Below, in pieces: positions 1 to 64,000 of a stretch of DNA of 64,000 nt. How positions within the stretch are numbered: position 1 is the first letter of the stretch; every line of letters starts with the position of its first letter. The stretch comes from a virus. Its lineage: Duplodnaviria > Caudoviricetes. Where the stretch lies: the IMG/VR virus record IMGVR_UViG_3300036985_001339, positions 1,181 through 65,180 of that record; one strand, 5' to 3'. The notes beneath the pieces are model-generated. The model searched no databases. It saw nothing but the letters and a program-made list of their open reading frames with translations, and was not told the origin of the DNA. Both the position numbers and the translations under genes were made by a program.

Positions 1-166
1 ATATATTGCCTTTATAACTACTAGCAGCACTTGTACTGTCAGTTTTTGCTTTGCTTTCAACTTCTTTGAACTGTTTGTTTTTAGCAGTATTTTCTTCAAT
101 TTCTTTTCCAAGTTTTGCGCTATATTTCTCTTGTTTAAAAGGTGCTGATTTTTGTTTGTATGCCAT
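1..166 (-). CDS. Partial small basic protein (MAYKQKSAPFKQ...), runs off the window edge
   Basis: ATG at 166 and an open frame to position 1; N-terminus resembles those of neighbouring small proteins. Confidence 0.6.
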   Translation of the reverse strand, partial: MAYKQKSAPFKQEKYSAKLGKEIEENTAKNKQFKEVESKAKTDSTSAASSYKGNI

Positions 167-191
167 TTTGTTTATTTTTTAGTTGTTTTTG

Positions 192-566
192 TTATTTAAC
201 CTTAGTGTATATTAATGTTGTTTTGATTTTACCATCAACAACACACTTTAACGTTATCTTGTCTACAAATGTAAAAATATTTTCAGTAATCCAATCGTTT
301 GGTGTGAAGATTGTTTTAATAAATATAGAATCTTCATTAATGCGTAATGTAATTAAATCAAGTGGTTCACCTGATGTTGCGCTTATTTCTTGTGTTTGTA
401 GTATACCTAAGGAATCTTTCCAAAAAAACAACTGAGTTGATTCTTCTTCTGACTTCCAATAACCAATTAAATCATTGGTATTAATTTTTTCTTTAAGAAC
501 TAATCCTTGAGAAAATGCGTTTAAACTAAATAACGCAACTACGATAATTAAAAATACTTTTTTCAT
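192..566 (-). CDS. Secreted/periplasmic protein with signal peptide
   Basis: MKK, hydrophobic core and AFS-Q cleavage site typical of Bacteroidota exported proteins. Confidence 0.65.
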   Translation of the reverse strand: MKKVFLIIVVALFSLNAFSQGLVLKEKINTNDLIGYWKSEEESTQLFFWKDSLGILQTQEISATSGEPLDLITLRINEDSIFIKTIFTPNDWITENIFTFVDKITLKCVVDGKIKTTLIYTKVK

Positions 567-592
567 AATTAAATAATATTAGATTTATATAT

Positions 593-624
593 CTATAATA
601 TTACATGTATTATTTATTTTTAAC
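593..624 (-). promoter_or_regulatory. Class-2 (late-type) promoter GTTAA-N15-GTAATATTATAG
   Basis: Matches the bipartite motif seen 7 times with 15-nt spacing; upstream of 192..566. Confidence 0.5.
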
Positions 625-945
625 CTTTTTACCTTGTTTTGCGTATGCTTCTTTCTCCCAAGGTAGGTTTTTTGCACCTTCTTTCATGGATGCTCTAGAG
701 TACTTTTTACCTTTCCACATCACGTGTGTATCGGTATAATCTAAATCACCACGTTTCATTTGGTCGATGTGAACCATTTCGTGTTCTATCGTTTTATTCT
801 TTTTTAAATCTAACGGAGATACATTTTTGTTTACTAAGATAGTTCCATTTGATTGAGCCATTCCTAATATATTATCTTCCATGTCAGTACTATATACTGG
901 CGTATTGTTTGTCCCGTAAGGAGGACCTGTCATTTTAAATGCCAT
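610..945 (-). CDS. Small zincin-like metallopeptidase
   Basis: HExxH motif (EHEMVH) and downstream PWEKEAY. Confidence 0.65.
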   Translation of the reverse strand: MAFKMTGPPYGTNNTPVYSTDMEDNILGMAQSNGTILVNKNVSPLDLKKNKTIEHEMVHIDQMKRGDLDYTDTHVMWKGKKYSRASMKEGAKNLPWEKEAYAKQGKKVKNK

Positions 946-1173
946 TTAGCATTTCTTCATTTTAGTTGGAGCAACAGACTTAGTTCTAAACTTGCTATCT
1001 ATTACAGCTTTTGAAGACTGTTTTAAAGGACCTTTTGGTTTAATACCTTCTTTTTTCTCAAAAGATTTAGTTTCCTTTTTTTCGTGTTTAGCCATAGCAG
1101 ATTTAGAAGCGTACTTCTCTACCTTACCTTTTTCATAACTTCCTTTTTCTACGATTTTCTTTTTGATAGCCAT
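946..1173 (-). CDS. Small Lys-rich hypothetical protein
   Basis: Abuts neighbouring genes in the operon. Confidence 0.6.
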   Translation of the reverse strand: MAIKKKIVEKGSYEKGKVEKYASKSAMAKHEKKETKSFEKKEGIKPKGPLKQSSKAVIDSKFRTKSVAPTKMKKC

Positions 1174-1191
1174 TTTTTTTAGTTTAATTAA

Positions 1192-1221
1192 ATTCCCTAT
1201 AAACGTTAATCTATAGGGAAT
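1192..1221 (-). terminator. Hairpin / probable intrinsic terminator
   Basis: ATTCCCTATA/TATAGGGAAT 10-bp inverted repeat just after 1234..1500. Confidence 0.5.
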
Positions 1222-1233
1222 ATAATATTAGTA

Positions 1234-1500
1234 TTATGCAATAACCAAAGCACTAACTGTAGCGCCGTTTAATTTAACTGGAACAGTAATAGGTCCAGCT
1301 GGATTTGTGATAGCATCGTTGATAGCATTATACACACTAGTAGTTGTAGCACCTGCTACAGTAAGTGTAAAAGTTTTTGTTCCTACGTAGATAACTAAAG
1401 AAGTTGCACTTACGTAACTAACAAATGAAATTAATTCTGCATTAAAAACCAACGTAGGTGTTGCAGTGATTGTTGTTGCAATTGAGATAAATTTTGCCAT
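1234..1500 (-). CDS. Small virion/decoration-like protein
   Basis: Thr/Ala/Val-rich beta-type composition. Confidence 0.55.
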   Translation of the reverse strand: MAKFISIATTITATPTLVFNAELISFVSYVSATSLVIYVGTKTFTLTVAGATTTSVYNAINDAITNPAGPITVPVKLNGATVSALVIA

Positions 1501-1538
1501 TTTTTGTTTTTTTTGTTTTTATTATTTATTATTTATTT

Positions 1539-2153
1539 TTAAAATCCAAAAGATATTGCTTTTGCAAGTTTATCTTTCTTTTCTTTATCAGCCTGTTTCT
1601 TTTCAAACTCAACCATTTTTTTTGGTTTTGGCTCTGTTGATTCGTTGTAATTCGTTTTTGTTGAACCTTTAAGATCAATAGAAGATTTTTTAGAATCATC
1701 TGTAGAAATAGACTTAGTTTTTGCACTAGGACTTGTTATATCTGATTTAACTGTAGGTTTTTCACTTTCGTTATAATCTTTAATTCTAGTATCTACTTTT
1801 TCTTTTCTAGCACCTACTCTTTCTATTCTTTTTTCAATTCTTTCTCGTTTAGCAGTATGATCGTTATCAGAATTCATTAACTTCTTATCTTTTAACTTTT
1901 CCTGTCTTTTTTCTAAACGATCAGATTTCTTAACATCTTCTTTGTTTTTGTCTTCTGGTGTTCTAGCAGCTATAGAAGCTCCAATTGTTTTACCAAGAGA
2001 TTCTACAGCAGCGTTAGCAGCATCGTTGTTATATACAGCATCTGGATTATATCCACCCGCTTCATAAGCACCACCTGCGCCACCTTGATCCACCATACTT
2101 CTTTGTAAGTGAAAAGGTGAACTACTATTTCTTTTCATTAAGTTTATAGACAT
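1539..2153 (-). CDS. Charged low-complexity protein, possible capsid cargo
   Basis: 204-aa ORF in operon; N-terminal SPFHLQ. Confidence 0.6.
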   Translation of the reverse strand: MSINLMKRNSSSPFHLQRSMVDQGGAGGAYEAGGYNPDAVYNNDAANAAVESLGKTIGASIAARTPEDKNKEDVKKSDRLEKRQEKLKDKKLMNSDNDHTAKRERIEKRIERVGARKEKVDTRIKDYNESEKPTVKSDITSPSAKTKSISTDDSKKSSIDLKGSTKTNYNESTEPKPKKMVEFEKKQADKEKKDKLAKAISFGF

Positions 2154-2156
2154 AAC

Positions 2157-2375
2157 TTAAAATTTACCTCTTGCTTTTTGAGTAATAGGACCTGGAGAAT
2201 AACTTGGCATATCAAATCTAAGTTTGATACCGTCTTTTCCAGAACTTGAACCTTTACCTTTTGGGTATGCAGTTGTGTCTAAAGGACCGTCCCATATATG
2301 GTTTGCTCCAATTCCCGATAACTTTGCTTCTTTATCAAGAGGCGTTATCATGTGTGTTTTTGATTTTAAATCCAT
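2157..2375 (-). CDS. Hypothetical protein
   Basis: Tightly packed in operon. Confidence 0.6.
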   Translation of the reverse strand: MDLKSKTHMITPLDKEAKLSGIGANHIWDGPLDTTAYPKGKGSSSGKDGIKLRFDMPSYSPGPITQKARGKF

Positions 2376-2377
2376 AA

Positions 2378-3055
2378 TTAACTATTTGATAAATCGTAAG
2401 GTGGCGTAGTTGCCTGTTCAACATTATAAGGTGGTTGTTGTGGAATTCCAGTTGCAGCCATTACATTCTCTACTCCTGCTTGCATATTTGGATCCGTTGG
2501 ATCTACCATAGGTACAAGACTTGGGTCATTGATAGGTTGCGATGGATCTACCATTTGTTTCATAGGACTTTCTACACTTCTAGTAAAAGTTCCTGGATTT
2601 GCTTTTCCGTAAAGATTTGATACTGTTTTTATATCTGAAAAAATCTTTTGATTAATAGGTGCATGCATACGTAAGTTTTTATTTTTTTGTTTAGTCCATT
2701 GTGCTTTTGCTACTTGACCAGCTAGTCCTGTTCCAAAAGTTGGAACTCCATTATTTGTGTTATTTGAAGAAGGACGAATATTAAGAGGAAGAGAACCACT
2801 AACTCCAAGTATACCGCTATTCATAGAACTAGTTCCTTGTTGTTGACCACCTCCCCAAGGTCTTGTTATATTATTAGTACCTCCAAACATACCGCCATTT
2901 ACAGAACTTACTCCTTGTTGTTGACTACTTCCCCAAGGATTCATCGCGGCATTAGGTTGTGTTATTTGCGATTGACCAAACCCTAATGTTGCTTGATTAA
3001 TTGCCTGACCAAAACCAAATTGATTAATTGGACTATCATTTTTTTTATATGCCAT
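2378..3055 (-). CDS. Gln/Gly/Pro-rich disordered protein with internal repeat
   Basis: Likely start MAYKKNDSPINQ; two PWGxxQQQGxSSxN repeats. Confidence 0.6.
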   Translation of the reverse strand: MAYKKNDSPINQFGFGQAINQATLGFGQSQITQPNAAMNPWGSSQQQGVSSVNGGMFGGTNNITRPWGGGQQQGTSSMNSGILGVSGSLPLNIRPSSNNTNNGVPTFGTGLAGQVAKAQWTKQKNKNLRMHAPINQKIFSDIKTVSNLYGKANPGTFTRSVESPMKQMVDPSQPINDPSLVPMVDPTDPNMQAGVENVMAATGIPQQPPYNVEQATTPPYDLSNS

Positions 3056-3497
3056 GATTCCTTGTTTTGTCTTTATTAACATTCTCTATAGCTGTTATAG
3101 CTACGGTATCCATATAGGTTTTACCGTTCATAATAGTATTTCTATGACTTGTTGGTATATCTTCGATACCTAACATTATTCGATACATTTTACTTATTAG
3201 TTGTTTGCACTTAAATGAAACTTTATATATGTTATATTTTTGGGTGGTATGATTTCTTTCTCTCCAAATCGTTATCCAACCCTGCTTCAACAAATCGTTC
3301 CAGCGTCTATTGTTCCAACTATATGCGTATGTACCTATTTTAAAATCTTGTTTAGTAAAGAAATCCATGCAGTCAAAGTAAATAAGAAGTTCTAAATCAG
3401 CATCTGTTAGATCATTATTTCTACATGCCCATCTTCTTATTATCCTATAATGTTTTAGTAAACCTAAGTCTTTAATATCACTTGCTTCTAATCTCAT
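3045..3497 (-). CDS. Hypothetical protein, possibly winged-helix
   Basis: 150-aa ORF coupled to groES. Confidence 0.6.
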   Translation of the reverse strand: MRLEASDIKDLGLLKHYRIIRRWACRNNDLTDADLELLIYFDCMDFFTKQDFKIGTYAYSWNNRRWNDLLKQGWITIWRERNHTTQKYNIYKVSFKCKQLISKMYRIMLGIEDIPTSHRNTIMNGKTYMDTVAITAIENVNKDKTRNHGI

Positions 3498-3757
3498 TAT
3501 AAAACAACTACTACATCCGACAATCTTATTACATGGTGAGTATCTTTATCTATATCTATCTTATGTCCAGCGTGTCTGTCATAAAATATAACATCTTTTT
3601 CTTTTATACCTACAACTTCATCACCAACTGATAATACCGTTGCTTTTATATATCTAATATCTTCTCTTTGATTCTCTGCTAATAAAAGTCCTCCCTTTGT
3701 TGCCGTAGTTCCTTCTTTTACTTTATCTATGATTAAACACTTACCTATTGCCTTCAT
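3497..3757 (-). CDS. groES: Co-chaperonin GroES
   Basis: TKGGLLL mobile loop, V.SVG, D.IFY; adjacent to groEL. Confidence 0.9.
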   Translation of the reverse strand: MKAIGKCLIIDKVKEGTTATKGGLLLAENQREDIRYIKATVLSVGDEVVGIKEKDVIFYDRHAGHKIDIDKDTHHVIRLSDVVVVL

Positions 3758-5300
3758 TTACTCTTAAGTTATTGATTACACAATTGGTCGATAATATAGT
3801 TGTAGCAACTGATACAGCATTCTTTAAAGCACTTTTAGTTACCAATAAAGGATCTATAATTCCTGCTTTTATCATATCAACTGTTTCACCAGTTACAACA
3901 TTAAGTCCATAACCTATTTTTGATATTGCTTCTATAGGAGCATGTTCTATTCCAGCATTTTCTAATATAATATTAAATGGTGCTCTTATTGCATCTAGAA
4001 GAATTTCTCCTCCAATAGAAAAAGAATCTATATTATGCGAAGCGTTTAATAAAGCTATTCCACCGCCTGGTACAATACCTTCTTTTATTGCTGCTTTAGT
4101 TGCGCATATTGCATCTTCTATTCTATCTGCTTTCTCTTTTAACTCTATACTAGAATTAGCACCAACTTTAACAATTGCTATCTTAGCGGATAAACGTGCT
4201 AATCTTCTTTCAAGTTTGATAACATTGTGAGTTGTATTCTTTTCTAGTAATTTCTTTTTTATATCGTCTATAATAAGCAAAATGTCTTCAGGAGTTTCTC
4301 CTACGTGTAATATAGTTTCTTCGTGAGATGTTATACTTTTTACACATGTACCAAAATGTTCTGGTTGGAATAAATCTAAGTCATCTCCAAGATCTTCATT
4401 TATTATAGTAGCACCTGTTAATAGTGCTAAATCATCTAGTATTTCTTTTTTACTAATTCCATAAGCAGGAGCATCTAAAACATTTACTTTTATATTTCCT
4501 TTAATCTTATTCATTGCTAAAGCAGAAACTACCGCCTGTTCTAAATCACCTATGATTAATAATGATTTATTATTCTTTATAACATACTCTAGAGCAGGTT
4601 GTATTTGTCTTATTGTTTCAACAGGAGATTCCATTAATAGAATTAAAGGATTATCTAACTCTGCTGTTTTTTTCTGTACATTTGTAATAAAGTGAGTATT
4701 AGTTAAACCTTTACTATATTGAACACCTTCTACAACTTCTAAACTACAATCAGCATTTTCTGATGTTTCCATCATTACAATACCGGTTTCACCTACAGAT
4801 CTAAATGCATCGGCAACTAATTTACCTAATACAGGATCGTTGTTAGTGGATATAGTAGCTACGTGATCAATCATTTCACCTGTTACGGTTACTTTCATTT
4901 TTTCTAAATAATCTACAACTTTGTCACACATAGATTCAATACCTTCTTTTACTTTTCTAGTATTTGAATCAGAGTGTTTGTAAGCTTCACTTAATATAGC
5001 GTGTGCTAATACCGTTGCGGTTGTTGTACCGTCTCCAGCTTCTCTAACTGTTTTTCTTGCTGCTTCTTTTAAAAGAGTAGCACCCATATTTTCTACAGGA
5101 TCTAACAATATAATAGAATCGGCAACTGTTACACCGTCTTTCGTTATAACTGGATTACCAGAACTATCTTCAAGTAGTACACATTTACCACTAGCACCCA
5201 ATGTAGAACCAACTGCTTTAGTTAGTTTCTCTATACCTATAAATACTTTATCACTAGCTTCTTTTCCGAAACTAAGATTTTTGACTATACCGTCTGACAT
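3741..5300 (-). CDS. groEL: Chaperonin GroEL
   Basis: ITKDGVTVA, AGDGTTTATVLA, EGIVPGGG and GIIDP motifs. Confidence 0.97.
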   Translation of the reverse strand: MSDGIVKNLSFGKEASDKVFIGIEKLTKAVGSTLGASGKCVLLEDSSGNPVITKDGVTVADSIILLDPVENMGATLLKEAARKTVREAGDGTTTATVLAHAILSEAYKHSDSNTRKVKEGIESMCDKVVDYLEKMKVTVTGEMIDHVATISTNNDPVLGKLVADAFRSVGETGIVMMETSENADCSLEVVEGVQYSKGLTNTHFITNVQKKTAELDNPLILLMESPVETIRQIQPALEYVIKNNKSLLIIGDLEQAVVSALAMNKIKGNIKVNVLDAPAYGISKKEILDDLALLTGATIINEDLGDDLDLFQPEHFGTCVKSITSHEETILHVGETPEDILLIIDDIKKKLLEKNTTHNVIKLERRLARLSAKIAIVKVGANSSIELKEKADRIEDAICATKAAIKEGIVPGGGIALLNASHNIDSFSIGGEILLDAIRAPFNIILENAGIEHAPIEAISKIGYGLNVVTGETVDMIKAGIIDPLLVTKSALKNAVSVATTILSTNCVINNLRVNEGNR

Positions 5301-5325
5301 AATTTTATTTAATTAAATTGATATA

Positions 5326-5358
5326 CTATATATATCACCTGTTTCTACCAGTTTTTAC
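5326..5358 (-). promoter_or_regulatory. Class-2 promoter GTAAA-N15-GTGATATATATAG
   Basis: Exact 15-nt spacing; directly upstream of groEL. Confidence 0.6.
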
Positions 5359-5490
5359 TTAACCTTGAGCGTTATAACTTTTTTTATAAAGTTTAGATGA
5401 TTTTAATTTAGATGTTTTGCTTTTAGCATGAACACCTGGTCTTGATATTTTCTTTACAACAGTTTTAGTAACGACAGTCTGTTTCGCCAT
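5359..5490 (-). CDS. 43-aa basic peptide (MAKQTVV...RPGVHAKSKTSK...YNAQG), not in ORF track
   Basis: Translated by hand; fills the gap between the spanin and the groEL promoter. Confidence 0.6.
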   Translation of the reverse strand: MAKQTVVTKTVVKKISRPGVHAKSKTSKLKSSKLYKKSYNAQG

Positions 5491-5942
5491 AATAAATATA
5501 ATATTAGAATTAATATAATTAACCATAGTAACCACCAGTAATTAACTGATTTTTCTATAGTTTTGCTTTTACCTACAACTCTCTCTGTTTTCTCTGCTTT
5601 AATAACCGCAGTTGAATCCTTACGCTTATTATTAGACTCTCTTTTGTTATTTGTATATGAAGTGTTGGTTTTACTTTTTTTTATCTTTAAAACAACGTTT
5701 TTATAACTTTTACCATCAACTATAATAGTTTTACTTGAATCGATGGGTGTTATAATAATTTCACTGCAGTCAGTAGTTGTATTTATGTTTGTAGAATCTG
5801 TGTTTATTTTGTTTTCTATAGTTGTAACTATAACTTTTGTTTCTACTACACTGTCTTTTTTTACATCTATTTTATCTACTTGTACGTGTCTACTTGCACA
5901 TGATGTTAATATAATTAAAAATAATAATATGATGTTTTTCAT
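5454..5942 (-). CDS. Probable unimolecular spanin
   Basis: N-terminal lipobox (LTSC) plus C-terminal TM helix, next to the endolysin. Confidence 0.65.
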   Translation of the reverse strand: MKNIILLFLIILTSCASRHVQVDKIDVKKDSVVETKVIVTTIENKINTDSTNINTTTDCSEIIITPIDSSKTIIVDGKSYKNVVLKIKKSKTNTSYTNNKRESNNKRKDSTAVIKAEKTERVVGKSKTIEKSVNYWWLLWLIILILILYLLWRNRLSLLKLL

Positions 5943-6328
5943 TATGATAATATTGTTAGTGTTATAGTTTTTGCTTTTTGCATTTTTGCAAATAGTTTTT
6001 CAAAAGCTTTTCTAGATTGTCCTATGTAGTTTTTATTTCTAGTTTGTCCAACTAATATACAACCTTCTGTATCGTGGTTAGAATTACCACTGTGGATACG
6101 AACACCCTCGAAATTAGGTACATCTATTAATAAAGGTAATAAACGTTTAAATCTATTAGATTCGTTTATTATTATCTTATATGTTCCTTTTGGAATTGCT
6201 GTTTCTCCTTTTATCTTTATGTCTCTTTCTTTATCTTCTAAAGTAAAACATTCAAACACGCCATCTATTAACAGTTCTCCTATAGTTGAATTATCAGTCT
6301 TGTATAATCTCTTTATCGTTATTAACAT
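5942..6328 (-). CDS. DUF5675-like putative endolysin
   Basis: TIGEL..DG..C.TLE, AIP.G.Y and IH.GN...DTEGCILVG motifs; lysis context. Confidence 0.75.
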   Translation of the reverse strand: MLITIKRLYKTDNSTIGELLIDGVFECFTLEDKERDIKIKGETAIPKGTYKIIINESNRFKRLLPLLIDVPNFEGVRIHSGNSNHDTEGCILVGQTRNKNYIGQSRKAFEKLFAKMQKAKTITLTILS

Positions 6329-6491
6329 TTCTATTTTTTAATTTAATTTGTACCCAATCGATTATTTTCATTGTTGTATATACTATAGATATGCATAGTA
6401 ATAGTATTTTTAATACACTCTCTATATTTGTAAAACTTAAAAAAATAGTTAAAGCGTTTAAAGTGTACAGTCGTATAGATCCTTGGTCCAT
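6294..6491 (-). CDS. Putative holin-like membrane protein
   Basis: Hydrophobic helices; lysis cluster. Confidence 0.5.
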   Translation of the reverse strand: MDQGSIRLYTLNALTIFLSFTNIESVLKILLLCISIVYTTMKIIDWVQIKLKNRNVNNDKEIIQD

Positions 6492-6676
6492 TATCTTTTC
6501 AGTTTATTAATAATTTCCGTAAATCCCTGAACTCCTACGTATGCTGCAGATATTATAGTAAAGTCTGAGGATGTTAAATATCCAGAGAATAATCCAACGC
6601 TTGCTGTTACAAATACCATTAGTTTTCTACTAACCCATTTGTTTAAATATAAATCTATTTTTTCTTTTGTACTCAT
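6491..6676 (-). CDS. Putative holin
   Basis: SRKL followed by two TM segments. Confidence 0.55.
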   Translation of the reverse strand: MSTKEKIDLYLNKWVSRKLMVFVTASVGLFSGYLTSSDFTIISAAYVGVQGFTEIINKLKR

Positions 6677-6677
6677 C

Positions 6678-7040
6678 TTAATTTGTGAAAGGCAATGGCG
6701 GTGTTATTTCTACAGGGTGTGCTTGTAAATATAAATTCTCATTAAGCCCTATTTTTATTTGTTCTAATTGTGATATTTGTGGCTCGCCATTTATTGGTTC
6801 AGGGATTACACTTAAAACCGTTTCAACCCATCCAACGACTTGCTCTTTTGTTAAATCAGCATATAAAGTAAAATCTGTTCCGCTTGGGGTTGGCATACCC
6901 GTTGCTGAGTATGTTTCAGCAGTATATTTATCATTCGAAGCGTTTAACCTCCAATGAACAACGTTGACCACATTTTCAAGACTTCCTTCTTTTACTCTGC
7001 AATCTAATGCACTGATAATCCACTCGTATTTAGTTTCCAT
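6678..7040 (-). CDS. Tail-fibre-associated protein
   Basis: Follows the fibre gene; V..VHW and F..Y.DLT.E.V.GWV pattern. Confidence 0.55.
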   Translation of the reverse strand: METKYEWIISALDCRVKEGSLENVVNVVHWRLNASNDKYTAETYSATGMPTPSGTDFTLYADLTKEQVVGWVETVLSVIPEPINGEPQISQLEQIKIGLNENLYLQAHPVEITPPLPFTN

Positions 7041-7057
7041 ATTTTTTTATTTATTTG

Positions 7058-9625
7058 TTATCCTATGTATGTCCACCCTGTGGATTTATTTATATATAAT
7101 CCTTCAACTACGTCTGTGCAATAAACACATAAACCAACTGCAGGAGTTGCTATTGCTATTCTTTGTGCATTTGTCATTCTCGGAGGTAAAAATCCTTGAG
7201 TTGTACTTTTTAACTCGAATATTGCGGTTGGTGCAATTGTTGTAAGAGCTCCCTGTTCAATTGAAAACCCACTTGTAAAAGTCTGAAATTTTGCATTACT
7301 AATTGAGCCTATGTAAATTCGAGCATTATCATAATAAGTTGTACCTGCATAAAAGTATGTTCCATGAAATCCTTTTCCTATTAAAGTACCTAATCCATTA
7401 ACAGTAACTAAATCCAAAGTATCGGCACTATTCCTAACCTTAAAAGCTAAGTCCGTTGACAAAGCTCCGGGAGCATTAACTTGCAATTTAGCAGCAGGAG
7501 CAGTTGTTCCGATTCCTACGTTGCCCGTTGAGGTAACGCGCATTCTTTCAGTTGAATTTGTCCAAAACGAAATAGGATTTGCTCCTTGTTGCTGTAATAC
7601 TAAACCACCTGTAAATCCACTTCCGGATTGCAACATTGAAGTATTTGGCCAAGCTCCGTGTGCAGCTGAATGTGCTTTTAAATCTAAATTACCCACCATA
7701 GAACTTGCTGTCACAATTCCAAAAGCTGAAGCTCCTGTGTTTGTATTTCTTGCATAAATACCATCCGCCCCGTTAACACTTGTTTCAACTTGAACTTTAA
7801 ATGACGGAGCAGCCGTTCCAATTCCTACATTTGTACCATTATCAAATATTAAGCTATTACCCAAAGAACTTACTCCTGTAAACTTAGGTAAATAGTTAGT
7901 CGTACCTGTTCCTGTGATTGGATTTGTTAATGTAGGTTGAATTCCAGCAGCGCTTAAACTTCTATTTTTCCATAATGAAGTTGCACTATCATATTGAATA
8001 ACATCATTATTAGTTGCGCTTATTATTGAAACATCGTGTATTTCATCTAATTCATATCCGTTTTGAATTCCAACTTCTATTTGCCCTTGCGTTGGATGTG
8101 AACGTGTAACTTTACCAACGTAAACTAAATGAGTTGGTGCTAATGTTTTAACATCTGTATATGTTCCAGCAGTTATTCCACTTAAATATAATTGTGCTCC
8201 TTCTGTAAATGCAGAAGTATCTAATCCACTTAAATCGCCAATTATAACACAATTTCCTAATCCGTTATTTAAAATATTAGATTGTAATAAACCAAATGTA
8301 CGTGCACTTAACGCATCAGTTGTAGCAAGTGCTTTTGAAACTAATGCTTTATTTCCGTTTGCACCACTAATATAAACAACTGTTCCTTTAGTTAAAGTAG
8401 CTCCAGTCATATTTTTAACTTCGCGAACTAATGAACCAGCTTGTGCATTTATTGGTATATCTAATGCAGTAATAAACGGATTAACTCCATCTGCTCCATT
8501 GTTTGTTAATTCACTTGTTAATGTTGGAATATCGTCAATAGTTGCAATTGTAAAAGTACCTGATTTGTTTGGTAATTGAAAACCAGGATTATTTCCAAGT
8601 GTTATATTATCGGCTTTTATTCTACCAGAACTGGATGCATTAGATATTACAACACCATCGTCGGTTGATAAATATATACTTGTTCCTGTGGTTGTATTCT
8701 CTGTTCTTACATCCGCAATACCAAGAGAACTTTTATATTGTCCTGATTCTACAATTATTTGATTTGTAGTTGTATTTCCTTCGTCAGTTACCGATTGTAA
8801 ATTTTGATTTGCTGGTATGTCACTTGTTAAAGCAATTGTACCTGAAGCGTTTGGAAACTCATAAGTTCTATTAGCTGTTAACGTTGTTGGAACGTTTAAA
8901 AAACCATAATATAAACTTGCTCTAAATATTGCACCAACATTACTAATAGTACTTATTATATCTCCTGAAGTATTATAAAAGTTATACTCAGAATCAGATA
9001 ATTGTATTTTACCATAATCTTGGTTAGATATATCATATAAATATAACTCTCCAATTTTGGCATCTAATAATGATGTATTTCCAACCGATAAAACTTCGTT
9101 TAAAGAAGGTATTGGAGCAGGTGGTGGTACGATAGAATCCCTAAAGAAACTTAAATCATAATATAAATCTTTATGTAAACTACCATATCCACCTATATAT
9201 TCTAAACTTAAATCATAGAAGTTTGGATTACTAGTTACACTATATGTTATTATTTTATAATTACCAAATATACTTATTTGATTTTGTTCTGTTAGTAATA
9301 TCTCAGATCCTATTATATAATCAATGAAGTCTACTACATTTTGATTAGACATGTCTATTATAGAAACTATTAAATTAGTTACTAAAGAAAAGTCTGTATT
9401 ATCACCACCACCATTAGGAAACGATATAGTTCCAACGACAGGATTTACAACTACAAACTTAAAAGTAGTTTGTCCGCCGATAGAGATTTTACCTTGATTG
9501 TTTAGGTAATCTGTTACTGACTGCGCTGTATAATTTACTGTTGCTAAACTAGAACTCTTTGTGCCTAAGAATAGATCAGCATCTACTATTTTATTATCTT
9601 GAGGATACGCTCTACCTATAGCCAT
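7058..9625 (-). CDS. Tail fibre protein
   Basis: GNVGIGT repeats, ERMR and STTQGFLPPRMT. Confidence 0.8.
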   Translation of the reverse strand: MAIGRAYPQDNKIVDADLFLGTKSSSLATVNYTAQSVTDYLNNQGKISIGGQTTFKFVVVNPVVGTISFPNGGGDNTDFSLVTNLIVSIIDMSNQNVVDFIDYIIGSEILLTEQNQISIFGNYKIITYSVTSNPNFYDLSLEYIGGYGSLHKDLYYDLSFFRDSIVPPPAPIPSLNEVLSVGNTSLLDAKIGELYLYDISNQDYGKIQLSDSEYNFYNTSGDIISTISNVGAIFRASLYYGFLNVPTTLTANRTYEFPNASGTIALTSDIPANQNLQSVTDEGNTTTNQIIVESGQYKSSLGIADVRTENTTTGTSIYLSTDDGVVISNASSSGRIKADNITLGNNPGFQLPNKSGTFTIATIDDIPTLTSELTNNGADGVNPFITALDIPINAQAGSLVREVKNMTGATLTKGTVVYISGANGNKALVSKALATTDALSARTFGLLQSNILNNGLGNCVIIGDLSGLDTSAFTEGAQLYLSGITAGTYTDVKTLAPTHLVYVGKVTRSHPTQGQIEVGIQNGYELDEIHDVSIISATNNDVIQYDSATSLWKNRSLSAAGIQPTLTNPITGTGTTNYLPKFTGVSSLGNSLIFDNGTNVGIGTAAPSFKVQVETSVNGADGIYARNTNTGASAFGIVTASSMVGNLDLKAHSAAHGAWPNTSMLQSGSGFTGGLVLQQQGANPISFWTNSTERMRVTSTGNVGIGTTAPAAKLQVNAPGALSTDLAFKVRNSADTLDLVTVNGLGTLIGKGFHGTYFYAGTTYYDNARIYIGSISNAKFQTFTSGFSIEQGALTTIAPTAIFELKSTTQGFLPPRMTNAQRIAIATPAVGLCVYCTDVVEGLYINKSTGWTYIG

Positions 9626-9643
9626 TTATGTTTTTTTTTGTAA

Positions 9644-11803
9644 TTAGAATAAGTCATTCCAAATAGTTCCATTCCAACAACAAAGTTTATTTGTATCATT
9701 GTCAAAAACTATTAAACCTTTACCGCCTGCTCCTGCTGCTGTACCTAATGCGTTTTTTTGAGTTGTTGTCATTCTTGGAGGAAGTAATCCTTGGGTTGTT
9801 GAATCTATTTGAAAAGCAGCTGTCACAATTGGAGTAGTTGTTCCGATTGCAACTTGTCCTCTTAATACTGTTTTTATTATTGATGCATTACCTAAAGTAA
9901 CTGTGTTTGATCCGTTTCCGTTAGCTGTATATCCTATTGCTATTTCATTTATTGCACTATTGGATGAAGCGTTTGAACTCATGCCAATGTAAACATTGTT
10001 TGTTCCGGTTGTAAGTATTGTACCAGCAAAAGAACCAATACCAGTATTACTTCCTCCTGTTGTGCAACTAAGCAGTGCTGATTTTCCAACAGCTGCATTG
10101 TAAGTAGCTGTTGAATTAGTTTTTAATGCCTCATGTCCTATAGCAGTATTATCGCCTGCTGTATTAGCATATAAAGCAAATTGTCCTATAGCTACATTTT
10201 GACTTGCGCTTACATTGTTAAATAAACTACTTTGTCCTACTGCTGTATTACTAATTCCTGTTGTATTAAATGGCATTGAGTTATTACCAATAGCCACGTT
10301 AGATCCTCCGGTAGTATTGGCATTAAGAGCGCCAGTGCCTAATACTGTGTTAAGCACACCTGTTCCAGGGCCAACCCCTACAGTTACTCCTTTTACTAAC
10401 AGATCTTTATTAAACGTTTTTACTCCTTCAAAGGTTTGCGCAACTATATCCATAACACCAGGCGTAGTGCTATTTGCTGGAGCCAATCTTAATTGACCAG
10501 CAGATATTGTTGCTCCATTAGCGGTAGCAGTTGTTAAAGCACCTACCGTTAAAATTGAATTATTCACCGCGGTTGTTACAAACTGAGTTGTGGCTAATTG
10601 CAAGTTACTAGTTCCGGGAGCAGCAGTTAGAGATTGAGGGATAGAATTAAAGTTTTTAACTCCACCTATTGTCTGTGTTGTTGCGTTTATAAATCCTCTA
10701 CCACTTGCTGAAGCATCCGGTATATTGAATGTGTGTGTAGAACCAGATGATACTATATTAAAGTTAGTACCACTTGTTCCAACTGCGAAAAGTTGATTTA
10801 AAGTGCTTAATGCATTTAATGACGTTATACCTCCATTAATACCAGCAGCACCAGTTGCTCCGGTTGCTCCGGTTGGACCTATTGGACCAGTAGGACCGGT
10901 TATTCCATTTGGACCAGTTACTCCAGTTAAACCTTGTGGACCAGTAGCTCCGGTTGGACCTACTTGACCTTGAGCTCCTTGAGAAGCTAACAACGCCCAG
11001 TGAGTTGTATCTGTTGGTGGCGGTATTAAACCACTAGTAGCTAATATACAAAAATAAGAAGCACCAAGGTAAGCAACTGCATCATCTGCAACATAAGAAT
11101 TACCTAATGTCCAAAGTCCTTGCCAGTTTAATCCTGCTGGACCGACTGGACCTAAAGCACCTTGCGAACCTGTAGCGCCATTTGGACCTGTTGCGCCTGT
11201 TGGTCCTGTTGGACCTACACTTCCAGATGCACCCGTTGGTCCTGTTGGACCTGCTAAACCAGGAATTCCAGTATTACCTTGTGAACCTGTTAAACCTATA
11301 GGACCTTGCGAACCTGTAGCACCAGTCAAACCTGTCGGACCTGTTGCGCCTATTGGACCTTGTGGACCAGTTGATCCTTGCGAAGCAAGTAAAGCCCAAT
11401 GTGCTGAATCTCCAGGAGGAGGAGTAGTTCCGTTTGTACCTAATATACAAAACCAAGAAGCTCCACCATAACCAACAGCATCGTCTATAACGTAAGTAGT
11501 TCCACCTAACCAAGAACCTTGCCAGTTTAAACCAGCAGGACCTACAGGTCCAGGTACTCCTTGTTCTCCAGCAGGACCAGTTGCGCCACCAATACCAGTT
11601 GGTCCTATTGGACCATCAGCACCGGTTGGGCCAGCAGGACCTTGTGGACCATCGGGTCCAGGTGGTAAAGATTCTACAGCAAGATCTATTACCTCTTGTA
11701 AAGAGAATAGTTTTGTTGGTGCATTATCTGTATTGTTCTGTGTACCTAAAACGTGATCGTTTAAAGTAGGTGTTACTATTGGGTAACTATTTATTATTGC
11801 CAT
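9644..11803 (-). CDS. Collagen-like tail fibre/spike
   Basis: Gly-X-Y repeats, duplicated Trp-rich module, N.A.G..AL beta-helix repeats. Confidence 0.85.
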
Positions 11804-11816
11804 TTATTTATATATG

Positions 11817-12137
11817 TTAACAGTTCCACTTGTCTAATGCAAGTTTTTTTCTTGTTGGTTCTCCATTTGGTTTCTTCATTGGACCTGGCATACCAGACAT
11901 TCTAGCACAGAAAGATTTACGTCTTGCTGCATCTTTACTACCAGGCTTTAATTCCGATGGTTTTTTAGTTACTGCTGTTTGCAGTTTACTACCTGGGTTT
12001 TCTTTTCTATAACTTGCAACACCTTTAGCGTTTAATCCACCAGTCGCAGATTTACCTTCTTTACGTGTCCAAGCAGCTGTTTTCATTAGCGGTGATTTGC
12101 AACTAGCACATCTACCGCAAGTACATTTAGCTTTCAT
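11817..12137 (-). CDS. DUF6321-like basic phage protein
   Basis: AWTRKEGK..GGLNAKG and RRKSFCARM. Confidence 0.7.
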   Translation of the reverse strand: MKAKCTCGRCASCKSPLMKTAAWTRKEGKSATGGLNAKGVASYRKENPGSKLQTAVTKKPSELKPGSKDAARRKSFCARMSGMPGPMKKPNGEPTRKKLALDKWNC

Positions 12138-12772
12138 TAGTTATAAACTCTTATTTCTATTGGTTGATGATATAAATACGAATCAACATTAGCTCCATCA
12201 ACATCTCTTGCTGTAATATTTATTGCTGGCATTACTCCACCATCATCAAATTGAGCAGTAAGATATGAATAATAATTAGCATATGTAAAAGTATATGTCG
12301 TTTTAGCTGTATCAAATTGGTTTTCATTATATATATAATAACTCCCAACACCATAATAACTAAACCATATATTCCCAATAGTGTTCTCTAGTACAGTTGC
12401 TACTGGAGCTCCTGTGTTGTATAATAACGCCGCTCCATATTCAAAACTATTAGCAATAGTTCCAGTGGCAATAAATGAAACGCCATTAGCATTATACGGA
12501 GCTCCAACATTAGTAAAATCATCTCCATCCGCATATCCGTCTATAGTGTAGGTAGTTCCAATTACCAATGGGTTACCACTAAGGTTTGATGGATCATCTC
12601 CGCCACTCTGTGTTAATAAAGCAGTGAATACTTGATAAGGACGAACTGTATTTGTAACATCCTCCATTGTGTACCATTTAGTCATTGCCTGCATTGCAGC
12701 GCTACCACCATACACTGTGTTAGTACTATTACTAACCATAAATACTTTTTCGTTACTTGGAATTATTGCCAT
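12137..12772 (-). CDS. Putative structural protein
   Basis: ALLTQSG, VLENTIG and IEIRVY pattern; late operon. Confidence 0.6.
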   Translation of the reverse strand: MAIIPSNEKVFMVSNSTNTVYGGSAAMQAMTKWYTMEDVTNTVRPYQVFTALLTQSGGDDPSNLSGNPLVIGTTYTIDGYADGDDFTNVGAPYNANGVSFIATGTIANSFEYGAALLYNTGAPVATVLENTIGNIWFSYYGVGSYYIYNENQFDTAKTTYTFTYANYYSYLTAQFDDGGVMPAINITARDVDGANVDSYLYHQPIEIRVYN

Positions 12773-12793
12773 GTTTTTATTTTTTTTGTTTTA

Positions 12794-13132
12794 TTATGAA
12801 CTTTTATCTATCTTGTAATTTTTACCTTTCTCCCCTTTTGTACCATTCCCATCATTACCTCTGTTCTGACTAGCATCTTCCCATCTACCATCTTCATGGT
12901 CCCAATCTTTGCCTTTACCTTTAGGGTCATGACGATGTCTTCTTTGGCTATCCGCTTTTTTATTTCTCCTATCGTCAGTTTTAGCATAAGCAAGATCTCT
13001 CGCTGCTTTAGCCTTCGCTGCCTTAGGAGACAGTTTTTGCTTCATCAACGGAGATTCGTCTCTAACACCGTCTTCGTCGTATACGTATTTTATTTGCGCT
13101 ATAGGTGATTGACTTTTTAATCTAAATGCCAT
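12794..13132 (-). CDS. Basic protein with degenerate HNH-like C-terminus
   Basis: DWDH...NRG; first gene after a class-2 promoter. Confidence 0.55.
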   Translation of the reverse strand: MAFRLKSQSPIAQIKYVYDEDGVRDESPLMKQKLSPKAAKAKAARDLAYAKTDDRRNKKADSQRRHRHDPKGKGKDWDHEDGRWEDASQNRGNDGNGTKGEKGKNYKIDKSS

Positions 13133-13151
13133 TGTAACTAGTTTATGTATA

Positions 13152-13184
13152 CTCTTTTAATCACATAGAAATTATTAAATTTAC
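13152..13184 (-). promoter_or_regulatory. Class-2 promoter GTAAA-N15-GTGATTAAAAGAG
   Basis: Shares AAATGTAAATTTA with the copy at 25192; heads the left late operon. Confidence 0.6.
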
Positions 13185-13195
13185 ATTTTAGTTAG

Positions 13196-13289
13196 TGTAT
13201 AATATATTGTACGTTAGATGTCATTTATATGCTTAATGTATCATATATTGTACATTATCAGTTCTTTTGTGTATTATATAACACGTTGT
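13196..13289. repeat. Three imperfect ~21-bp direct repeats (TGTATNATATAWYGTACRTT-like)
   Basis: Copies near 13196, 13237 and 13270. Confidence 0.45.
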
Positions 13290-13501
13290 TGTAAAAAAAA
13301 ATACTATAAAAAATTTTTTTGAGGTTGGGTGTTTATGTGAGATGTAGGGAGATTTTGTGTTACTACGCTATTTCTAACTTGAAATTTGAATTCGGAAACG
13401 CTTTTTAGTTTGGCGGGTTCCCCAACTTCTGAGGTTCCTAGGTTCTGCGATGAGTCGTATCGTGTCGATCGTATAAAGGGATTGAGCTTTTACCTTTCAG
13501 T

Positions 13502-13511
13502 ATGTATAGCA
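13502..13511 (-). repeat. TGCTATACAT site beside the promoter of paralog 1
   Basis: One of 12 TGCTATACAY copies. Confidence 0.6.
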
Positions 13512-13516
13512 TCCAC

Positions 13517-13554
13517 CACGGAGTTACTCTATTGCTTATCAGATAATATATATG
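13517..13554 (+). promoter_or_regulatory. Class-1 early promoter CACGGAGTT-N15-AGATAATATATATG
   Basis: 8 copies with invariant 15-nt spacing, all upstream of plus-strand ORFs. Confidence 0.7.
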
Positions 13555-13592
13555 AAAGCAATTAAGCTATCAATCTAATAAATAAATAAACT

Positions 13593-13859
13593 ATGCCAAA
13601 CACAGCAGCAGTTGCAGCAGCAACACCAACAGTAGCATTGACTACAAAAAGATTCGTTATCAGAAAGAGTTTGATCGGCACTAACACAGTGATCTCATTC
13701 ACCAACAACAAGCAAGTAGTGTGTACCTACAATCATGACAAGGTATACAATCAGTTGAAGACTAAGTTTGATCTTATGCCTTGCTTCGCTAAGTATGGGT
13801 CTTACACTAACACTAACAACCTACCTGCATTCGTAAGAGCGTTAACAGAGTTAGTATAG
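13593..13859 (+). CDS. Triplicated early protein, copy 1
   Basis: 72-aa core TTKRFVIRKSLIG...LPAFVR shared with two other ORFs. Confidence 0.9.
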   Translation: MPNTAAVAAATPTVALTTKRFVIRKSLIGTNTVISFTNNKQVVCTYNHDKVYNQLKTKFDLMPCFAKYGSYTNTNNLPAFVRALTELV

Positions 13860-13864
13860 TCAAT

Positions 13865-13892
13865 CGATCTAAGCATATCGTTAAACTGCTTA
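13865..13892 (+). ncRNA. Putative H-type pseudoknot, copy 1
   Basis: CGAT/ATCG and TAAGCA/TGCTTA stems; covarying second copy at 14404. Confidence 0.55.
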
Positions 13893-13918
13893 CTTTATCT
13901 AATCTAATCTTATCTATC

Positions 13919-14023
13919 ATGAAATACGTATCATCATTCTTTAGTCAAGCGAAGCCACAGATATTGCTAGCTTTATACATCGGTCTTTACTTCGTAATAC
14001 GATCTGTTGTATCTTACATCTAA
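13919..14023 (+). CDS. 34-aa membrane peptide (MKYVSSFF...), not in ORF track
   Basis: Translated by hand; one TM segment; ends before a terminator. Confidence 0.55.
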   Translation: MKYVSSFFSQAKPQILLALYIGLYFVIRSVVSYI

Positions 14024-14041
14024 TCTATCTATTGTTTAATC

Positions 14042-14065
14042 AAGGACCTTCGGGTCCTTTTTTTT
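14042..14065 (+). terminator. Intrinsic terminator
   Basis: AAGGACC-TTCG-GGTCCTT plus T-run. Confidence 0.9.
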
Positions 14066-14074
14066 AGCTTAAAC

Positions 14075-14084
14075 ATGTATAGCA
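14075..14084 (-). repeat. TGCTATACAT site beside the promoter of paralog 2
   Basis: Exact motif copy. Confidence 0.6.
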
Positions 14085-14086
14085 CA

Positions 14087-14124
14087 CACGGACTTACAAG
14101 TTTTTATAAAAGATAATATATTTG
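14087..14124 (+). promoter_or_regulatory. Class-1 promoter CACGGACTT-N15-AGATAATATATTTG
   Basis: Contains the Bacteroidota -7 element TAnnTTTG. Confidence 0.75.
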
Positions 14125-14163
14125 AAGATTAATAATAATCTTTATAATTTAATATTTAATACT

Positions 14164-14397
14164 ATGCAAAATTCAATCACCACAAAAAGGTTTGTTATCA
14201 GAAAAAGTCTAATTGGTACAAACACAGTAATTAGTTTTACTAACAACAAAAATGAGTTGATGACTTATGACCATGACAAAGTCTATAACCAACTAAAAAC
14301 AAAGTTTGACTTAATGCCTTGTTTTGCTAAATATGGTAGTTATACTAATACTAATAATCTACCAGTATTTGTTAGAACATTGAAAGAGTTAGTTTAA
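14164..14397 (+). CDS. Triplicated early protein, copy 2 (start MQNS)
   Basis: 64/72 core identity to copy 1; ATG at 14164 lies downstream of the promoter. Confidence 0.9.
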   Translation: MQNSITTKRFVIRKSLIGTNTVISFTNNKNELMTYDHDKVYNQLKTKFDLMPCFAKYGSYTNTNNLPVFVRTLKELV

Positions 14398-14403
14398 TCA
14401 AAT

Positions 14404-14430
14404 GACCTAAGCAAGTCTTAAAACTGCTTA
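14404..14430 (+). ncRNA. Putative H-type pseudoknot, copy 2
   Basis: GAC/GTC and TAAGCA/TGCTTA stems. Confidence 0.55.
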
Positions 14431-14455
14431 TTATATTAATCTTAAATCAAATCAC

Positions 14456-14629
14456 ATGAAGTTAGTTAAAACAGTAAGTAAAGAGTCAGGGACAGTGTAC
14501 ACAGAATACACAGATGGTAGTAATACATTTATCTATGAAGATGATGTGTTGGTAGGAGTTGAAACACTAAGTTTCACTGCAACAATAAGTAATTCAGACA
14601 ACAGTTTAGTTGAGTTTGTAGAATTATAA
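14456..14629 (+). CDS. 57-aa acidic protein (MKLVKTVSKE...), not in ORF track
   Basis: Translated by hand; lies between the pseudoknot and a terminator. Confidence 0.65.
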   Translation: MKLVKTVSKESGTVYTEYTDGSNTFIYEDDVLVGVETLSFTATISNSDNSLVEFVEL

Positions 14630-14646
14630 TAACATAGTAACTAAAT

Positions 14647-14668
14647 AACCCTCAGAAATGGGGGTTTT
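14647..14668 (+). terminator. Intrinsic terminator
   Basis: AACCCTCA-GAAA-TGGGGGTT plus T. Confidence 0.75.
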
Positions 14669-14672
14669 ACTA

Positions 14673-14710
14673 CACAGACTTATAAAGACACAAGTCAGAT
14701 AATATCTTTG
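14673..14710 (+). promoter_or_regulatory. Class-1 promoter variant CACAGACTT-N15-AGATAATATCTTTG
   Basis: 15-nt spacing; TAnnTTTG. Confidence 0.7.
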
Positions 14711-14738
14711 AAATTAATAATAACTTAAATCAATCATT

Positions 14739-14915
14739 ATGAGTATTTACACAGAAGAGAACATTGTAACATTAGACAACAAACAGTATGAAAAACTATT
14801 TAATCATCCCTATGATGAGAAGTATAGAATTATCTTTAGTGATGAAGATTATGATTACATCGAAGATGAGCGTATGATCGCTATATTAGATGAAGAATAT
14901 TATAAGTTAGTGTAA
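14739..14915 (+). CDS. 58-aa acidic Tyr-rich protein (MSIYTEEN...), not in ORF track
   Basis: Translated by hand; has its own promoter and terminator. Confidence 0.7.
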   Translation: MSIYTEENIVTLDNKQYEKLFNHPYDEKYRIIFSDEDYDYIEDERMIAILDEEYYKLV

Positions 14916-14927
14916 CATATCTAATCT

Positions 14928-14950
14928 AAGACCCTCGAAAGAGGGTTTTT
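14928..14950 (+). terminator. Intrinsic terminator
   Basis: ACCCTC-GAAA-GAGGGT plus T-run. Confidence 0.85.
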
Positions 14951-15028
14951 ACTCTACTTAATTGTGGAATTGGCAGGCAGAGGTGTGCGTAGTCGCTAAT
15001 GAAGGAATATAACTGGTAATACCATAGT

Positions 15029-15038
15029 ATGTATAGCA
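15029..15038 (-). repeat. TGCTATACAT site beside the promoter of paralog 3
   Basis: Exact motif copy. Confidence 0.6.
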
Positions 15039-15041
15039 CTT

Positions 15042-15079
15042 CACGGACTTACGACGTTTAATATTTGATAATATATTCG
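15042..15079 (+). promoter_or_regulatory. Class-1 promoter CACGGACTT-N15-TGATAATATATTCG
   Basis: 15-nt spacing. Confidence 0.7.
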
Positions 15080-15118
15080 AAGATTAATAATAATCTTTAT
15101 AATTTTAATTAATAAACT

Positions 15119-15415
15119 ATGCCAGTAAAAACTTCAAAAGCGGTTGTAGCAGCGATAGCAGCTCCCGCAGTAGTAACAACTACAAAAAATGCTTTAACGA
15201 CTAAACGCTTCGTTATTCGCAAGTCATTAATAGGCACTAACACAGTAATTAGTTTTACTAATGTTAAGCAAATACTATGTACTTACGACCACGACTTAGT
15301 TTATAACGCTTTAAAAGCTAAATTTGACCTTATGCCTTGCTTTGAAAAGTATGGTAGTTATACTAATACTAATAATTTACCCGCTTTCGTTAGAGCGTTA
15401 CCAACTTTAGTATAA
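15119..15415 (+). CDS. Triplicated early protein, copy 3
   Basis: 62/72 core identity to copy 1. Confidence 0.9.
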   Translation: MPVKTSKAVVAAIAAPAVVTTTKNALTTKRFVIRKSLIGTNTVISFTNVKQILCTYDHDLVYNALKAKFDLMPCFEKYGSYTNTNNLPAFVRALPTLV

Positions 15416-15426
15416 TTAATTAAATA

Positions 15427-15452
15427 AGTCGCCTTCGGGCGGCTTTTTTTTT
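15427..15452 (+). terminator. Intrinsic terminator
   Basis: AGTCGCC-TTCG-GGCGGCT plus T-run. Confidence 0.9.
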
Positions 15453-15454
15453 AT

Positions 15455-15637
15455 TTATAATGAGTGCCTGTGCACTGTTCTTCTGTGTACATTTAGCAAT
15501 AAAGCTATTGAAGTAACAGAATTAAATGGAAATAACGCTCTTAATTTAGTGACTTTCTCTTTAGTAGTGATTGACTTGTCTTTACTTATTTCAGTAGCAA
15601 TAATCCAATCTTCAATTGACCATTTAGATGTTCTCAT
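15455..15637 (-). CDS. Small HTH protein
   Basis: SVTSIALLLNVHRRTVHRH HTH pattern; has its own class-2 promoter. Confidence 0.65.
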   Translation of the reverse strand: MRTSKWSIEDWIIATEISKDKSITTKEKVTKLRALFPFNSVTSIALLLNVHRRTVHRHSL

Positions 15638-15660
15638 TTTATAATTATTTATAGTTATAT

Positions 15661-15692
15661 CTATATAATCACAGGTTGTCTCACTTATTTAC
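15661..15692 (-). promoter_or_regulatory. Class-2 promoter GTAAA-N15-GTGATTATATAG
   Basis: Full match; upstream of the HTH gene. Confidence 0.6.
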
Positions 15693-15703
15693 AAGTTAAA
15701 CAG

Positions 15704-15750
15704 TATGACAATAGCCCCTTACTCTTCTTACTTAATACCCTAATGTCATA
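15704..15750. promoter_or_regulatory. Split inverted repeat TATGACAATAG-N25-CTAATGTCATA (operator or ori candidate)
   Basis: Same half-sites recur at 23539-23584. Confidence 0.5.
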
Positions 15751-15792
15751 GTTTACATTTTAGTTTCTTTTTAGTGTTTTTGCTATACACTT

Positions 15793-15830
15793 CACGGACT
15801 TTTTTAAATTTACTACAGATAATATGTTTG
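15793..15830 (+). promoter_or_regulatory. Class-1 promoter CACGGACTT-N15-AGATAATATGTTTG
   Basis: 15-nt spacing; preceded by TGCTATACAC at 15781. Confidence 0.75.
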
Positions 15831-15933
15831 AAATTAATAATTAACAGTGTAAAAACTGTTATAAAGAGCAGAGAGAGTCTGTAATACACCTCTCGTAGTA
15901 TTTTAACTAATAAACATTTTAACACCTTAAACT

Positions 15934-16179
15934 ATGCAAGAATTAATCGAGAACATCCAATCTATTGAAGGTTTACTAGAGTTTAATATCGAGCCAGGTT
16001 ACTGGCAAGATGAAGACGGTAACGAAGTTCAAGTAAACTTGATAATACTCCATCATTTATTTAGTTCCTTTGAAGATGAAACTTACTTAGAACTAATGAG
16101 TCTATTTCCTGAGAATACTGATGAGTATGAAGATGAGGAAGGATACTATGTTTCAACCTTCATAGATTATAAGGTTTAA
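15934..16179 (+). CDS. Highly acidic early protein
   Basis: 81 aa, Glu/Asp-rich. Confidence 0.7.
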   Translation: MQELIENIQSIEGLLEFNIEPGYWQDEDGNEVQVNLIILHHLFSSFEDETYLELMSLFPENTDEYEDEEGYYVSTFIDYKV

Positions 16180-16184
16180 AACCC

Positions 16185-16222
16185 TCCGGACTTACAAATA
16201 TAATAGTCAGATAATATACGTG
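16185..16222 (+). promoter_or_regulatory. Class-1 promoter TCCGGACTT-N15-AGATAATATACGTG
   Basis: 15-nt spacing. Confidence 0.7.
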
Positions 16223-16260
16223 AAATAAATAATTAATTTAACCTTTAACACCTAATTCCT

Positions 16261-16467
16261 ATGTCAAACAAAGTATCAAGTTACAAGCGCAGAGAGTCTA
16301 CAATCTGGTTAAACAAAGTAGAATACACTGGTTTTTTAATTGGTTCATTACCGTCAAGGTTTGCCTACATCTACGATGAAGACGAAGAACGAGATGGAAT
16401 ATCAAGTTGGTTTAACTTCAGAGGTTTAACCTACATAGCCAAAAGAGACTTACAAACTGGTTGGTAA
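16261..16467 (+). CDS. Hypothetical early protein
   Basis: Directly after a promoter. Confidence 0.7.
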   Translation: MSNKVSSYKRRESTIWLNKVEYTGFLIGSLPSRFAYIYDEDEERDGISSWFNFRGLTYIAKRDLQTGW

Positions 16468-16468
16468 T

Positions 16469-16660
16469 ATGAGTTGTGGTTTTAATAGTGATGCTATCGA
16501 TGGTTTCAAAGCTTTCATCCTCTGTGGTGGAAGCAGAGACCAGGTAGTTCGCGAGATGTCTGAGTATATTTATACACAGTGTACTTGGGATTCCAATTGG
16601 GAAAGACACGAGTTATTAGAAAAATTAATCAAAATAGTATATAATGAAGAAATACAGTAA
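16469..16660 (+). CDS. Hypothetical early protein
   Basis: Coupled to the previous ORF. Confidence 0.6.
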   Translation: MSCGFNSDAIDGFKAFILCGGSRDQVVREMSEYIYTQCTWDSNWERHELLEKLIKIVYNEEIQ

Positions 16661-16745
16661 GATTGCTAGTATAATATTATTAAAGTTCAAAGTTGGATTT
16701 ATTAACCTTGCTATTGGCGCAGGTCAGGCATTAAGAAGCTAAAAT

Positions 16746-16994
16746 ATGGAAGCAGCAGCACAATTAGCTCATGACTACATGAAGCAAGTTAAACAAAATA
16801 GAGTGGATGAGCATAGGCATCTGCACTCACACGAGAGACGCTGTGGCGGACTTACGTACTCTGAATGGAAGTTGCCCGTTAGGCAGAAGACAACGTTTAG
16901 TAAGGGTAAGAAGTTCGCTAGCACTCGACTGTGGAGTTACAAGTCTGTGCCAACAGAAGACGGGTTTAAATCATTAACTATTAAAACTATATAA
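16746..16994 (+). CDS. Hypothetical early protein
   Basis: In operon. Confidence 0.6.
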   Translation: MEAAAQLAHDYMKQVKQNRVDEHRHLHSHERRCGGLTYSEWKLPVRQKTTFSKGKKFASTRLWSYKSVPTEDGFKSLTIKTI

Positions 16995-16996
16995 TC

Positions 16997-17506
16997 ATGA
17001 GTAAATTAAGAGTGGCACAAGTGCCTAAAGAATTCAGAAATCAGATGTTCTCTAATATGGTTACCATAAGAGGTAGAGAGGGAACACTAGAAGCATGCGA
17101 GAATAACATTACATTATCTGAAGCTTTTCCGTGGCTATTAACGCCTGAAGGTCATAAATTCTGGGAAGATATAAGTAATGGTAAAACTCCTAAACCAGTT
17201 GGCGTTAGTGCGGTTGGTGAAACATTAGAACAAGTGGTACAAGAAGCAGAACGAAGAGGATTCGCTAACGGTGTACATACTAAATGGGGTCAAATCAAAG
17301 AACGATTCAATGGTAATTCTGCAATTCAAGAACATGAGTTACAAGATGATGGTACGTTCTATTACAGAAACATTAAGGTTCGTAAAGCAAATGGTAAATG
17401 GATTAAACCTTTATCCGCTGCTGAGTCTGATGGTGGGACTGAGGTCGATGTAGATGCTATACACGCTTTTCTTAAGAAATTAGTTGAGAAAATTCATTTG
17501 AATTAA
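16997..17506 (+). CDS. Hypothetical early protein
   Basis: 169 aa; F.W..TPEGH.FW motif. Confidence 0.7.
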   Translation: MSKLRVAQVPKEFRNQMFSNMVTIRGREGTLEACENNITLSEAFPWLLTPEGHKFWEDISNGKTPKPVGVSAVGETLEQVVQEAERRGFANGVHTKWGQIKERFNGNSAIQEHELQDDGTFYYRNIKVRKANGKWIKPLSAAESDGGTEVDVDAIHAFLKKLVEKIHLN

Positions 17507-17510
17507 AGAT

Positions 17511-17630
17511 AGCGGTCGCTTGACTCAGATAGTACAGCGACAATCATTGGAACCGCTGAAGTTCTCGAATGGTGGCGTAAGCTAAAGGGTAATCTTACAA
17601 CGGCGGAGTGCCTATTCCTTAATCTCCGCT
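17511..17630 (+). ncRNA. Structured intergenic RNA candidate
   Basis: GC-rich stems AGCGGT/ACCGCT, GTCGCT/AGCGAC, GTAAG/CTTAC and GGCGGAG/CTCCGCT. Confidence 0.4.
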
Positions 17631-17634
17631 AAAT

Positions 17635-17706
17635 GACCAAGTACTGGGTTTCAATGGCATGTTGCGACCGACGGGTTAAGAGGTTCGATTCCTCTTTTGG
17701 TTACTA
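17635..17706 (+). tRNA. Non-canonical tRNA-like element 1
   Basis: Acceptor GACCAAG/TTTGGTT and T-arm AGAGG-TTCGATT-CCTCT; no canonical D or anticodon arm. Confidence 0.5.
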
Positions 17707-17723
17707 ATATTAAATATATTACT

Positions 17724-17897
17724 ATGAAAACATTTGATGTAGAAATAAAAGAAATACTTGCTAGAACTATAACAGTTAAAGCAGAAGACGAAATAGACGC
17801 TCGATCATTAGTTGAAGAGATGTATCGTGGCGAAGAAATAATATTAGATTACAGTGATTTTGTATTAGTAGAATTTAACTCAACAGATTATGATTGA
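17724..17897 (+). CDS. DpnD/PcfM-like small protein
   Basis: F.VEI.E.L.R.I.V.AE....A...VE.MY..EEIILD..DF pattern; ATG at 17724. Confidence 0.65.
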   Translation: MKTFDVEIKEILARTITVKAEDEIDARSLVEEMYRGEEIILDYSDFVLVEFNSTDYD

Positions 17898-18012
17898 TAC
17901 TTGGAATAATCCTCCTGAAGAAATGGAAGACGAATGCGACTTCTGTGGTGAACCATGTGATGGTCACTTTTGTTCAACTGAATGTAGAAAAGCCCATGAG
18001 CAAGATAATTAA
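17890..18012 (+). CDS. 40-aa zinc-finger peptide (CxxCGEP...FCSxxC)
   Basis: Translated by hand. Confidence 0.6.
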   Translation: MIDTWNNPPEEMEDECDFCGEPCDGHFCSTECRKAHEQDN

Positions 18013-18018
18013 TATCTA

Positions 18019-18056
18019 CACGGACTTTATAATAATTTAGTCAGATAATATATGTG
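18019..18056 (+). promoter_or_regulatory. Class-1 promoter CACGGACTT-N15-AGATAATATATGTG
   Basis: 15-nt spacing. Confidence 0.75.
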
Positions 18057-18075
18057 AAACAAAAAATAAACGTGT

Positions 18076-18279
18076 ATGCAAGCTAAAATCAAAGTAAAAA
18101 ACGGGTACTGGACTTACAATGGTAAATCATTAGTCAACTGTACATTTCCAGAGAGACAAATAGTATCTCAGTTCATTAAAAACTCTATATTTAGTTTCGA
18201 AATAGATCCACAAATGGATGTTAGAGAGACTAACGATCTGTTAGAGCATAATTATAATTTCGAGTTTGTTAGACCTTAA
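18076..18279 (+). CDS. Hypothetical early protein
   Basis: Directly after a promoter. Confidence 0.7.
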   Translation: MQAKIKVKNGYWTYNGKSLVNCTFPERQIVSQFIKNSIFSFEIDPQMDVRETNDLLEHNYNFEFVRP

Positions 18280-18291
18280 ATAATTTAATAT

Positions 18292-18399
18292 ATGGAAAGT
18301 AATTGCTGTGGTGCTTGGACAAATATGGAAGAGTACGGAATTTGCCCAGAATGTTTAGAACATTGTGAATTTATTGATGAAGATGAAGATGAAGCGTAA
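18292..18399 (+). CDS. 35-aa Cys-rich acidic peptide (MESNCCGA...CPECLEHC)
   Basis: Translated by hand. Confidence 0.6.
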   Translation: MESNCCGAWTNMEEYGICPECLEHCEFIDEDEDEA

Positions 18400-18430
18400 G
18401 ACGCTTGCTATACACGCTTTTTAGCGTGGT

Positions 18431-18496
18431 CGGTTAAATCTGGCGATGGTTCAATAGCATAGGTTGAACTGAGAGTTCGATTCTCTCTTATCCACA
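18431..18496 (+). tRNA. Non-canonical tRNA-like element 2
   Basis: T-arm GAGAG-TTCGATT-CTCTC; 8-bp stem with a 7-nt loop containing CAT; imperfect acceptor; no D arm. Confidence 0.45.
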
Positions 18497-18544
18497 AAGT
18501 TATCATAGTGATAACCTTTATTAATCTCTTTAATCCCTTTAAGA

Positions 18545-19582
18545 ATGGCGACAGCTAAAAAAACAAAAGCAGTAGTTCCAGAAACAGTAGGAGTAGGTTC
18601 CGACTTTGTATTTATGGACAAATCACTCAGTATATTAGATATTGGGTTGAAGACAGGTAAAAATATTGTATTGTATGGTCCAGGTGGTCACGGTAAGTCA
18701 GAACTTACTATGGCTTATCTTGCTGAAAAAGGCATCGACCCTTACGTAATTACAATGGGTACTGGTATGACTACAGATAGACTATTTGGTGGTCTTGACA
18801 TACCTACATTTGAGAAAACAGGTAAAATTGAATACCTTGTTGAGAATTCGTTTATGAATAATGAGTATGTAGTATTCGAAGAATTATTCGATGCACCTGA
18901 TTTTATTCTTGAACAATTAAAAGATATTTTATCTTCTAAAGTATTTAGAAATGGTACGCAGATCTTTCCTATTAAAACTAAATTTATAATCTGTTGTACT
19001 AATAGAACTCGTGAAGAATTCTCTAAGAATGCATCGTTAAAAGCATTAATGGAACGTTTTCCACTTGAGTTAAATGTAGTATGGGATAATTATACTGAAG
19101 CTAGTTATAACAAGTTGTTAGAAGTTAAGTTCGGTCAAGGTAATGTAGATCCTATTATTCCTTATTTACTTCAAGAGTATCACCGTGGTGGTGTCACTAT
19201 TTCGCCAAGGGTGGCAGTGACAGCTTATACAGTATATGAAGAATGTGGTCCTGACTCGTTAAACTTCATTGCAGAATTTGCTAAAAAACCTGCATTAATC
19301 GCTGAAACTCTTAAAAAATACCAAAGTACTTTAAAATTCAGAAAATTATCTGACGATCTTGGTGAAGTTGTTAATAAATTACAAGCAAATAATTTAATAA
19401 CTACAGCAGAACAAGCAGAGTATACTAATGATATTAACGTGTTAGCTAATACAATTAGAGATATTAAAAAGTTAACGGTATCAGATGACCTTGCAACCAA
19501 TCACGCTTCGTTAATTAAAAGTGCGACTGAGTTATATACGACCTTATCTAAAAAGCAAACTGTATCATCTATAATGGAATAA
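18545..19582 (+). CDS. MoxR/RavA-like AAA+ ATPase
   Basis: Walker A GPGGHGKS, Walker B VVFEE, CTN sensor and ERF arginine finger. Confidence 0.85.
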   Translation: MATAKKTKAVVPETVGVGSDFVFMDKSLSILDIGLKTGKNIVLYGPGGHGKSELTMAYLAEKGIDPYVITMGTGMTTDRLFGGLDIPTFEKTGKIEYLVENSFMNNEYVVFEELFDAPDFILEQLKDILSSKVFRNGTQIFPIKTKFIICCTNRTREEFSKNASLKALMERFPLELNVVWDNYTEASYNKLLEVKFGQGNVDPIIPYLLQEYHRGGVTISPRVAVTAYTVYEECGPDSLNFIAEFAKKPALIAETLKKYQSTLKFRKLSDDLGEVVNKLQANNLITTAEQAEYTNDINVLANTIRDIKKLTVSDDLATNHASLIKSATELYTTLSKKQTVSSIME

Positions 19583-19585
19583 ATT

Positions 19586-21013
19586 ATGAGTAAGTATTCT
19601 AGTTACTGGGGTTCTGATGACGATTATACTTCAGAGTATGATACGTATGGAAATTATGGTTACGGTGGTAGAAATAGTAAAAAAGAAAGTAGATACAGTT
19701 CATACTCTTGGAAACCGAGTGTATGGACTAACTACTCTTGGGGTGGACTTGAAGAAGAAGATGATAATTCTAAATTATTCGTTAAAGATCCAGTTACTTA
19801 TTTAACTCCTACTAAAGCAGATATTAAAGCAAAGTCTAATGTATGGATTGATAAGTCAATAGATACTATTAAGGAATTAGCTCGTGTCTGTTATTTTAAA
19901 ATGATAGACGAGCGTGAGTATGTTAGTGAAATGTTTGCTGATTACGACTCTCTTTCTGAAGGTCAACAGTCAGACTACGAACAAAAGAAACAGTTGTATG
20001 ATGGTATCTTTGAACAATTCATTCCTGGTAATACTCCACTTGAACAAGCAATAGCTATTTATAGACAAATTGGCGGTAAAAGCGAATATAAAAGAAGAGA
20101 TCCAAGCGAACAAGATGAAGATGAAGATATGGACTATGATTCAACTCTTAGTTTTGATAGAGCAATTTATTCTGATCCTTCTATCAATGAACAACTTGAA
20201 TTTAACGAGTTAAGTAAAGATAGAAAAATGGATATTCTTGATAAAATATCTATTGTTAGTAGACTAGGTGATCAGTTCAAAGTTGAAAAAGAAGTTGATG
20301 AAAAACTTGTATCAAACTCTGATCAGTATGTTAAAAAGATCATGCGTGACTATGCTCAGTTTAGTCAAATAGAATTATATCAGAAAATGTTTCCAAACTT
20401 TCGAACTAAGTTCTTAACTAAAGATTTAACTGTTAACGTACCTGTCGACCGAAAGGAACATAAGCAAAAAATAATTATATTATTAGATTTTTCTGGTAGT
20501 ATGGACGAAGTTGAAAAGCAGATATGGGTGAATGCTATACTCATTGACCGTTTACGTTATGTCATGAAAGAAGAAGCTGAGGTATTCTTTAGTTACTTCG
20601 TACATAATCCTAAAAATCTACAATTCCATCATCTTAAAGATAGAAAAGATGTAATGGATTTCTGGACATGGTTTTCTAACGATCCTGACGGTGGAACAAC
20701 TGACATTGGCGCAATGGTTACATCTGTAGCTAATGATGTTGCTAATCATAAGTTAGGTAATCTAACTGTAGATTTATCAGTTGAAAAACCTGAAATACTC
20801 GTTATTAACGACGGTCAAGATAGAGTTGGTTATGATACTTTACCTTATAAAGTTAACGCCATATCTTTATTAGACTTCAGTGATGAGTTAAAAAATCTAT
20901 GTGTTAAAACAGGTGGTAAACAAGTTAGAGTTGGTTATGACCATTCTGTTACAGCGTATGCTGAAGAAGGTACAACCGTTATAGACGACGGTAAAAAAAC
21001 AAAGTCAGCTTAA
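19586..21013 (+). CDS. vWA-domain (ViaA-like) partner protein
   Basis: MIDAS DFSGSM, GGTTD and INDG. Confidence 0.85.
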   Translation: MSKYSSYWGSDDDYTSEYDTYGNYGYGGRNSKKESRYSSYSWKPSVWTNYSWGGLEEEDDNSKLFVKDPVTYLTPTKADIKAKSNVWIDKSIDTIKELARVCYFKMIDEREYVSEMFADYDSLSEGQQSDYEQKKQLYDGIFEQFIPGNTPLEQAIAIYRQIGGKSEYKRRDPSEQDEDEDMDYDSTLSFDRAIYSDPSINEQLEFNELSKDRKMDILDKISIVSRLGDQFKVEKEVDEKLVSNSDQYVKKIMRDYAQFSQIELYQKMFPNFRTKFLTKDLTVNVPVDRKEHKQKIIILLDFSGSMDEVEKQIWVNAILIDRLRYVMKEEAEVFFSYFVHNPKNLQFHHLKDRKDVMDFWTWFSNDPDGGTTDIGAMVTSVANDVANHKLGNLTVDLSVEKPEILVINDGQDRVGYDTLPYKVNAISLLDFSDELKNLCVKTGGKQVRVGYDHSVTAYAEEGTTVIDDGKKTKSA

Positions 21014-21021
21014 CAGTTTTT

Positions 21022-21052
21022 AAAGGGCCCACTGTGAAAGGTGGGTCTTTTT
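21022..21052 (+). terminator. Intrinsic terminator
   Basis: GGGCCCAC/GTGGGTCT stem plus T-run. Confidence 0.75.
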
Positions 21053-21066
21053 AATATTATAACTAT

Positions 21067-21285
21067 ATGAAAGACAGATATATAACAATGAGGAATAGTA
21101 ACACTTTAGACTTACAATTCCTATATGACTTCTTTTTATCTAAAGGTGGTAAGTTAAGTCCAAACGAATTTGGTGTTGGTTTGAATTACTTAAACGCTAT
21201 AGACTTATTAGAGTTTTTAGATAAAGAATTTGAACTAACAATTATAACAGACAAGCAAGGTAATTTTATAAAAGTTATATCATGA
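21067..21285 (+). CDS. Hypothetical protein
   Basis: Operon packing. Confidence 0.65.
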   Translation: MKDRYITMRNSNTLDLQFLYDFFLSKGGKLSPNEFGVGLNYLNAIDLLEFLDKEFELTIITDKQGNFIKVIS

Positions 21286-21581
21286 AAGACGAAGATATTA
21301 TTGGAAAAGAATTTATTGCTGTTGAATTTGGTAAAACTGGAGTATTAACTTGTAATGAGCAATATAAACCATTTCTTGGTAAAACAGGTACTGTAACTAA
21401 TGTACATCCAGATTTTACAGAATATGCTCGCGTGGAATTTAATATTCCTGGTTATATACACGCTTTACATTGGCCTGTTAAAGTTGTTAAAGAACAATTA
21501 CAGGAAAACTTATTTAAAGAAACTCCTGAATATACTGAATATTTATTTAAAGAAATACTTAATTTAACTAAAACAAAATAA
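21282..21581 (+). CDS. Hypothetical protein
   Basis: ATGA overlap. Confidence 0.65.
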   Translation: MKDEDIIGKEFIAVEFGKTGVLTCNEQYKPFLGKTGTVTNVHPDFTEYARVEFNIPGYIHALHWPVKVVKEQLQENLFKETPEYTEYLFKEILNLTKTK

Positions 21582-21583
21582 TT

Positions 21584-21937
21584 ATGGGATTAGACATGTA
21601 TCTTTATAGAAATAGAGATCAAAATGAAGAAGTTGGGTATTGGCGAAAAGCGAATGCTATACACGGGTGGATAGTCGAAAACGTACAAAACGGACAAGAT
21701 GACTGCGAAATATACGAATTTCCATTAGAAAAAATGCTTGAATTATATTTTTTATGTAAAAAAGTAATTAAAAATCCATTAAAATACCAAGTTAATTTAA
21801 AACCAATGAGTGGTTGTTTCTTTGGTAGTTATGACTATGACGTATATTACATAGAATATCTTAAAAATACTGTAAAAATACTTGAAAAAGCATTAAAACA
21901 ACCTCAAGACACTTATCAATATCAATCATCATGGTAG
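21584..21937 (+). CDS. Phage protein of the MGLDMYL...YWRKANAIHGW...Y.SSW type
   Basis: Recognisable widespread phage family of unknown function. Confidence 0.75.
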   Translation: MGLDMYLYRNRDQNEEVGYWRKANAIHGWIVENVQNGQDDCEIYEFPLEKMLELYFLCKKVIKNPLKYQVNLKPMSGCFFGSYDYDVYYIEYLKNTVKILEKALKQPQDTYQYQSSW

Positions 21938-22149
21938 ATAGTTTAATAAAAGAAAGAGCATCTGATAAAGCATTTGCAAGAATTAGTGTTTTAGAATCTG
22001 AAGTGTTTGCTCTTAATAGAGATGTTAATAATGGTGGTTCTGGTGGTATTACACTGGAACAGTTGTTAGGTGTAGTAGATCACACTGAAACAGAAAGACT
22101 TATCTGGATCTACATATCTAGTTTAATAGAAAAAGATAATAGATTATGA
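21931..22149 (+). CDS. Hypothetical protein
   Basis: Operon packing. Confidence 0.6.
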   Translation: MVDSLIKERASDKAFARISVLESEVFALNRDVNNGGSGGITLEQLLGVVDHTETERLIWIYISSLIEKDNRL

Positions 22150-22619
22150 AAGAATACATTAATAGATATAAAGACAAATTTACTTTTACAGAAAACGACG
22201 ACCATGACATACTATGGGAAGGTAACTTTGAGTGGTGTAGATTTGGTATGCCAAATGACTATACAGAAGCTTATAAAGTTTACTGTGAAGACATGGGTAA
22301 CTTATTGACAATGGAAGAATTTAAAACCGCTGTTCATAAGTATGACGATATTAAAGGTAAATATATTTTAAGTGATAAATATATACGTTTAGTTGGTTCT
22401 TTAAAAAACGAAATAGATATGGTTGATCCTTCTGGTGGACCTTATATATCTAGAGGCATGTCTCTGAGTTCATTTGGATTCAAAGATTACATTGTAAAAG
22501 ATTTTGAACGTATAGACACAGGTTATAAAATAATTACAGAGAAGTGTCCTATGTGCAATCAGGCGGGAGGAATACATAAAATGAGTTGTGAAACAAGAAA
22601 AATAACTATATTATTATGA
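22146..22619 (+). CDS. Hypothetical protein with C-terminal CxxC...H..SC
   Basis: ATGA overlaps; VDPSGGPYI motif. Confidence 0.7.
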   Translation: MKEYINRYKDKFTFTENDDHDILWEGNFEWCRFGMPNDYTEAYKVYCEDMGNLLTMEEFKTAVHKYDDIKGKYILSDKYIRLVGSLKNEIDMVDPSGGPYISRGMSLSSFGFKDYIVKDFERIDTGYKIITEKCPMCNQAGGIHKMSCETRKITILL

Positions 22620-22879
22620 CAAAAGAAGGAACAAAACAGATTTTACCCGAATGGTTTGACGGTGAAGTCTACACGGAAGGAGCAGAAGTTACCAATCCAT
22701 ACAGTGGATGTGGTTGTTATTTATCTCCAAAGGAGTTAAGTATGTATGACTTTATTAAAGGTTCAGAAATGTTACTTAATCAAGGTATACAGTCAGAAAG
22801 TTTGGTAAATGCCTTTTATGAAGGTTTATGGTGGTTTAAGGATAATAATATTGAAGCTTACATGATACTATTAGATTAA
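22616..22879 (+). CDS. Hypothetical protein
   Basis: ATGA overlap. Confidence 0.7.
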   Translation: MTKEGTKQILPEWFDGEVYTEGAEVTNPYSGCGCYLSPKELSMYDFIKGSEMLLNQGIQSESLVNAFYEGLWWFKDNNIEAYMILLD

Positions 22880-22882
22880 TAT

Positions 22883-22984
22883 ATGGTAAAAGACATTTTA
22901 AACAAGTTAAAGTATATTTTATTCTGTGTTATAGTTATAGGTTTGAGTTTAATTTTAAAAATGTGTGAAATGAAAAGATTATAA
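22883..22984 (+). CDS. 33-aa membrane peptide
   Basis: Translated by hand; fills the gap. Confidence 0.4.
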   Translation: MVKDILNKLKYILFCVIVIGLSLILKMCEMKRL

Positions 22985-22985
22985 C

Positions 22986-23147
22986 ATGAGTAGAACAGTT
23001 AAACAAGCATATAGAAAATCTAAAAGATTTGATAAGTCATGCAGAAACCATGGTGGTTGTTCTTACTGTCAAAGTAACAGATACCATTCACATAATAAAA
23101 GAAACGAAGAATCGTTACACGGACTTAAAATTCTAAATGATAGATAA
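22986..23147 (+). CDS. 53-aa basic peptide with SCRNHGGC..C motif
   Basis: Translated by hand. Confidence 0.6.
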   Translation: MSRTVKQAYRKSKRFDKSCRNHGGCSYCQSNRYHSHNKRNEESLHGLKILNDR

Positions 23148-23155
23148 TATTTAAA
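23118..23155 (+). promoter_or_regulatory. Class-1 promoter CACGGACTT-N15-AGATAATAT
   Basis: 15-nt spacing; upstream of the HTH/sigma operon. Confidence 0.65.
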
Positions 23156-23172
23156 ACAAAAACAATAAACGT

Positions 23173-23451
23173 ATGACTAAAAAAGAAATGGAAGAGTTAG
23201 CAAATTTAATAGTTAATAAAATTGTTGAAAAACAAAAAGAACTAGATAAAGAGTTTATCCAAGACTTAGAAGCAAGTAACGTACCGATAGAGGTTCATGA
23301 AAGAATAAGCGATAAAGATAAAATGGTAATGGAAGTTACAAGACTTATAGTTTTGTTAGATGTATTAGAAAAAGCTGAGAAATACGAACAGGCAGCTGTT
23401 TGTTCTGAAAGAATAGCTTTTTTAAAGTTGCAAATATCTAAAGCTTATTAA
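23173..23451 (+). CDS. Coiled protein with UVR-like C-terminal motif
   Basis: AEKYEQAA...RI. Confidence 0.65.
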   Translation: MTKKEMEELANLIVNKIVEKQKELDKEFIQDLEASNVPIEVHERISDKDKMVMEVTRLIVLLDVLEKAEKYEQAAVCSERIAFLKLQISKAY

Positions 23452-23538
23452 CATGGGAAAAAGTAAGGAATTATTTGAAAAAATAAGAAATGAAACAGAG
23501 AATGATGAAGATTATTTATATAATAATTATGTAGAAAC

Positions 23539-23584
23539 TGTGACAATAGGGTCTATATATAAAGAATAACAGACTAATGTCACA
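23539..23584. promoter_or_regulatory. Split inverted repeat TGTGACAATAG-N24-CTAATGTCACA over a start codon
   Basis: Same half-sites as 15704-15750. Confidence 0.5.
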
Positions 23585-24194
23585 CGATAGAAATATAAAG
23601 TATTTAACTGATAGACGTATAATATATAGAAGGTTTCCATTAGAAGATACACCAACACAGAGATTTGAGTGGGGTGACTATTATGAAGATGGAACCTTCG
23701 AGTGTTATGAGTTGTTTAGAAGTAAGGCCAAAATTAATACTTATAGAAGTCTAAAATGGCATTTGTTAGTTATATGGTATCTTAATCCTAAACTAGGTCA
23801 AGATAAATTAGAAACTTTATGTAAGTTTATTTGTGATAAGAAAAACAATTTTGTTACCTTTACCATATCAGATCAGTTAATGAAAACTATATTATATGAA
23901 GTAAGTATGAAAGATCTAGAATCTCCTCCTAAGAATAAAGTTAGGAAGATAATATTTAAAGACCAATGCCAATTAACGGCTGAACAGAAACTACAAATTG
24001 TAGGTCAAATTATCGGTCGTAAGAAATTATCTGAGTCAGAGATTTACGATGCTATGCTATACACTCATGATGATGGTGAAAAAATTACTGTTGAAAAAAT
24101 AGCAAGATATTTAGGTTGTTCTGCTAGAACTGTTTACAGAAATATGGGTGAAGAACTTAAAAGAGAAAAAGAATTATTAAACCAAGAATTATGA
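23577..24194 (+). CDS. DNA-binding protein with C-terminal HTH (regulator or replication initiator)
   Basis: ITVEKIARYLGCSARTVYRNM. Confidence 0.75.
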   Translation: MSHDRNIKYLTDRRIIYRRFPLEDTPTQRFEWGDYYEDGTFECYELFRSKAKINTYRSLKWHLLVIWYLNPKLGQDKLETLCKFICDKKNNFVTFTISDQLMKTILYEVSMKDLESPPKNKVRKIIFKDQCQLTAEQKLQIVGQIIGRKKLSESEIYDAMLYTHDDGEKITVEKIARYLGCSARTVYRNMGEELKREKELLNQEL

Positions 24195-24400
24195 GTAGAA
24201 ACAGAACTTTAAAAGAATCATTCATTAGAGACGCGATTAAAGGCACTATTAGAAATGATGTTGAAATTGCTGAAAAATTTGCTATTGGATTTTTAGATTG
24301 GATATACTATGATAAAAACAATTATGCAGAAGATTGGCATAATGGTTATTATTCAACTCCAAAACTATTAGAAATCTATAAAAAAGAAAAAGGATTATGA
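24191..24400 (+). CDS. Hypothetical protein
   Basis: FAI.F..W...LLEIYKKEKGL pattern. Confidence 0.65.
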   Translation: MSRNRTLKESFIRDAIKGTIRNDVEIAEKFAIGFLDWIYYDKNNYAEDWHNGYYSTPKLLEIYKKEKGL

Positions 24401-25188
24401 AAAAGTATAATTTACAAAATTATTTAAGGTATAAAGACGATGTCAAAAAAACCCTTAAAAGAATAGACAAAAAGAACTATAGTGATTATACTAGAGACGA
24501 ACTAATAGCCACATTTCTACCTTTAGTAGAGAATATATCTAAAAAGTTTTCTACAGCAGATCAAGCATCAGGTATAATGGATATAACTGATATAATTCAA
24601 GAAGGTAGTATAGGTTTAATATTTGCTGTTGATAAAATAGAATGGGAAACTATAAACTCTTCTAACAATCAAGAACAAACTATTAAATCTTTTCTATCAA
24701 AAAGAATTAAAGGTTCTATTAGAAGAGCTATTGATATTAATAGAGGTTCTATACGTATACCAGAACATAAGTTAAATGAGATGCGTAGAAATCCAGAGGA
24801 TAAACAAATGGTTGAAATGTTCTTTAATAGTATATTTCAAAGCATAGACAAAGACGATAGTTTATTTTACGAAGATAGTAACGGTGACGGCGGTGGTGGT
24901 GTAAGTTCTTATGCTGAACAGTATGAAGACAAGTCTAAAGAATATAATATAGATTTTCTTAATGCTTATCTGTTTGGTTTATTTAAAAAATATTTAACTC
25001 ATAATGAGTCTGAAGTATTAAGATTAAGTTATGGTTTAGATTGTGATAAACATTCTGCCAATGCTATTGCTGATTTTTTAGGATTTAAAGGTCCTAGTGC
25101 TTACGTCAGAGTTTCTGAGTTAAAAAAACTAGCAGTAACCAAGTTAATAGATAATGTAGATTCATCGCAAGTAATTGACTATCTGTAG
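24397..25188 (+). CDS. Sigma-70 family sigma factor
   Basis: Region 2 (LPLV..I.K, DIIQEGSIGL..AVDK), IRIP and region 4 (VLRLSYGL...RVS). Confidence 0.85.
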   Translation: MKKYNLQNYLRYKDDVKKTLKRIDKKNYSDYTRDELIATFLPLVENISKKFSTADQASGIMDITDIIQEGSIGLIFAVDKIEWETINSSNNQEQTIKSFLSKRIKGSIRRAIDINRGSIRIPEHKLNEMRRNPEDKQMVEMFFNSIFQSIDKDDSLFYEDSNGDGGGGVSSYAEQYEDKSKEYNIDFLNAYLFGLFKKYLTHNESEVLRLSYGLDCDKHSANAIADFLGFKGPSAYVRVSELKKLAVTKLIDNVDSSQVIDYL

Positions 25189-25195
25189 TTTAAAT

Positions 25196-25227
25196 GTAAA
25201 TTTATTAAAAAACATGTAATTATATAG
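25196..25227 (+). promoter_or_regulatory. Class-2 promoter GTAAA-N15-GTAATTATATAG
   Basis: Directly after the sigma gene; heads the recombination/replication operon. Confidence 0.65.
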
Positions 25228-25257
25228 ATATAAACATTAAACAATTAAATCAAATAT

Positions 25258-25818
25258 ATGGCAACAAATGTAAAAACTTTATCTGAGAAATTATCTGCAA
25301 TACAGGTAGAGTTTAAGTCTAATAAAAGCAGATACAATTCTTTTGGTAAATACAACTTTAGATCGGCAGAAGACATCCTAGAAGGTTTAAAACCTTTTAA
25401 TGTTAAATACGGCGTGTATTTTACAATAAGTGAAGATTATATTTATTCTCACGATTTACCTGTGATAATAAGTAAAGCTGCTATACACGATAATCTTACA
25501 AACGAGGTTATTGAGGTAAAAGCAATTGTCGGTGTTGATTTAGTTCAAAAAGGTATGCAGACACCACAAGCTTTTGGTTCTGCTAGTTCTTACGGTAAAA
25601 AATATGCTCTTGGTAATTTATTGCTGATTGATGATACCGCTGACGCAGACGCTTCAAATACACATGGTAAAACAGAAGTAGTAAAAACAAAACTAGATGT
25701 TAAAGACGCTGCTTTTTCAAAAGCTAAAACGTTTGTTGAGACAGGTGGATCTATAGATACTATAAAAGGTAAATATGAATTAACTAAAGAAGCAGAATTA
25801 ATTTTATCAAAACTATAA
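25258..25818 (+). CDS. ERF-family ssDNA annealing protein
   Basis: YN.FGKYNFRSAEDI and Q.FGSASSYGKKYAL..L..IDD..DAD. Confidence 0.85.
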   Translation: MATNVKTLSEKLSAIQVEFKSNKSRYNSFGKYNFRSAEDILEGLKPFNVKYGVYFTISEDYIYSHDLPVIISKAAIHDNLTNEVIEVKAIVGVDLVQKGMQTPQAFGSASSYGKKYALGNLLLIDDTADADASNTHGKTEVVKTKLDVKDAAFSKAKTFVETGGSIDTIKGKYELTKEAELILSKL

Positions 25819-25819
25819 T

Positions 25820-26551
25820 ATGAAAAAAGAACTTATCTTAGAGAGATTAAAGAACGATGAAGATTATTATGGTGATTTTGGTAAACAGTTTTTAAGCAAT
25901 TCAAATATAATGACATTGCTTACAAATCCATCTGCCTTAAGAGAACAACAACAACCTAACATTAATTTTCTAATAGGTGGTTACTTTCATACAGCAATAC
26001 TAGAACCTGACAAACTTAAAAAATATAGAGTAGTAGAAGCATCTACTAGAAATACTAATGTATATAAAGAAATGTCTGGTGGCGAAATGTGTTTATTACA
26101 ACACGAAGTAGACCAATTAGAGGTTATGATAGATAAAGTTCTAGTTAATGAAGTTTGTAGAGGTTTAATAAGAGGCGATAATGTAGATTATGAAGTTCCA
26201 GGTATTGCTGAAATATCTGGAGTAATGTGGAAAGGTAAAGCTGATATATTAAATCATTCTGAAAAACTAATAGTAGATCTTAAAACAACTTCTAATATAC
26301 TAGACTTTAGATATTCTGCTAAAAAATATAATTATGATAGTCAAGCTTATATATACAAACATCTATTTGGTTATGACATGGTTTTTATGGTCATAGACAA
26401 AACAACTCATCAAATAGGTATATATGACTGTTCTGAAAAGTTTTTAGAAACAGGTAAAGAAAAAGTTGAAAAAGCAGTAGAAGCTTATAATTTATTCTAC
26501 AACGATCCTGACTTTGTTCCGGAAAATTATTTTATCAATTTGACTTTATAG
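25820..26551 (+). CDS. PD-(D/E)xK exonuclease (RecE/exoVIII-like)
   Basis: G..FH.AILEP, KGKAD, VDLKTT and Y.Y..QA.IY. Confidence 0.85.
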   Translation: MKKELILERLKNDEDYYGDFGKQFLSNSNIMTLLTNPSALREQQQPNINFLIGGYFHTAILEPDKLKKYRVVEASTRNTNVYKEMSGGEMCLLQHEVDQLEVMIDKVLVNEVCRGLIRGDNVDYEVPGIAEISGVMWKGKADILNHSEKLIVDLKTTSNILDFRYSAKKYNYDSQAYIYKHLFGYDMVFMVIDKTTHQIGIYDCSEKFLETGKEKVEKAVEAYNLFYNDPDFVPENYFINLTL

Positions 26552-26553
26552 AT

Positions 26554-26913
26554 ATGAGTACTAAAGAATATATGAGAGAATATCTATCAGATCCTATAAA
26601 TAAAGAAAAAGCAAATATTAGAAATAGAGAATATTCAAATAGACCTGATATAAAAGCTAGAGAAAAAAAACGTATACAAGATAGGCAATCTGGAGGATAT
26701 TTTGTATACTATATTCCAAGTACACATTATTGTGGTATAACTAAAGACATGTATGTTAGAGAATCTTTTCATAGAACAGTAAATAAAATAGATACTACTG
26801 GAATGAATATTTTGTATCATAGTGATAATTTATTAGATGCAGCGCATCACGAAGCAATGTTTCAATCTGTTCTTGGTATGAATGGATTAAACGTAAAAAA
26901 CATTAAAAACTAA
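26554..26913 (+). CDS. GIY-YIG-like nuclease
   Basis: VYY...HYCGIT.....R...H. Confidence 0.55.
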   Translation: MSTKEYMREYLSDPINKEKANIRNREYSNRPDIKAREKKRIQDRQSGGYFVYYIPSTHYCGITKDMYVRESFHRTVNKIDTTGMNILYHSDNLLDAAHHEAMFQSVLGMNGLNVKNIKN

Positions 26914-26930
26914 CTTAACACTTTAATTTT

Positions 26931-27059
26931 ATGGCAAGACCAAAGAAAACAGTTACATTACCAGATTTAAGAGTTTACAAAGAAGTACAAAAAGTAAAAC
27001 AACAATTAAGCGTTTACGATAAATTAAAACAATTTTTTAACCAATTTAATATATTCTAA
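26931..27059 (+). CDS. 42-aa basic peptide (MARPKK...)
   Basis: Translated by hand. Confidence 0.5.
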   Translation: MARPKKTVTLPDLRVYKEVQKVKQQLSVYDKLKQFFNQFNIF

Positions 27060-27060
27060 T

Positions 27061-27378
27061 ATGGCATCAATTATCAATGCAAGCATTAATCTTAATGAAA
27101 TTCCAAAGCACAAGATTATAGATGGTAAGAAAGGTAAATATCTACCTATTACCATAACTATAAACAACGATTTGGATAATTTTGGAAACCAAGGTCCTAT
27201 AACTGTTGGACAAAGTAAAGAAGAAAGAGAATCAAAAGCACCTAAAGTTTATCTTGGTAATGTAAAAGTTTTATGGACTGATGGCGTAAACGTCGCCGTC
27301 GCACCAAGAGACGGTCAACAACAGTCAACGCCAGTAAGACGAGCGCCGGCAGCGGTTGAAGATGATCTACCATTTTAG
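27061..27378 (+). CDS. Putative ssDNA-binding protein
   Basis: Acidic C-terminal DDLPF tail; replication context. Confidence 0.7.
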   Translation: MASIINASINLNEIPKHKIIDGKKGKYLPITITINNDLDNFGNQGPITVGQSKEERESKAPKVYLGNVKVLWTDGVNVAVAPRDGQQQSTPVRRAPAAVEDDLPF

Positions 27379-27385
27379 TTCTCAA

Positions 27386-27431
27386 TATAATAAACCTATA
27401 ATTGAATAATAAACTTTATAGGTTTATTATA
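27386..27431. repeat. Perfect 16-bp AT-rich inverted repeat with 14-nt loop
   Basis: TATAATAAACCTATAA / TTATAGGTTTATTATA. Confidence 0.8.
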
Positions 27432-27442
27432 AAACATAATTG

Positions 27443-27620
27443 AACCTATAGCGCTTACCGTGAGATCAGTCTATAAGTCTTTTTTGGGTATAGGCGCACT
27501 AACTTCCATTTTCAATAGAACGCAAACTAGTGGCGGTAGGCAAGACCACTCGAGAGGTTAAGTAACATTGCCTTTTATATCACTGCAAGATAGCATCTTG
27601 CCGGATAACACACTGTAGTT
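27443..27620 (+). ncRNA. Structured RNA candidate upstream of the primase-helicase
   Basis: Several nested stems in a non-coding GC-richer gap, followed by a terminator. Confidence 0.45.
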
Positions 27621-27624
27621 AGTT

Positions 27625-27647
27625 AAACCCCATTTATTGGGGTTTTT
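27625..27647 (+). terminator. Intrinsic terminator
   Basis: AAACCCCA/TGGGGTTT plus T. Confidence 0.7.
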
Positions 27648-27680
27648 CTATCTATAATTAGTAACAATTAAATTAATCAA

Positions 27681-29402
27681 ATGCAAGTAAACAATACAGA
27701 GATCAATGGATTCTTGATTGATACATTCAATCGATATGATCTAGAAGAAGGTAAAACACAAGGCATTTGTCCACTGTGTTCTTCTGATAGAAAACCTAAA
27801 AACGAGAAAGCAAAATGTGCTTCTTATGATTGGGAACGTGGTCTTGGAACTTGTCATAATTGTAATAAGTCATTTCAGTTACATACTTATCAACGTAAAG
27901 GTTCTAGCGAAAAGGTCTATATTAAACCACCTGTTAAAGAACAAGTTGAAGAAATGCAAATAAGTCAACCAGTTGTTAATTGGTTTTCTGCACGTGGTAT
28001 TTCTAAAGAAACTCTTTATGAATTACAAATATCCGAGGGAAAAGAATTTATGCCTCAAACAGGTAAAGAAGAAAATGCTATACACTTTAATTACTTTGTT
28101 GGCGATCAACTAGTAAATATTAAATATCGTGATGGCAAAAAGAATTTTAAACTTTACAAAGGCGCTGAAAAAGTATTTTACAATATTAACAGTATTGTAG
28201 GTTTTGAGTATTGCGTCATAGTTGAGGGCGAAATGGACGTACTAGCATTACATGAAGCAGGTGTAACAAACGTTGTATCTGTACCTAATGGTGCTACTTT
28301 AAATACAAATAATCTAGAATATTTAGATAGTTGTATAGATTACTTTGAAGATAAAGAAAAGATTATATTAGCAGTAGACTCTGATGCGGCTGGTCAAGCA
28401 TTACAAGCAGAGTTAATTCGTAGATTAGGATCAGAAGTTTGTTATTTAGCATCGTTTGAAGACTGTAAAGATGCCAATGAATACTTATTGAAGTATGGTA
28501 AAGAAAAACTGTCTCAGCGTATATCGCAAGCAAGACCTGTTCCATTAGAGAATGTAAAAACTTTTAAAGACATTGAAGATGATGTTACAGATTTTGTTAG
28601 AAACGGATTTAAACCAGGTTTTCAAGTTGGATTGGATAACTTTGATAGTATATTTTCTACTTATACCGGTCAGTTTATTACTGTTACTGGAATACCTAGT
28701 TCTGGTAAATCTGACTTCGTTGACCAAATGGTTATCGGGTATAACGCAAATTATGGGTGGAAAACTGCTTTTGCTTCTCCAGAAAATCAACCGACTTATC
28801 TACATGCTCATAAGTTAATGCGTAAAACTTGGGGAGACATGCCTTCGCCTGAAGATATTAACGGAGACAAATGGAACCAAGTAGCAGGTCATGTAAACGA
28901 TAGTTATTACTTTATTGACATGGAACGTTATACTTTAGAATCTGTTCTTAGAAAAGGTGCAGAACTGGTTAAACGTAAAGGTATAAAATGTTTAGTCATA
29001 GATCCTTTCAATAAAGTTAGAGCACAAGATGCTTCTGGAGACGTTAACGTTTATACATTAGAATATCTACAACAGATAGAGATATTTGCTAAAAAGTATG
29101 ACGTATTGGTTATAGTAGTAGCGCATCCAACTAAAATGTATAAAGACAAAGATGGTAAAATAGAAGAACCAACAATGTACAACATTAAAGGTGGTGGCGA
29201 ATGGTACGATGCTTCTTATCACGGTTTATTAGTACATAGAGATTATGAAGCAAAAACTGTTAAATGTAAAGTTCTTAAAGTTAAATTTCAAAACTTAGGT
29301 GAGAATGGAGCTGAAGCTCATTTTAAATGGGAACCACGTTCAGGATGTTTTATACCTCAACAACCACCAGACTTTTCTAACAGTAAAATGCCTTGGGAAT
29401 AA
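27681..29402 (+). CDS. T7 gp4/Twinkle-like primase-helicase
   Basis: Zn finger CPLC..CHNC, TOPRIM EGEMD/DSD/KDANE, Walker A GIPSSGKS, IDP and VAHP. Confidence 0.93.
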   Translation: MQVNNTEINGFLIDTFNRYDLEEGKTQGICPLCSSDRKPKNEKAKCASYDWERGLGTCHNCNKSFQLHTYQRKGSSEKVYIKPPVKEQVEEMQISQPVVNWFSARGISKETLYELQISEGKEFMPQTGKEENAIHFNYFVGDQLVNIKYRDGKKNFKLYKGAEKVFYNINSIVGFEYCVIVEGEMDVLALHEAGVTNVVSVPNGATLNTNNLEYLDSCIDYFEDKEKIILAVDSDAAGQALQAELIRRLGSEVCYLASFEDCKDANEYLLKYGKEKLSQRISQARPVPLENVKTFKDIEDDVTDFVRNGFKPGFQVGLDNFDSIFSTYTGQFITVTGIPSSGKSDFVDQMVIGYNANYGWKTAFASPENQPTYLHAHKLMRKTWGDMPSPEDINGDKWNQVAGHVNDSYYFIDMERYTLESVLRKGAELVKRKGIKCLVIDPFNKVRAQDASGDVNVYTLEYLQQIEIFAKKYDVLVIVVAHPTKMYKDKDGKIEEPTMYNIKGGGEWYDASYHGLLVHRDYEAKTVKCKVLKVKFQNLGENGAEAHFKWEPRSGCFIPQQPPDFSNSKMPWE

Positions 29403-29647
29403 TGGCTAAAAAAAGTATAATTGATATGGGTAACTATTTATATTCTAAAAAAGAATTTGAAGCTTATCGATGGTGTATTGAAAATGGTATATATATAACA
29501 CCTAAAGCAAAATCAACTAGTCAATGGTATTTAACCATAGAGATAAATAAAAAAATAAATGTAAGTCCAGATTCTTATGGTAAAATGGATATATGGAGAC
29601 AAATGTATAAATATTATATTTACTATTATGACAAATACAAAAAGTAG
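29402..29647 (+). CDS. Hypothetical protein
   Basis: Operon packing. Confidence 0.6.
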   Translation: MAKKSIIDMGNYLYSKKEFEAYRWCIENGIYITPKAKSTSQWYLTIEINKKINVSPDSYGKMDIWRQMYKYYIYYYDKYKK

Positions 29648-30266
29648 TTTTTTAAATGCTAATGAAGCTTACGAGTATTTTTTAGACAAAATAATACTAG
29701 AAGGTGTTGAGTTTGATAATACTAAAGCTTTGTTTAATGTTGGTTTTGAAATACAACATCCAATGTGGAATACTATCTACAATGAAGAACGTAAGTGGAA
29801 TCCTAAATACGCGGAAAGAGAATGGGAATGGTATTTATCAGGTAATCCTAGTGCTGTAGAAATATCAAAATATGCGCCAATATGGAAAAATATGATGGAC
29901 GAAGATGGTAATGTTAGATCTAATTATGGTTGGCAATGGAAAAGAAATAATCAATTATCAAAAGTTGTAGACTTATTAAGAGATAATCCTAATACTAGAA
30001 AAGCTACAATATCTATTTATGATGGAAAAGAAATTGATACTTATTCTAATGACACTCCATGTACATACGCTGTTCAGTTTACAATATTAGAAGGTAAATT
30101 AAATATGGCTGTTCTAATGCGTTCTAATGATCTCTGGTACGGTTTCTGTAACGATCAATACTGTTTTTCAATGTTACAACAAACAGTAGCTGATTTCTTA
30201 TGTATCGAAGTTGGTACTTATTATCATTTTGCTCACAATTTACATTTATATAACGACAAATTATGA
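29628..30266 (+). CDS. Thymidylate synthase-family protein with dCMP (hydroxy)methylase-type signature
   Basis: PCT catalytic Cys, MRSNDLWYGFCND and H...NLHLY; Asp at the E. coli ThyA Asn177 position. Confidence 0.85.
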   Translation: MTNTKSSFLNANEAYEYFLDKIILEGVEFDNTKALFNVGFEIQHPMWNTIYNEERKWNPKYAEREWEWYLSGNPSAVEISKYAPIWKNMMDEDGNVRSNYGWQWKRNNQLSKVVDLLRDNPNTRKATISIYDGKEIDTYSNDTPCTYAVQFTILEGKLNMAVLMRSNDLWYGFCNDQYCFSMLQQTVADFLCIEVGTYYHFAHNLHLYNDKL

Positions 30267-30436
30267 CACCAAAAGAAAAAGCAAAAGAGTTAGTAGAAAG
30301 ATTTATAAATTCAGATTCTATGATTTTTAGTCTTAAAGGAGCAAAAGAATGCGCATTAATAGCTGTTGATGAATTAATTAAACAAACAGGAAGTAAGTAT
30401 TGGTATGATGTTAAACTAGAAATAGAAAATTTATAG
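30263..30436 (+). CDS. 57-aa phage protein (MTPKEKAKEL...AKECALIAVDE)
   Basis: Translated by hand; ATGA overlap. Confidence 0.65.
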   Translation: MTPKEKAKELVERFINSDSMIFSLKGAKECALIAVDELIKQTGSKYWYDVKLEIENL

Positions 30437-30438
30437 TT

Positions 30439-30618
30439 ATGGAAGAAAAGAAAACAATAGAATTTTGGAAAGACGGTGAATATGTCGCAAAAGGTGGATA
30501 TTTTATTAGAAGCGAAATAAAGACTTTTTTAAACAAATTAATTGAAAATGGACTTGAACCTGTTGGAATAATTGTAGATTTAGAGTCTTTTAACTTAGAA
30601 GTAATTGTAAAAGAATAA
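30439..30618 (+). CDS. 59-aa hypothetical protein
   Basis: Translated by hand; fills the gap. Confidence 0.55.
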   Translation: MEEKKTIEFWKDGEYVAKGGYFIRSEIKTFLNKLIENGLEPVGIIVDLESFNLEVIVKE

Positions 30619-30621
30619 AAA

Positions 30622-31536
30622 ATGAAATATTATTTATATCATATCTTTGGTAAAAAGATAGGCGTTACGTGTGATCTTAAGGATAGGTTAACACGTCAAC
30701 AAGGTTGTGCTTGTGGTGAATATGAAGTTCTTGATTCTAGTGAAGATATAGATTATATATCAGAAAAAGAGTTAGAACTTCAACTTGTCTACGGTTATAA
30801 AGTAGATAGACAATCTTATAAAGAATTAATAACTAAACAATCAAATCTAAAATCAAATCAAATGGTACTAAACGTAACAGAACAAACAACTACATTTCCG
30901 TGTCCAGTAAACAAACTTAAAGGAAACTTAATGGACAATTTAGGAGTACAGATTAAAACTCCTTTTGGTAGTTATACACTTATTCCAAAGTTAGCAGAAT
31001 GGATAATAGAAAACGCTAATACTTCAATGTTTAATCCAGCTAGATGTTATGTGTATAATAAAGCAATGGATGAATTCTGTAAATCTCTAGTTAAACAAAG
31101 TCCAGCAACAGAATATAAAAACCAACCAGAAGAAGTAGTTGAAGAACAACCTAATGTTTATGACTTAATTAGAGAATGGGCTAACGAAAGAGGTATATAT
31201 AAATCTGGTGATACTAAAACTCAATTTGCTAAACTACAAGAAGAAGCAGGTGAACTAGCAAGAGCTATTCTTAAGAATGATAAACCCGAGTTTATAGATG
31301 CGATAGGAGATATGGTTGTTGTATTAACTAACCTAGCTGCTTTAGAAGGTTTAAAAATAGAAGATTGTATAAATTCTGCTTATGATGTAATTAAGTCACG
31401 TCATGGCAAAATGATTAACGGTACTTTTGTTAAAGAAAACCTTCAACCAACAAGCATTCCGCGTGATGCAAGATTTAATGTAAACAATACAAGTGGTGGT
31501 AGAACAATAAACGCACATTTAACAACAACTTTATAA
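30622..31536 (+). CDS. MazG-like NTP pyrophosphohydrolase with GIY-YIG-like N-terminal domain
   Basis: KLQEEAGEL...DAIGDMVVVL; N-terminal YLYH...KIGVT. Confidence 0.8.
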   Translation: MKYYLYHIFGKKIGVTCDLKDRLTRQQGCACGEYEVLDSSEDIDYISEKELELQLVYGYKVDRQSYKELITKQSNLKSNQMVLNVTEQTTTFPCPVNKLKGNLMDNLGVQIKTPFGSYTLIPKLAEWIIENANTSMFNPARCYVYNKAMDEFCKSLVKQSPATEYKNQPEEVVEEQPNVYDLIREWANERGIYKSGDTKTQFAKLQEEAGELARAILKNDKPEFIDAIGDMVVVLTNLAALEGLKIEDCINSAYDVIKSRHGKMINGTFVKENLQPTSIPRDARFNVNNTSGGRTINAHLTTTL

Positions 31537-31537
31537 T

Positions 31538-31864
31538 ATGACAGAAAAGAATATTGTCTTTAGAGACCCAGTAGTTGAAAGAGTTGTAGAGAAATTTGTA
31601 TCTAGATCAGATATAGGTTTTGAAAAGTATGGTAATACATTACATGATGAACGTACTAAGAAAATGAAAGGTCTTTTTAAATATTTAAACGATGTACAAG
31701 AAGAGTTAATGGATGCAGTGCTATACATACAAGCATGTAAAGAGGAAATTCAAGATTTAACTGAAGAAGCGTTGATACAAGAATTTAGAGATATTGATGT
31801 AGATTTTGAATTAGTTGATCCAGGTCATCATTACGCATTTACTATAGATGAAGAAGATAGTTAG
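31538..31864 (+). CDS. All-alpha NTP-PPase-like protein
   Basis: RS..G.EKYG.TL...QEELMDA.LY. Confidence 0.6.
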   Translation: MTEKNIVFRDPVVERVVEKFVSRSDIGFEKYGNTLHDERTKKMKGLFKYLNDVQEELMDAVLYIQACKEEIQDLTEEALIQEFRDIDVDFELVDPGHHYAFTIDEEDS

Positions 31865-32294
31865 AAAGAAAGGACCAGTAGTTTCAAAAAAGGTGGTATA
31901 TGACGGTATCACCTTTGCTTCTGGTTTAGAAAAGTATATGTACAAAGCTTTAAAACAAGCCGATATAGATGTTGAGTATGAAAGTCAATCGTTTGAACTA
32001 TTACCTTCTTTTACTTTTAAAAATGATTGTATTGAAAGGCAATCTAACGGCAAAGGTGATTACGTAAATAAAGGTAATAAAAAAGTTTTAAATATAAAAT
32101 ATACTCCAGACTTTATTGGTTATGATTTTATTATAGAAACTAAAGGTAGAGCAAACGATTCTTTTCCATTACGTTGGAAAATGTTTAAATACTTAATGAC
32201 TTTGATGTGTGATAAAAGAACTTTATACAAACCTCAGTCACAACGCGAGTGCGATACAACTATTGAATTAATCTTAAAAAACAGAAAACAATGA
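31848..32294 (+). CDS. T7 endonuclease I-like resolvase
   Basis: F.SGLE, YTPDF and IIETKG. Confidence 0.8.
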   Translation: MKKIVRKKGPVVSKKVVYDGITFASGLEKYMYKALKQADIDVEYESQSFELLPSFTFKNDCIERQSNGKGDYVNKGNKKVLNIKYTPDFIGYDFIIETKGRANDSFPLRWKMFKYLMTLMCDKRTLYKPQSQRECDTTIELILKNRKQ

Positions 32295-32443
32295 CATTAA
32301 ACAATGATGAAAAAGGTTGGGAATTAGCCGTTGGTTTATATCCAGGAATACTATTTGGTTTTAGGACATACGAAGAACCACATTACAATACACACGTATT
32401 ATATTTACCATTTATAAACGTACTTTTAACAATAGATAAATAA
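32291..32443 (+). CDS. 50-aa hypothetical protein
   Basis: Translated by hand; ATGA overlap. Confidence 0.5.
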   Translation: MTLNNDEKGWELAVGLYPGILFGFRTYEEPHYNTHVLYLPFINVLLTIDK

Positions 32444-32445
32444 GA

Positions 32446-34314
32446 ATGAGTTTAACATTAGACAAACAGATTTTAAGCGATATAACAGTATATACTAAAT
32501 ACGCCAAGTATTTGCCAAGTAAAGAAAGAAGAGAAACGTGGGAAGAATTAGTAACTAGGAATATGGAGATGCATATATCAAAGTTTCCAGAAATGAAACA
32601 ATCAATTGAACAAGTTTATAAAAATTTCGTATTCAATAAAAAAGTTTTACCTTCGATGCGAAGCCTCCAGTTTGGCGGTAAAGCTATTGAGCTTAATAAT
32701 GCTAGGATTTATAACTGTGCTTTTCTACCTATTGATAGTATTCATAGCTTTTCTGAGACTATGTTCTTACTACTCGGAGGAACTGGTGTTGGCTATTCAG
32801 TACAAAACCATCAAATTGAAAAACTTCCGGAAATAAGAAAACCTAATTACGATAGAAAGAAAAGATACGTAGTTCAAGACAGTATTATAGGTTGGGCAGA
32901 TGCTATTAAAACTTTATTTAAGTCTTATACTGGAGGATTAACTTCTCATATAGAATTTGATCTTTCTGACATTAGACAAAAAGGAGCTTTATTAGTTACT
33001 GCTGGAGGTAAAGCACCAGGTCCAGAACCATTAAGAATTGCTTTGGTTAAAATTGAAGCTATTTTAAGAACAAAAGATGACAGATCTAAACTTACTGACA
33101 TTGAGTGTCATGATATTCAATGCCATATTGCCGATGCGGTTTTAGCAGGAGGTATTAGACGTGCTGCGATGATCAGTTTGTTTGATCTAGACTCTACAGC
33201 AATGTTAAACTGTAAAGCTGGTAATTGGTGGGAAGATAATCCACAACGAGGTAGATCAAATAATTCAGTAGTACTTTTAAGACATAAAATTGACAAGAAA
33301 ACATTTGACAAAGTATGGGAGCGTATCGAAGCTTCTGGTTCTGGTGAACCGGGCATATACCTCACTAATGATAAAGATTGGGGAACTAATCCTTGTTGCG
33401 AAATTGCTTTACGACCTTATCAGTTCTGTAATTTAACAGAAATTAATATGTCTGATATTGAAGATCAAGATGATTTTAACGCTAGAGCATCCGCTGCATC
33501 ATTTCTAGGTACATTACAGGCATCGTATTCTGATTTTCATTATCTACGTGATATTTGGAAAAAGAACACAGATAAGGACGCATTATTAGGAGTATCAATG
33601 ACAGGCATAGCCTCTAAATCAAACTTAGAATTAAATTATGAAGAAGCAAGTAAAATCGTTAAAGAAACAAATAATGTTATTGCAACAAGTCTTAATATCA
33701 ACAGAGCGGCAAGAACAACCGCGGTTAAGCCGGCCGGAACTACTAGCCTTGTTCTCGGCACTTCTAGCGGTATCCATGCTTGGCATAACGACTATTATAT
33801 TCGCCGTATGCGTCTAGGAAAGAATGAAGCAATTTATTCTTATTTAGCAATTAATCACCCAGAACTACTCGAAGATGAGTATTTTAATCCAACATTGCAA
33901 TCAGTTATTTCTGTTCCTCAAAAAGCTCCTAATGGCGCTATTACGAGACACGAATCTACGTTAGATCTTTTAGAAAGAGTTAAATTAATATCTAAAGACT
34001 GGGTTAAGACTGGTCATATTAAAGGTAATAATACTCATAATGTATCTTGTACGGTTTCTGTAAGAGATGATGAATGGAAAATCATTGGTGAATGGATGTG
34101 GGCAAATAAAGATTACTATAATGGTTTATCTGTATTGCCTTATCACGGTGGAACTTACAAACAAACTCCATTTGAAGATTGTACTAAAGAAGTTTATGAC
34201 GAAATGATGTCTACTTTAAAAAATGTAGATTTATCTAAAGTTATAGAAGTTCAAGACAATACTAATTTTGGTGAATCAGTTGCTTGTGGACCAGGTGGTT
34301 GCGAAATAACATAA
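32446..34314 (+). CDS. nrdJ: Class II (B12-dependent) ribonucleotide reductase
   Basis: YNC, GG.RR.A.I, TNPCCEI, VKPAGT and C-terminal CGPGGC; no R2 subunit gene. Confidence 0.88.
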   Translation: MSLTLDKQILSDITVYTKYAKYLPSKERRETWEELVTRNMEMHISKFPEMKQSIEQVYKNFVFNKKVLPSMRSLQFGGKAIELNNARIYNCAFLPIDSIHSFSETMFLLLGGTGVGYSVQNHQIEKLPEIRKPNYDRKKRYVVQDSIIGWADAIKTLFKSYTGGLTSHIEFDLSDIRQKGALLVTAGGKAPGPEPLRIALVKIEAILRTKDDRSKLTDIECHDIQCHIADAVLAGGIRRAAMISLFDLDSTAMLNCKAGNWWEDNPQRGRSNNSVVLLRHKIDKKTFDKVWERIEASGSGEPGIYLTNDKDWGTNPCCEIALRPYQFCNLTEINMSDIEDQDDFNARASAASFLGTLQASYSDFHYLRDIWKKNTDKDALLGVSMTGIASKSNLELNYEEASKIVKETNNVIATSLNINRAARTTAVKPAGTTSLVLGTSSGIHAWHNDYYIRRMRLGKNEAIYSYLAINHPELLEDEYFNPTLQSVISVPQKAPNGAITRHESTLDLLERVKLISKDWVKTGHIKGNNTHNVSCTVSVRDDEWKIIGEWMWANKDYYNGLSVLPYHGGTYKQTPFEDCTKEVYDEMMSTLKNVDLSKVIEVQDNTNFGESVACGPGGCEIT

Positions 34315-34315
34315 T

Positions 34316-34879
34316 ATGATATATATAGAAGATAATTTTTTACCAAGTAATTTAATAAATATACTTGACAAAGATGAGACAGAATTCCAGGAAATAAAAA
34401 CTCCTGGAAAGTCTTTTTGGGTTAAATTTCCAACAGATGATTTCATAGAATTAGTTTGTGATAAGATTTCTAAAATAGAAAATGTTGTTATAGAACCAAT
34501 ACTAGGTTTCTTTAGAGAAGCAAAACAAGGTCAAGATACTGATTGGAGAATACATAACGACTCAATAATAGAAGGTCAACAACCAGACAGAGCTGCTGTA
34601 TTGTATATCTCTGAAGAACAAGAAGAAGGTTTAAACGGCACGGCTTTTTGGGAACATTGGGTCCACGGAGAAAAGTTTGAGAATGTTTCTATTGAAGAAC
34701 AAAATAGATTGTTAAAGGAGGATTCTAACGACTTAGATAAATGGATATTAAAATCCGTAGTAGGTCATAAACAAAATAGATTAATATCTTATCCATGTAA
34801 CTACTTCCATAGTAAATATCCTAATGAGTTTTTAGAAAGTAGAAAAGTATTTGTAATGTTTTATAAAATAAGAAAATGA
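34316..34879 (+). CDS. 2OG-Fe(II) oxygenase-like protein (DUF6445-like)
   Basis: HxD (IHND), GTAFW, NRL..Y...FHS and R...V.FY. Confidence 0.65.
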   Translation: MIYIEDNFLPSNLINILDKDETEFQEIKTPGKSFWVKFPTDDFIELVCDKISKIENVVIEPILGFFREAKQGQDTDWRIHNDSIIEGQQPDRAAVLYISEEQEEGLNGTAFWEHWVHGEKFENVSIEEQNRLLKEDSNDLDKWILKSVVGHKQNRLISYPCNYFHSKYPNEFLESRKVFVMFYKIRK

Positions 34880-35082
34880 AAGAACAAAGTTTAATTGAGA
34901 TGAAAAACAAAGTAGAAGCTCTAATAAGAGTTCTACAACAAGTAATGGGTGAACAACAACATCTAACGGTGTTAGCTGCTGGAACTTTAGAGACTTTAAA
35001 ATTAATGCCAGGTTATGACGACGCTATTAAAGCCATGACTGATAAAGCTAAAGAAGAAGTTGAAAAGAAATTAGAAGAATAG
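34876..35082 (+). CDS. Hypothetical protein
   Basis: ATGA overlap. Confidence 0.65.
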   Translation: MKEQSLIEMKNKVEALIRVLQQVMGEQQHLTVLAAGTLETLKLMPGYDDAIKAMTDKAKEEVEKKLEE

Positions 35083-35101
35083 TTGTTATTATTATTAATA
35101 G

Positions 35102-35181
35102 AAAAAAGGGGATCACAATTAAGTGTATCCCCTTTCTCTTTATAGGAACATTGAGTATGGTGCTCATTATATATTGTTCCT
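35102..35181. terminator. Convergent terminator hairpins
   Basis: AAAGGGGAT/ATCCCCTTT and AGGAACA/TGTTCCT hairpins between the converging arms. Confidence 0.7.
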
Positions 35182-35187
35182 GATTTA

Positions 35188-38100
35188 TTACGGAGTCTTA
35201 AACTCCGGTACTTTTAATGATTGTGTTTTTAACTCTGGTATCTTCAAACCTCCACTTGAATTAATTTGAACTGGAGCTGATTGATTTAAACCTAAATTGT
35301 ATTCATTATAACCTAACAATGAATATATTCTTTGCCAATTACTATAATCACTATTTAATGCATTTCCAATATTTTGCATTTTCAAGTATAATCTATCTGC
35401 AGGGAAATTACTAGCAGCTGATGTTAATGAAGTTGCTGCTTCTATTGCATATTTATTATCTAGACTAAAACCTTTCCACATTATTTCGTCTTTATTATAT
35501 TCTATAGACTTATAAGCTTTTGCCGTTGCTCTTAACTTAATACCTATAGAAGGCGAAACATTAGAAAGTTCTAATAAAACATCTCCGTAACCTTTTGGAT
35601 CACCACTTTTTTCATACCATTTTATTATTGCGTTTTTAACAGTAGATAGTAATACTCCTGTTAAACCAGTACCTCTAACTAAAGTATCAAATGCCCCGTT
35701 CAGTGTACGTATCACAGCTTTATTTAATCTATTTTTCTCTTGTTCATCATCGTCGTCCCATACCATAGAAAACAAAGCATTCTGTAAAGCATTAAACATT
35801 AAGTTTTGAATTACAGCATAATAAGTTATTTTAGCTATATTATTAGGTACACTACCTCTTCCCTTTGCAATATCTATAAAAGACTTTTTAATAATCCTAG
35901 AATATTGAAACGGCGTATTCATAAACGATAGTAACAATCTTCCTTTTGTACTAGCTTGATTCATTGATATTTTAGAAACGTCAGCAGATTGTTGAGATAT
36001 TTCTGATGTTTCATAGAAATCACGCATCGTTGCTTTCTTAGCATCTTGTTCTGAATAACCTTGTTTTAAATAAGTCTTTAATCTATTTCTATAAAAACCA
36101 GCTCCACCAATTGCTATTGCAAAACTATCCATAAATCTAGTAGGAACAAAACCTTGTTTTAAAAACCAGTAATTTGCTGCTTTTATTTTATCTAATGGAT
36201 TGTTATTTCTAGGATCATTCATTAACTGAGCAAGTTCTGCTTCAGCAACGTCATTCATTAAACCAGATCTTCTATCTCTAAGATAATCTGAATTCCATAT
36301 CGTAAAGAAATCCTCTGTATATTGTTTAACATTAAGCAATGCCGCTCCAGCTTTTAATACGTTGTTATCTCCAGTGTTTATATAATTGACAGCACCTAGA
36401 GTTTGCAACAAAGCAGATCTAACATTCCAGAACATCGTAACAGCGGTAGAACCATTTATCCAATTTAATAAAGCATCAGACGAACCCTCTGCTCTATTAC
36501 TACCAGTCTTCATTCTATATAACATGTTTTCTAAAGCTTTAACGTATTTTCTACCGTAAATAGCTTCAATCTTACTCATGTTATCTTTAGAGAAGATTTT
36601 GTCAACATTACCTTGCCATTCACTTAAGAATTTTGCTCTATTTGTTTTAGATATAACATTGTTAATATCACCAACAACACTACCAAATCCCCAATTGTGA
36701 CCTGGTTCTGTATAACCATTAGGTTGTTTTGACAATAAAGAAACGTCTTTAGCAAAGTCTCTTAATCTAGGATTAGTTCTTACTATTTCTTTTAAATGGA
36801 ATAAGTCTTTTTTATCAAGTCCAGGTATTGGGTATCCAGCTGTACTCCATAAATAAACTCTAACAGCTTGATCCACTAAGTAACCTCCGTAACCAGAATC
36901 TTGTTTAAGTTCTTTACTTATACCTTTGTACTTCTTATTTATTAAACTATTCCAGTCTTTATACATCGTCTGTCTCTCTTTCATCAAGTTCAACATTGCA
37001 TCACTGTATGGTTTTAATAGATTGTCAGTAAGAAAATCTATTTGTTCTTTACCTTCTTGTCCTTTTCCAGAACCAAGCGTGTATAGCAAACCTAAGAAAT
37101 CCTCATCTTCCGGTGGTAAGTATATATCATATTTACCAATGTTTTTACCTAAATTTTTAGCAGTTTCAGGAGAATAAGTTGCAGAAGCTTCAATACCTTT
37201 ATTTTGCTCTATGATTTCGTTCATAGTTCTTTCTAGGTTTGAATTTTTTTCTACTATTTCTTGATACTTTTTAGATTTAAAATCAAGTGTTTCTAAAACC
37301 TGTTTAGTTAAAGGTCCTTCAGTATTCTTTTTAACTTTAAATTCAAAGTTATTATAACCATCTGCTACTTTTTGAATTAAGAAGTAGGCAGTTTGTTTAT
37401 CTGAAAACTTAGATCTACTTGGTACTTTAAAGTCAATTTTAATACCATCTGCTACTTTAGCATTTTTTATAGCTTTGTCAATATCTCTGGCAACAGTCCA
37501 TTGTTCAGTTAAAGGTAATCCTTCTAAGAAACTAGATATTTTACCATTTTCTTCTTCTGCTAAACTAAATTTAACAATACTACTTTTACCTTTAGCCATA
37601 TCGTCTAAAACCTTAGCTCTAATAACCTCGTTTTTTAAATCGTTTGCTAAGTTAACGTTTCTTTCAGAGACTCTATCTAAAAATTCAGATTCTCTAATCA
37701 ATCTTCTAGCTTCTTGTAAAACTAAAACATCACCAAACAACTCCATTAAAGCTGTTCTTCTATCAAAATAAGCAGTAGGAACTAAACCCTTACCTGTTTT
37801 GTCATTGATTTCTGAATCTTCAAATTGTTTTAATTCTTCATTAGCATTATCGCCACCGTAAGTTTTTATTATACGAGTGGCTTCATCTATACCATAATAA
37901 GACTGCAAAAACTTAACTCTATCTATATTACCTATTTTTCTTAAATTACCTTTATCATCAAACTCTTTTAATCTAGGTGGTAATTTTTTAGAAGCATAAC
38001 TTGATTCTCCAGTAACAGGATCTACAGGGTGATTAATAACATCGTAAAGTAGTTTCCATTGATTATACATTAACGATTCAATTTCTGGACCATTTTTAAA

Positions 38101-41100
38101 TGTCATTCTTCTTGCCATTGTTTTAGATAATGTAGACAATTTCTCTTTGAAATTTCTATATTCTAAAGTTTCAATGTTTGGAGATCTAAGTATTTCACGT
38201 CCAACCTCATCAGAAATGATTTTAGCCGGTGTATCTTGCATGGAAAGAGCTTTAAACGTATTTACAGTCATTCCGGTAGAAAGATCATAAGATTTAAAAG
38301 ATTTTAATGCTTTTAACTCTTCTTTTTCATCGTATGTTATGTCTTTTTTGTTTTGAAGTTCTAAACCTCTATCTAAATCTTTTAACTCAGATTCTAATTC
38401 AGCAATTTTAACTGGATCAGTCTCTGTTCTAAGTTTTCTATTAGCAGCAACAGTTGGATCAGATGCTTCTGTTACAAAGAACCCACCAAAAGGTACTGTT
38501 TCAATATCTATAGGTTTTCCATTATCGTCTACAAAGTTAAATACTGGATCACTAAGTAATACAGCAAGATTGCTTTGTTCTTGTTCAAAGTCTTGTTCTG
38601 CATCAAATACACTGTCTGATTCATCTAAAAAATCAGACTCTTCTCCTGTTTCACCAGCAAAGTCAGACAATACTCTTGTTTCTTTAAATCCTTCACCTTG
38701 TATATCGTCGGTAAACATTTGAGAAGTAACATTTCCAGACTTAAGAGCATCTTTCATTTTGTTAGCCAACTGAGAGTTTATCCAAGCATTTAAGTCATCA
38801 TTTTCTTTTACGATGCCTTTCTTACCTTGGTATCCTTTTTCGTCTTTTGCTTCTACTTTATCTTTAAACTCTTTACTGTTTGGGTCTAAACCTTTTGATT
38901 CTAATTCTTTTTTGTATTCATCTCTCTTTTCTAAAAACTCTTTATTAAAGTTTCTAATATGAGGAATCATTGCAATTTGAGTTTCACTAACAAAATCCAT
39001 TGGACTAAAGTCTGGTAAGTTTACATACCCTAAACCTTTAGCTTTTCCGTTTATAATATATTCATATTCGCTAAGAATATCATATAGTGTAGATTTTCTA
39101 TCACTATTAACATCTTTAGTCCATGTATCTTTATTATATGTTTTGTTTATATCTTTTTTAATATCCTCTGAAGACTTTCTTTCACTTAGTGAAAACTTAG
39201 GTTTAGATACAACAACTAGTTCTTCAACTTTTTTAATAGGTGTTTTAGCTCCTGTTTCTGTTCTAAGAGATTCTTTATTTATTACTGCTTTACCTTTTCC
39301 AAGTTTTCGCATACCAATTCCCCAATTACCAGACTCAACACTTTTGTTGTAATCTTTTAAGAAGTTGTAAACATCTCTTCCACTTTCAAATTTAATATCT
39401 TTTATTCCTAAGTATTGAAGAACTTGTCTTATTGTATCCTTAAGACGATTCATGGTACCTTCATCATATTTTACTAATCCTTGACTTATTGCATCAGAAT
39501 ATAGTGTTAATGTTTCTTCCCATTTGTCTCCAATATTAGTATCTATTTCTTCTTGAAGTTCAGATTTTTTATTATCGTATTCTTCTTTTGTTATTTTACC
39601 TTCTTTATAATTGTTATAATAGTCATCTATTTCATCTAACAACACGTCGTTGGCTTCTTCATAAAATTTACGATATGCTTTAAATTTTTTAGCAAATTCT
39701 TCAGGCACTACAGTTTCTCCTTTTCCTTCAGAATCAACGATGTTTTTCATTTTCATTAATTCATTAGAAAGAGCAGTACCTAGTAACTTTTTAGCTTCAG
39801 GATCATCTGCTACAGAATTAGAAATTAAAGCATGTAAAAATTCGTGTTGACCTACTGAAAAGTCTCCTCTTGCAACAGTTCTTTCTTCATTAACAAAAAT
39901 AAATTTCTTGCCTTCTATTATGTTATCAGGATCGGAAGAAACATCTTTTAAATATTGTGAATTAAGAAAAAGACCTTTATTAGCCGCGTTAAATTTAGCG
40001 TCGGCTGGTTTCATATTGTATGTGTTTATTAAGTAATCTTCTAATTGCTGTGTAGTCTTAAAAGTTTTAAATTCAGTATTTTTAATAACTCCTTTCTCTA
40101 AAGCTTTTGTTAAAACTATATTTTTTTGTTTTAACTTTTCTTCTACCTGTATTTTATTTATATTGTTTCTTATCTCATCTATTTTAATATCTATATCAGG
40201 ATGAAAAACTTTATCTACTGTTTCTTTTTCATTTTGAAGTTTAGTAACTTTATCTAACTCTCTCATTACAGGCATTGCCGCATCAGGAGATATGTTTTTA
40301 GTAAGTTTATTTACATTGTTAGAATATATATCTACGTCTTTTTTTAAGTTTTCAACTTGATCAACTGTAAATACTTTTTGTCCAACTAGACCATCTACAA
40401 TTTTTGTAAATTCTTTTTTATTTTTAGCTAATGTACTGAGTGACGTTAAATCATCTATTGACTGATTTCCACCGTGAAAACTAGGTAGTTTTGCTTTAGA
40501 TATTAAACCAGAAGACACAAAAGATAAAATAGAAGTATTCATAAAGTCGTCTCCAGACATAACTTCATTCATAATCTTTTTACCAGCATCTCTGTTAGTC
40601 ATTTTATTAACACCAATTTCGCCGACTTGTTGTATGTTTTCCTGCACTACCTCTTTTCCACCTTCTTCGGCAAAACCAACTAAGTTTCTAGGAGTACTTT
40701 TAATCATATCATCTAAATACGCAACAAAACCTTTCTCACCTGTTTTAGTATATTGTTCTATTGCTTTTTTGATTATATTTTTAGAACCAAAAACGTTTTC
40801 AACTAATTTTGTTTGTGGATTTATAACACCTGTAGTACTATATAATACTGCCATTCTTTGAGCGGCATTAGCAGCTAGTTTAAAAGCGTCTTTATCATTT
40901 ATACCATTATCTCTTGCTGCTTTTAATGTATCTTCATAACCTTGAGAATATCCTAAAGCACCTTGTGCAACCATAGAATAACCTGTTGCTCTATCTAAAG
41001 GTATTTTTCTAAGTAACTGAGATGAATCGTTTAATATGGAAGTAAATTTACTAGTTGGTTTTGCGGCACTTAAAGCAACTCTTGCTTCTGTACTTAATGC

Positions 41101-42576
41101 TCCAAGTTCACCAACACCACGTGTTAAAGCAGCTTGTATAAGCATGTCTGCCATAACACCTGAAGTTTGAACAGCAGCTCCTTGAGTACTGAACACCCAA
41201 TCAGATTGTCCGTATTGAGATTCTTGTATTAATTTATCATGTGTGTTTTTATCAAATACATCTGTAACACGGATTTTAGCATCGGCATCGTATATCTCTC
41301 CTTTAGAGTCTACTAAATATTTAGTACCATTATAGTCAACTGTTTTACCAGAAACGTATGAAATACCTCTATCGTCAGGTCTTATGAATTTGTTTTCTTC
41401 ATCAAGCATTCTAACGCCTTCGGCTGTTTCGTCCATTCCAATAGCACCATATACAGTAGCACTAACTTGTTTAGTTCTATCTGCAATAGCATTCCAACCG
41501 GCTTTACCCATCTTTTCAGCGGTATCCCAACTAAAGAAGTCAGTTCCGCCTCTTTTAGATTCTTCATATATCTTAGCGTTCTGTTTATCTCTTTCTTTTA
41601 ATTTTTCAGTTATTATTGGAAAGTTTTTTTCAACGTAATTTGCAATACCGTTTGGATCAAATATTTGATTTTCTTTTATTTCTTTTTTATCTCTAGCACC
41701 AACAACCATTTCCATTTCTTGGTTAAGGTCTTGTCTAGTATAATCTCTTCTCTTGATGTCTTCCATGTACATATTCAACATCTTCTTTTTAGCAAGTTCC
41801 CTAGCTAAACCAACGTTGTATCCACCCCAAGCATCTTTACCTTCTCCTTTAAAAAGACCTTTTTCTTCTTTATCTAAATAGTCTTCTTTAAAACCTTTTT
41901 TATTTAAAAAACCTTCAAAGTCTTGTGTATTAATACCAAAACCTTCTAATTCTTTTTTATTATAGTTATTCTCAATAAAATCGTCAGGTTGTTCTTGATT
42001 TATTGAAGAATAATATTGGTAAGGATGATCAAGTTCTGAATCAGTTTGTTGTATTTTATCTTTTAACTTAGCAAGTTTAAACTCAGTATCATAACCAGGT
42101 TTACCAGTAATTGGATTATCTGCAAAGTTGTCAACAAAATCTTTCATCTCTTCCTTTGAACCAGCAAGTTTAACTTTTGCTTTTTGTTCATTTCTTTGTC
42201 CAGGAAGTTTTATTTTTTGTATTAATTCTTGTTGTTTTTGTTCTGCTTTATTTTGTTTTAAATCGTATAGATTTTGACTTTCTTCAACAGAAACTCTAGG
42301 TTGAGAAGAAGGAGGAGGCATTATACCTCTCTTTTGAGCAGACTGTAAATCTTCTTCTCCTGCTAATCTATATTTTGGTGAAGCCGAAGAACCATCTACC
42401 GGCATTGATTCCCCATTTTGTGCTTGAGGTTTCTTTGACGCTACAGTCGCACTCTTTGCAACGCCTTTTGACTTTTTTGCACCTGGATTTTTTACTAAAA
42501 ACGTTAATCTATCTGTTTGTGAATAATCCGATAAATCTACTTGTGATCCGTCTGACAATGTATATATTTCCTCCAT
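35188..42576 (-). CDS. 2462-aa internal virion/ejection protein
   Basis: Size, helical composition and position after the tail genes. Confidence 0.7.
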   Translation of the reverse strand: MEEIYTLSDGSQVDLSDYSQTDRLTFLVKNPGAKKSKGVAKSATVASKKPQAQNGESMPVDGSSASPKYRLAGEEDLQSAQKRGIMPPPSSQPRVSVEESQNLYDLKQNKAEQKQQELIQKIKLPGQRNEQKAKVKLAGSKEEMKDFVDNFADNPITGKPGYDTEFKLAKLKDKIQQTDSELDHPYQYYSSINQEQPDDFIENNYNKKELEGFGINTQDFEGFLNKKGFKEDYLDKEEKGLFKGEGKDAWGGYNVGLARELAKKKMLNMYMEDIKRRDYTRQDLNQEMEMVVGARDKKEIKENQIFDPNGIANYVEKNFPIITEKLKERDKQNAKIYEESKRGGTDFFSWDTAEKMGKAGWNAIADRTKQVSATVYGAIGMDETAEGVRMLDEENKFIRPDDRGISYVSGKTVDYNGTKYLVDSKGEIYDADAKIRVTDVFDKNTHDKLIQESQYGQSDWVFSTQGAAVQTSGVMADMLIQAALTRGVGELGALSTEARVALSAAKPTSKFTSILNDSSQLLRKIPLDRATGYSMVAQGALGYSQGYEDTLKAARDNGINDKDAFKLAANAAQRMAVLYSTTGVINPQTKLVENVFGSKNIIKKAIEQYTKTGEKGFVAYLDDMIKSTPRNLVGFAEEGGKEVVQENIQQVGEIGVNKMTNRDAGKKIMNEVMSGDDFMNTSILSFVSSGLISKAKLPSFHGGNQSIDDLTSLSTLAKNKKEFTKIVDGLVGQKVFTVDQVENLKKDVDIYSNNVNKLTKNISPDAAMPVMRELDKVTKLQNEKETVDKVFHPDIDIKIDEIRNNINKIQVEEKLKQKNIVLTKALEKGVIKNTEFKTFKTTQQLEDYLINTYNMKPADAKFNAANKGLFLNSQYLKDVSSDPDNIIEGKKFIFVNEERTVARGDFSVGQHEFLHALISNSVADDPEAKKLLGTALSNELMKMKNIVDSEGKGETVVPEEFAKKFKAYRKFYEEANDVLLDEIDDYYNNYKEGKITKEEYDNKKSELQEEIDTNIGDKWEETLTLYSDAISQGLVKYDEGTMNRLKDTIRQVLQYLGIKDIKFESGRDVYNFLKDYNKSVESGNWGIGMRKLGKGKAVINKESLRTETGAKTPIKKVEELVVVSKPKFSLSERKSSEDIKKDINKTYNKDTWTKDVNSDRKSTLYDILSEYEYIINGKAKGLGYVNLPDFSPMDFVSETQIAMIPHIRNFNKEFLEKRDEYKKELESKGLDPNSKEFKDKVEAKDEKGYQGKKGIVKENDDLNAWINSQLANKMKDALKSGNVTSQMFTDDIQGEGFKETRVLSDFAGETGEESDFLDESDSVFDAEQDFEQEQSNLAVLLSDPVFNFVDDNGKPIDIETVPFGGFFVTEASDPTVAANRKLRTETDPVKIAELESELKDLDRGLELQNKKDITYDEKEELKALKSFKSYDLSTGMTVNTFKALSMQDTPAKIISDEVGREILRSPNIETLEYRNFKEKLSTLSKTMARRMTFKNGPEIESLMYNQWKLLYDVINHPVDPVTGESSYASKKLPPRLKEFDDKGNLRKIGNIDRVKFLQSYYGIDEATRIIKTYGGDNANEELKQFEDSEINDKTGKGLVPTAYFDRRTALMELFGDVLVLQEARRLIRESEFLDRVSERNVNLANDLKNEVIRAKVLDDMAKGKSSIVKFSLAEEENGKISSFLEGLPLTEQWTVARDIDKAIKNAKVADGIKIDFKVPSRSKFSDKQTAYFLIQKVADGYNNFEFKVKKNTEGPLTKQVLETLDFKSKKYQEIVEKNSNLERTMNEIIEQNKGIEASATYSPETAKNLGKNIGKYDIYLPPEDEDFLGLLYTLGSGKGQEGKEQIDFLTDNLLKPYSDAMLNLMKERQTMYKDWNSLINKKYKGISKELKQDSGYGGYLVDQAVRVYLWSTAGYPIPGLDKKDLFHLKEIVRTNPRLRDFAKDVSLLSKQPNGYTEPGHNWGFGSVVGDINNVISKTNRAKFLSEWQGNVDKIFSKDNMSKIEAIYGRKYVKALENMLYRMKTGSNRAEGSSDALLNWINGSTAVTMFWNVRSALLQTLGAVNYINTGDNNVLKAGAALLNVKQYTEDFFTIWNSDYLRDRRSGLMNDVAEAELAQLMNDPRNNNPLDKIKAANYWFLKQGFVPTRFMDSFAIAIGGAGFYRNRLKTYLKQGYSEQDAKKATMRDFYETSEISQQSADVSKISMNQASTKGRLLLSFMNTPFQYSRIIKKSFIDIAKGRGSVPNNIAKITYYAVIQNLMFNALQNALFSMVWDDDDEQEKNRLNKAVIRTLNGAFDTLVRGTGLTGVLLSTVKNAIIKWYEKSGDPKGYGDVLLELSNVSPSIGIKLRATAKAYKSIEYNKDEIMWKGFSLDNKYAIEAATSLTSAASNFPADRLYLKMQNIGNALNSDYSNWQRIYSLLGYNEYNLGLNQSAPVQINSSGGLKIPELKTQSLKVPEFKTP

Positions 42577-42585
42577 GTGTTATAT

Positions 42586-44361
42586 TTAATTGTTTTTTCT
42601 TGCTCTATTAATATATGCTTGTTCTGACTCTCCTGGTTTCTGTGGATTATTTGTAAGCCAATCACTTATACTAGCGTCTTTTAGTTTACTTTGTAACATC
42701 TTTTTCTCACCAGCATCGGCAGTTTGATCTAATGCTAATTTTACTCTATCTGCAGCAGAATCAACATTGTATTTAACTGCTTTGTAAGGTCCTTCTCCTT
42801 CTTTAGAGTATACATAACCTTTACCAAACGAACTAACAAAAGACTCTTCAGGTTTAACTTTTATCTTACCTTTCTCGTAAGCTTCTTGTAATGTTAAACC
42901 AGTGTCAAAGTTACCAGATTTATATGGAGAGTTTTTATACATTTTAAGTAATTCTTCTCTAGTTATAAACTTATCTTGTTTTCCTGATAATTTATTTAAG
43001 TTATCAACAAGGATAGATCTAGTTTTATAAGCTACTTTTCCATCTTTCTTTTCACCTGGTTTTGGTCTATAACCAGATATAATATCTTTATAATAATCTT
43101 CTTGATATGTTGTTGGAGGTTGTTTGTCTTCTTTGTCACCTCTTAATTCTGTAGCACTAGGTTTATCTTTTTGACCAACCTTAGAATCTGGTCCCCAGTA
43201 AACAGTCTGACCATTCTCTTGTGTTTTGTGTAAATCTGCTGTAAACTTATTAAAAGAAGAATCAGTTAATAATCTAGTTAACTCTGCTTTTTGAGTTTCT
43301 GGTCCACCTAAGTTTTTAAAAGTTTCATCATAATAACCTGGTTGCATTTCCAATGTGTAGTCTAAAAGAGTTCTTAGACTTTGTTCTTTATCAGCTTTTA
43401 AGTAAGCCGCTGCTTTAATTTCTGCAGATGATTTTATTTGTGTTCTTAACGCGTCGGTTTCAAGTCTTTGACCACCTTGTATTTGCCATGTATCTTTAAC
43501 CGTTCCACCTGTGTTACCTTTACTTGGTAAGTTAACTGTTTCAAACGTACCACTTAGATAACCAGGTAATATCTTTCCTTTGTCATCTACTATTGTTTTT
43601 TTAGAAGCTTTGTAAAAATCATCTAAACTTTCAACTTTAGATAAAAATCCACCAGTACCAGCAGCATCAGCTTTTAGATACGAGTCTGAGTTTATCGTTA
43701 TAGGTTCAAAATCTGCATCTTCTCCTTTATGTCTACCTGATATTTTTATATTAAATCCAGCACCAGTTCCGTCTTCTTCAACACTCATGTTAGTGTTTTC
43801 GTATAAACCATCTAAACCTCCCATTATTTCTAATGCAGATCGTCTAGACTTTATTTGTTCTGGGTTTCCGTTTATAGCCCAACCACCAGGAACTCCAACA
43901 CTTATAGCAGATGCTCCTTCTCTCCAAGTAGCAGTATCCATAGCTATTGCTTTACTTGCGTTTGCAGCATTGTTCATAAAGCCATCTGCATCTCTTATGT
44001 TTTTTAAATAAGATTGTCTTATTTTTGGATCTGTCTCATTTAGTAATGCTATTTGAGAATCAGCAGCAAGTTGTATTTTTTGTTGTAATATAGTATTTAT
44101 TTGCTCATCAACTCCACCACCAACTTTTGTGTGTGATTTAGACCAGTCAGACATTTTGTCGTTATAAAATAAATCTGTCTTGTTTTTTTGATCTTGAAGT
44201 TTTTGAATAGTAAGTTTTCTTTCTTTTTCTTCTTCTCTTTTTCTTTCACCACGTGCTAAAATACCTTTGGCTATTGATTCTGAAGCACTTAAAATACCAG
44301 CACTAACTGAATCCCAACCTTGGTTTTTATTTATCATTGGAGGATTATCATAATATCCCAT
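42586..44361 (-). CDS. Internal virion/ejection protein
   Basis: Position and composition. Confidence 0.6.
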   Translation of the reverse strand: MGYYDNPPMINKNQGWDSVSAGILSASESIAKGILARGERKREEEKERKLTIQKLQDQKNKTDLFYNDKMSDWSKSHTKVGGGVDEQINTILQQKIQLAADSQIALLNETDPKIRQSYLKNIRDADGFMNNAANASKAIAMDTATWREGASAISVGVPGGWAINGNPEQIKSRRSALEIMGGLDGLYENTNMSVEEDGTGAGFNIKISGRHKGEDADFEPITINSDSYLKADAAGTGGFLSKVESLDDFYKASKKTIVDDKGKILPGYLSGTFETVNLPSKGNTGGTVKDTWQIQGGQRLETDALRTQIKSSAEIKAAAYLKADKEQSLRTLLDYTLEMQPGYYDETFKNLGGPETQKAELTRLLTDSSFNKFTADLHKTQENGQTVYWGPDSKVGQKDKPSATELRGDKEDKQPPTTYQEDYYKDIISGYRPKPGEKKDGKVAYKTRSILVDNLNKLSGKQDKFITREELLKMYKNSPYKSGNFDTGLTLQEAYEKGKIKVKPEESFVSSFGKGYVYSKEGEGPYKAVKYNVDSAADRVKLALDQTADAGEKKMLQSKLKDASISDWLTNNPQKPGESEQAYINRARKNN

Positions 44362-44364
44362 AAT

Positions 44365-45288
44365 TTATATTTGTTTAAATTCTACGTCAATAAAAGAATA
44401 ATCTACCATATCAAAACCGTTTTCATGTCTTGAAACAAAATTACTATTAATTTCATCTGACATTACACCTTGCCAAATTCCTTCTCCAAATTTTTTATCT
44501 TTATACTCAAAAGAATACACGTTGATTCCACTAGGTGAAACACTTATTCTATTTATGTTTTTCTTTAATCTTCTGTCTGAAAAAGCACCAGCAATACTTC
44601 CTATTCCACTAAACATAGAACCGTAAGCAGCGTTTTGAGATTGTTTAGCAGCTGCTTGATTTGATTGTGCTTGAGCTTCTTTACCAGCTAATCTATTTAA
44701 CTTAGAAATATCTCTAGATTCTTGTTCTCCATATTGGAATTGTATTCCAGCAGATTCAGCAGCTTGCATTCTTTGACCTTCACTCATTTGAACACCCTGT
44801 ATTCTCTGTTGTTCTTCCATTTTGGCTTTCTGCATTTCTGCAGCGCCTTGAGCTTTTAACTGTTCGTTTTTAGCTTCTTGTTGTTCTATACTGGCTGATA
44901 CTCCTTTTTTACTTTGTAAAGCGGCTTGAGCTAACGCGGTAGCACCACCAGCACTTGCTCCGGTAGATCTAAGTGTATCTAAAGTATTAGCTAAAGATAT
45001 ATCTGCTTCTTCTATTTGCATATCTGCTGCCATTGTTGAAACACCTAAATTAGCATAAGGATTACTCAATGTACCACTAAGATCTTTAGCAAGTCCACTA
45101 AGATTAGTTACGTTTGCGTATGGATTTGGAATTGCCTGTCTGTTTTTTTCTAGTTCAGATATTTCCCAAGCTTTACGTTCTGCTTCGTTTCTAAAACCTT
45201 TACCGGCTTGTTTGGCTTGATTAGCGTTAACTAACCCTCCACCTATCACTGCCGCTGCACCTACTGCTATCGCTGTTATTGCTGCCAT
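44365..45288 (-). CDS. Ejection/pilot protein with C-terminal peptidase-S74-like domain
   Basis: Hydrophobic Ala/Gly N-terminus, Gln/Ala coil, and FSDRRLKKNI...VDY. Confidence 0.7.
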   Translation of the reverse strand: MAAITAIAVGAAAVIGGGLVNANQAKQAGKGFRNEAERKAWEISELEKNRQAIPNPYANVTNLSGLAKDLSGTLSNPYANLGVSTMAADMQIEEADISLANTLDTLRSTGASAGGATALAQAALQSKKGVSASIEQQEAKNEQLKAQGAAEMQKAKMEEQQRIQGVQMSEGQRMQAAESAGIQFQYGEQESRDISKLNRLAGKEAQAQSNQAAAKQSQNAAYGSMFSGIGSIAGAFSDRRLKKNINRISVSPSGINVYSFEYKDKKFGEGIWQGVMSDEINSNFVSRHENGFDMVDYSFIDVEFKQI

Positions 45289-45289
45289 A

Positions 45290-45697
45290 TTATTTTATTT
45301 TTTTTGAAATCTCGTATGATGGTTTTTCATCAACCGCATACCCTAATTTTTTATGTATGTTTATTAAACTCTTATTTCTTGCAATACTAATTATTATATT
45401 ATAGTCTTGTTGTTTTGCAACCTCTTCTAAAGTAATTATAAGCATCTCTAACGCGTCCTTTCTATCTAACTCTCTATATTGTGGGTTAGAAACAATCCAA
45501 TCCAACCAAGCTACCTTAGAATTAGATAGATATAAAAATCCTGCTGCTACAGGTATTTCTCCTTTGCAAACCATAATTCCTCCACAACCATTCAATGGTA
45601 GAGTTTCCTTACTAACTTCAGGCCATCTCCACCATTTCCACCAAGAAGACATGTTCTCCCAATCTGATTCTTGTAATGCTCTTACATTTAATTCCAT
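45290..45697 (-). CDS. GNAT-fold protein
   Basis: Acetyltransferase-like layout ending in HKKLGY. Confidence 0.6.
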   Translation of the reverse strand: MELNVRALQESDWENMSSWWKWWRWPEVSKETLPLNGCGGIMVCKGEIPVAAGFLYLSNSKVAWLDWIVSNPQYRELDRKDALEMLIITLEEVAKQQDYNIIISIARNKSLINIHKKLGYAVDEKPSYEISKKIK

Positions 45698-45717
45698 TTG
45701 ATTTAATTTTATTTAAT

Positions 45718-47412
45718 TTAACTTAATGAAGGAGCGTAGTCTGATGATACAGCAAACAATATAGCTTGTTTATCATAAGTAACTCCAAACTGTGAAGGAT
45801 CTGGAAAAGTAAAAGTACCAATCGCATAAAAACCAGCAGTACCAGACATTGATTGACCATATACTACTGTTCCGTCAGACGGTGGTGTTATATTTATTAT
45901 ATTTCCAAAATATTTATTTTCTTTTTGTTTAAAATTGTTAGTGAACAATTGATCTTCTAACGATGTTAAACTATATGAAACTGTAGCAGAACTAATAGGT
46001 ACTCCAGCATTTGCGTCAGTATATATACTAGTTAAAGCCCAACCAGGTGAACCTTCATAATTAACTGTTTGAAAAGTCTTAGAATAAGAAGGATCTGGAT
46101 TAAATATTACAGTAACATTTGAATCGTATTGTACACCATAAAAATTACATAAAGGCACGTTTGTACTATAATGTTTCCAAAGATTTCCTTGAGCGGCAGT
46201 ATAATATTCTCCTAATAAACTAAAACCATTGTCAGGTCTAAAAGAATAAGTACTTGTCCAACCTAAAGAATCTTCATCAAAACTTAACGTTTTAAACTCT
46301 TCAACATAACCAGATTGATCAGGTCTAGAAGCACCTTTACTTAAAGCAGGTTGCATAGATAGAACATATTGCTTGTTATGCATGTCCCAAGAACCTGTTA
46401 ATTTTCCTGTAGAACCAACTTCTTGCAAATTATCTCTGAAGTAATCTAACATACCAGTGTTTGATATTTCAGTAATACCGTCCTGAGATAGTCTTAAAAC
46501 AGCATTTTGAGTTCTATCGGTAAAGTATTTTCTATATCCGTAAACTGCAAAACTTTCTGGATTTGTACTAATACCGTAATTACCGGCATAAGATTGTACT
46601 TGTCCAATTACCGCCGCTCCTGATGTTGTCATTGCAGAACCTTCAGCAGAATATATAGCGTCTTTATCTATTAATGCTCTACTAACTTTTAGTTCTTGAA
46701 AAACAATTAAGTTTGTATCTTCAGCGTATAATTTCTGTATTGAACCCTGAGAAGGGTCGAGTGTTTTAGTTATGTCCTCTGCTACAGAAAATTGATTGGT
46801 ATTGTTAACACCTGTTCTTGAGTTAAATATTCCTGAATATATAAGAGAACTAGTTCTACTTTGTCTATTTGGAGTATCTTCTACTATATAAGCTTTAACA
46901 CCTAAATCTGTTGATACGTTATTATAACCTCCTCTAATTCTAGATTCTTCTATAAACCAATCTTCAGAACTATTAGCGTCGTATCTAGTAGTAGTACCAA
47001 CTGTGTCTTTAGAACCTGGTATATAGTTAAAATCCCATATCTCACCAAAAGTCAAAGGCACGAATGTAACAGAAGTATCAAACGATGCAGATGTTATTGG
47101 TTTGTCTAAGTATATTCTGTAAACTTGTGGAGACGCTGGAGTCTGTGCTTCTATTCCTGCTATTGTAAAAAAATAAGTAATAGATCCAGGTCCACTCAAT
47201 GGATACGTATAAGAAAGTTTTTGACCAGGACCAAGCGTCGTCAACGCTGGCAATCCAGAAAAAGACAAGTAATCAAAATACATGTTACCACTTGTAAACA
47301 CAAACCTATAAGCTTGAGCCACTGTAGTTGTATATCCAGTTACTGGTTGTATTGATTTTATCTTTTTTAACCAGTATGAGTTAAAATATTTTACTTCTAT
47401 TGTTGCTGCCAT
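45718..47412 (-). CDS. Tail nozzle/stabilisation protein
   Basis: YGIS.NPESF, YFTD and V.RLSQDGIT.IS..GM..YFRD beta-propeller motifs. Confidence 0.7.
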   Translation of the reverse strand: MAATIEVKYFNSYWLKKIKSIQPVTGYTTTVAQAYRFVFTSGNMYFDYLSFSGLPALTTLGPGQKLSYTYPLSGPGSITYFFTIAGIEAQTPASPQVYRIYLDKPITSASFDTSVTFVPLTFGEIWDFNYIPGSKDTVGTTTRYDANSSEDWFIEESRIRGGYNNVSTDLGVKAYIVEDTPNRQSRTSSLIYSGIFNSRTGVNNTNQFSVAEDITKTLDPSQGSIQKLYAEDTNLIVFQELKVSRALIDKDAIYSAEGSAMTTSGAAVIGQVQSYAGNYGISTNPESFAVYGYRKYFTDRTQNAVLRLSQDGITEISNTGMLDYFRDNLQEVGSTGKLTGSWDMHNKQYVLSMQPALSKGASRPDQSGYVEEFKTLSFDEDSLGWTSTYSFRPDNGFSLLGEYYTAAQGNLWKHYSTNVPLCNFYGVQYDSNVTVIFNPDPSYSKTFQTVNYEGSPGWALTSIYTDANAGVPISSATVSYSLTSLEDQLFTNNFKQKENKYFGNIINITPPSDGTVVYGQSMSGTAGFYAIGTFTFPDPSQFGVTYDKQAILFAVSSDYAPSLS

Positions 47413-47414
47413 AA

Positions 47415-47445
47415 CTAATAATTACTTGTTTTTTGTTGTTATTAC
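47415..47445 (-). promoter_or_regulatory. Class-2 promoter GTAAT-N15-GTAATTATTAG
   Basis: Near match with 15-nt spacing. Confidence 0.4.
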
Positions 47446-50400
47446 ACTGGGCATGTTACCGCTGATCCTGTGTAAGTTATCATACCTCCAACCGTTGAAG
47501 TTCCAGCTGCTGATAAACTGTCTTTTCTAACAACTGGATATGATCCTCCATTTGCGGCACTTCCTACTTGTTCTCCTGGATTTAACACACCACCTATTTT
47601 TTGTCTTTTATCTCCACGAAGACCACTCCAAGGCACCTTAAAAGCAGAATTATTAACTATTTTCCATTCCCAACAAAATGTTGGAATATTAATTGTACTA
47701 CCTCCAAATTCGCAAGATCGACAATTCCATTCTTCATATACATCTCCTGGGTTTTGGTTTTGCGTAGCATCGGTTCTAAAAATAAAATTAAAAGCCCTAC
47801 CAGTTGAAGTAGTTACGTTTATTTGTATTTTTAAAGCCTTAGCCGCTCTAGGTACTGGTTGAGTAACGTTTGAAAATAATTCTTTACCAAAAAAAGCATT
47901 CATACTTGACGGCACGGTGCCTACTGTTGGTTGTTCAAAATTAACCTGCCAAGTATATGGTGTTACATAATGTTCTATTTCACCACCTCCTGGAACAGGT
48001 TCGTACCAATGCGATACATAAGAACTATTACTTGCTACTGTTTCGTATTTTCTAAACGCTCTCCAGATATTTACATAACCATAAGTTGTATTAGTCCAAT
48101 TTACACCATTAGGATTTAGTATTGTTCTACTATACCACTGACCACATCCAACTTTCCAGTCTGGAACATTTAATTTTACTGTTCTTACGGTTGAAAGTCC
48201 ACCAGTCGTTTGTAATCCGGCAGTTGTACATGCGTCTTTAAGTCTTACTTTTACTATGTGATCACCTATAGATATTAATGGAAAAGTATTTATTGGTGTT
48301 ACCAAGTCTTTTATCCAAACGTCTCCAGTAGAACTATCTACTCTAAAATTAGTAATGTCACTTGCGCCGTCAGGAAGTATATCATAAAATAAATCTACTA
48401 ACTTATTAGGTCCCCAAAAATAACCAACAGCACCATTATAACCAACTGTATCTACTATTTGATTATTCAATAATGGATCTGATGTTAAGTTATAAACTGG
48501 AAGATTATCAACACTAGGATTTGTTATAATAGGAACTATGTTTGTAAGTCTTAATGTTTCACTTTGTGTTGTTATTATAGATGTATATACAACAGCAGAA
48601 GGTCCAACTCCTACAGTGTGTGTTATTGCAAATGTAAATACAAAACTAGCAAAACTATCTACATTGGTTCCAAAGTAAATATCACTGTCAAGTATTTTTA
48701 TTCTCCAAAAACCTTCTGTTGGACTTCCAGGAGTTGTGTCTTGAACAATTCCAAAAGAAAGACTACAATCATCTCCGTTTCTTCTTTTAGTAGAAAAAAC
48801 TAGATTGTCTATACTGTAAACAGGAACACCTGATGAGTTTTGAAAGTAAAACCAGTTAGTTACCCAAGGTGAATTTTGATCACCTGTTGGATTATTTACG
48901 TCACCATTAAATAATTGGTTTTCTCTATATAAAAATTCTAAAGGAGAATAACCAACTATAGCATCAGAACCACTTGAAATATCCGTGTTTAAGTCAGATA
49001 TGTAACCAGAAGTTGATGTCTCCCAAAAAATATCTAACGCAGAAGTAACTGGTTGAGTTTCGTAAACTCCTAGAAAAGGACTCATGGAATCATAACTAGC
49101 AGGAGGAGCGGTTGTTTGATTAGTAGCTATTACTCCAACTCTTTTTTGAGTTGATACTCTATTTATTAATGGAGAAGTTTCAAATTGATATATATTAAAC
49201 GAAGCAGTTCCATCTATATTTGCTGGATTACTGTTTGGTAAAAAGTTTAACTCTGTTGTTGGTGCAATTGTATTAACAACATCAGGTTGACCTGTTGGGT
49301 AATATTGTCTATTTGTTGTATACGTAGTTGGAGAAGGTGAAGTTCCTGGATTTATTAAAACATTTTCTACTCTAGGCCAAATTTGAGCACTACTTCTGTA
49401 TTGTCTTTGATTAGGACCTACTTCAGACAAATCTCTAGGTATTTTATTTATGTTATCATTTATAGATACAAAATGACATGTTACATCTTGTTCTCCTATA
49501 GGAAAAATAGATGGATTTATACCAACAGTACCGCCAGAACCTGTTGTTGCAAAAGTTTGATTCATTGGGTAACCAGCTAACATTCCAGGAATATAAATAT
49601 TATAGTAATCTTGTTCTTGTTGTTTTACTACAACTTTATAAGAATACCAACCTAATTCATTTATAGAATAAGAATATTTAATGTCAGGTATATTTGTACT
49701 ATCAAAGTTGTAAATTTCACTAATATCACCATCAGTTGTTAAAGAACCTAATGACGAACCAGGTAAAACTTTTACATAGTCAACATATTTTCCTCTTAAA
49801 AAATTACCATCTGCTGGATAATTTACTTGAGCAGGAGAACCTGCTAGAGTATAAGTATAAGTATTTGCATAAACAGTACCTGCTGTTACTTGAAAACCAT
49901 CACTACTTCCAACTATTGAACCTGAAACTGTAGCATATAAACCTGGAGTACCTAAGTTTTCATCTCTATTAGATGTTATCTGAGTATTAAACACTAAAGC
50001 AAGTTGATCTCCAACCCAGTTAATAACGTCTGTTGACCAATTTTCGTTTTTATAAGGAAAGAATACAGAAGAAGCACCAAATATTAAATCTCCAGAAGTA
50101 CTATAAGGACTAGCTGAAGATAGTATTACTGATGATTGTCTACCAAATTTATCTGCTAAAACTACGCCAACCTGGTATGTTCTGTTTTGTTTTAAAGTAT
50201 GATTAGGATATTCTACCCACGTAGTAAATGGTTCATCTTTTTCTAAAACAAGTACGTTATAATCTAAACTAGTTGGAGGTGTACTTTGATTTACAAAGTT
50301 ACCATATATTATTCTATTACCAACACTCTCTTGAGACAATGCTCTTATAGGTATTTTATCATAAACCCTAACGGTATCTGCTTCTGGAAGTGTTTTTCTT

Positions 50401-51686
50401 GGTTTTTGCGAATTATACACGTATGTGTAGATATTTGAAGTAGGAGATTCTAACGCTATAATACTTACGTCTACAGACTGTACGACTTTTACTGCGTTTG
50501 AGTCAGATTCTTTATAAAGAATATCTATAGATTTTACTTTATAAGAATTTACTATATTACCACCTGTGTCAGGTAATTCTATTAAAAGACTAACAGCATT
50601 TACATCATTCTGCATCCAATCTAAAACTGTAGATCTATAAGCAGCATCTTCATTACTGTTTATAAAATAACCTTTTTGTTCTGGAATAAAAGCAGGTTGA
50701 GTAAACGGAGCCATTATAGAATACTCATTGTCATCGTATTTAAACCTATAACTAAATCTAACAAATCTATCAGCTAAGAAATTGTCATTTCCATTTACTG
50801 TAGATTCTATAGCGTTTTTAGACATCATACATCTATAAAAAACTAAATCAGTACCACTTAGTACAGAAGCATAAGAACCAGAAACATATATTGGAACATT
50901 TCCACCACCAGTTGTTGGACCTATGTTTGTTACTATAGCAGAATCACCAACCGTTATACCATTTATAACTAATTGATCACCTGGTTGAACTTGAACGGAA
51001 TTGTAATTTGCTTCGCTTACATAAAATATCGTTTGACCAGCGAGTAAAACTGAATTTGCAACAAGTGATAAACCTATTATTTTTTTATATAGTTCTGGTG
51101 ATGTAAATGGAGCATATTTAGCTACAGATATTTGATCTACTTTTGTATAATATACAGTTGGTGAACCAGCAGGGTTAGAAATTGCTTTGTCTATGTTTAT
51201 TTTTCTAGGTTGATTTCTATTATCAGTCCAGAATAATAAATTCTCTACTAAGTTAACACCTGTTATTAAGTTTGTTATTGAAAAATTTAAGTAAGTACCT
51301 TCTAGTAAAGTTACGTAAGGATTTCCTGTATTTGAAGGATCATATACAGTTACTTTCATCTCTGATCCAGCAGGTGGAAGATTTATATCAGAAGGATTTG
51401 GATCTTGATAGTCTGTCAAAAACTGATATATTCTATTGTTTTCATTATCAACAAAAGATCCAATACAAACTAAATTAGTATTAGATTCAAAAACCTCACT
51501 TCCTGTTGGAGTTTGTTTTCTAAGTTGATAATTTCCTAATATATTTTGTAAAGAACCTACACTTTGACTTTCAGACTTACCTACAGATATATTTAAAGCA
51601 TCTCTATATTCTCCGTTTGGCAACAATCTGTTGTCAACGTCTTTATTCATTTTGCCTTTTAAAAAACTATTTTTTGCTTCAGCCAT
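47442..51686 (-). CDS. Large tail stabilisation protein
   Basis: MNKD.D.RLLP.GEYRDALNI, LLFWTDNRNQPRKIN and RIIYGNF. Confidence 0.75.
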   Translation of the reverse strand: MAEAKNSFLKGKMNKDVDNRLLPNGEYRDALNISVGKSESQSVGSLQNILGNYQLRKQTPTGSEVFESNTNLVCIGSFVDNENNRIYQFLTDYQDPNPSDINLPPAGSEMKVTVYDPSNTGNPYVTLLEGTYLNFSITNLITGVNLVENLLFWTDNRNQPRKINIDKAISNPAGSPTVYYTKVDQISVAKYAPFTSPELYKKIIGLSLVANSVLLAGQTIFYVSEANYNSVQVQPGDQLVINGITVGDSAIVTNIGPTTGGGNVPIYVSGSYASVLSGTDLVFYRCMMSKNAIESTVNGNDNFLADRFVRFSYRFKYDDNEYSIMAPFTQPAFIPEQKGYFINSNEDAAYRSTVLDWMQNDVNAVSLLIELPDTGGNIVNSYKVKSIDILYKESDSNAVKVVQSVDVSIIALESPTSNIYTYVYNSQKPRKTLPEADTVRVYDKIPIRALSQESVGNRIIYGNFVNQSTPPTSLDYNVLVLEKDEPFTTWVEYPNHTLKQNRTYQVGVVLADKFGRQSSVILSSASPYSTSGDLIFGASSVFFPYKNENWSTDVINWVGDQLALVFNTQITSNRDENLGTPGLYATVSGSIVGSSDGFQVTAGTVYANTYTYTLAGSPAQVNYPADGNFLRGKYVDYVKVLPGSSLGSLTTDGDISEIYNFDSTNIPDIKYSYSINELGWYSYKVVVKQQEQDYYNIYIPGMLAGYPMNQTFATTGSGGTVGINPSIFPIGEQDVTCHFVSINDNINKIPRDLSEVGPNQRQYRSSAQIWPRVENVLINPGTSPSPTTYTTNRQYYPTGQPDVVNTIAPTTELNFLPNSNPANIDGTASFNIYQFETSPLINRVSTQKRVGVIATNQTTAPPASYDSMSPFLGVYETQPVTSALDIFWETSTSGYISDLNTDISSGSDAIVGYSPLEFLYRENQLFNGDVNNPTGDQNSPWVTNWFYFQNSSGVPVYSIDNLVFSTKRRNGDDCSLSFGIVQDTTPGSPTEGFWRIKILDSDIYFGTNVDSFASFVFTFAITHTVGVGPSAVVYTSIITTQSETLRLTNIVPIITNPSVDNLPVYNLTSDPLLNNQIVDTVGYNGAVGYFWGPNKLVDLFYDILPDGASDITNFRVDSSTGDVWIKDLVTPINTFPLISIGDHIVKVRLKDACTTAGLQTTGGLSTVRTVKLNVPDWKVGCGQWYSRTILNPNGVNWTNTTYGYVNIWRAFRKYETVASNSSYVSHWYEPVPGGGEIEHYVTPYTWQVNFEQPTVGTVPSSMNAFFGKELFSNVTQPVPRAAKALKIQINVTTSTGRAFNFIFRTDATQNQNPGDVYEEWNCRSCEFGGSTINIPTFCWEWKIVNNSAFKVPWSGLRGDKRQKIGGVLNPGEQVGSAANGGSYPVVRKDSLSAAGTSTVGGMITYTGSAVTCPV

Positions 51687-51691
51687 TTTTT

Positions 51692-52918
51692 TTAATGTTT
51701 AATCCATTTAGATTGACCTCTTAATACTTGAGTTATCTCTTCTAATTTTATATTTGATAATCTAATCTTCGTGTTTCTTAGTTTAGCACCTTTTTCTTGT
51801 TTAAGTCTTTGTACAAGATATTCAGGAGAACCAATTCTTAAAGAAATAACAGCATGCAATATATAAGCATACATCGCTTCTTCTGCCATCTTAGGTACTC
51901 TAGAGTCTAAATCATAAGCAAGTCCATCAGAAACGTACTCTAATACTATTAATCTACCTACAAGATCACTACTAAAAGAAATTTTACCTTCTCTTTCATT
52001 CATTGTAAAGTAACCATTAACATTTGCTGTCTGTGGATCTAAACCATATCTTCTACTATAAAAAGCATTTTGTAACCAAACCCCGTTATTACTCCAATCA
52101 CCTATAAAGTTATTAGCATCATAACTTATTGATAGAAAGTTATTTGTTTTCCATCGATGTTCTGTTAAAGAATCTCCTTCTATATTGGAATCAAAGTTAT
52201 CTTGTATTGGTACACCTCTAGAATCCTGTACTGGATTTTCATAAGGATCAATAGTGATATTATTTGTTGGATATATAATATGTTTTATACCAGCAGCGTC
52301 TATCCAAGAAAGTCTAACATAGTTAACATAATCTTGAGGCAATACAACACTTAAACTAGGTGGTATATTTAACTCCATTGATTTTATACTCTTCAACGTA
52401 TCGTAACTAAATTCTTGCATACTTCTTTTAGCATGAAATATTACGTCAGTTCTTTTAACAGAACCTATTAATTTTCCATCACCTACGTAAGCAACCATAA
52501 AGTTATTTATAACATCGTTTAGTGTTATGTAAGAATATCCACCATAGTTTTCTTCAACTATATTTCCAAAAGCTTTTTCAGAAATGTTTTGACCATAGTT
52601 TCCACCATCTAATATTTTTAACTGTACTACTATGTATTCATTACTACTAGGAGCTATTGGAAAAGTTATAGTATTACCGATTACTGAATATTGAGAAACT
52701 ACTTCACCAAAACTTCCAGGAAGTCCAGTAGAACTAGCATATAATTTAAAGTTATTTAAAGCATAATCAGTGTCTGTTGGATCCCAACTTTCAAAAACTA
52801 AATCAGTATTAAACGTTGTTGTAAACGAAGTCTCCAATGAATCTCCTTGAAAACCCTGTGCTCCTTCGTAGTATTGTCTATTTGTTTCAGTAATTAAACC
52901 GTTATTTGGAATTGGCAT
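51692..52918 (-). CDS. Tail ring/connector protein
   Basis: LPQDYVNYV and LEYVSDG; position. Confidence 0.65.
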   Translation of the reverse strand: MPIPNNGLITETNRQYYEGAQGFQGDSLETSFTTTFNTDLVFESWDPTDTDYALNNFKLYASSTGLPGSFGEVVSQYSVIGNTITFPIAPSSNEYIVVQLKILDGGNYGQNISEKAFGNIVEENYGGYSYITLNDVINNFMVAYVGDGKLIGSVKRTDVIFHAKRSMQEFSYDTLKSIKSMELNIPPSLSVVLPQDYVNYVRLSWIDAAGIKHIIYPTNNITIDPYENPVQDSRGVPIQDNFDSNIEGDSLTEHRWKTNNFLSISYDANNFIGDWSNNGVWLQNAFYSRRYGLDPQTANVNGYFTMNEREGKISFSSDLVGRLIVLEYVSDGLAYDLDSRVPKMAEEAMYAYILHAVISLRIGSPEYLVQRLKQEKGAKLRNTKIRLSNIKLEEITQVLRGQSKWIKH

Positions 52919-52924
52919 TTTTTA

Positions 52925-53671
52925 TTAGCTTTTTGAGTTAATGTTTTCTAGTTGTACTTGTTGAGCAGCTGCTTGCACTATCTGTTGATCTTTTATTATT
53001 ATACCAGAATACATTAAAATTCTAGTTATTATATTAACTTGTTCAGTTGGATGTAAATCAAAGTCTTGTGAACCATTAGGATTTGTAATAGGATCATATT
53101 GTACTGGATTATATACATACTGATAAGAAGGTGCAGACGTAGTAAAACCCCATATTGGATTATAAGGTTTTCTTAAGTAAGTACAAGATATTACCCCAGG
53201 ACCACTAATAGTAGTTGGATATACTTTTATATTAAAATTTTTGTATGTATATACTGGCCAATAAACTGAAGGTTTAGTAATTGGTGACAAGTTAAGTTCT
53301 AATAGTTCATTTGGTTGAACATACTGAACCTCTTTCTCATCTTTGTATATAACTGTACCTAACTTGTAAAGTTCAGGTTGTGGATTTGATGTAGGTATAT
53401 TTAAAGTAAATACTCCACTAGAATAATCACACGGAGTATATTCTTGGAATATTGCTATTTTTTCTTCTAAGTTTTTTATACGATCGCTGTATTCACTGTC
53501 ATTACCTGGAACACGTATTTGTTGATTTAGATCTTCAAAGTATTCATTGAATATTTCAAGTTGAACTTGAGCCGCCGTTCTATTGAATTCGTCCGGTGTT
53601 AAATATCCTCTTTGTTCTTTGTTTATTATTAATAAAACAGTTCTATAAACCGTATTCACATTTACCGCCAT
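52925..53671 (-). CDS. Tail ring/adaptor protein
   Basis: NKEQRGYLTP.EFN and YLRKP. Confidence 0.65.
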   Translation of the reverse strand: MAVNVNTVYRTVLLIINKEQRGYLTPDEFNRTAAQVQLEIFNEYFEDLNQQIRVPGNDSEYSDRIKNLEEKIAIFQEYTPCDYSSGVFTLNIPTSNPQPELYKLGTVIYKDEKEVQYVQPNELLELNLSPITKPSVYWPVYTYKNFNIKVYPTTISGPGVISCTYLRKPYNPIWGFTTSAPSYQYVYNPVQYDPITNPNGSQDFDLHPTEQVNIITRILMYSGIIIKDQQIVQAAAQQVQLENINSKS

Positions 53672-53694
53672 CTCGTATATTTATTATAGTATTA

Positions 53695-53719
53695 AGGCGA
53701 TAACTGATAGCTACCGCCT
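53695..53719 (-). terminator. Hairpin after 53738..54598
   Basis: AGGCGGTAGCT/AGTTATCGCCT stem on the minus strand. Confidence 0.5.
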
Positions 53720-53754
53720 ATATACTAGTATTACATGTTATTTTAATTTTTTCT
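53718..53754 (-). promoter_or_regulatory. Possible class-2 promoter AGAAA-N15-GTAATACTAG
   Basis: Weak upstream element. Confidence 0.35.
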
Positions 53755-54598
53755 CTATAGACTTAAAGACTGCTACGCCTTCATCTGTCTTAAAAAACGC
53801 GGCCATTGCTGAGTATGGATTTTCATCAAATGGTACCGTCATTAATTTTCTATCATTATCTGCCCACATAAATGTTCTATGGTCTTGTGATAGTTTTATG
53901 ATATTTGCTTCTGTAGCTACAATAGCCATGTTTCTAAGTTGAACATTATCGTCGTTCGCTAATTCTAAGAACAAATGAGGATTTCTTCTAGCGAATAGTA
54001 TCAAATCTCTTTTTATCTCCTTAGAACTCATCTTAGTAACCCCAGAACCAATCTCTACCCTTAAAATAGCTTCAGCAACATCTACGTCCATCTCAAAAGC
54101 AGCATTTAATGCATACAATTCTAATTCTAGACTACCTAAATCATCTTCAGCTTCAACAACAGCATCAAATTCAGTATATTTTGTTCCTAAACCAGGGTGA
54201 TATATTGATAATAATTTTTGTAAATTTTGTTTTTCTTTTGGAACGAATAGAGTTCCGTTCTCAAAAATGATATGACCTAGAGTTACTTGACCTTTTTGTT
54301 CGTCCACTAATGGAGAGTTCTGATTAGTCGCGTATCTTAATTCTCTTTGTTCACCTTTTTCTTTATCAAACCATAACAATGGGTATCTCAACGTATGTCT
54401 ACTAGCTAGAGTAAACGTTAAAGGAGAGTGATATTCAGCTATTAAATAGGTTCTATCTTTTATTTCCCAGTTATTTTTTGGAGGTTTTACCTCAACTTGT
54501 TTTGGTTTTTCAACCACTTCAACATGATCTTGTACTTCAACATCATTTGTTTCTACGTATTCTACTTCTTTTACTTTTGTTTTTTGCGTTGTCGCCAT
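53738..54598 (-). CDS. Hypothetical protein downstream of the capsid gene
   Basis: 286-aa ORF in the head module. Confidence 0.7.
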   Translation of the reverse strand: MATTQKTKVKEVEYVETNDVEVQDHVEVVEKPKQVEVKPPKNNWEIKDRTYLIAEYHSPLTFTLASRHTLRYPLLWFDKEKGEQRELRYATNQNSPLVDEQKGQVTLGHIIFENGTLFVPKEKQNLQKLLSIYHPGLGTKYTEFDAVVEAEDDLGSLELELYALNAAFEMDVDVAEAILRVEIGSGVTKMSSKEIKRDLILFARRNPHLFLELANDDNVQLRNMAIVATEANIIKLSQDHRTFMWADNDRKLMTVPFDENPYSAMAAFFKTDEGVAVFKSIEKKLK

Positions 54599-54624
54599 AA
54601 TATAATATAATTTAATAAATTTTT

Positions 54625-54670
54625 AAAAGGTAATAATTACCCCCGTAAATTCAACGAGGGTAATATCACC
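54625..54670 (-). terminator. Terminator after the major capsid gene
   Basis: ATTACCCCCGT/ACGAGGGTAAT stem plus T-rich tail. Confidence 0.65.
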
Positions 54671-54676
54671 ATATTT

Positions 54677-56146
54677 TTACACTGATGCAGTGAACAATAC
54701 GAAATTGTTAGCAGCTTGTGTAACTAAACATCTTTCTGACAAGAAGTGTACCTCCATTGCATCAAGATCAGAAGTGTAAGCACCTCCAACAGATCCAGTG
54801 ATCCAAGATTTCATACGTCTGTCATCAGCTTGGTTAGCTCTATAACGAACGTGTAAGAATGGACGACGAATGTTAGTACCTAATTGTTGGTCATATACTG
54901 TAGATGTTCCAGCAGGGATAAGTACACCATCGATAGATGTGTTAGCCATACCACCACGAGTAGAAGCATCGTTTAAGTATTTCCAGTCAGTTTTGTAGAA
55001 ATCATAAGAACCTCTACGGAAACCTGTGAAACCTAAGTTAAGAGACATTTCAGCAGAGTTTTCAAATAAACCATAACCAACACCACCATTAGATCCTTGA
55101 GATAAACTAGCAAGCATATCATCAAAGTCAAGTGAAGTAGCTCTGTTCAAGAAGAACATGTTTTCTTCAACTGCTCCTTGAGTATCTAAGTTTTTCAAGA
55201 TTGAATCGAAATCAGACAATCCAGATGCAGCACTAAAGTTATTAAGTACATTACCTCTTTGTTTGATAGCAGCGAAAAGACCTTGAGTTCCTTTGTAGTT
55301 AACTCCATTAGCAGCAATGATACCAGCAACACCAGAACCTGAAGCAGCTAATTCACCTTCAATAACAGACATTTCCAAGTAATCTTCAAAACGTAATCTT
55401 GTTTCAGATTCAGCTTTTAAGTACCACAAGAATCCACCAGTACCGTCTTCAGTAGCAACTTCAACCCAACCGATTTGAGCAGTATCAGATCCATTGATAG
55501 AATATTTAGATTTGATAATGATTGGAGAGTTAGAGAACTGTGTGAATGATGGTGTGATAGAGTTAATAGTAGCATCTGTAGTTCCTTTTTTGAATTCAGA
55601 ACCATAAACGAAGATTTTAAGACCAGTAGCTCCAGAGAAAGAAACTGCACCAGAAGTTAAACTTGCTTGAGTATAAGTAGCAACAGTAATTGTAGCTAAT
55701 GTAGGAGAAGTATCAACACTTCCAGTAACAAGAACTTTAAGTTCAGTTCCAGTAGCAGGATTCATAACAACTAAAGTTTGACCTACTGAGATTACGTTTT
55801 GTACGTAAGTAGAAGGAACGTTACCGTTAACTGCGTTAAGAACGAATGTTAAAGTTGTAGCAGAAGCACATATTACATCTGTGTAAGCAACGTGTAATCT
55901 GTTTTGTTCAGACCAAACGATTTGATCAGAAGACATAGGCATTTCAGCACCTACCATACGTAAGAATCCAGAAAGAGTTCTGTTTCCGTAACGTTCTACT
56001 TCTGCTTCGTAGATTTCTGGTAAATATTGTTGAGCAAAAGTATTTGCTTCACTTCCTGGAGTAGTAAAATTTAAGTAATTTGACTCTAAAGGTTGTTGTT
56101 TCTGGCTCGGTTTAATTGAACCGAACTGAGGAATTACGTTAGACAT
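54677..56146 (-). CDS. Major capsid protein
   Basis: Follows portal and scaffold; strong codon bias; followed by a terminator. Confidence 0.85.
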   Translation of the reverse strand: MSNVIPQFGSIKPSQKQQPLESNYLNFTTPGSEANTFAQQYLPEIYEAEVERYGNRTLSGFLRMVGAEMPMSSDQIVWSEQNRLHVAYTDVICASATTLTFVLNAVNGNVPSTYVQNVISVGQTLVVMNPATGTELKVLVTGSVDTSPTLATITVATYTQASLTSGAVSFSGATGLKIFVYGSEFKKGTTDATINSITPSFTQFSNSPIIIKSKYSINGSDTAQIGWVEVATEDGTGGFLWYLKAESETRLRFEDYLEMSVIEGELAASGSGVAGIIAANGVNYKGTQGLFAAIKQRGNVLNNFSAASGLSDFDSILKNLDTQGAVEENMFFLNRATSLDFDDMLASLSQGSNGGVGYGLFENSAEMSLNLGFTGFRRGSYDFYKTDWKYLNDASTRGGMANTSIDGVLIPAGTSTVYDQQLGTNIRRPFLHVRYRANQADDRRMKSWITGSVGGAYTSDLDAMEVHFLSERCLVTQAANNFVLFTASV

Positions 56147-56157
56147 AATTTTTAATT

Positions 56158-57330
56158 TTAAATGTTAATTTTCTTTGTTGTTTGTATTCTTAATTTAGAA
56201 GAATCAACACCACTTATTGCTTTAACTCTTAAACCATTAATAAATACTTCTCCAGATGTTTGTCTTGGAACATTAGTACTTGGGTTTTTAGAACTAGCAA
56301 TAACTCCTTTAATAGCATCAGCTTTTCCTTGTTCGTAAAAGTGTTCTGCGATTTTATCTGAGTTCATTGCGGTATATAAAGCTTTATGATAACCTTTCGT
56401 GTCAGTAATATTTCCTTCTTTATCTAGGAACCTCCCAAGAAAATTACTAATGTCTGATTGTTTCTCTGCGACTTGACTTTGATTTTGAATTCCATACCTG
56501 AATCTTTTTTCTCCTACGTTATATTCAAAACCTTTGAAATCGTTATTGAAAAGATTAGTGGTATCAGTTTTAAACCTATCATGTCTTGATTGAGCTTTAT
56601 TTTGATCTTCCTTATATCGGTTAAAAAAGTCAGACGCTTCTTTTTGTTCTTGAGTTATACCCGGTCTCAACTTGATCTCGTCGTAATACTTACTCTTTAC
56701 TGAATCCAAATGCGTTCTAGCTTTTGCAACTTCTTCTTTAAATGCGAGTTTCTTTTTGCGGATGTCTCGCTCCTCTTCTATATCCTCATCATAAGCAAAG
56801 TTGTCTTCCATTAAAAATTGGATTTCTTCTGCGTCTAAATGAGGTTTTGTTCTTGTGTAATATTCTTTTAATAATGTTTTTTCATCAATACCTGAATAAT
56901 CAGCATTTAATCTAACATAATCTTCCACAGTTCCACCAGTCTCTTCCATGAAAGTAACTAATTTTTCTATGTTTTCAGGTAAAGGTTTACCAGTATTAAC
57001 ATGTTGTTCTACATGTTTTTCAACTTCTAAAGCTTTTACTTCTTCGTTGGTGATTTCTTGAATAGCATTTTCAAAGGACCCTTGGTTTCCTTCGACCACT
57101 CCTTGCAATTCCATTTCGGACTGTTCTGTGCGTAACACGCTTTCATCTGTGCTTTGTTCTTGAACGGCATTTGCTTCTACGTTTTCATTTGGTATTGTTA
57201 CTTTAACAACTTCCGGTTCTACAACTGGTGTAGTGAAATCTACTTTAGTTACCTTTGATTCAGTAACTAGTTTTTTAGGAGTTGTTTTTTTTATCTTAAA
57301 CTCTCCTTCTTGTTTTGTAATCTCTGACAT
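56158..57330 (-). CDS. Scaffolding-like acidic protein
   Basis: Acidic and coiled; between portal and capsid; YEQGKADA. Confidence 0.65.
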   Translation of the reverse strand: MSEITKQEGEFKIKKTTPKKLVTESKVTKVDFTTPVVEPEVVKVTIPNENVEANAVQEQSTDESVLRTEQSEMELQGVVEGNQGSFENAIQEITNEEVKALEVEKHVEQHVNTGKPLPENIEKLVTFMEETGGTVEDYVRLNADYSGIDEKTLLKEYYTRTKPHLDAEEIQFLMEDNFAYDEDIEEERDIRKKKLAFKEEVAKARTHLDSVKSKYYDEIKLRPGITQEQKEASDFFNRYKEDQNKAQSRHDRFKTDTTNLFNNDFKGFEYNVGEKRFRYGIQNQSQVAEKQSDISNFLGRFLDKEGNITDTKGYHKALYTAMNSDKIAEHFYEQGKADAIKGVIASSKNPSTNVPRQTSGEVFINGLRVKAISGVDSSKLRIQTTKKINI

Positions 57331-57359
57331 AATATAATATAATTAAATAGTTATTTTTT

Positions 57360-59753
57360 TTAACCTTCAAGTCCCTCTAAACCAGTGAATTGCGCTGATT
57401 CAAAACTCTGTGGAAGTGAACCAGTCTTTCTTTGATTAACAAGTTCTGACTGTTGAGTTGCTTGTATTTTTGTTCTTTCGTCTTTTCTATCTTCTGCAAG
57501 TTGTAGATTTTGACTATCTGTTTGAGACTTAAGTTGAGCAAGTTGCATGTCGTATTGAAACTGAATTGCCATTATCTCTTTCTTAAGTGCCATTTCTGTT
57601 TGTAATCTTTGTATATCAAACTGTGATTTAGCTTGTTCTACGTTTACCGTTTCAGCGGTTAATGCTTGTTGTTTTTGAACTTCAAACATTGCTGCCTTTT
57701 CAGCGGTTTCTTGATTAGCTTGTGCTTGAGCTTGGATGTTTGCCATCTGAGCAGCTTGAGCAGCTTTCATCTTCTTAGTTTTTCTAAACTTAAGTAATTG
57801 ATTAGCTAGTTTCAAGTTTTTAATTTGTCTGATGTCTATAACGTCATCTAGATCAACTCCTCCACTTTGAAGAGCAACTTGTAGATTTTGTTCTAACATT
57901 GCTTTCTCTTCTTCATCAGGTTCTAATTCTAAGTAAATACCAAAATCATGAAGATTTAGATTTTTAATCTCTTTTAAAGTAGATACATTATATGTAGATA
58001 TACTTTCTTCTAAAACTTGAGCAAGTAAAGGGTAATCAAGGCAGTCTGCGATCCTAAGGGATATGTTTTCACATGTTCTAAGGGTCAGAAACATACTTGA
58101 TTGTAATATATGCTTCGTAGCGGTATTTGATGCATTAGCGGCCATTTTTTGTAAACCAACTAAAGTATCTTGTTCTACCATACTTCCGTCTCTAGCTTCG
58201 TTCAAACCAGTGACGTCTCTTATCATTTGTAAGTAATATTGATACGTTTGAATAAGTGAAGCTATTTTTGCCTGACCAGAAGAACTGCTAAGTTCTTGTA
58301 TTGGTACTTTACCAGCATTCATTCCACCTTCTTGAGTTAGTGATCTACCAACTATACTACCTGTTTGAAAGTACATGTTTAATGCTTCTGCAGGGTTATA
58401 GTTAGTTCCGTTACCTAAATCTATTTCAGCCAAACCATCTACGTCTAAGAAAACTCCATCAGGAACTATCTTAGCCATTACTTGTTGTAACTTTAAATGC
58501 GTCAATTGAATCATATCAGCAAATCCAGTTATTTTATTTACAGTAGAATCAATTCTACCTTTATACATTCTAGGAGCAGATATAACATAGTTCATTTCTA
58601 CCTTAGTCATATTAGAAAATGGTCTTGACATGTTCTCAGACAATTTCCACTCTAACATAGTATTAGTACCTAGTATTTTAGCACCGGTATATAATACTTC
58701 TATGGTTCTTGAAACTCTTTCAAAGTTATCGTTTTTAGGAGGATTAAAATCGTCCGTCTTTTCGATTACTTTCTCTAATCCGTTATCTCCGTATTTTATT
58801 TTATATACTTGGTTCATATAAGTTTTATATTCAAAATATAATACTTGAACCGTGTTCTCATCATAATTACCCCAACCAGTTATATATTGTCTATTACCTG
58901 GCATTTGTTGGATCTTATATAGTTCCTCTTCAGTAAGATGAGGAAATTGCATTTTTAATTCTGGAATAGTAACCGCTTTAGCTTCTCCTACATAATATAT
59001 GTCATCAAAGTTTGGGTCTTCAGTATATGAATATACTAAATAAGCTGGATCTACATATTCTGTTTTTATACCTTCACTTACATTAAAACTTGTTTTAACA
59101 CAAGCAATACCAAGCACGGTTAAATCGTAATTTAATCTACGTCTAGTTAAATCCCATTTGTTTGCTGCTAAAACATTATTTATAGCTTCTTCTTCCGCTA
59201 TTTCAACAGATTGTTTATAAGACAACTGCATGTGTAAGTCTAATTCTTCTTTTGTTTCAGGTAGTTCGTCTTTAGGTAGTGGTGAACCAGAAAAATCTTG
59301 ACCAGTTAAACCACTTGCTTTGGCTATTAAATCCTGAGAATACATGTCTCTAAGTATTGCTTGTGCGTAATTAGTTCTAGCTTTTAAAGACTCAGAATCT
59401 TGAGCGTATGCTTTTATATCATAAGTCTTTTGAGACATACCATTTACAACGATGTCAACAAACTTAGATATTACAGGAACTGGTTTCCAATCTAAGTTAA
59501 GATACGAAATATCTCCATTGGTTGCTAATTCATCTTTATACTTTTGTACTGATTGTTCACCTCTAGCGTATAATCTTAATTGGTGAAAGTTATTCCAATT
59601 AGATACATATCTATTTTGGGTAGTTCTACCTTGTTCAAACCATTCTTGTTCTATAGCGCGAGATACTTGTAAACCGTATTCTTCAGAAGCTTTAACCGAA
59701 TCAGGTACCACCTGACTAGGAAACGCACTATTTGTATTTGTGTATATGTTCAT
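57360..59753 (-). CDS. Portal protein
   Basis: 797 aa after TerL; IRDVTGLNEARDG and Gln-rich barrel. Confidence 0.85.
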   Translation of the reverse strand: MNIYTNTNSAFPSQVVPDSVKASEEYGLQVSRAIEQEWFEQGRTTQNRYVSNWNNFHQLRLYARGEQSVQKYKDELATNGDISYLNLDWKPVPVISKFVDIVVNGMSQKTYDIKAYAQDSESLKARTNYAQAILRDMYSQDLIAKASGLTGQDFSGSPLPKDELPETKEELDLHMQLSYKQSVEIAEEEAINNVLAANKWDLTRRRLNYDLTVLGIACVKTSFNVSEGIKTEYVDPAYLVYSYTEDPNFDDIYYVGEAKAVTIPELKMQFPHLTEEELYKIQQMPGNRQYITGWGNYDENTVQVLYFEYKTYMNQVYKIKYGDNGLEKVIEKTDDFNPPKNDNFERVSRTIEVLYTGAKILGTNTMLEWKLSENMSRPFSNMTKVEMNYVISAPRMYKGRIDSTVNKITGFADMIQLTHLKLQQVMAKIVPDGVFLDVDGLAEIDLGNGTNYNPAEALNMYFQTGSIVGRSLTQEGGMNAGKVPIQELSSSSGQAKIASLIQTYQYYLQMIRDVTGLNEARDGSMVEQDTLVGLQKMAANASNTATKHILQSSMFLTLRTCENISLRIADCLDYPLLAQVLEESISTYNVSTLKEIKNLNLHDFGIYLELEPDEEEKAMLEQNLQVALQSGGVDLDDVIDIRQIKNLKLANQLLKFRKTKKMKAAQAAQMANIQAQAQANQETAEKAAMFEVQKQQALTAETVNVEQAKSQFDIQRLQTEMALKKEIMAIQFQYDMQLAQLKSQTDSQNLQLAEDRKDERTKIQATQQSELVNQRKTGSLPQSFESAQFTGLEGLEG

Positions 59754-61975
59754 TAATTATATATTTTTGATGAAGAACCCGTATTATCGTATTTTCTAAT
59801 TCCTAAATCATAAACTTGTCTAAAGATAACAGCAGATGGAGTATAACGATTTTTATTGCAAGCCATAATGGCTAAACCAGAACTAATAGAAGCATCATGC
59901 TTTGTTCTATCGTTTATATTAAATCTTGCCCAGTCATTCAACGTTTTGTTGAAGTACATATCTCCATACCCTTGATCTGTAATTCCTATGTATGATTCTA
60001 TATAAGATTCTATTGCTGCGGCGTGTGCTTGTTTTATATCTTCACTAGAGTTTGGTATTCCACCTATTTCTTTTTCAGTTATAGACAACTTATTCCAAAC
60101 CTTATCAGGTCTGTTCATAGAGTAACCTCTATAACCTCTTTTCTTAAAGTGAAACAATAACCTAGGTTTGTTATTCTCTGCTAGTATTGGCATTCCGTAA
60201 AATACACATGCCATTAGAACTTCTTCAAAGAAAATCTCTGCAGTTTGTGGTCTTGCAATATATTCTAAAAAGAAACTATTTGGTGGTGCATCTTCCATAG
60301 AGAATTTAGTTAAACCACTTAAAGCTCCGTTAGATCCTTTGCCATCAACTGTTCCTGATATATCGTAAGGGTCACATCCAAATGCGCCAATATGTTCATT
60401 ACCCGGATGCCTAACACCATTCTTTATTAATATACTATTCTGAAGGTGTATCGGTGGAATCCATGAAATAAGGAATCTACCACTTTTATTTGGAACAAAT
60501 ATAACTCTAGTATCTTGAATTCCGTTTTCCCATTGAAAACTTCCTTGTGTTAGATTACTAGTGTGTCTTAGATCTTCATTATAATCTATCTGTTCGTATA
60601 TCTTAGTAAGATTAAATAAAGATTGTTTTGATTCATCTCTGAAAGCATGTTGTTCTGTTCTTGGAAATTGTCTGTAGTATTCGTTTAAACTGTCTTGATC
60701 AGACTTTAAACCATCTACTTCATTTTGCCAATGTTCTATAACACCACAATCTATTTCGTTTCCGTCGACTCCTTTAACGGGGGTTTCTGGAGTGTCGAAT
60801 ACAGGTATTCCATAAGTATCAATGAATCCCTCGAACGACCATTCCATAGGTATGAACAAACTATATAATCCTGAACTAGTCTGTCCGTTGCGGTTTCTTT
60901 TCGTAACATCTGAATTTTCATAAAGTTTTTTAAAGTTTTCTCCTCCTTTGTCTAAAGCGTTAGAAGTTGAACCCATCATACACTTACCAATAACTCTACT
61001 TCCCAACCTAAGAGTAGTTTTAGTTACCCTCCAGTTGTTTAAGATATTGTCCGGTCTTTCCCATTTTCCACTTTCATCGTGTACTAATATTTTTAACTTT
61101 TCACCATCATAGGAGTTATCTCCAGTATTTTTCCAGTCGATCGTAGTATCTAAGCCTTCAAGTTCCTCTAATTTCTCATTAGAATCTAACTTTCGTCTTG
61201 TTAGTTTCGATGCTGGAATCCTATATGCTAATTCTGTTTTAGGTCTATCCATACCATCTTGGATAGGTTTGAAAAAGAAAGGATAATTTATAGATATTGG
61301 TACTACCTTGTCAGTAAACATTTTCTTTGCATCCGCTCCAGATTTTGATAGTATACCAAATCTAGAATCACTTGACATTGTAGCAATGTTAACTATTTCA
61401 GCAGAAGACATAAAAGAAAATCCAGAACGTCTATTTTTTAAATAACACATTCCATAACTTCTAGAATCCGCTTTACATGCTTCCCAAAATATAAAGAACA
61501 ATCTATTTGATTCTCTAAAATCAGGTGCGCCAACGTCAATCTTGCTCCACTGTAGATACATGTAATGTGTACCTGTTATATATGTAGGTTTACCATCGTT
61601 GTAAAAGAATAAACCTTCATCTCTATATTTAAACTCGTTGTCTATGTAATCATACCATCTTTCTTTAAAAGCGTCAGGATGTTTATTCCAGTCAAACGTA
61701 TTCTTTATTCTACTTATTTCTTTGGGATATTCCATTTGCTCCCAATACTGTTCTGATTTCTCTTTTGATCTTGAATAAGGATTCTCTACTAGTGGTAAAG
61801 CTATTTTTAGATTTTGGATTTCAATGATCTCGCCAATCTTTCCACTCTTACTAATAACAACCACATCATGGTCTTTATTATATCCATATTTCCATTTATT
61901 AAGACGATTGTTTTGTTTTACAACACTAGACTTTATATAGTCAGGTAGTATCTTATATAGTGTTTGTTCGTACAT
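59753..61975 (-). CDS. terL: Terminase large subunit
   Basis: KNRRSGFS Walker A, VHDESGKW Walker B, GCDPYD nuclease and KHDASIS. Confidence 0.9.
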   Translation of the reverse strand: MYEQTLYKILPDYIKSSVVKQNNRLNKWKYGYNKDHDVVVISKSGKIGEIIEIQNLKIALPLVENPYSRSKEKSEQYWEQMEYPKEISRIKNTFDWNKHPDAFKERWYDYIDNEFKYRDEGLFFYNDGKPTYITGTHYMYLQWSKIDVGAPDFRESNRLFFIFWEACKADSRSYGMCYLKNRRSGFSFMSSAEIVNIATMSSDSRFGILSKSGADAKKMFTDKVVPISINYPFFFKPIQDGMDRPKTELAYRIPASKLTRRKLDSNEKLEELEGLDTTIDWKNTGDNSYDGEKLKILVHDESGKWERPDNILNNWRVTKTTLRLGSRVIGKCMMGSTSNALDKGGENFKKLYENSDVTKRNRNGQTSSGLYSLFIPMEWSFEGFIDTYGIPVFDTPETPVKGVDGNEIDCGVIEHWQNEVDGLKSDQDSLNEYYRQFPRTEQHAFRDESKQSLFNLTKIYEQIDYNEDLRHTSNLTQGSFQWENGIQDTRVIFVPNKSGRFLISWIPPIHLQNSILIKNGVRHPGNEHIGAFGCDPYDISGTVDGKGSNGALSGLTKFSMEDAPPNSFFLEYIARPQTAEIFFEEVLMACVFYGMPILAENNKPRLLFHFKKRGYRGYSMNRPDKVWNKLSITEKEIGGIPNSSEDIKQAHAAAIESYIESYIGITDQGYGDMYFNKTLNDWARFNINDRTKHDASISSGLAIMACNKNRYTPSAVIFRQVYDLGIRKYDNTGSSSKIYN

Positions 61976-62247
61976 TACTTAGATCTCCCTTCTGCAAAAC
62001 CCTTAAATGGTTTAACCGTCGTTTCTTTATCACCTTCTTCTAACATCTTTTCTTCTTCTTCTATTCTACTTAGAATTTCAAAAGCATCGAAGATTGCTAG
62101 TTTTTTTGTAGCAGCGGCTTGCTTAAGTTTTTCTGGTTCAGGATCTTCTAAACCTCCTGATAATATAGGTTCTGCCCCTATTTTTATTAATTCATCAATA
62201 GCTTTTTTACCAGCCTCAATTATTCTTAACTTTGTTTCTTTATTCAT
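61975..62247 (-). CDS. Probable terminase small subunit
   Basis: Small helical ORF coupled to terL. Confidence 0.55.
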   Translation of the reverse strand: MNKETKLRIIEAGKKAIDELIKIGAEPILSGGLEDPEPEKLKQAAATKKLAIFDAFEILSRIEEEEKMLEEGDKETTVKPFKGFAEGRSK

Positions 62248-62251
62248 AAGA

Positions 62252-62854
62252 TTAGATATAATAACGCTTCAATTTGTATATGGTTAGCCCAGTATCTATT
62301 GATGCTTGATTCAGTGATGGATAACTTATACCCTCCAATGTTATAGGCGTTTGATGGGGTCTATGAGCGCTGCCTACTATATATCTACGTTTAATAGTTT
62401 TAGACGAATAGCCTAAAGCTCTCCCGGCTGCTTTTAGTGATGGGTACTGGATCCCATTAATAAATATAGGTATTCTATTTTCTTTAGACAAGCAATTAGC
62501 TAGCCGCTGTTCGGCTGTCGGCACTGTGCCAATCCCCCCTTGGCCTCCTGATGTTATATTACACAAAAACCCTCCTTTATAAGATTTTCTTCCGTACAGT
62601 TTTATAAATTCTTTTTCTTTAGCAGCCGCTTCCTCTTGTGACAATCCTTCAAACAAAATATCCGCATACCATTCTGTTTTTGCTGTTATCCTATACCATT
62701 CTTTATTTCTGCTGTGAGTTGATGTATGTCTTGTTTTACATTTTCCAATTCCAATATAAAATGGAATATCTTTATCTAATCGTATATGTCTATAAACAAT
62801 CCAGTTATTTTGCCCATGCAGGTTGATATTCTGCTTCGTCTCCTTTATATTCAT
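62252..62854 (-). mobile_element. Free-standing GIY-YIG-like homing endonuclease with NUMOD-type repeats
   Basis: VYRH......PFYIGIG, E..FI..YG, N.T.GG.G and two I.I.GI.YPSL..A repeats; GC-richer DNA. Confidence 0.75.
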
Positions 62855-63404
62855 ATTTAATTACAATATCATTAGATTTCATACAATATAGTCTTTGTCC
62901 TTCGACAACAAACTCAAATTCCCCAAAAGGGGTATAACCCACAAGGTCTCCCTCGTTTATTTTAAGCGCTTCTAACGAACTATTTCCGTATTTTAATATA
63001 CCAATAAGTGTTTGTTCCTTATCTAACTTTAAATGGTCAATATTCTTCAATGGTTTTATAAAACATCTATCACCGAAGGATTTCCATTTCTTATCGTTTT
63101 TATATAAATAGATTTGATCTAAATCACAAAAGTATAAATCTTCCATAAAGAAAGATCTACTGTCCTTTTGTTTACCTTTCATGTCGTAGAATCTTCTAAA
63201 AACATTATGGTGAATTATTACTAAATCACCAACTTGTATATCAGTTGAATAAGCTAGCGGGATTGCAACAACCTCCGCTAAGTTATTCACAGACTTAAAA
63301 CTATCAATCTTTGTATTTAGTATAAGTTCTTTTCCTTCTACTTTAACTTTGTTATCGTATCTATCACCTACTGGTTTTACGATAAAGTTAAATACACTTC
63401 TCAT
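62805..63404 (-). CDS. Tandem GroES-like protein
   Basis: Two GroES-like halves (IQVGDLVII; INEGDLVGY...EGQRLYCMKSNDI). Confidence 0.6.
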   Translation of the reverse strand: MRSVFNFIVKPVGDRYDNKVKVEGKELILNTKIDSFKSVNNLAEVVAIPLAYSTDIQVGDLVIIHHNVFRRFYDMKGKQKDSRSFFMEDLYFCDLDQIYLYKNDKKWKSFGDRCFIKPLKNIDHLKLDKEQTLIGILKYGNSSLEALKINEGDLVGYTPFGEFEFVVEGQRLYCMKSNDIVIKYEYKGDEAEYQPAWAK

Positions 63405-63631
63405 TAATATTCTAAATCATATTCTACAGATATAGCCATGTTTGAATTAAACTTCTTCCAGGGCATAACCTCGTTACCTTTTTTTATATATATGTTATAC
63501 GAAGAATCTTTTTCATCTAACTTTATGTAAGTTATTTCATGACCTCCATAAACAGACTGTCCAATAGAATAATGCATTGCTTCGTTTTTATAGTCAGCAC
63601 CTATGCTTATCTTTCTAATTAAAGAGTCCAC
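63404..63631 (-). CDS. Hypothetical protein
   Basis: Operon packing. Confidence 0.7.
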   Translation of the reverse strand: MDSLIRKISIGADYKNEAMHYSIGQSVYGGHEITYIKLDEKDSSYNIYIKKGNEVMPWKKFNSNMAISVEYDLEY

Positions 63632-63876
63632 TACTCAGTTGGTTCTTCAACATCAGTATATGATCCGTCTGATAAATTAATATTAATTGCACCATACTCT
63701 TCCTGTAATTTACTTTTGAAATCTTCAACACTTTTGTTAACTTCAGCAATCTGATGTAATAATCCGTGTTTTTGAGATTCTAACATTCCGATGTTAGTCA
63801 ATAGAGTATTTAATTCTTTTTGTTGACTTACAACTTTTTCTAATTGTTCTTGCGTAATTTGTTTTACTGTTTTCAT
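63631..63876 (-). CDS. Coiled-coil protein
   Basis: L.EEYG.ININL.DG. Confidence 0.7.
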   Translation of the reverse strand: MKTVKQITQEQLEKVVSQQKELNTLLTNIGMLESQKHGLLHQIAEVNKSVEDFKSKLQEEYGAININLSDGSYTDVEEPTE

Positions 63877-63903
63877 GTTTATTTAATTTAATTGATTATT
63901 TAT

Positions 63904-64000
63904 TTATTCTGTTATAATATTTTCTGGTATATATCCATCCGCGTTTTGAGCATACCCCGCAAATGAATGAACACAATCAATAGGGAATACTTCATTAGTT
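63904..64000 (-). CDS. Partial ORF at the window edge
   Basis: Open frame ending ...HSFAGYAQNADGYIPENIITE*. Confidence 0.45.
   Translation of the reverse strand, partial: TNEVFPIDCVHSFAGYAQNADGYIPENIITE

Follow-up and report, generated by a model that had tools for sequence, protein, structure and literature searches.

What does TGCTATACAY, a 10-base word repeated along one part of the genome of an uncultured phage, do there, and which protein would read it? The DNA analyzed (Duplodnaviria; Caudoviricetes) is a 64,000-nt stretch (positions 1,181 to 65,180 of IMG/VR record IMGVR_UViG_3300036985_001339), here called the window. Here, we report the distribution of the word in the window and in related phages, the one gene whose presence follows it, and the explanations that bear on its function, among which programmed single-strand nicking of phage DNA is tentatively favored.

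Sites in the window

Exact counting placed 12 copies of TGCTATACAY in the window, against a mean of 0.33 in dinucleotide shuffles (sd, 0.59; largest, 3), and 0 of 100 shuffles attained that number. The original prediction had listed these 12 copies, with under one expected by chance and none in 1 to 13 kb or 38 to 64 kb, and it held for every coordinate and strand, for the chance expectation, and for both empty regions (zero exact copies). The full 65,180-base record has the same 12 copies and 0 of the reversed-word control. Allowing one mismatch added only 2 sites (14 in total versus 10.3 expected). The enrichment also survived a codon-aware test (1,000 within-gene synonymous-codon shuffles; 65 non-overlapping open reading frames [ORFs]), in which the 6 coding copies compare with a shuffled mean of 0.76 and a maximum of 4. 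The copies and their neighboring features are as follows.

12794..13132 (minus): gene for the small basic protein P0001 (112 aa, conserved core of about 80 aa), first gene of the leftward arm
13502..13511 (minus): motif copy TGCTATACAT, 5 bases ahead of the −35-like box (13517-13527) in the first rightward early promoter; oriented towards ORF 12794-13132, beginning 379 bases upstream of that ORF's start
13542..18058 (plus): span of seven exact GATAATATNNNNGAA boxes of the repeated rightward early promoter (13542, 14112, 14698, 15067, 15818, 16210, 18044)
13593..15415 (plus): span of the triplicated early gene, three paralogues (13593-13859, 14164-14397, 15119-15415)
14075..14084 (minus): motif copy TGCTATACAT, between terminator hairpin 14042-14059 and −35-like box 14087-14097
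15029..15038 (minus): motif copy TGCTATACAT, 3 bases upstream of −35-like box 15042-15052
15781..15790 (plus): motif copy TGCTATACAC, 2 bases upstream of box 15793-15801, in the slot of the three leftmost copies with opposite orientation
17455..17464 (plus): motif copy, sense, 42 bases ahead of the stop of ORF 16997-17506
18406..18415 (plus): motif copy, intergenic, 130 bases upstream of a MoxR-like gene
21655..21664 (plus): motif copy, sense, within ORF 21584-21937
24055..24064 (plus): motif copy, sense, within gene 23577-24194 (protein with a C-terminal HTH)
24397..25188 (plus): gene for a phage sigma-70-family factor (regions 2, 3.0, and 4)
25479..25488 (plus): motif copy, sense, within an Erf-like gene
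28076..28085 (plus): motif copy, sense, within the primase-helicase gene; orthologous position has the motif in 13/80 relatives
31719..31728 (plus): motif copy TGCTATACAT, sense, within ORF 31538-31864; orthologous position has the motif in 13/75 relatives
37079..37088 (minus): motif copy, sense, within a 2,462-aa gene immediately past the convergence point of the two arms

Of the seven repeated rightward early promoters of the window, four are bordered by a copy on their upstream side. As had been proposed, the three leftmost copies and the 15781 copy abut promoters, 2 to 5 bases upstream of a CACGGA(C/G)TTAC box, and the 15781 copy fills the same slot inverted. A longer form of the word (GCTT added) at 17455, 18406, and 37079 is real, but the extension is only a weak preference among the 257 distinct sites of relatives, whose flanks carry no more than 0.20 bit per position.

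Conservation, orientation, and turnover

The word is family-wide, with at least 2 copies in 55 of 80 related IMG/VR loci, and the family (366 relatives from one scan) has members both with and without it. Across the 80 loci, all ten positions are sharp, position 10 being C or T (195 and 73 times); the core was found 195 times, and the other single-base variants were found 0 to 11 times each. In 4 loci (L034, L044, L061, and L063), the variant TGCTATACGT(G), one base different, takes the word's place. A likeness to the DnaA-box variant TTATACACA had been remarked on. The DnaA box is TTATNCACA, with a conserved 3′ CACA and no requirement upstream, yet T1, G2, and C3 of the word, which fall outside the box, are invariant (195 versus 0 to 6 per variant). 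The 3′ CACA is itself not kept, because the word places no constraint on the following base (A, 0.37; G, 0.34; T, 0.22) and, with position 10 being C or T, the endings ACAT, ACGC, and ACGT are used. The DnaA-box alternative is not supported.

Relatives have 225 copies on the primase strand versus 43 on the other, and 280 sites divide by gene context into 180 sense, 30 antisense, and 70 intergenic. The sense sites occupy three reading frames (113, 49, and 18), one more than the two from which it had been argued that the word is not a protein motif; the argued conclusion stands, and a recognition site would fit everything found. Orthologous positions retain the word in just 5 to 17% of relatives, sites arise at different places in different relatives, and amino acids change at the new sites. 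Site number and orientation are kept while individual sites turn over. In 17 complete genomes (6 to 20 copies each), the layout is the same, with inverted copies adjoining early promoters in a divergent control region, sense copies along the ~20-kb early/replication arm, and almost no copies in the ~40-kb structural arm. At least 18 related loci have a copy oriented like that at 37079, ~9 to 11.6 kb past the primase start. The polarity switch, placed near 15.4 kb in the window, is not a single point in relatives, because both orientations interleave in their early region.

This layout bears on two readings that we regard as very unlikely. The word could be a polar replication signal (origin iterons, fork barriers, or primase/helicase loading sites) around an origin in the control region: orientations diverge there and converge near the convergence point of the transcription arms, tandem direct copies are iteron-like, and no DNA polymerase or initiator gene was recognized among the ORFs scanned. 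Against this, the interleaved orientations of relatives (e.g., G001 and G005) show no single flip, the primase-helicase is ~80% identical in motif-less relatives, and the near absence of copies from the ~40-kb remainder of the genome excludes a role of the word in priming or fork guidance across the whole genome. With an equally small probability, the word could be a loading site, in the transcript or the non-template strand, for an antitermination factor (as in lambda N/nut or RfaH/ops), with the small, basic, largely disordered product of ORF 12794 acting like N in read-through of the early-cassette terminators. The sense bias, the strong terminators after early cassettes, and the location of ORF 12794, which opens the leftward arm beyond the control region and has copies in its upstream leader (resembling the nutL-N layout of lambda), all suit this reading. 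It is opposed by the conservation, in 13 or more loci spread over several primase clades, of an antisense copy shortly after the primase gene, by the 15781 copy, which lies upstream of its promoter and outside that promoter's transcript, and by the lack of a conserved flank or hairpin at the word.

The gene whose presence tracks the word

Every ORF of 23 genomes was screened, without preselection, for presence in motif-rich (at least 6 copies; n = 17) and motif-poor (at most 3 copies; n = 6) genomes. The family of ORF 12794-13132(−) ranked first, occurring in 16/17 motif-rich and 0/6 motif-poor genomes; in the seventeenth motif-rich genome (G001), a contig break falls inside the gene. The motif-poor genomes represent no more than about four independent clades. 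Another 78 loci were anchored on the triplicated gene; among them, the 34 informative loci that lack the ORF had 0 copies (31 loci) or 1 copy (3 loci), and at least 1 copy was present in 33 of the 42 that bear it. ORF 12794 looks necessary but not sufficient: the other 9 ORF-bearing loci have no site and 2 more (L232 and L290, with full 10-kb flanks) have just 1 each. It is the only gene with presence tracking the motif, and a co-oriented copy lies 180 to 1,300 bases upstream of it in 18/18 genomes examined. On this association, TGCTATACAY is probably the target of the ORF 12794 protein.

The protein is basic, has 80 to 112 aa across the family, and carries an invariant D-x-D-H ... E ... N-R-G-N block. 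No Pfam match was found at E values up to 10 (51 members), a profile search against solved structures (PDB) gave no match, and zinc-binding cysteines are absent. The structural model, a predicted helical hairpin, is weak (mean pLDDT, 62), and Foldseek returned no match to it at E ≤0.001. Its nearest named protein-atlas clusters are HNH endonucleases, at sub-threshold scores (0.87 and 0.86) that serve as a lead only; together with the short residue pattern, they hint at a nuclease at that same strength.

Because ORF 12794 sits beside tail-fibre-like genes, which show a weaker correlation with the motif (12/17 versus 0/6), the association could partly reflect a shared module or host range. Patchiness that follows host range would be expected if a host factor read the word, as a Chi- or KOPS-like signal, as a DnaA box, or as a host regulator's site, and the tail-fibre correlation and the DnaA-box likeness are the points in its favor. 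We nevertheless consider a host reader the least probable of the explanations. In 401 Bacteroidia genomes, the word is at background (at most 55 per genome [22+33], mostly below 20), near the reversed-word control, and it clusters on phage-like contigs only; in the phage it is confined to one arm. The set includes two unpublished genomes (G123 and G209), and the result is the same without them; bin labels are mostly Bacteroidota, and the chromosome result holds only for the genomes searched. In these genomes the word is not enriched, and oriented over-representation of the Chi/KOPS type, and with it the Chi-like alternative of the original prediction, is not supported. A host regulator with few chromosomal sites may read the word.

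Presence across the family also bears on the phage's own sigma factor, for which the word could be a stand-alone extended −10-type promoter (TG-n-TATAnn) driving middle and late transcription, towards the right across the replication arm and towards the left into the structural one. The factor has sigma-70-family regions 2, 3.0, and 4 (model pLDDT, 79; Foldseek matches to sigma A chains with probability 1.00). The word starts TG-C-TATA, most copies are co-directional with transcription and limited to a single temporal module and to the DNA ahead of the leftward arm, and intergenic sites are about twice as frequent as chance (70/280 versus 12% non-coding sequence). The sigma gene, however, is present (51 to 70% identity) in every locus covering its position, zero-copy loci included, and its region 2.4/3.0 residues do not vary between phages with the motif and phages without it; being universal in the family, it is not what determines motif presence. 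No replacement word was found in motif-less genomes, and in the stretch ahead of the leftward arm, copies occur in 0/6 motif-poor genomes. The start codon that follows a copy lies 25 to 2,000 bases away, with no single peak in the distances; at fixed offsets from the word there is no −35 element, −10 partner, or start-site signal, and tandem pairs would be odd for promoters. The hexamer of TG-C-TATACA has A at position 2, A rather than T at position 6, and 4/6 of TATAAT, which places it outside an extended −10 element. The T4 late promoter, an 8-base word (TATAAATA) read with gp55, offers a parallel in being short, near-invariant, without a −35 partner, present in many co-oriented and partly intragenic copies, and served by a phage-encoded sigma; here, in contrast, the sigma is family-universal and the word is not, and the copies have no fixed relation to gene starts. 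We judge a promoter role improbable.

A possible operator or programmed nick site

The copies at early promoters raise the possibility that a regulator that binds DNA without catalysis, perhaps the ORF 12794 protein, uses the word as its operator and would switch those promoters off or on from their upstream edge, the intragenic copies being extra binding sites or polar roadblocks. Besides the four promoters in the window, the same abutment (...CTGTAAA-TGCTATACRY) recurs in the genomes of eight relatives (G004, G005, G009, G010, G013, G015, G016, and G022), in five of which tandem copies lie 11 to 14 bases apart, about one helical turn. The ORF 12794 protein, small, basic, and modeled as a helical hairpin, would suit such a role, and co-oriented copies precede its gene. 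Degeneracy and clustering are usual in operators; by contrast, about two thirds of the copies are intragenic, across 20 kb, the word is non-palindromic, and a 180:30 sense bias is not needed for simple binding. Both orientations occur at promoters, which argues against a fixed contact between such a protein and sigma. On balance, we consider an operator possible, at a probability only slightly lower than that of nicking. The triplicated early protein had been put forward as the binder, through autoregulation plus coating of the early arm. That proposal is not supported, as the gene family occurs in 11/11 genomes examined with or without the motif, including two with 0 copies (G017 and G023) and three with 2 or 3, so that gene and word do not co-occur; coating would also leave the sense bias unexplained.

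Phage DNA with site-specific nicks was already known in the 1960s. Localized nicks occur in Pseudomonas phage tf and its LUZ24-group relatives, in phiKMV-like phages, and in T5/BF23, and in the available text of the tf paper their biological meaning is called unknown and enigmatic (PMC3517423). According to that text, phage tf has 14 nicks, all in one strand, at the 9-base consensus TACT/RTGMC, with 11/14 towards the early half (PMC3517423). The favored explanation, possible and put forward tentatively, is that TGCTATACAY marks strand-specific nick sites of the tf, T5, and phiKMV kind, programmed nick sites having been among the alternatives of the original prediction; we infer binding, cutting, and the strand cut. 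The word would serve an accessory system encoded by the phage as an asymmetric recognition site of 10 bases, and of that system just one component is linked genetically to the word, the small basic product of ORF 12794-13132(−). This protein, either by itself or with a partner, would act strand-specifically on DNA at the word, the favored action being programmed single-strand nicks in mature phage DNA. Selection would retain the number of sites, about one per 1 to 3.6 kb of the early/replication arm, rather than their positions, and would keep orientation such that the same strand relative to transcription is targeted, i.e., the coding strand of the rightward arm and, where transcription is leftward, the opposite strand.

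Two features of localized phage nick sites are present, namely a strand-preferred short asymmetric consensus (12 exact copies in the window; the 225-to-43 bias in relatives) and the same or a slightly shifted consensus in related phages (the 55 loci with the word and the 4 with its variant). As far as the available text on tf goes, the two systems share a short, exact, asymmetric consensus (9 bases in tf, 10 here), a similar copy number (14 nicks in tf versus 12 candidate sites here), a strong one-strand bias, uneven placement towards the early half, and related phages with a site one base different at partly similar positions (PMC3517423). They differ in that tf sites lie in one strand of the whole molecule, whereas orientation here follows local transcription and flips in the control region, and in that sites here also adjoin promoters and form tandem pairs. 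We counted the last point against nicking: control-region sites look more operator-like than nick-like, because they occupy a fixed slot against a −35-like box and often form tandem pairs. Among 60 IMG/VR contig ends, none fell at a site (the nearest was 101 bases off).

The nick-site explanation in its most specific form is unlikely as a whole: ORF 12794-13132 would be a minimal (~80-aa) sequence-specific nicking enzyme that reads the full 10-base asymmetric word and would nick the non-template strand of early/replication genes and DNA beside early promoters. Small phage-encoded domains can nick one strand at an asymmetric site, and the invariant block and HNH atlas neighbors of the family recall them. 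Known small nickases recognize 3 to 7 bases, in the available part of the source (PMC8845596), compared with 10 here, and the ORF 12794 protein differs from them in having no Pfam, profile, or fold match and no zinc-binding cysteines. A candidate gene linked to the site sets this phage apart from tf, T5, and phiKMV, for which the available text names no enzyme (PMC3517423).

Compared with those classic cases, this phage family has the advantage of being large, of including members with and without the word, and of having one small gene that tracks the difference, and the question of nicking is therefore directly testable in it. If the protein is a nicking enzyme, gene and site would form one system, through which an enzyme responsible for programmed phage nicks could be named and the purpose of the nicks tested. 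If the word is an operator or a promoter instead, it would represent a previously undescribed accessory layer of early-gene control in an abundant phage group of fresh and marine waters. Exact recognition of 10 bases would also make such a protein interesting for practical use.

Copy number and layout of the word

The window covers nearly all of a virus record 65,180 bases long (G+C content, ~31%). From 13.5 to 35.1 kb runs a rightward arm in which early cassettes precede replication and nucleotide-metabolism genes; transcription in the remainder of the record is leftward, and the genes there include those for tail-fibre-like proteins, a chaperonin, the terminase, the portal and virion proteins. 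The features used here were as follows:

3741-5300, minus strand: Cpn60/GroEL-type chaperonin (Pfam E 2e-59)
12794-13132, minus strand: ORF 12794, the candidate gene tracking the word
13593-15415: triplicated early protein (three paralogues)
23577-24194, plus strand: 205-aa conserved protein with a C-terminal HTH
24397-25188, plus strand: sigma-70-family protein (regions 2, 3.0 and 4)
Rightward arm, plus strand: Erf-like annealing protein; PDDEXK-like exonuclease
Rightward arm, plus strand: Toprim/DnaB primase-helicase
Rightward arm, plus strand: thymidylate synthase; MazG-like protein; ribonucleotide reductase

By primase, the nearest cultured relative was Cellulophaga phage phi10:1 (43.6% identity), and no near-identical phages were found in the phage collection searched. 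Most MAG bins with related contigs were labelled Bacteroidota. Neither Rfam families nor tRNAs were found within the window, and the gap at 35.0-35.2 kb, where the arms converge, was checked for a dif-like site or recombinase and held a hairpin alone.

All 12 copies of the word (TGCTATACAY, an asymmetric 10-base site, for example TGCTATACAC) lay where the original prediction had placed them (plus strand, 15781, 17455, 18406, 21655, 24055, 25479, 28076 and 31719; minus strand, 13502, 14075, 15029 and 37079). Their rarity by chance, also predicted, was borne out, with 0.33 copies expected from dinucleotide shuffles and 12 reached in 0 of 100. Codon-aware shuffling had been named beforehand as a possible refutation; in 1000 shuffles with protein sequences and per-gene codon usage fixed, enrichment survived (6 copies observed, counted in the same gene set, versus a mean of 0.76 and a maximum of 4). 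A one-mismatch search added just 2 sites (~10 such words expected in total), and an unbiased k-mer ranking put the word first among 10-mers in each of the two motif-rich genomes examined (the window and relative G005).

Twenty-two relatives were fetched whole and placed with the window on a common map (23 genomes; motif-rich, ≥6 copies; motif-poor, ≤3 copies). One layout was common to all 17 motif-rich genomes, with inverted copies in the initial few kb (the divergent control/early region), forward copies over the following ~20 kb, and a few inverted copies directly past the primase gene and near the arm convergence. Past the convergence point, only 13 copies were found, summed over all 23 genomes. 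The predicted polarity switch near 15.4 kb was present in the window genome; because both orientations are interleaved in the early regions of relatives, it is a trait of that genome and not a single pivot. A 60-aa minus-strand ORF (15455-15637) lies precisely in the interval that separates the last inverted copy from the first direct one; it had a sub-threshold NUMOD1 match (E 0.049) and was found in 1 of 10 other genomes (G009).

Early promoters, host signals and contig ends

The plus strand of the window contains seven exact GATAATATNNNNGAA boxes from 13.5 to 18.1 kb, each with a CACGGACTTAC-like box upstream and a small gene downstream, several of these genes ending in a terminator hairpin. 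At four early promoters the word (three inverted, one direct) stood 2-5 bases upstream of the CACGGACTTAC-like box. This abutment was seen again in relatives, where tandem word pairs 11-14 bases apart were frequent, some ending in GC. Its slot at promoter edges and its tandem pairs would suit a regulator's operator, a reading that we hold, at low confidence, to be almost as likely as the nick sites considered at the end.

Other elements were observed in these regions. The gap upstream of ORF 12794 (13160-13300) contained two minus-strand GTACAATATAT(G/T)ATACA copies and the near-palindrome GTGTTATATAATACAC, possibly operators or a leftward promoter; motif-less relatives carried different elements (GTGACA/TGTCAT) at the matching position. 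In the early regions of four genomes (G005, G009, G015 and G022), CGGAAGAGTAGACTCCG then CCTAC formed a conserved element between two successive word copies. Downstream (leftward) of inverted copies in the window (14975-15000), G005 and G009, tracts high in G+C and a shared CTGCCAATTCC block were found, unusual for a 31% G+C genome and without an Rfam match, which could be a leader or small RNA.

Two host-type explanations had been offered as alternatives. A Chi-like role was not supported by the counts in 401 Bacteroidia genomes, where the word occurred at about the level of a reversed-word control (the set includes two unpublished genomes, G123 and G209; the outcome was the same without them); as far as the genomes searched go, it is no host-wide signal. 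In MAGs, it clustered on phage-like contigs only. Nor is the word a DnaA box, since its invariant TGC falls beyond the bounds of one and its 3' end is free. Full-text literature searches with the word and its complement as strings gave no phage signal among the matches listed.

Of 60 IMG/VR contig ends, none fell within 100 bases of any site, and contigs of four runs, which cannot reveal nicks, had no place where many molecules start or stop. Six contig-piece ends lay inside or ≤10 bases from word copies (15034, 17466, 17473, 24060, 25483 and 31716; ~1 expected), taken from 32 pieces shown of 1348, a selected subset. Because of this selection, and because short sequences that strains have in common are another cause of breaks in assembly graphs, the excess is at most a hint of local strain variation or lower coverage at sites. 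In run X1, two contigs omitted 1717 bases (window 18394-20112) comprising a MoxR-like gene and part of a VWA gene, a pair present in the closest relatives only; the omitted segment begins, on its left, 12 bases ahead of the word copy at 18406. Among 78 IMG/VR contigs (loci L217-L294), at least 17 ended shortly beyond the triplicated gene, within ~600 bases on its downstream side; these ends shared no common sequence and some lay inside a second gene copy. They resemble breaks made during assembly of the repeated early cassettes rather than the termini of genomes.

Genes accompanying the word

The triplicated early protein, originally proposed as the binder of the word, failed the co-occurrence test, its gene being present in 11 of 11 genomes, including motif-less ones. 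The 205-aa HTH protein and the sigma factor, encoded just downstream of it, were each present in every related locus covering their position. The sigma assignment came from the region 2-4 consensus and an AlphaFold model (pLDDT 79) with Foldseek matches to sigma A (probability 1.00). That this factor is universal while the word is not is the main weakness of reading the word as a promoter element, which we consider unlikely.

Every ORF of the 23 genomes was screened against motif class. The ORF 12794 family ranked first (16/17 motif-rich, 0/6 motif-poor) and was found independently in a separate comparison; the sole motif-rich exception, G001, has a contig break inside this gene. A further 78 loci were anchored on the triplicated gene, and in many of them the contig covered only a small part of the arm. 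Loci without ORF 12794 (34 informative) had 0 or 1 copy each; those with it (42) had at least one copy in 33 cases and none in 9, and two loci with the gene and full 10-kb flanks (L232 and L290) nevertheless had 1 copy each. Given these low counts both without the gene and in some loci with it, ORF 12794 looks necessary but not sufficient for the word. The motif-poor genomes formed about four clades on the primase tree, and tail-fibre-like genes adjoining ORF 12794 also correlated with the word, more weakly (12/17 versus 0/6), so the correlation could reflect a module or host-range confound. A gene-presence screen of 10 kb each side of the primase gene found no correlated gene. ORF 22616-22879 was promising in 11 genomes and was rejected, being missing from motif-rich G004, G019 and G021.

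The ORF 12794 product is a basic 112-aa protein with a conserved core of ~80 aa and an invariant block (D76, D78, H79, E85, N90, R91, G92 and N93). Its homologues number hundreds, all uncharacterised; longer relatives have 200-270 aa, and a few carry DUF6973 (a family of unknown function). No match was found by tblastn against 50,697 phage records, in Pfam, or in the PDB by profile or by fold from a weak model (mean pLDDT 62; a helical hairpin, then a beta hairpin). The nearest named protein-atlas clusters were HNH endonucleases (scores, 0.87 and 0.86), a lead only.

Turnover of sites and a possible nicking function

One IMG/VR scan with the primase-helicase yielded 366 relatives, and 80 loci from this set were retained (≥2 copies in 55, 1 in 8, 0 in 17). 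Their 268 copies were split 225 to 43 between the primase strand and the opposite strand. All ten positions were sharp (core, n=195; single-base variants, 0-11 each, except T at position 10, n=73), and flanks held ≤0.20 bit/position over 25 bases each side. At two separate spots on the primase tree, locus L034 and the L044/L061/L063 clade, a variant ending in GT(G) stands in place of the word. Differences between the G019 protein (word ending GT) and the G022 protein (ending AC) were scattered only, so no specificity residue could be assigned.

At positions orthologous to window sites, the word was retained in 4/73 to 13/75 relatives, with different amino acids where it was absent. Among 280 sites, 180 were sense (reading frames, 113, 49 and 18), 30 antisense and 70 intergenic, non-coding DNA making up 12%. 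Copies stood at no constant spacing from the start codon that follows, and no companion promoter elements were found at fixed offsets. In motif-less relatives no replacement word was found, recurrent words there being early-promoter boxes or coding repeats, so the system is accessory. Two motif-poor genomes (G023 and G011) contained G+C-rich 10-mers (GGCAACGTCG and ATCCCGACGT) at 5-12 occurrences.

The word may, tentatively, mark nick sites of the kind known from Pseudomonas phage tf, with the ORF 12794 protein as candidate nickase. Like the published tf nick sites (PMC3517423), the word is exact, asymmetric and strand-biased, is kept in number rather than place, is crowded in the early genome half and has a one-base variant in relatives. 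A small linked protein with a faint His-Me-finger look would fit a nickase. Judged from comparison of the related loci, the word is a family-wide signal, whose individual sites turn over while copy number and orientation are maintained.
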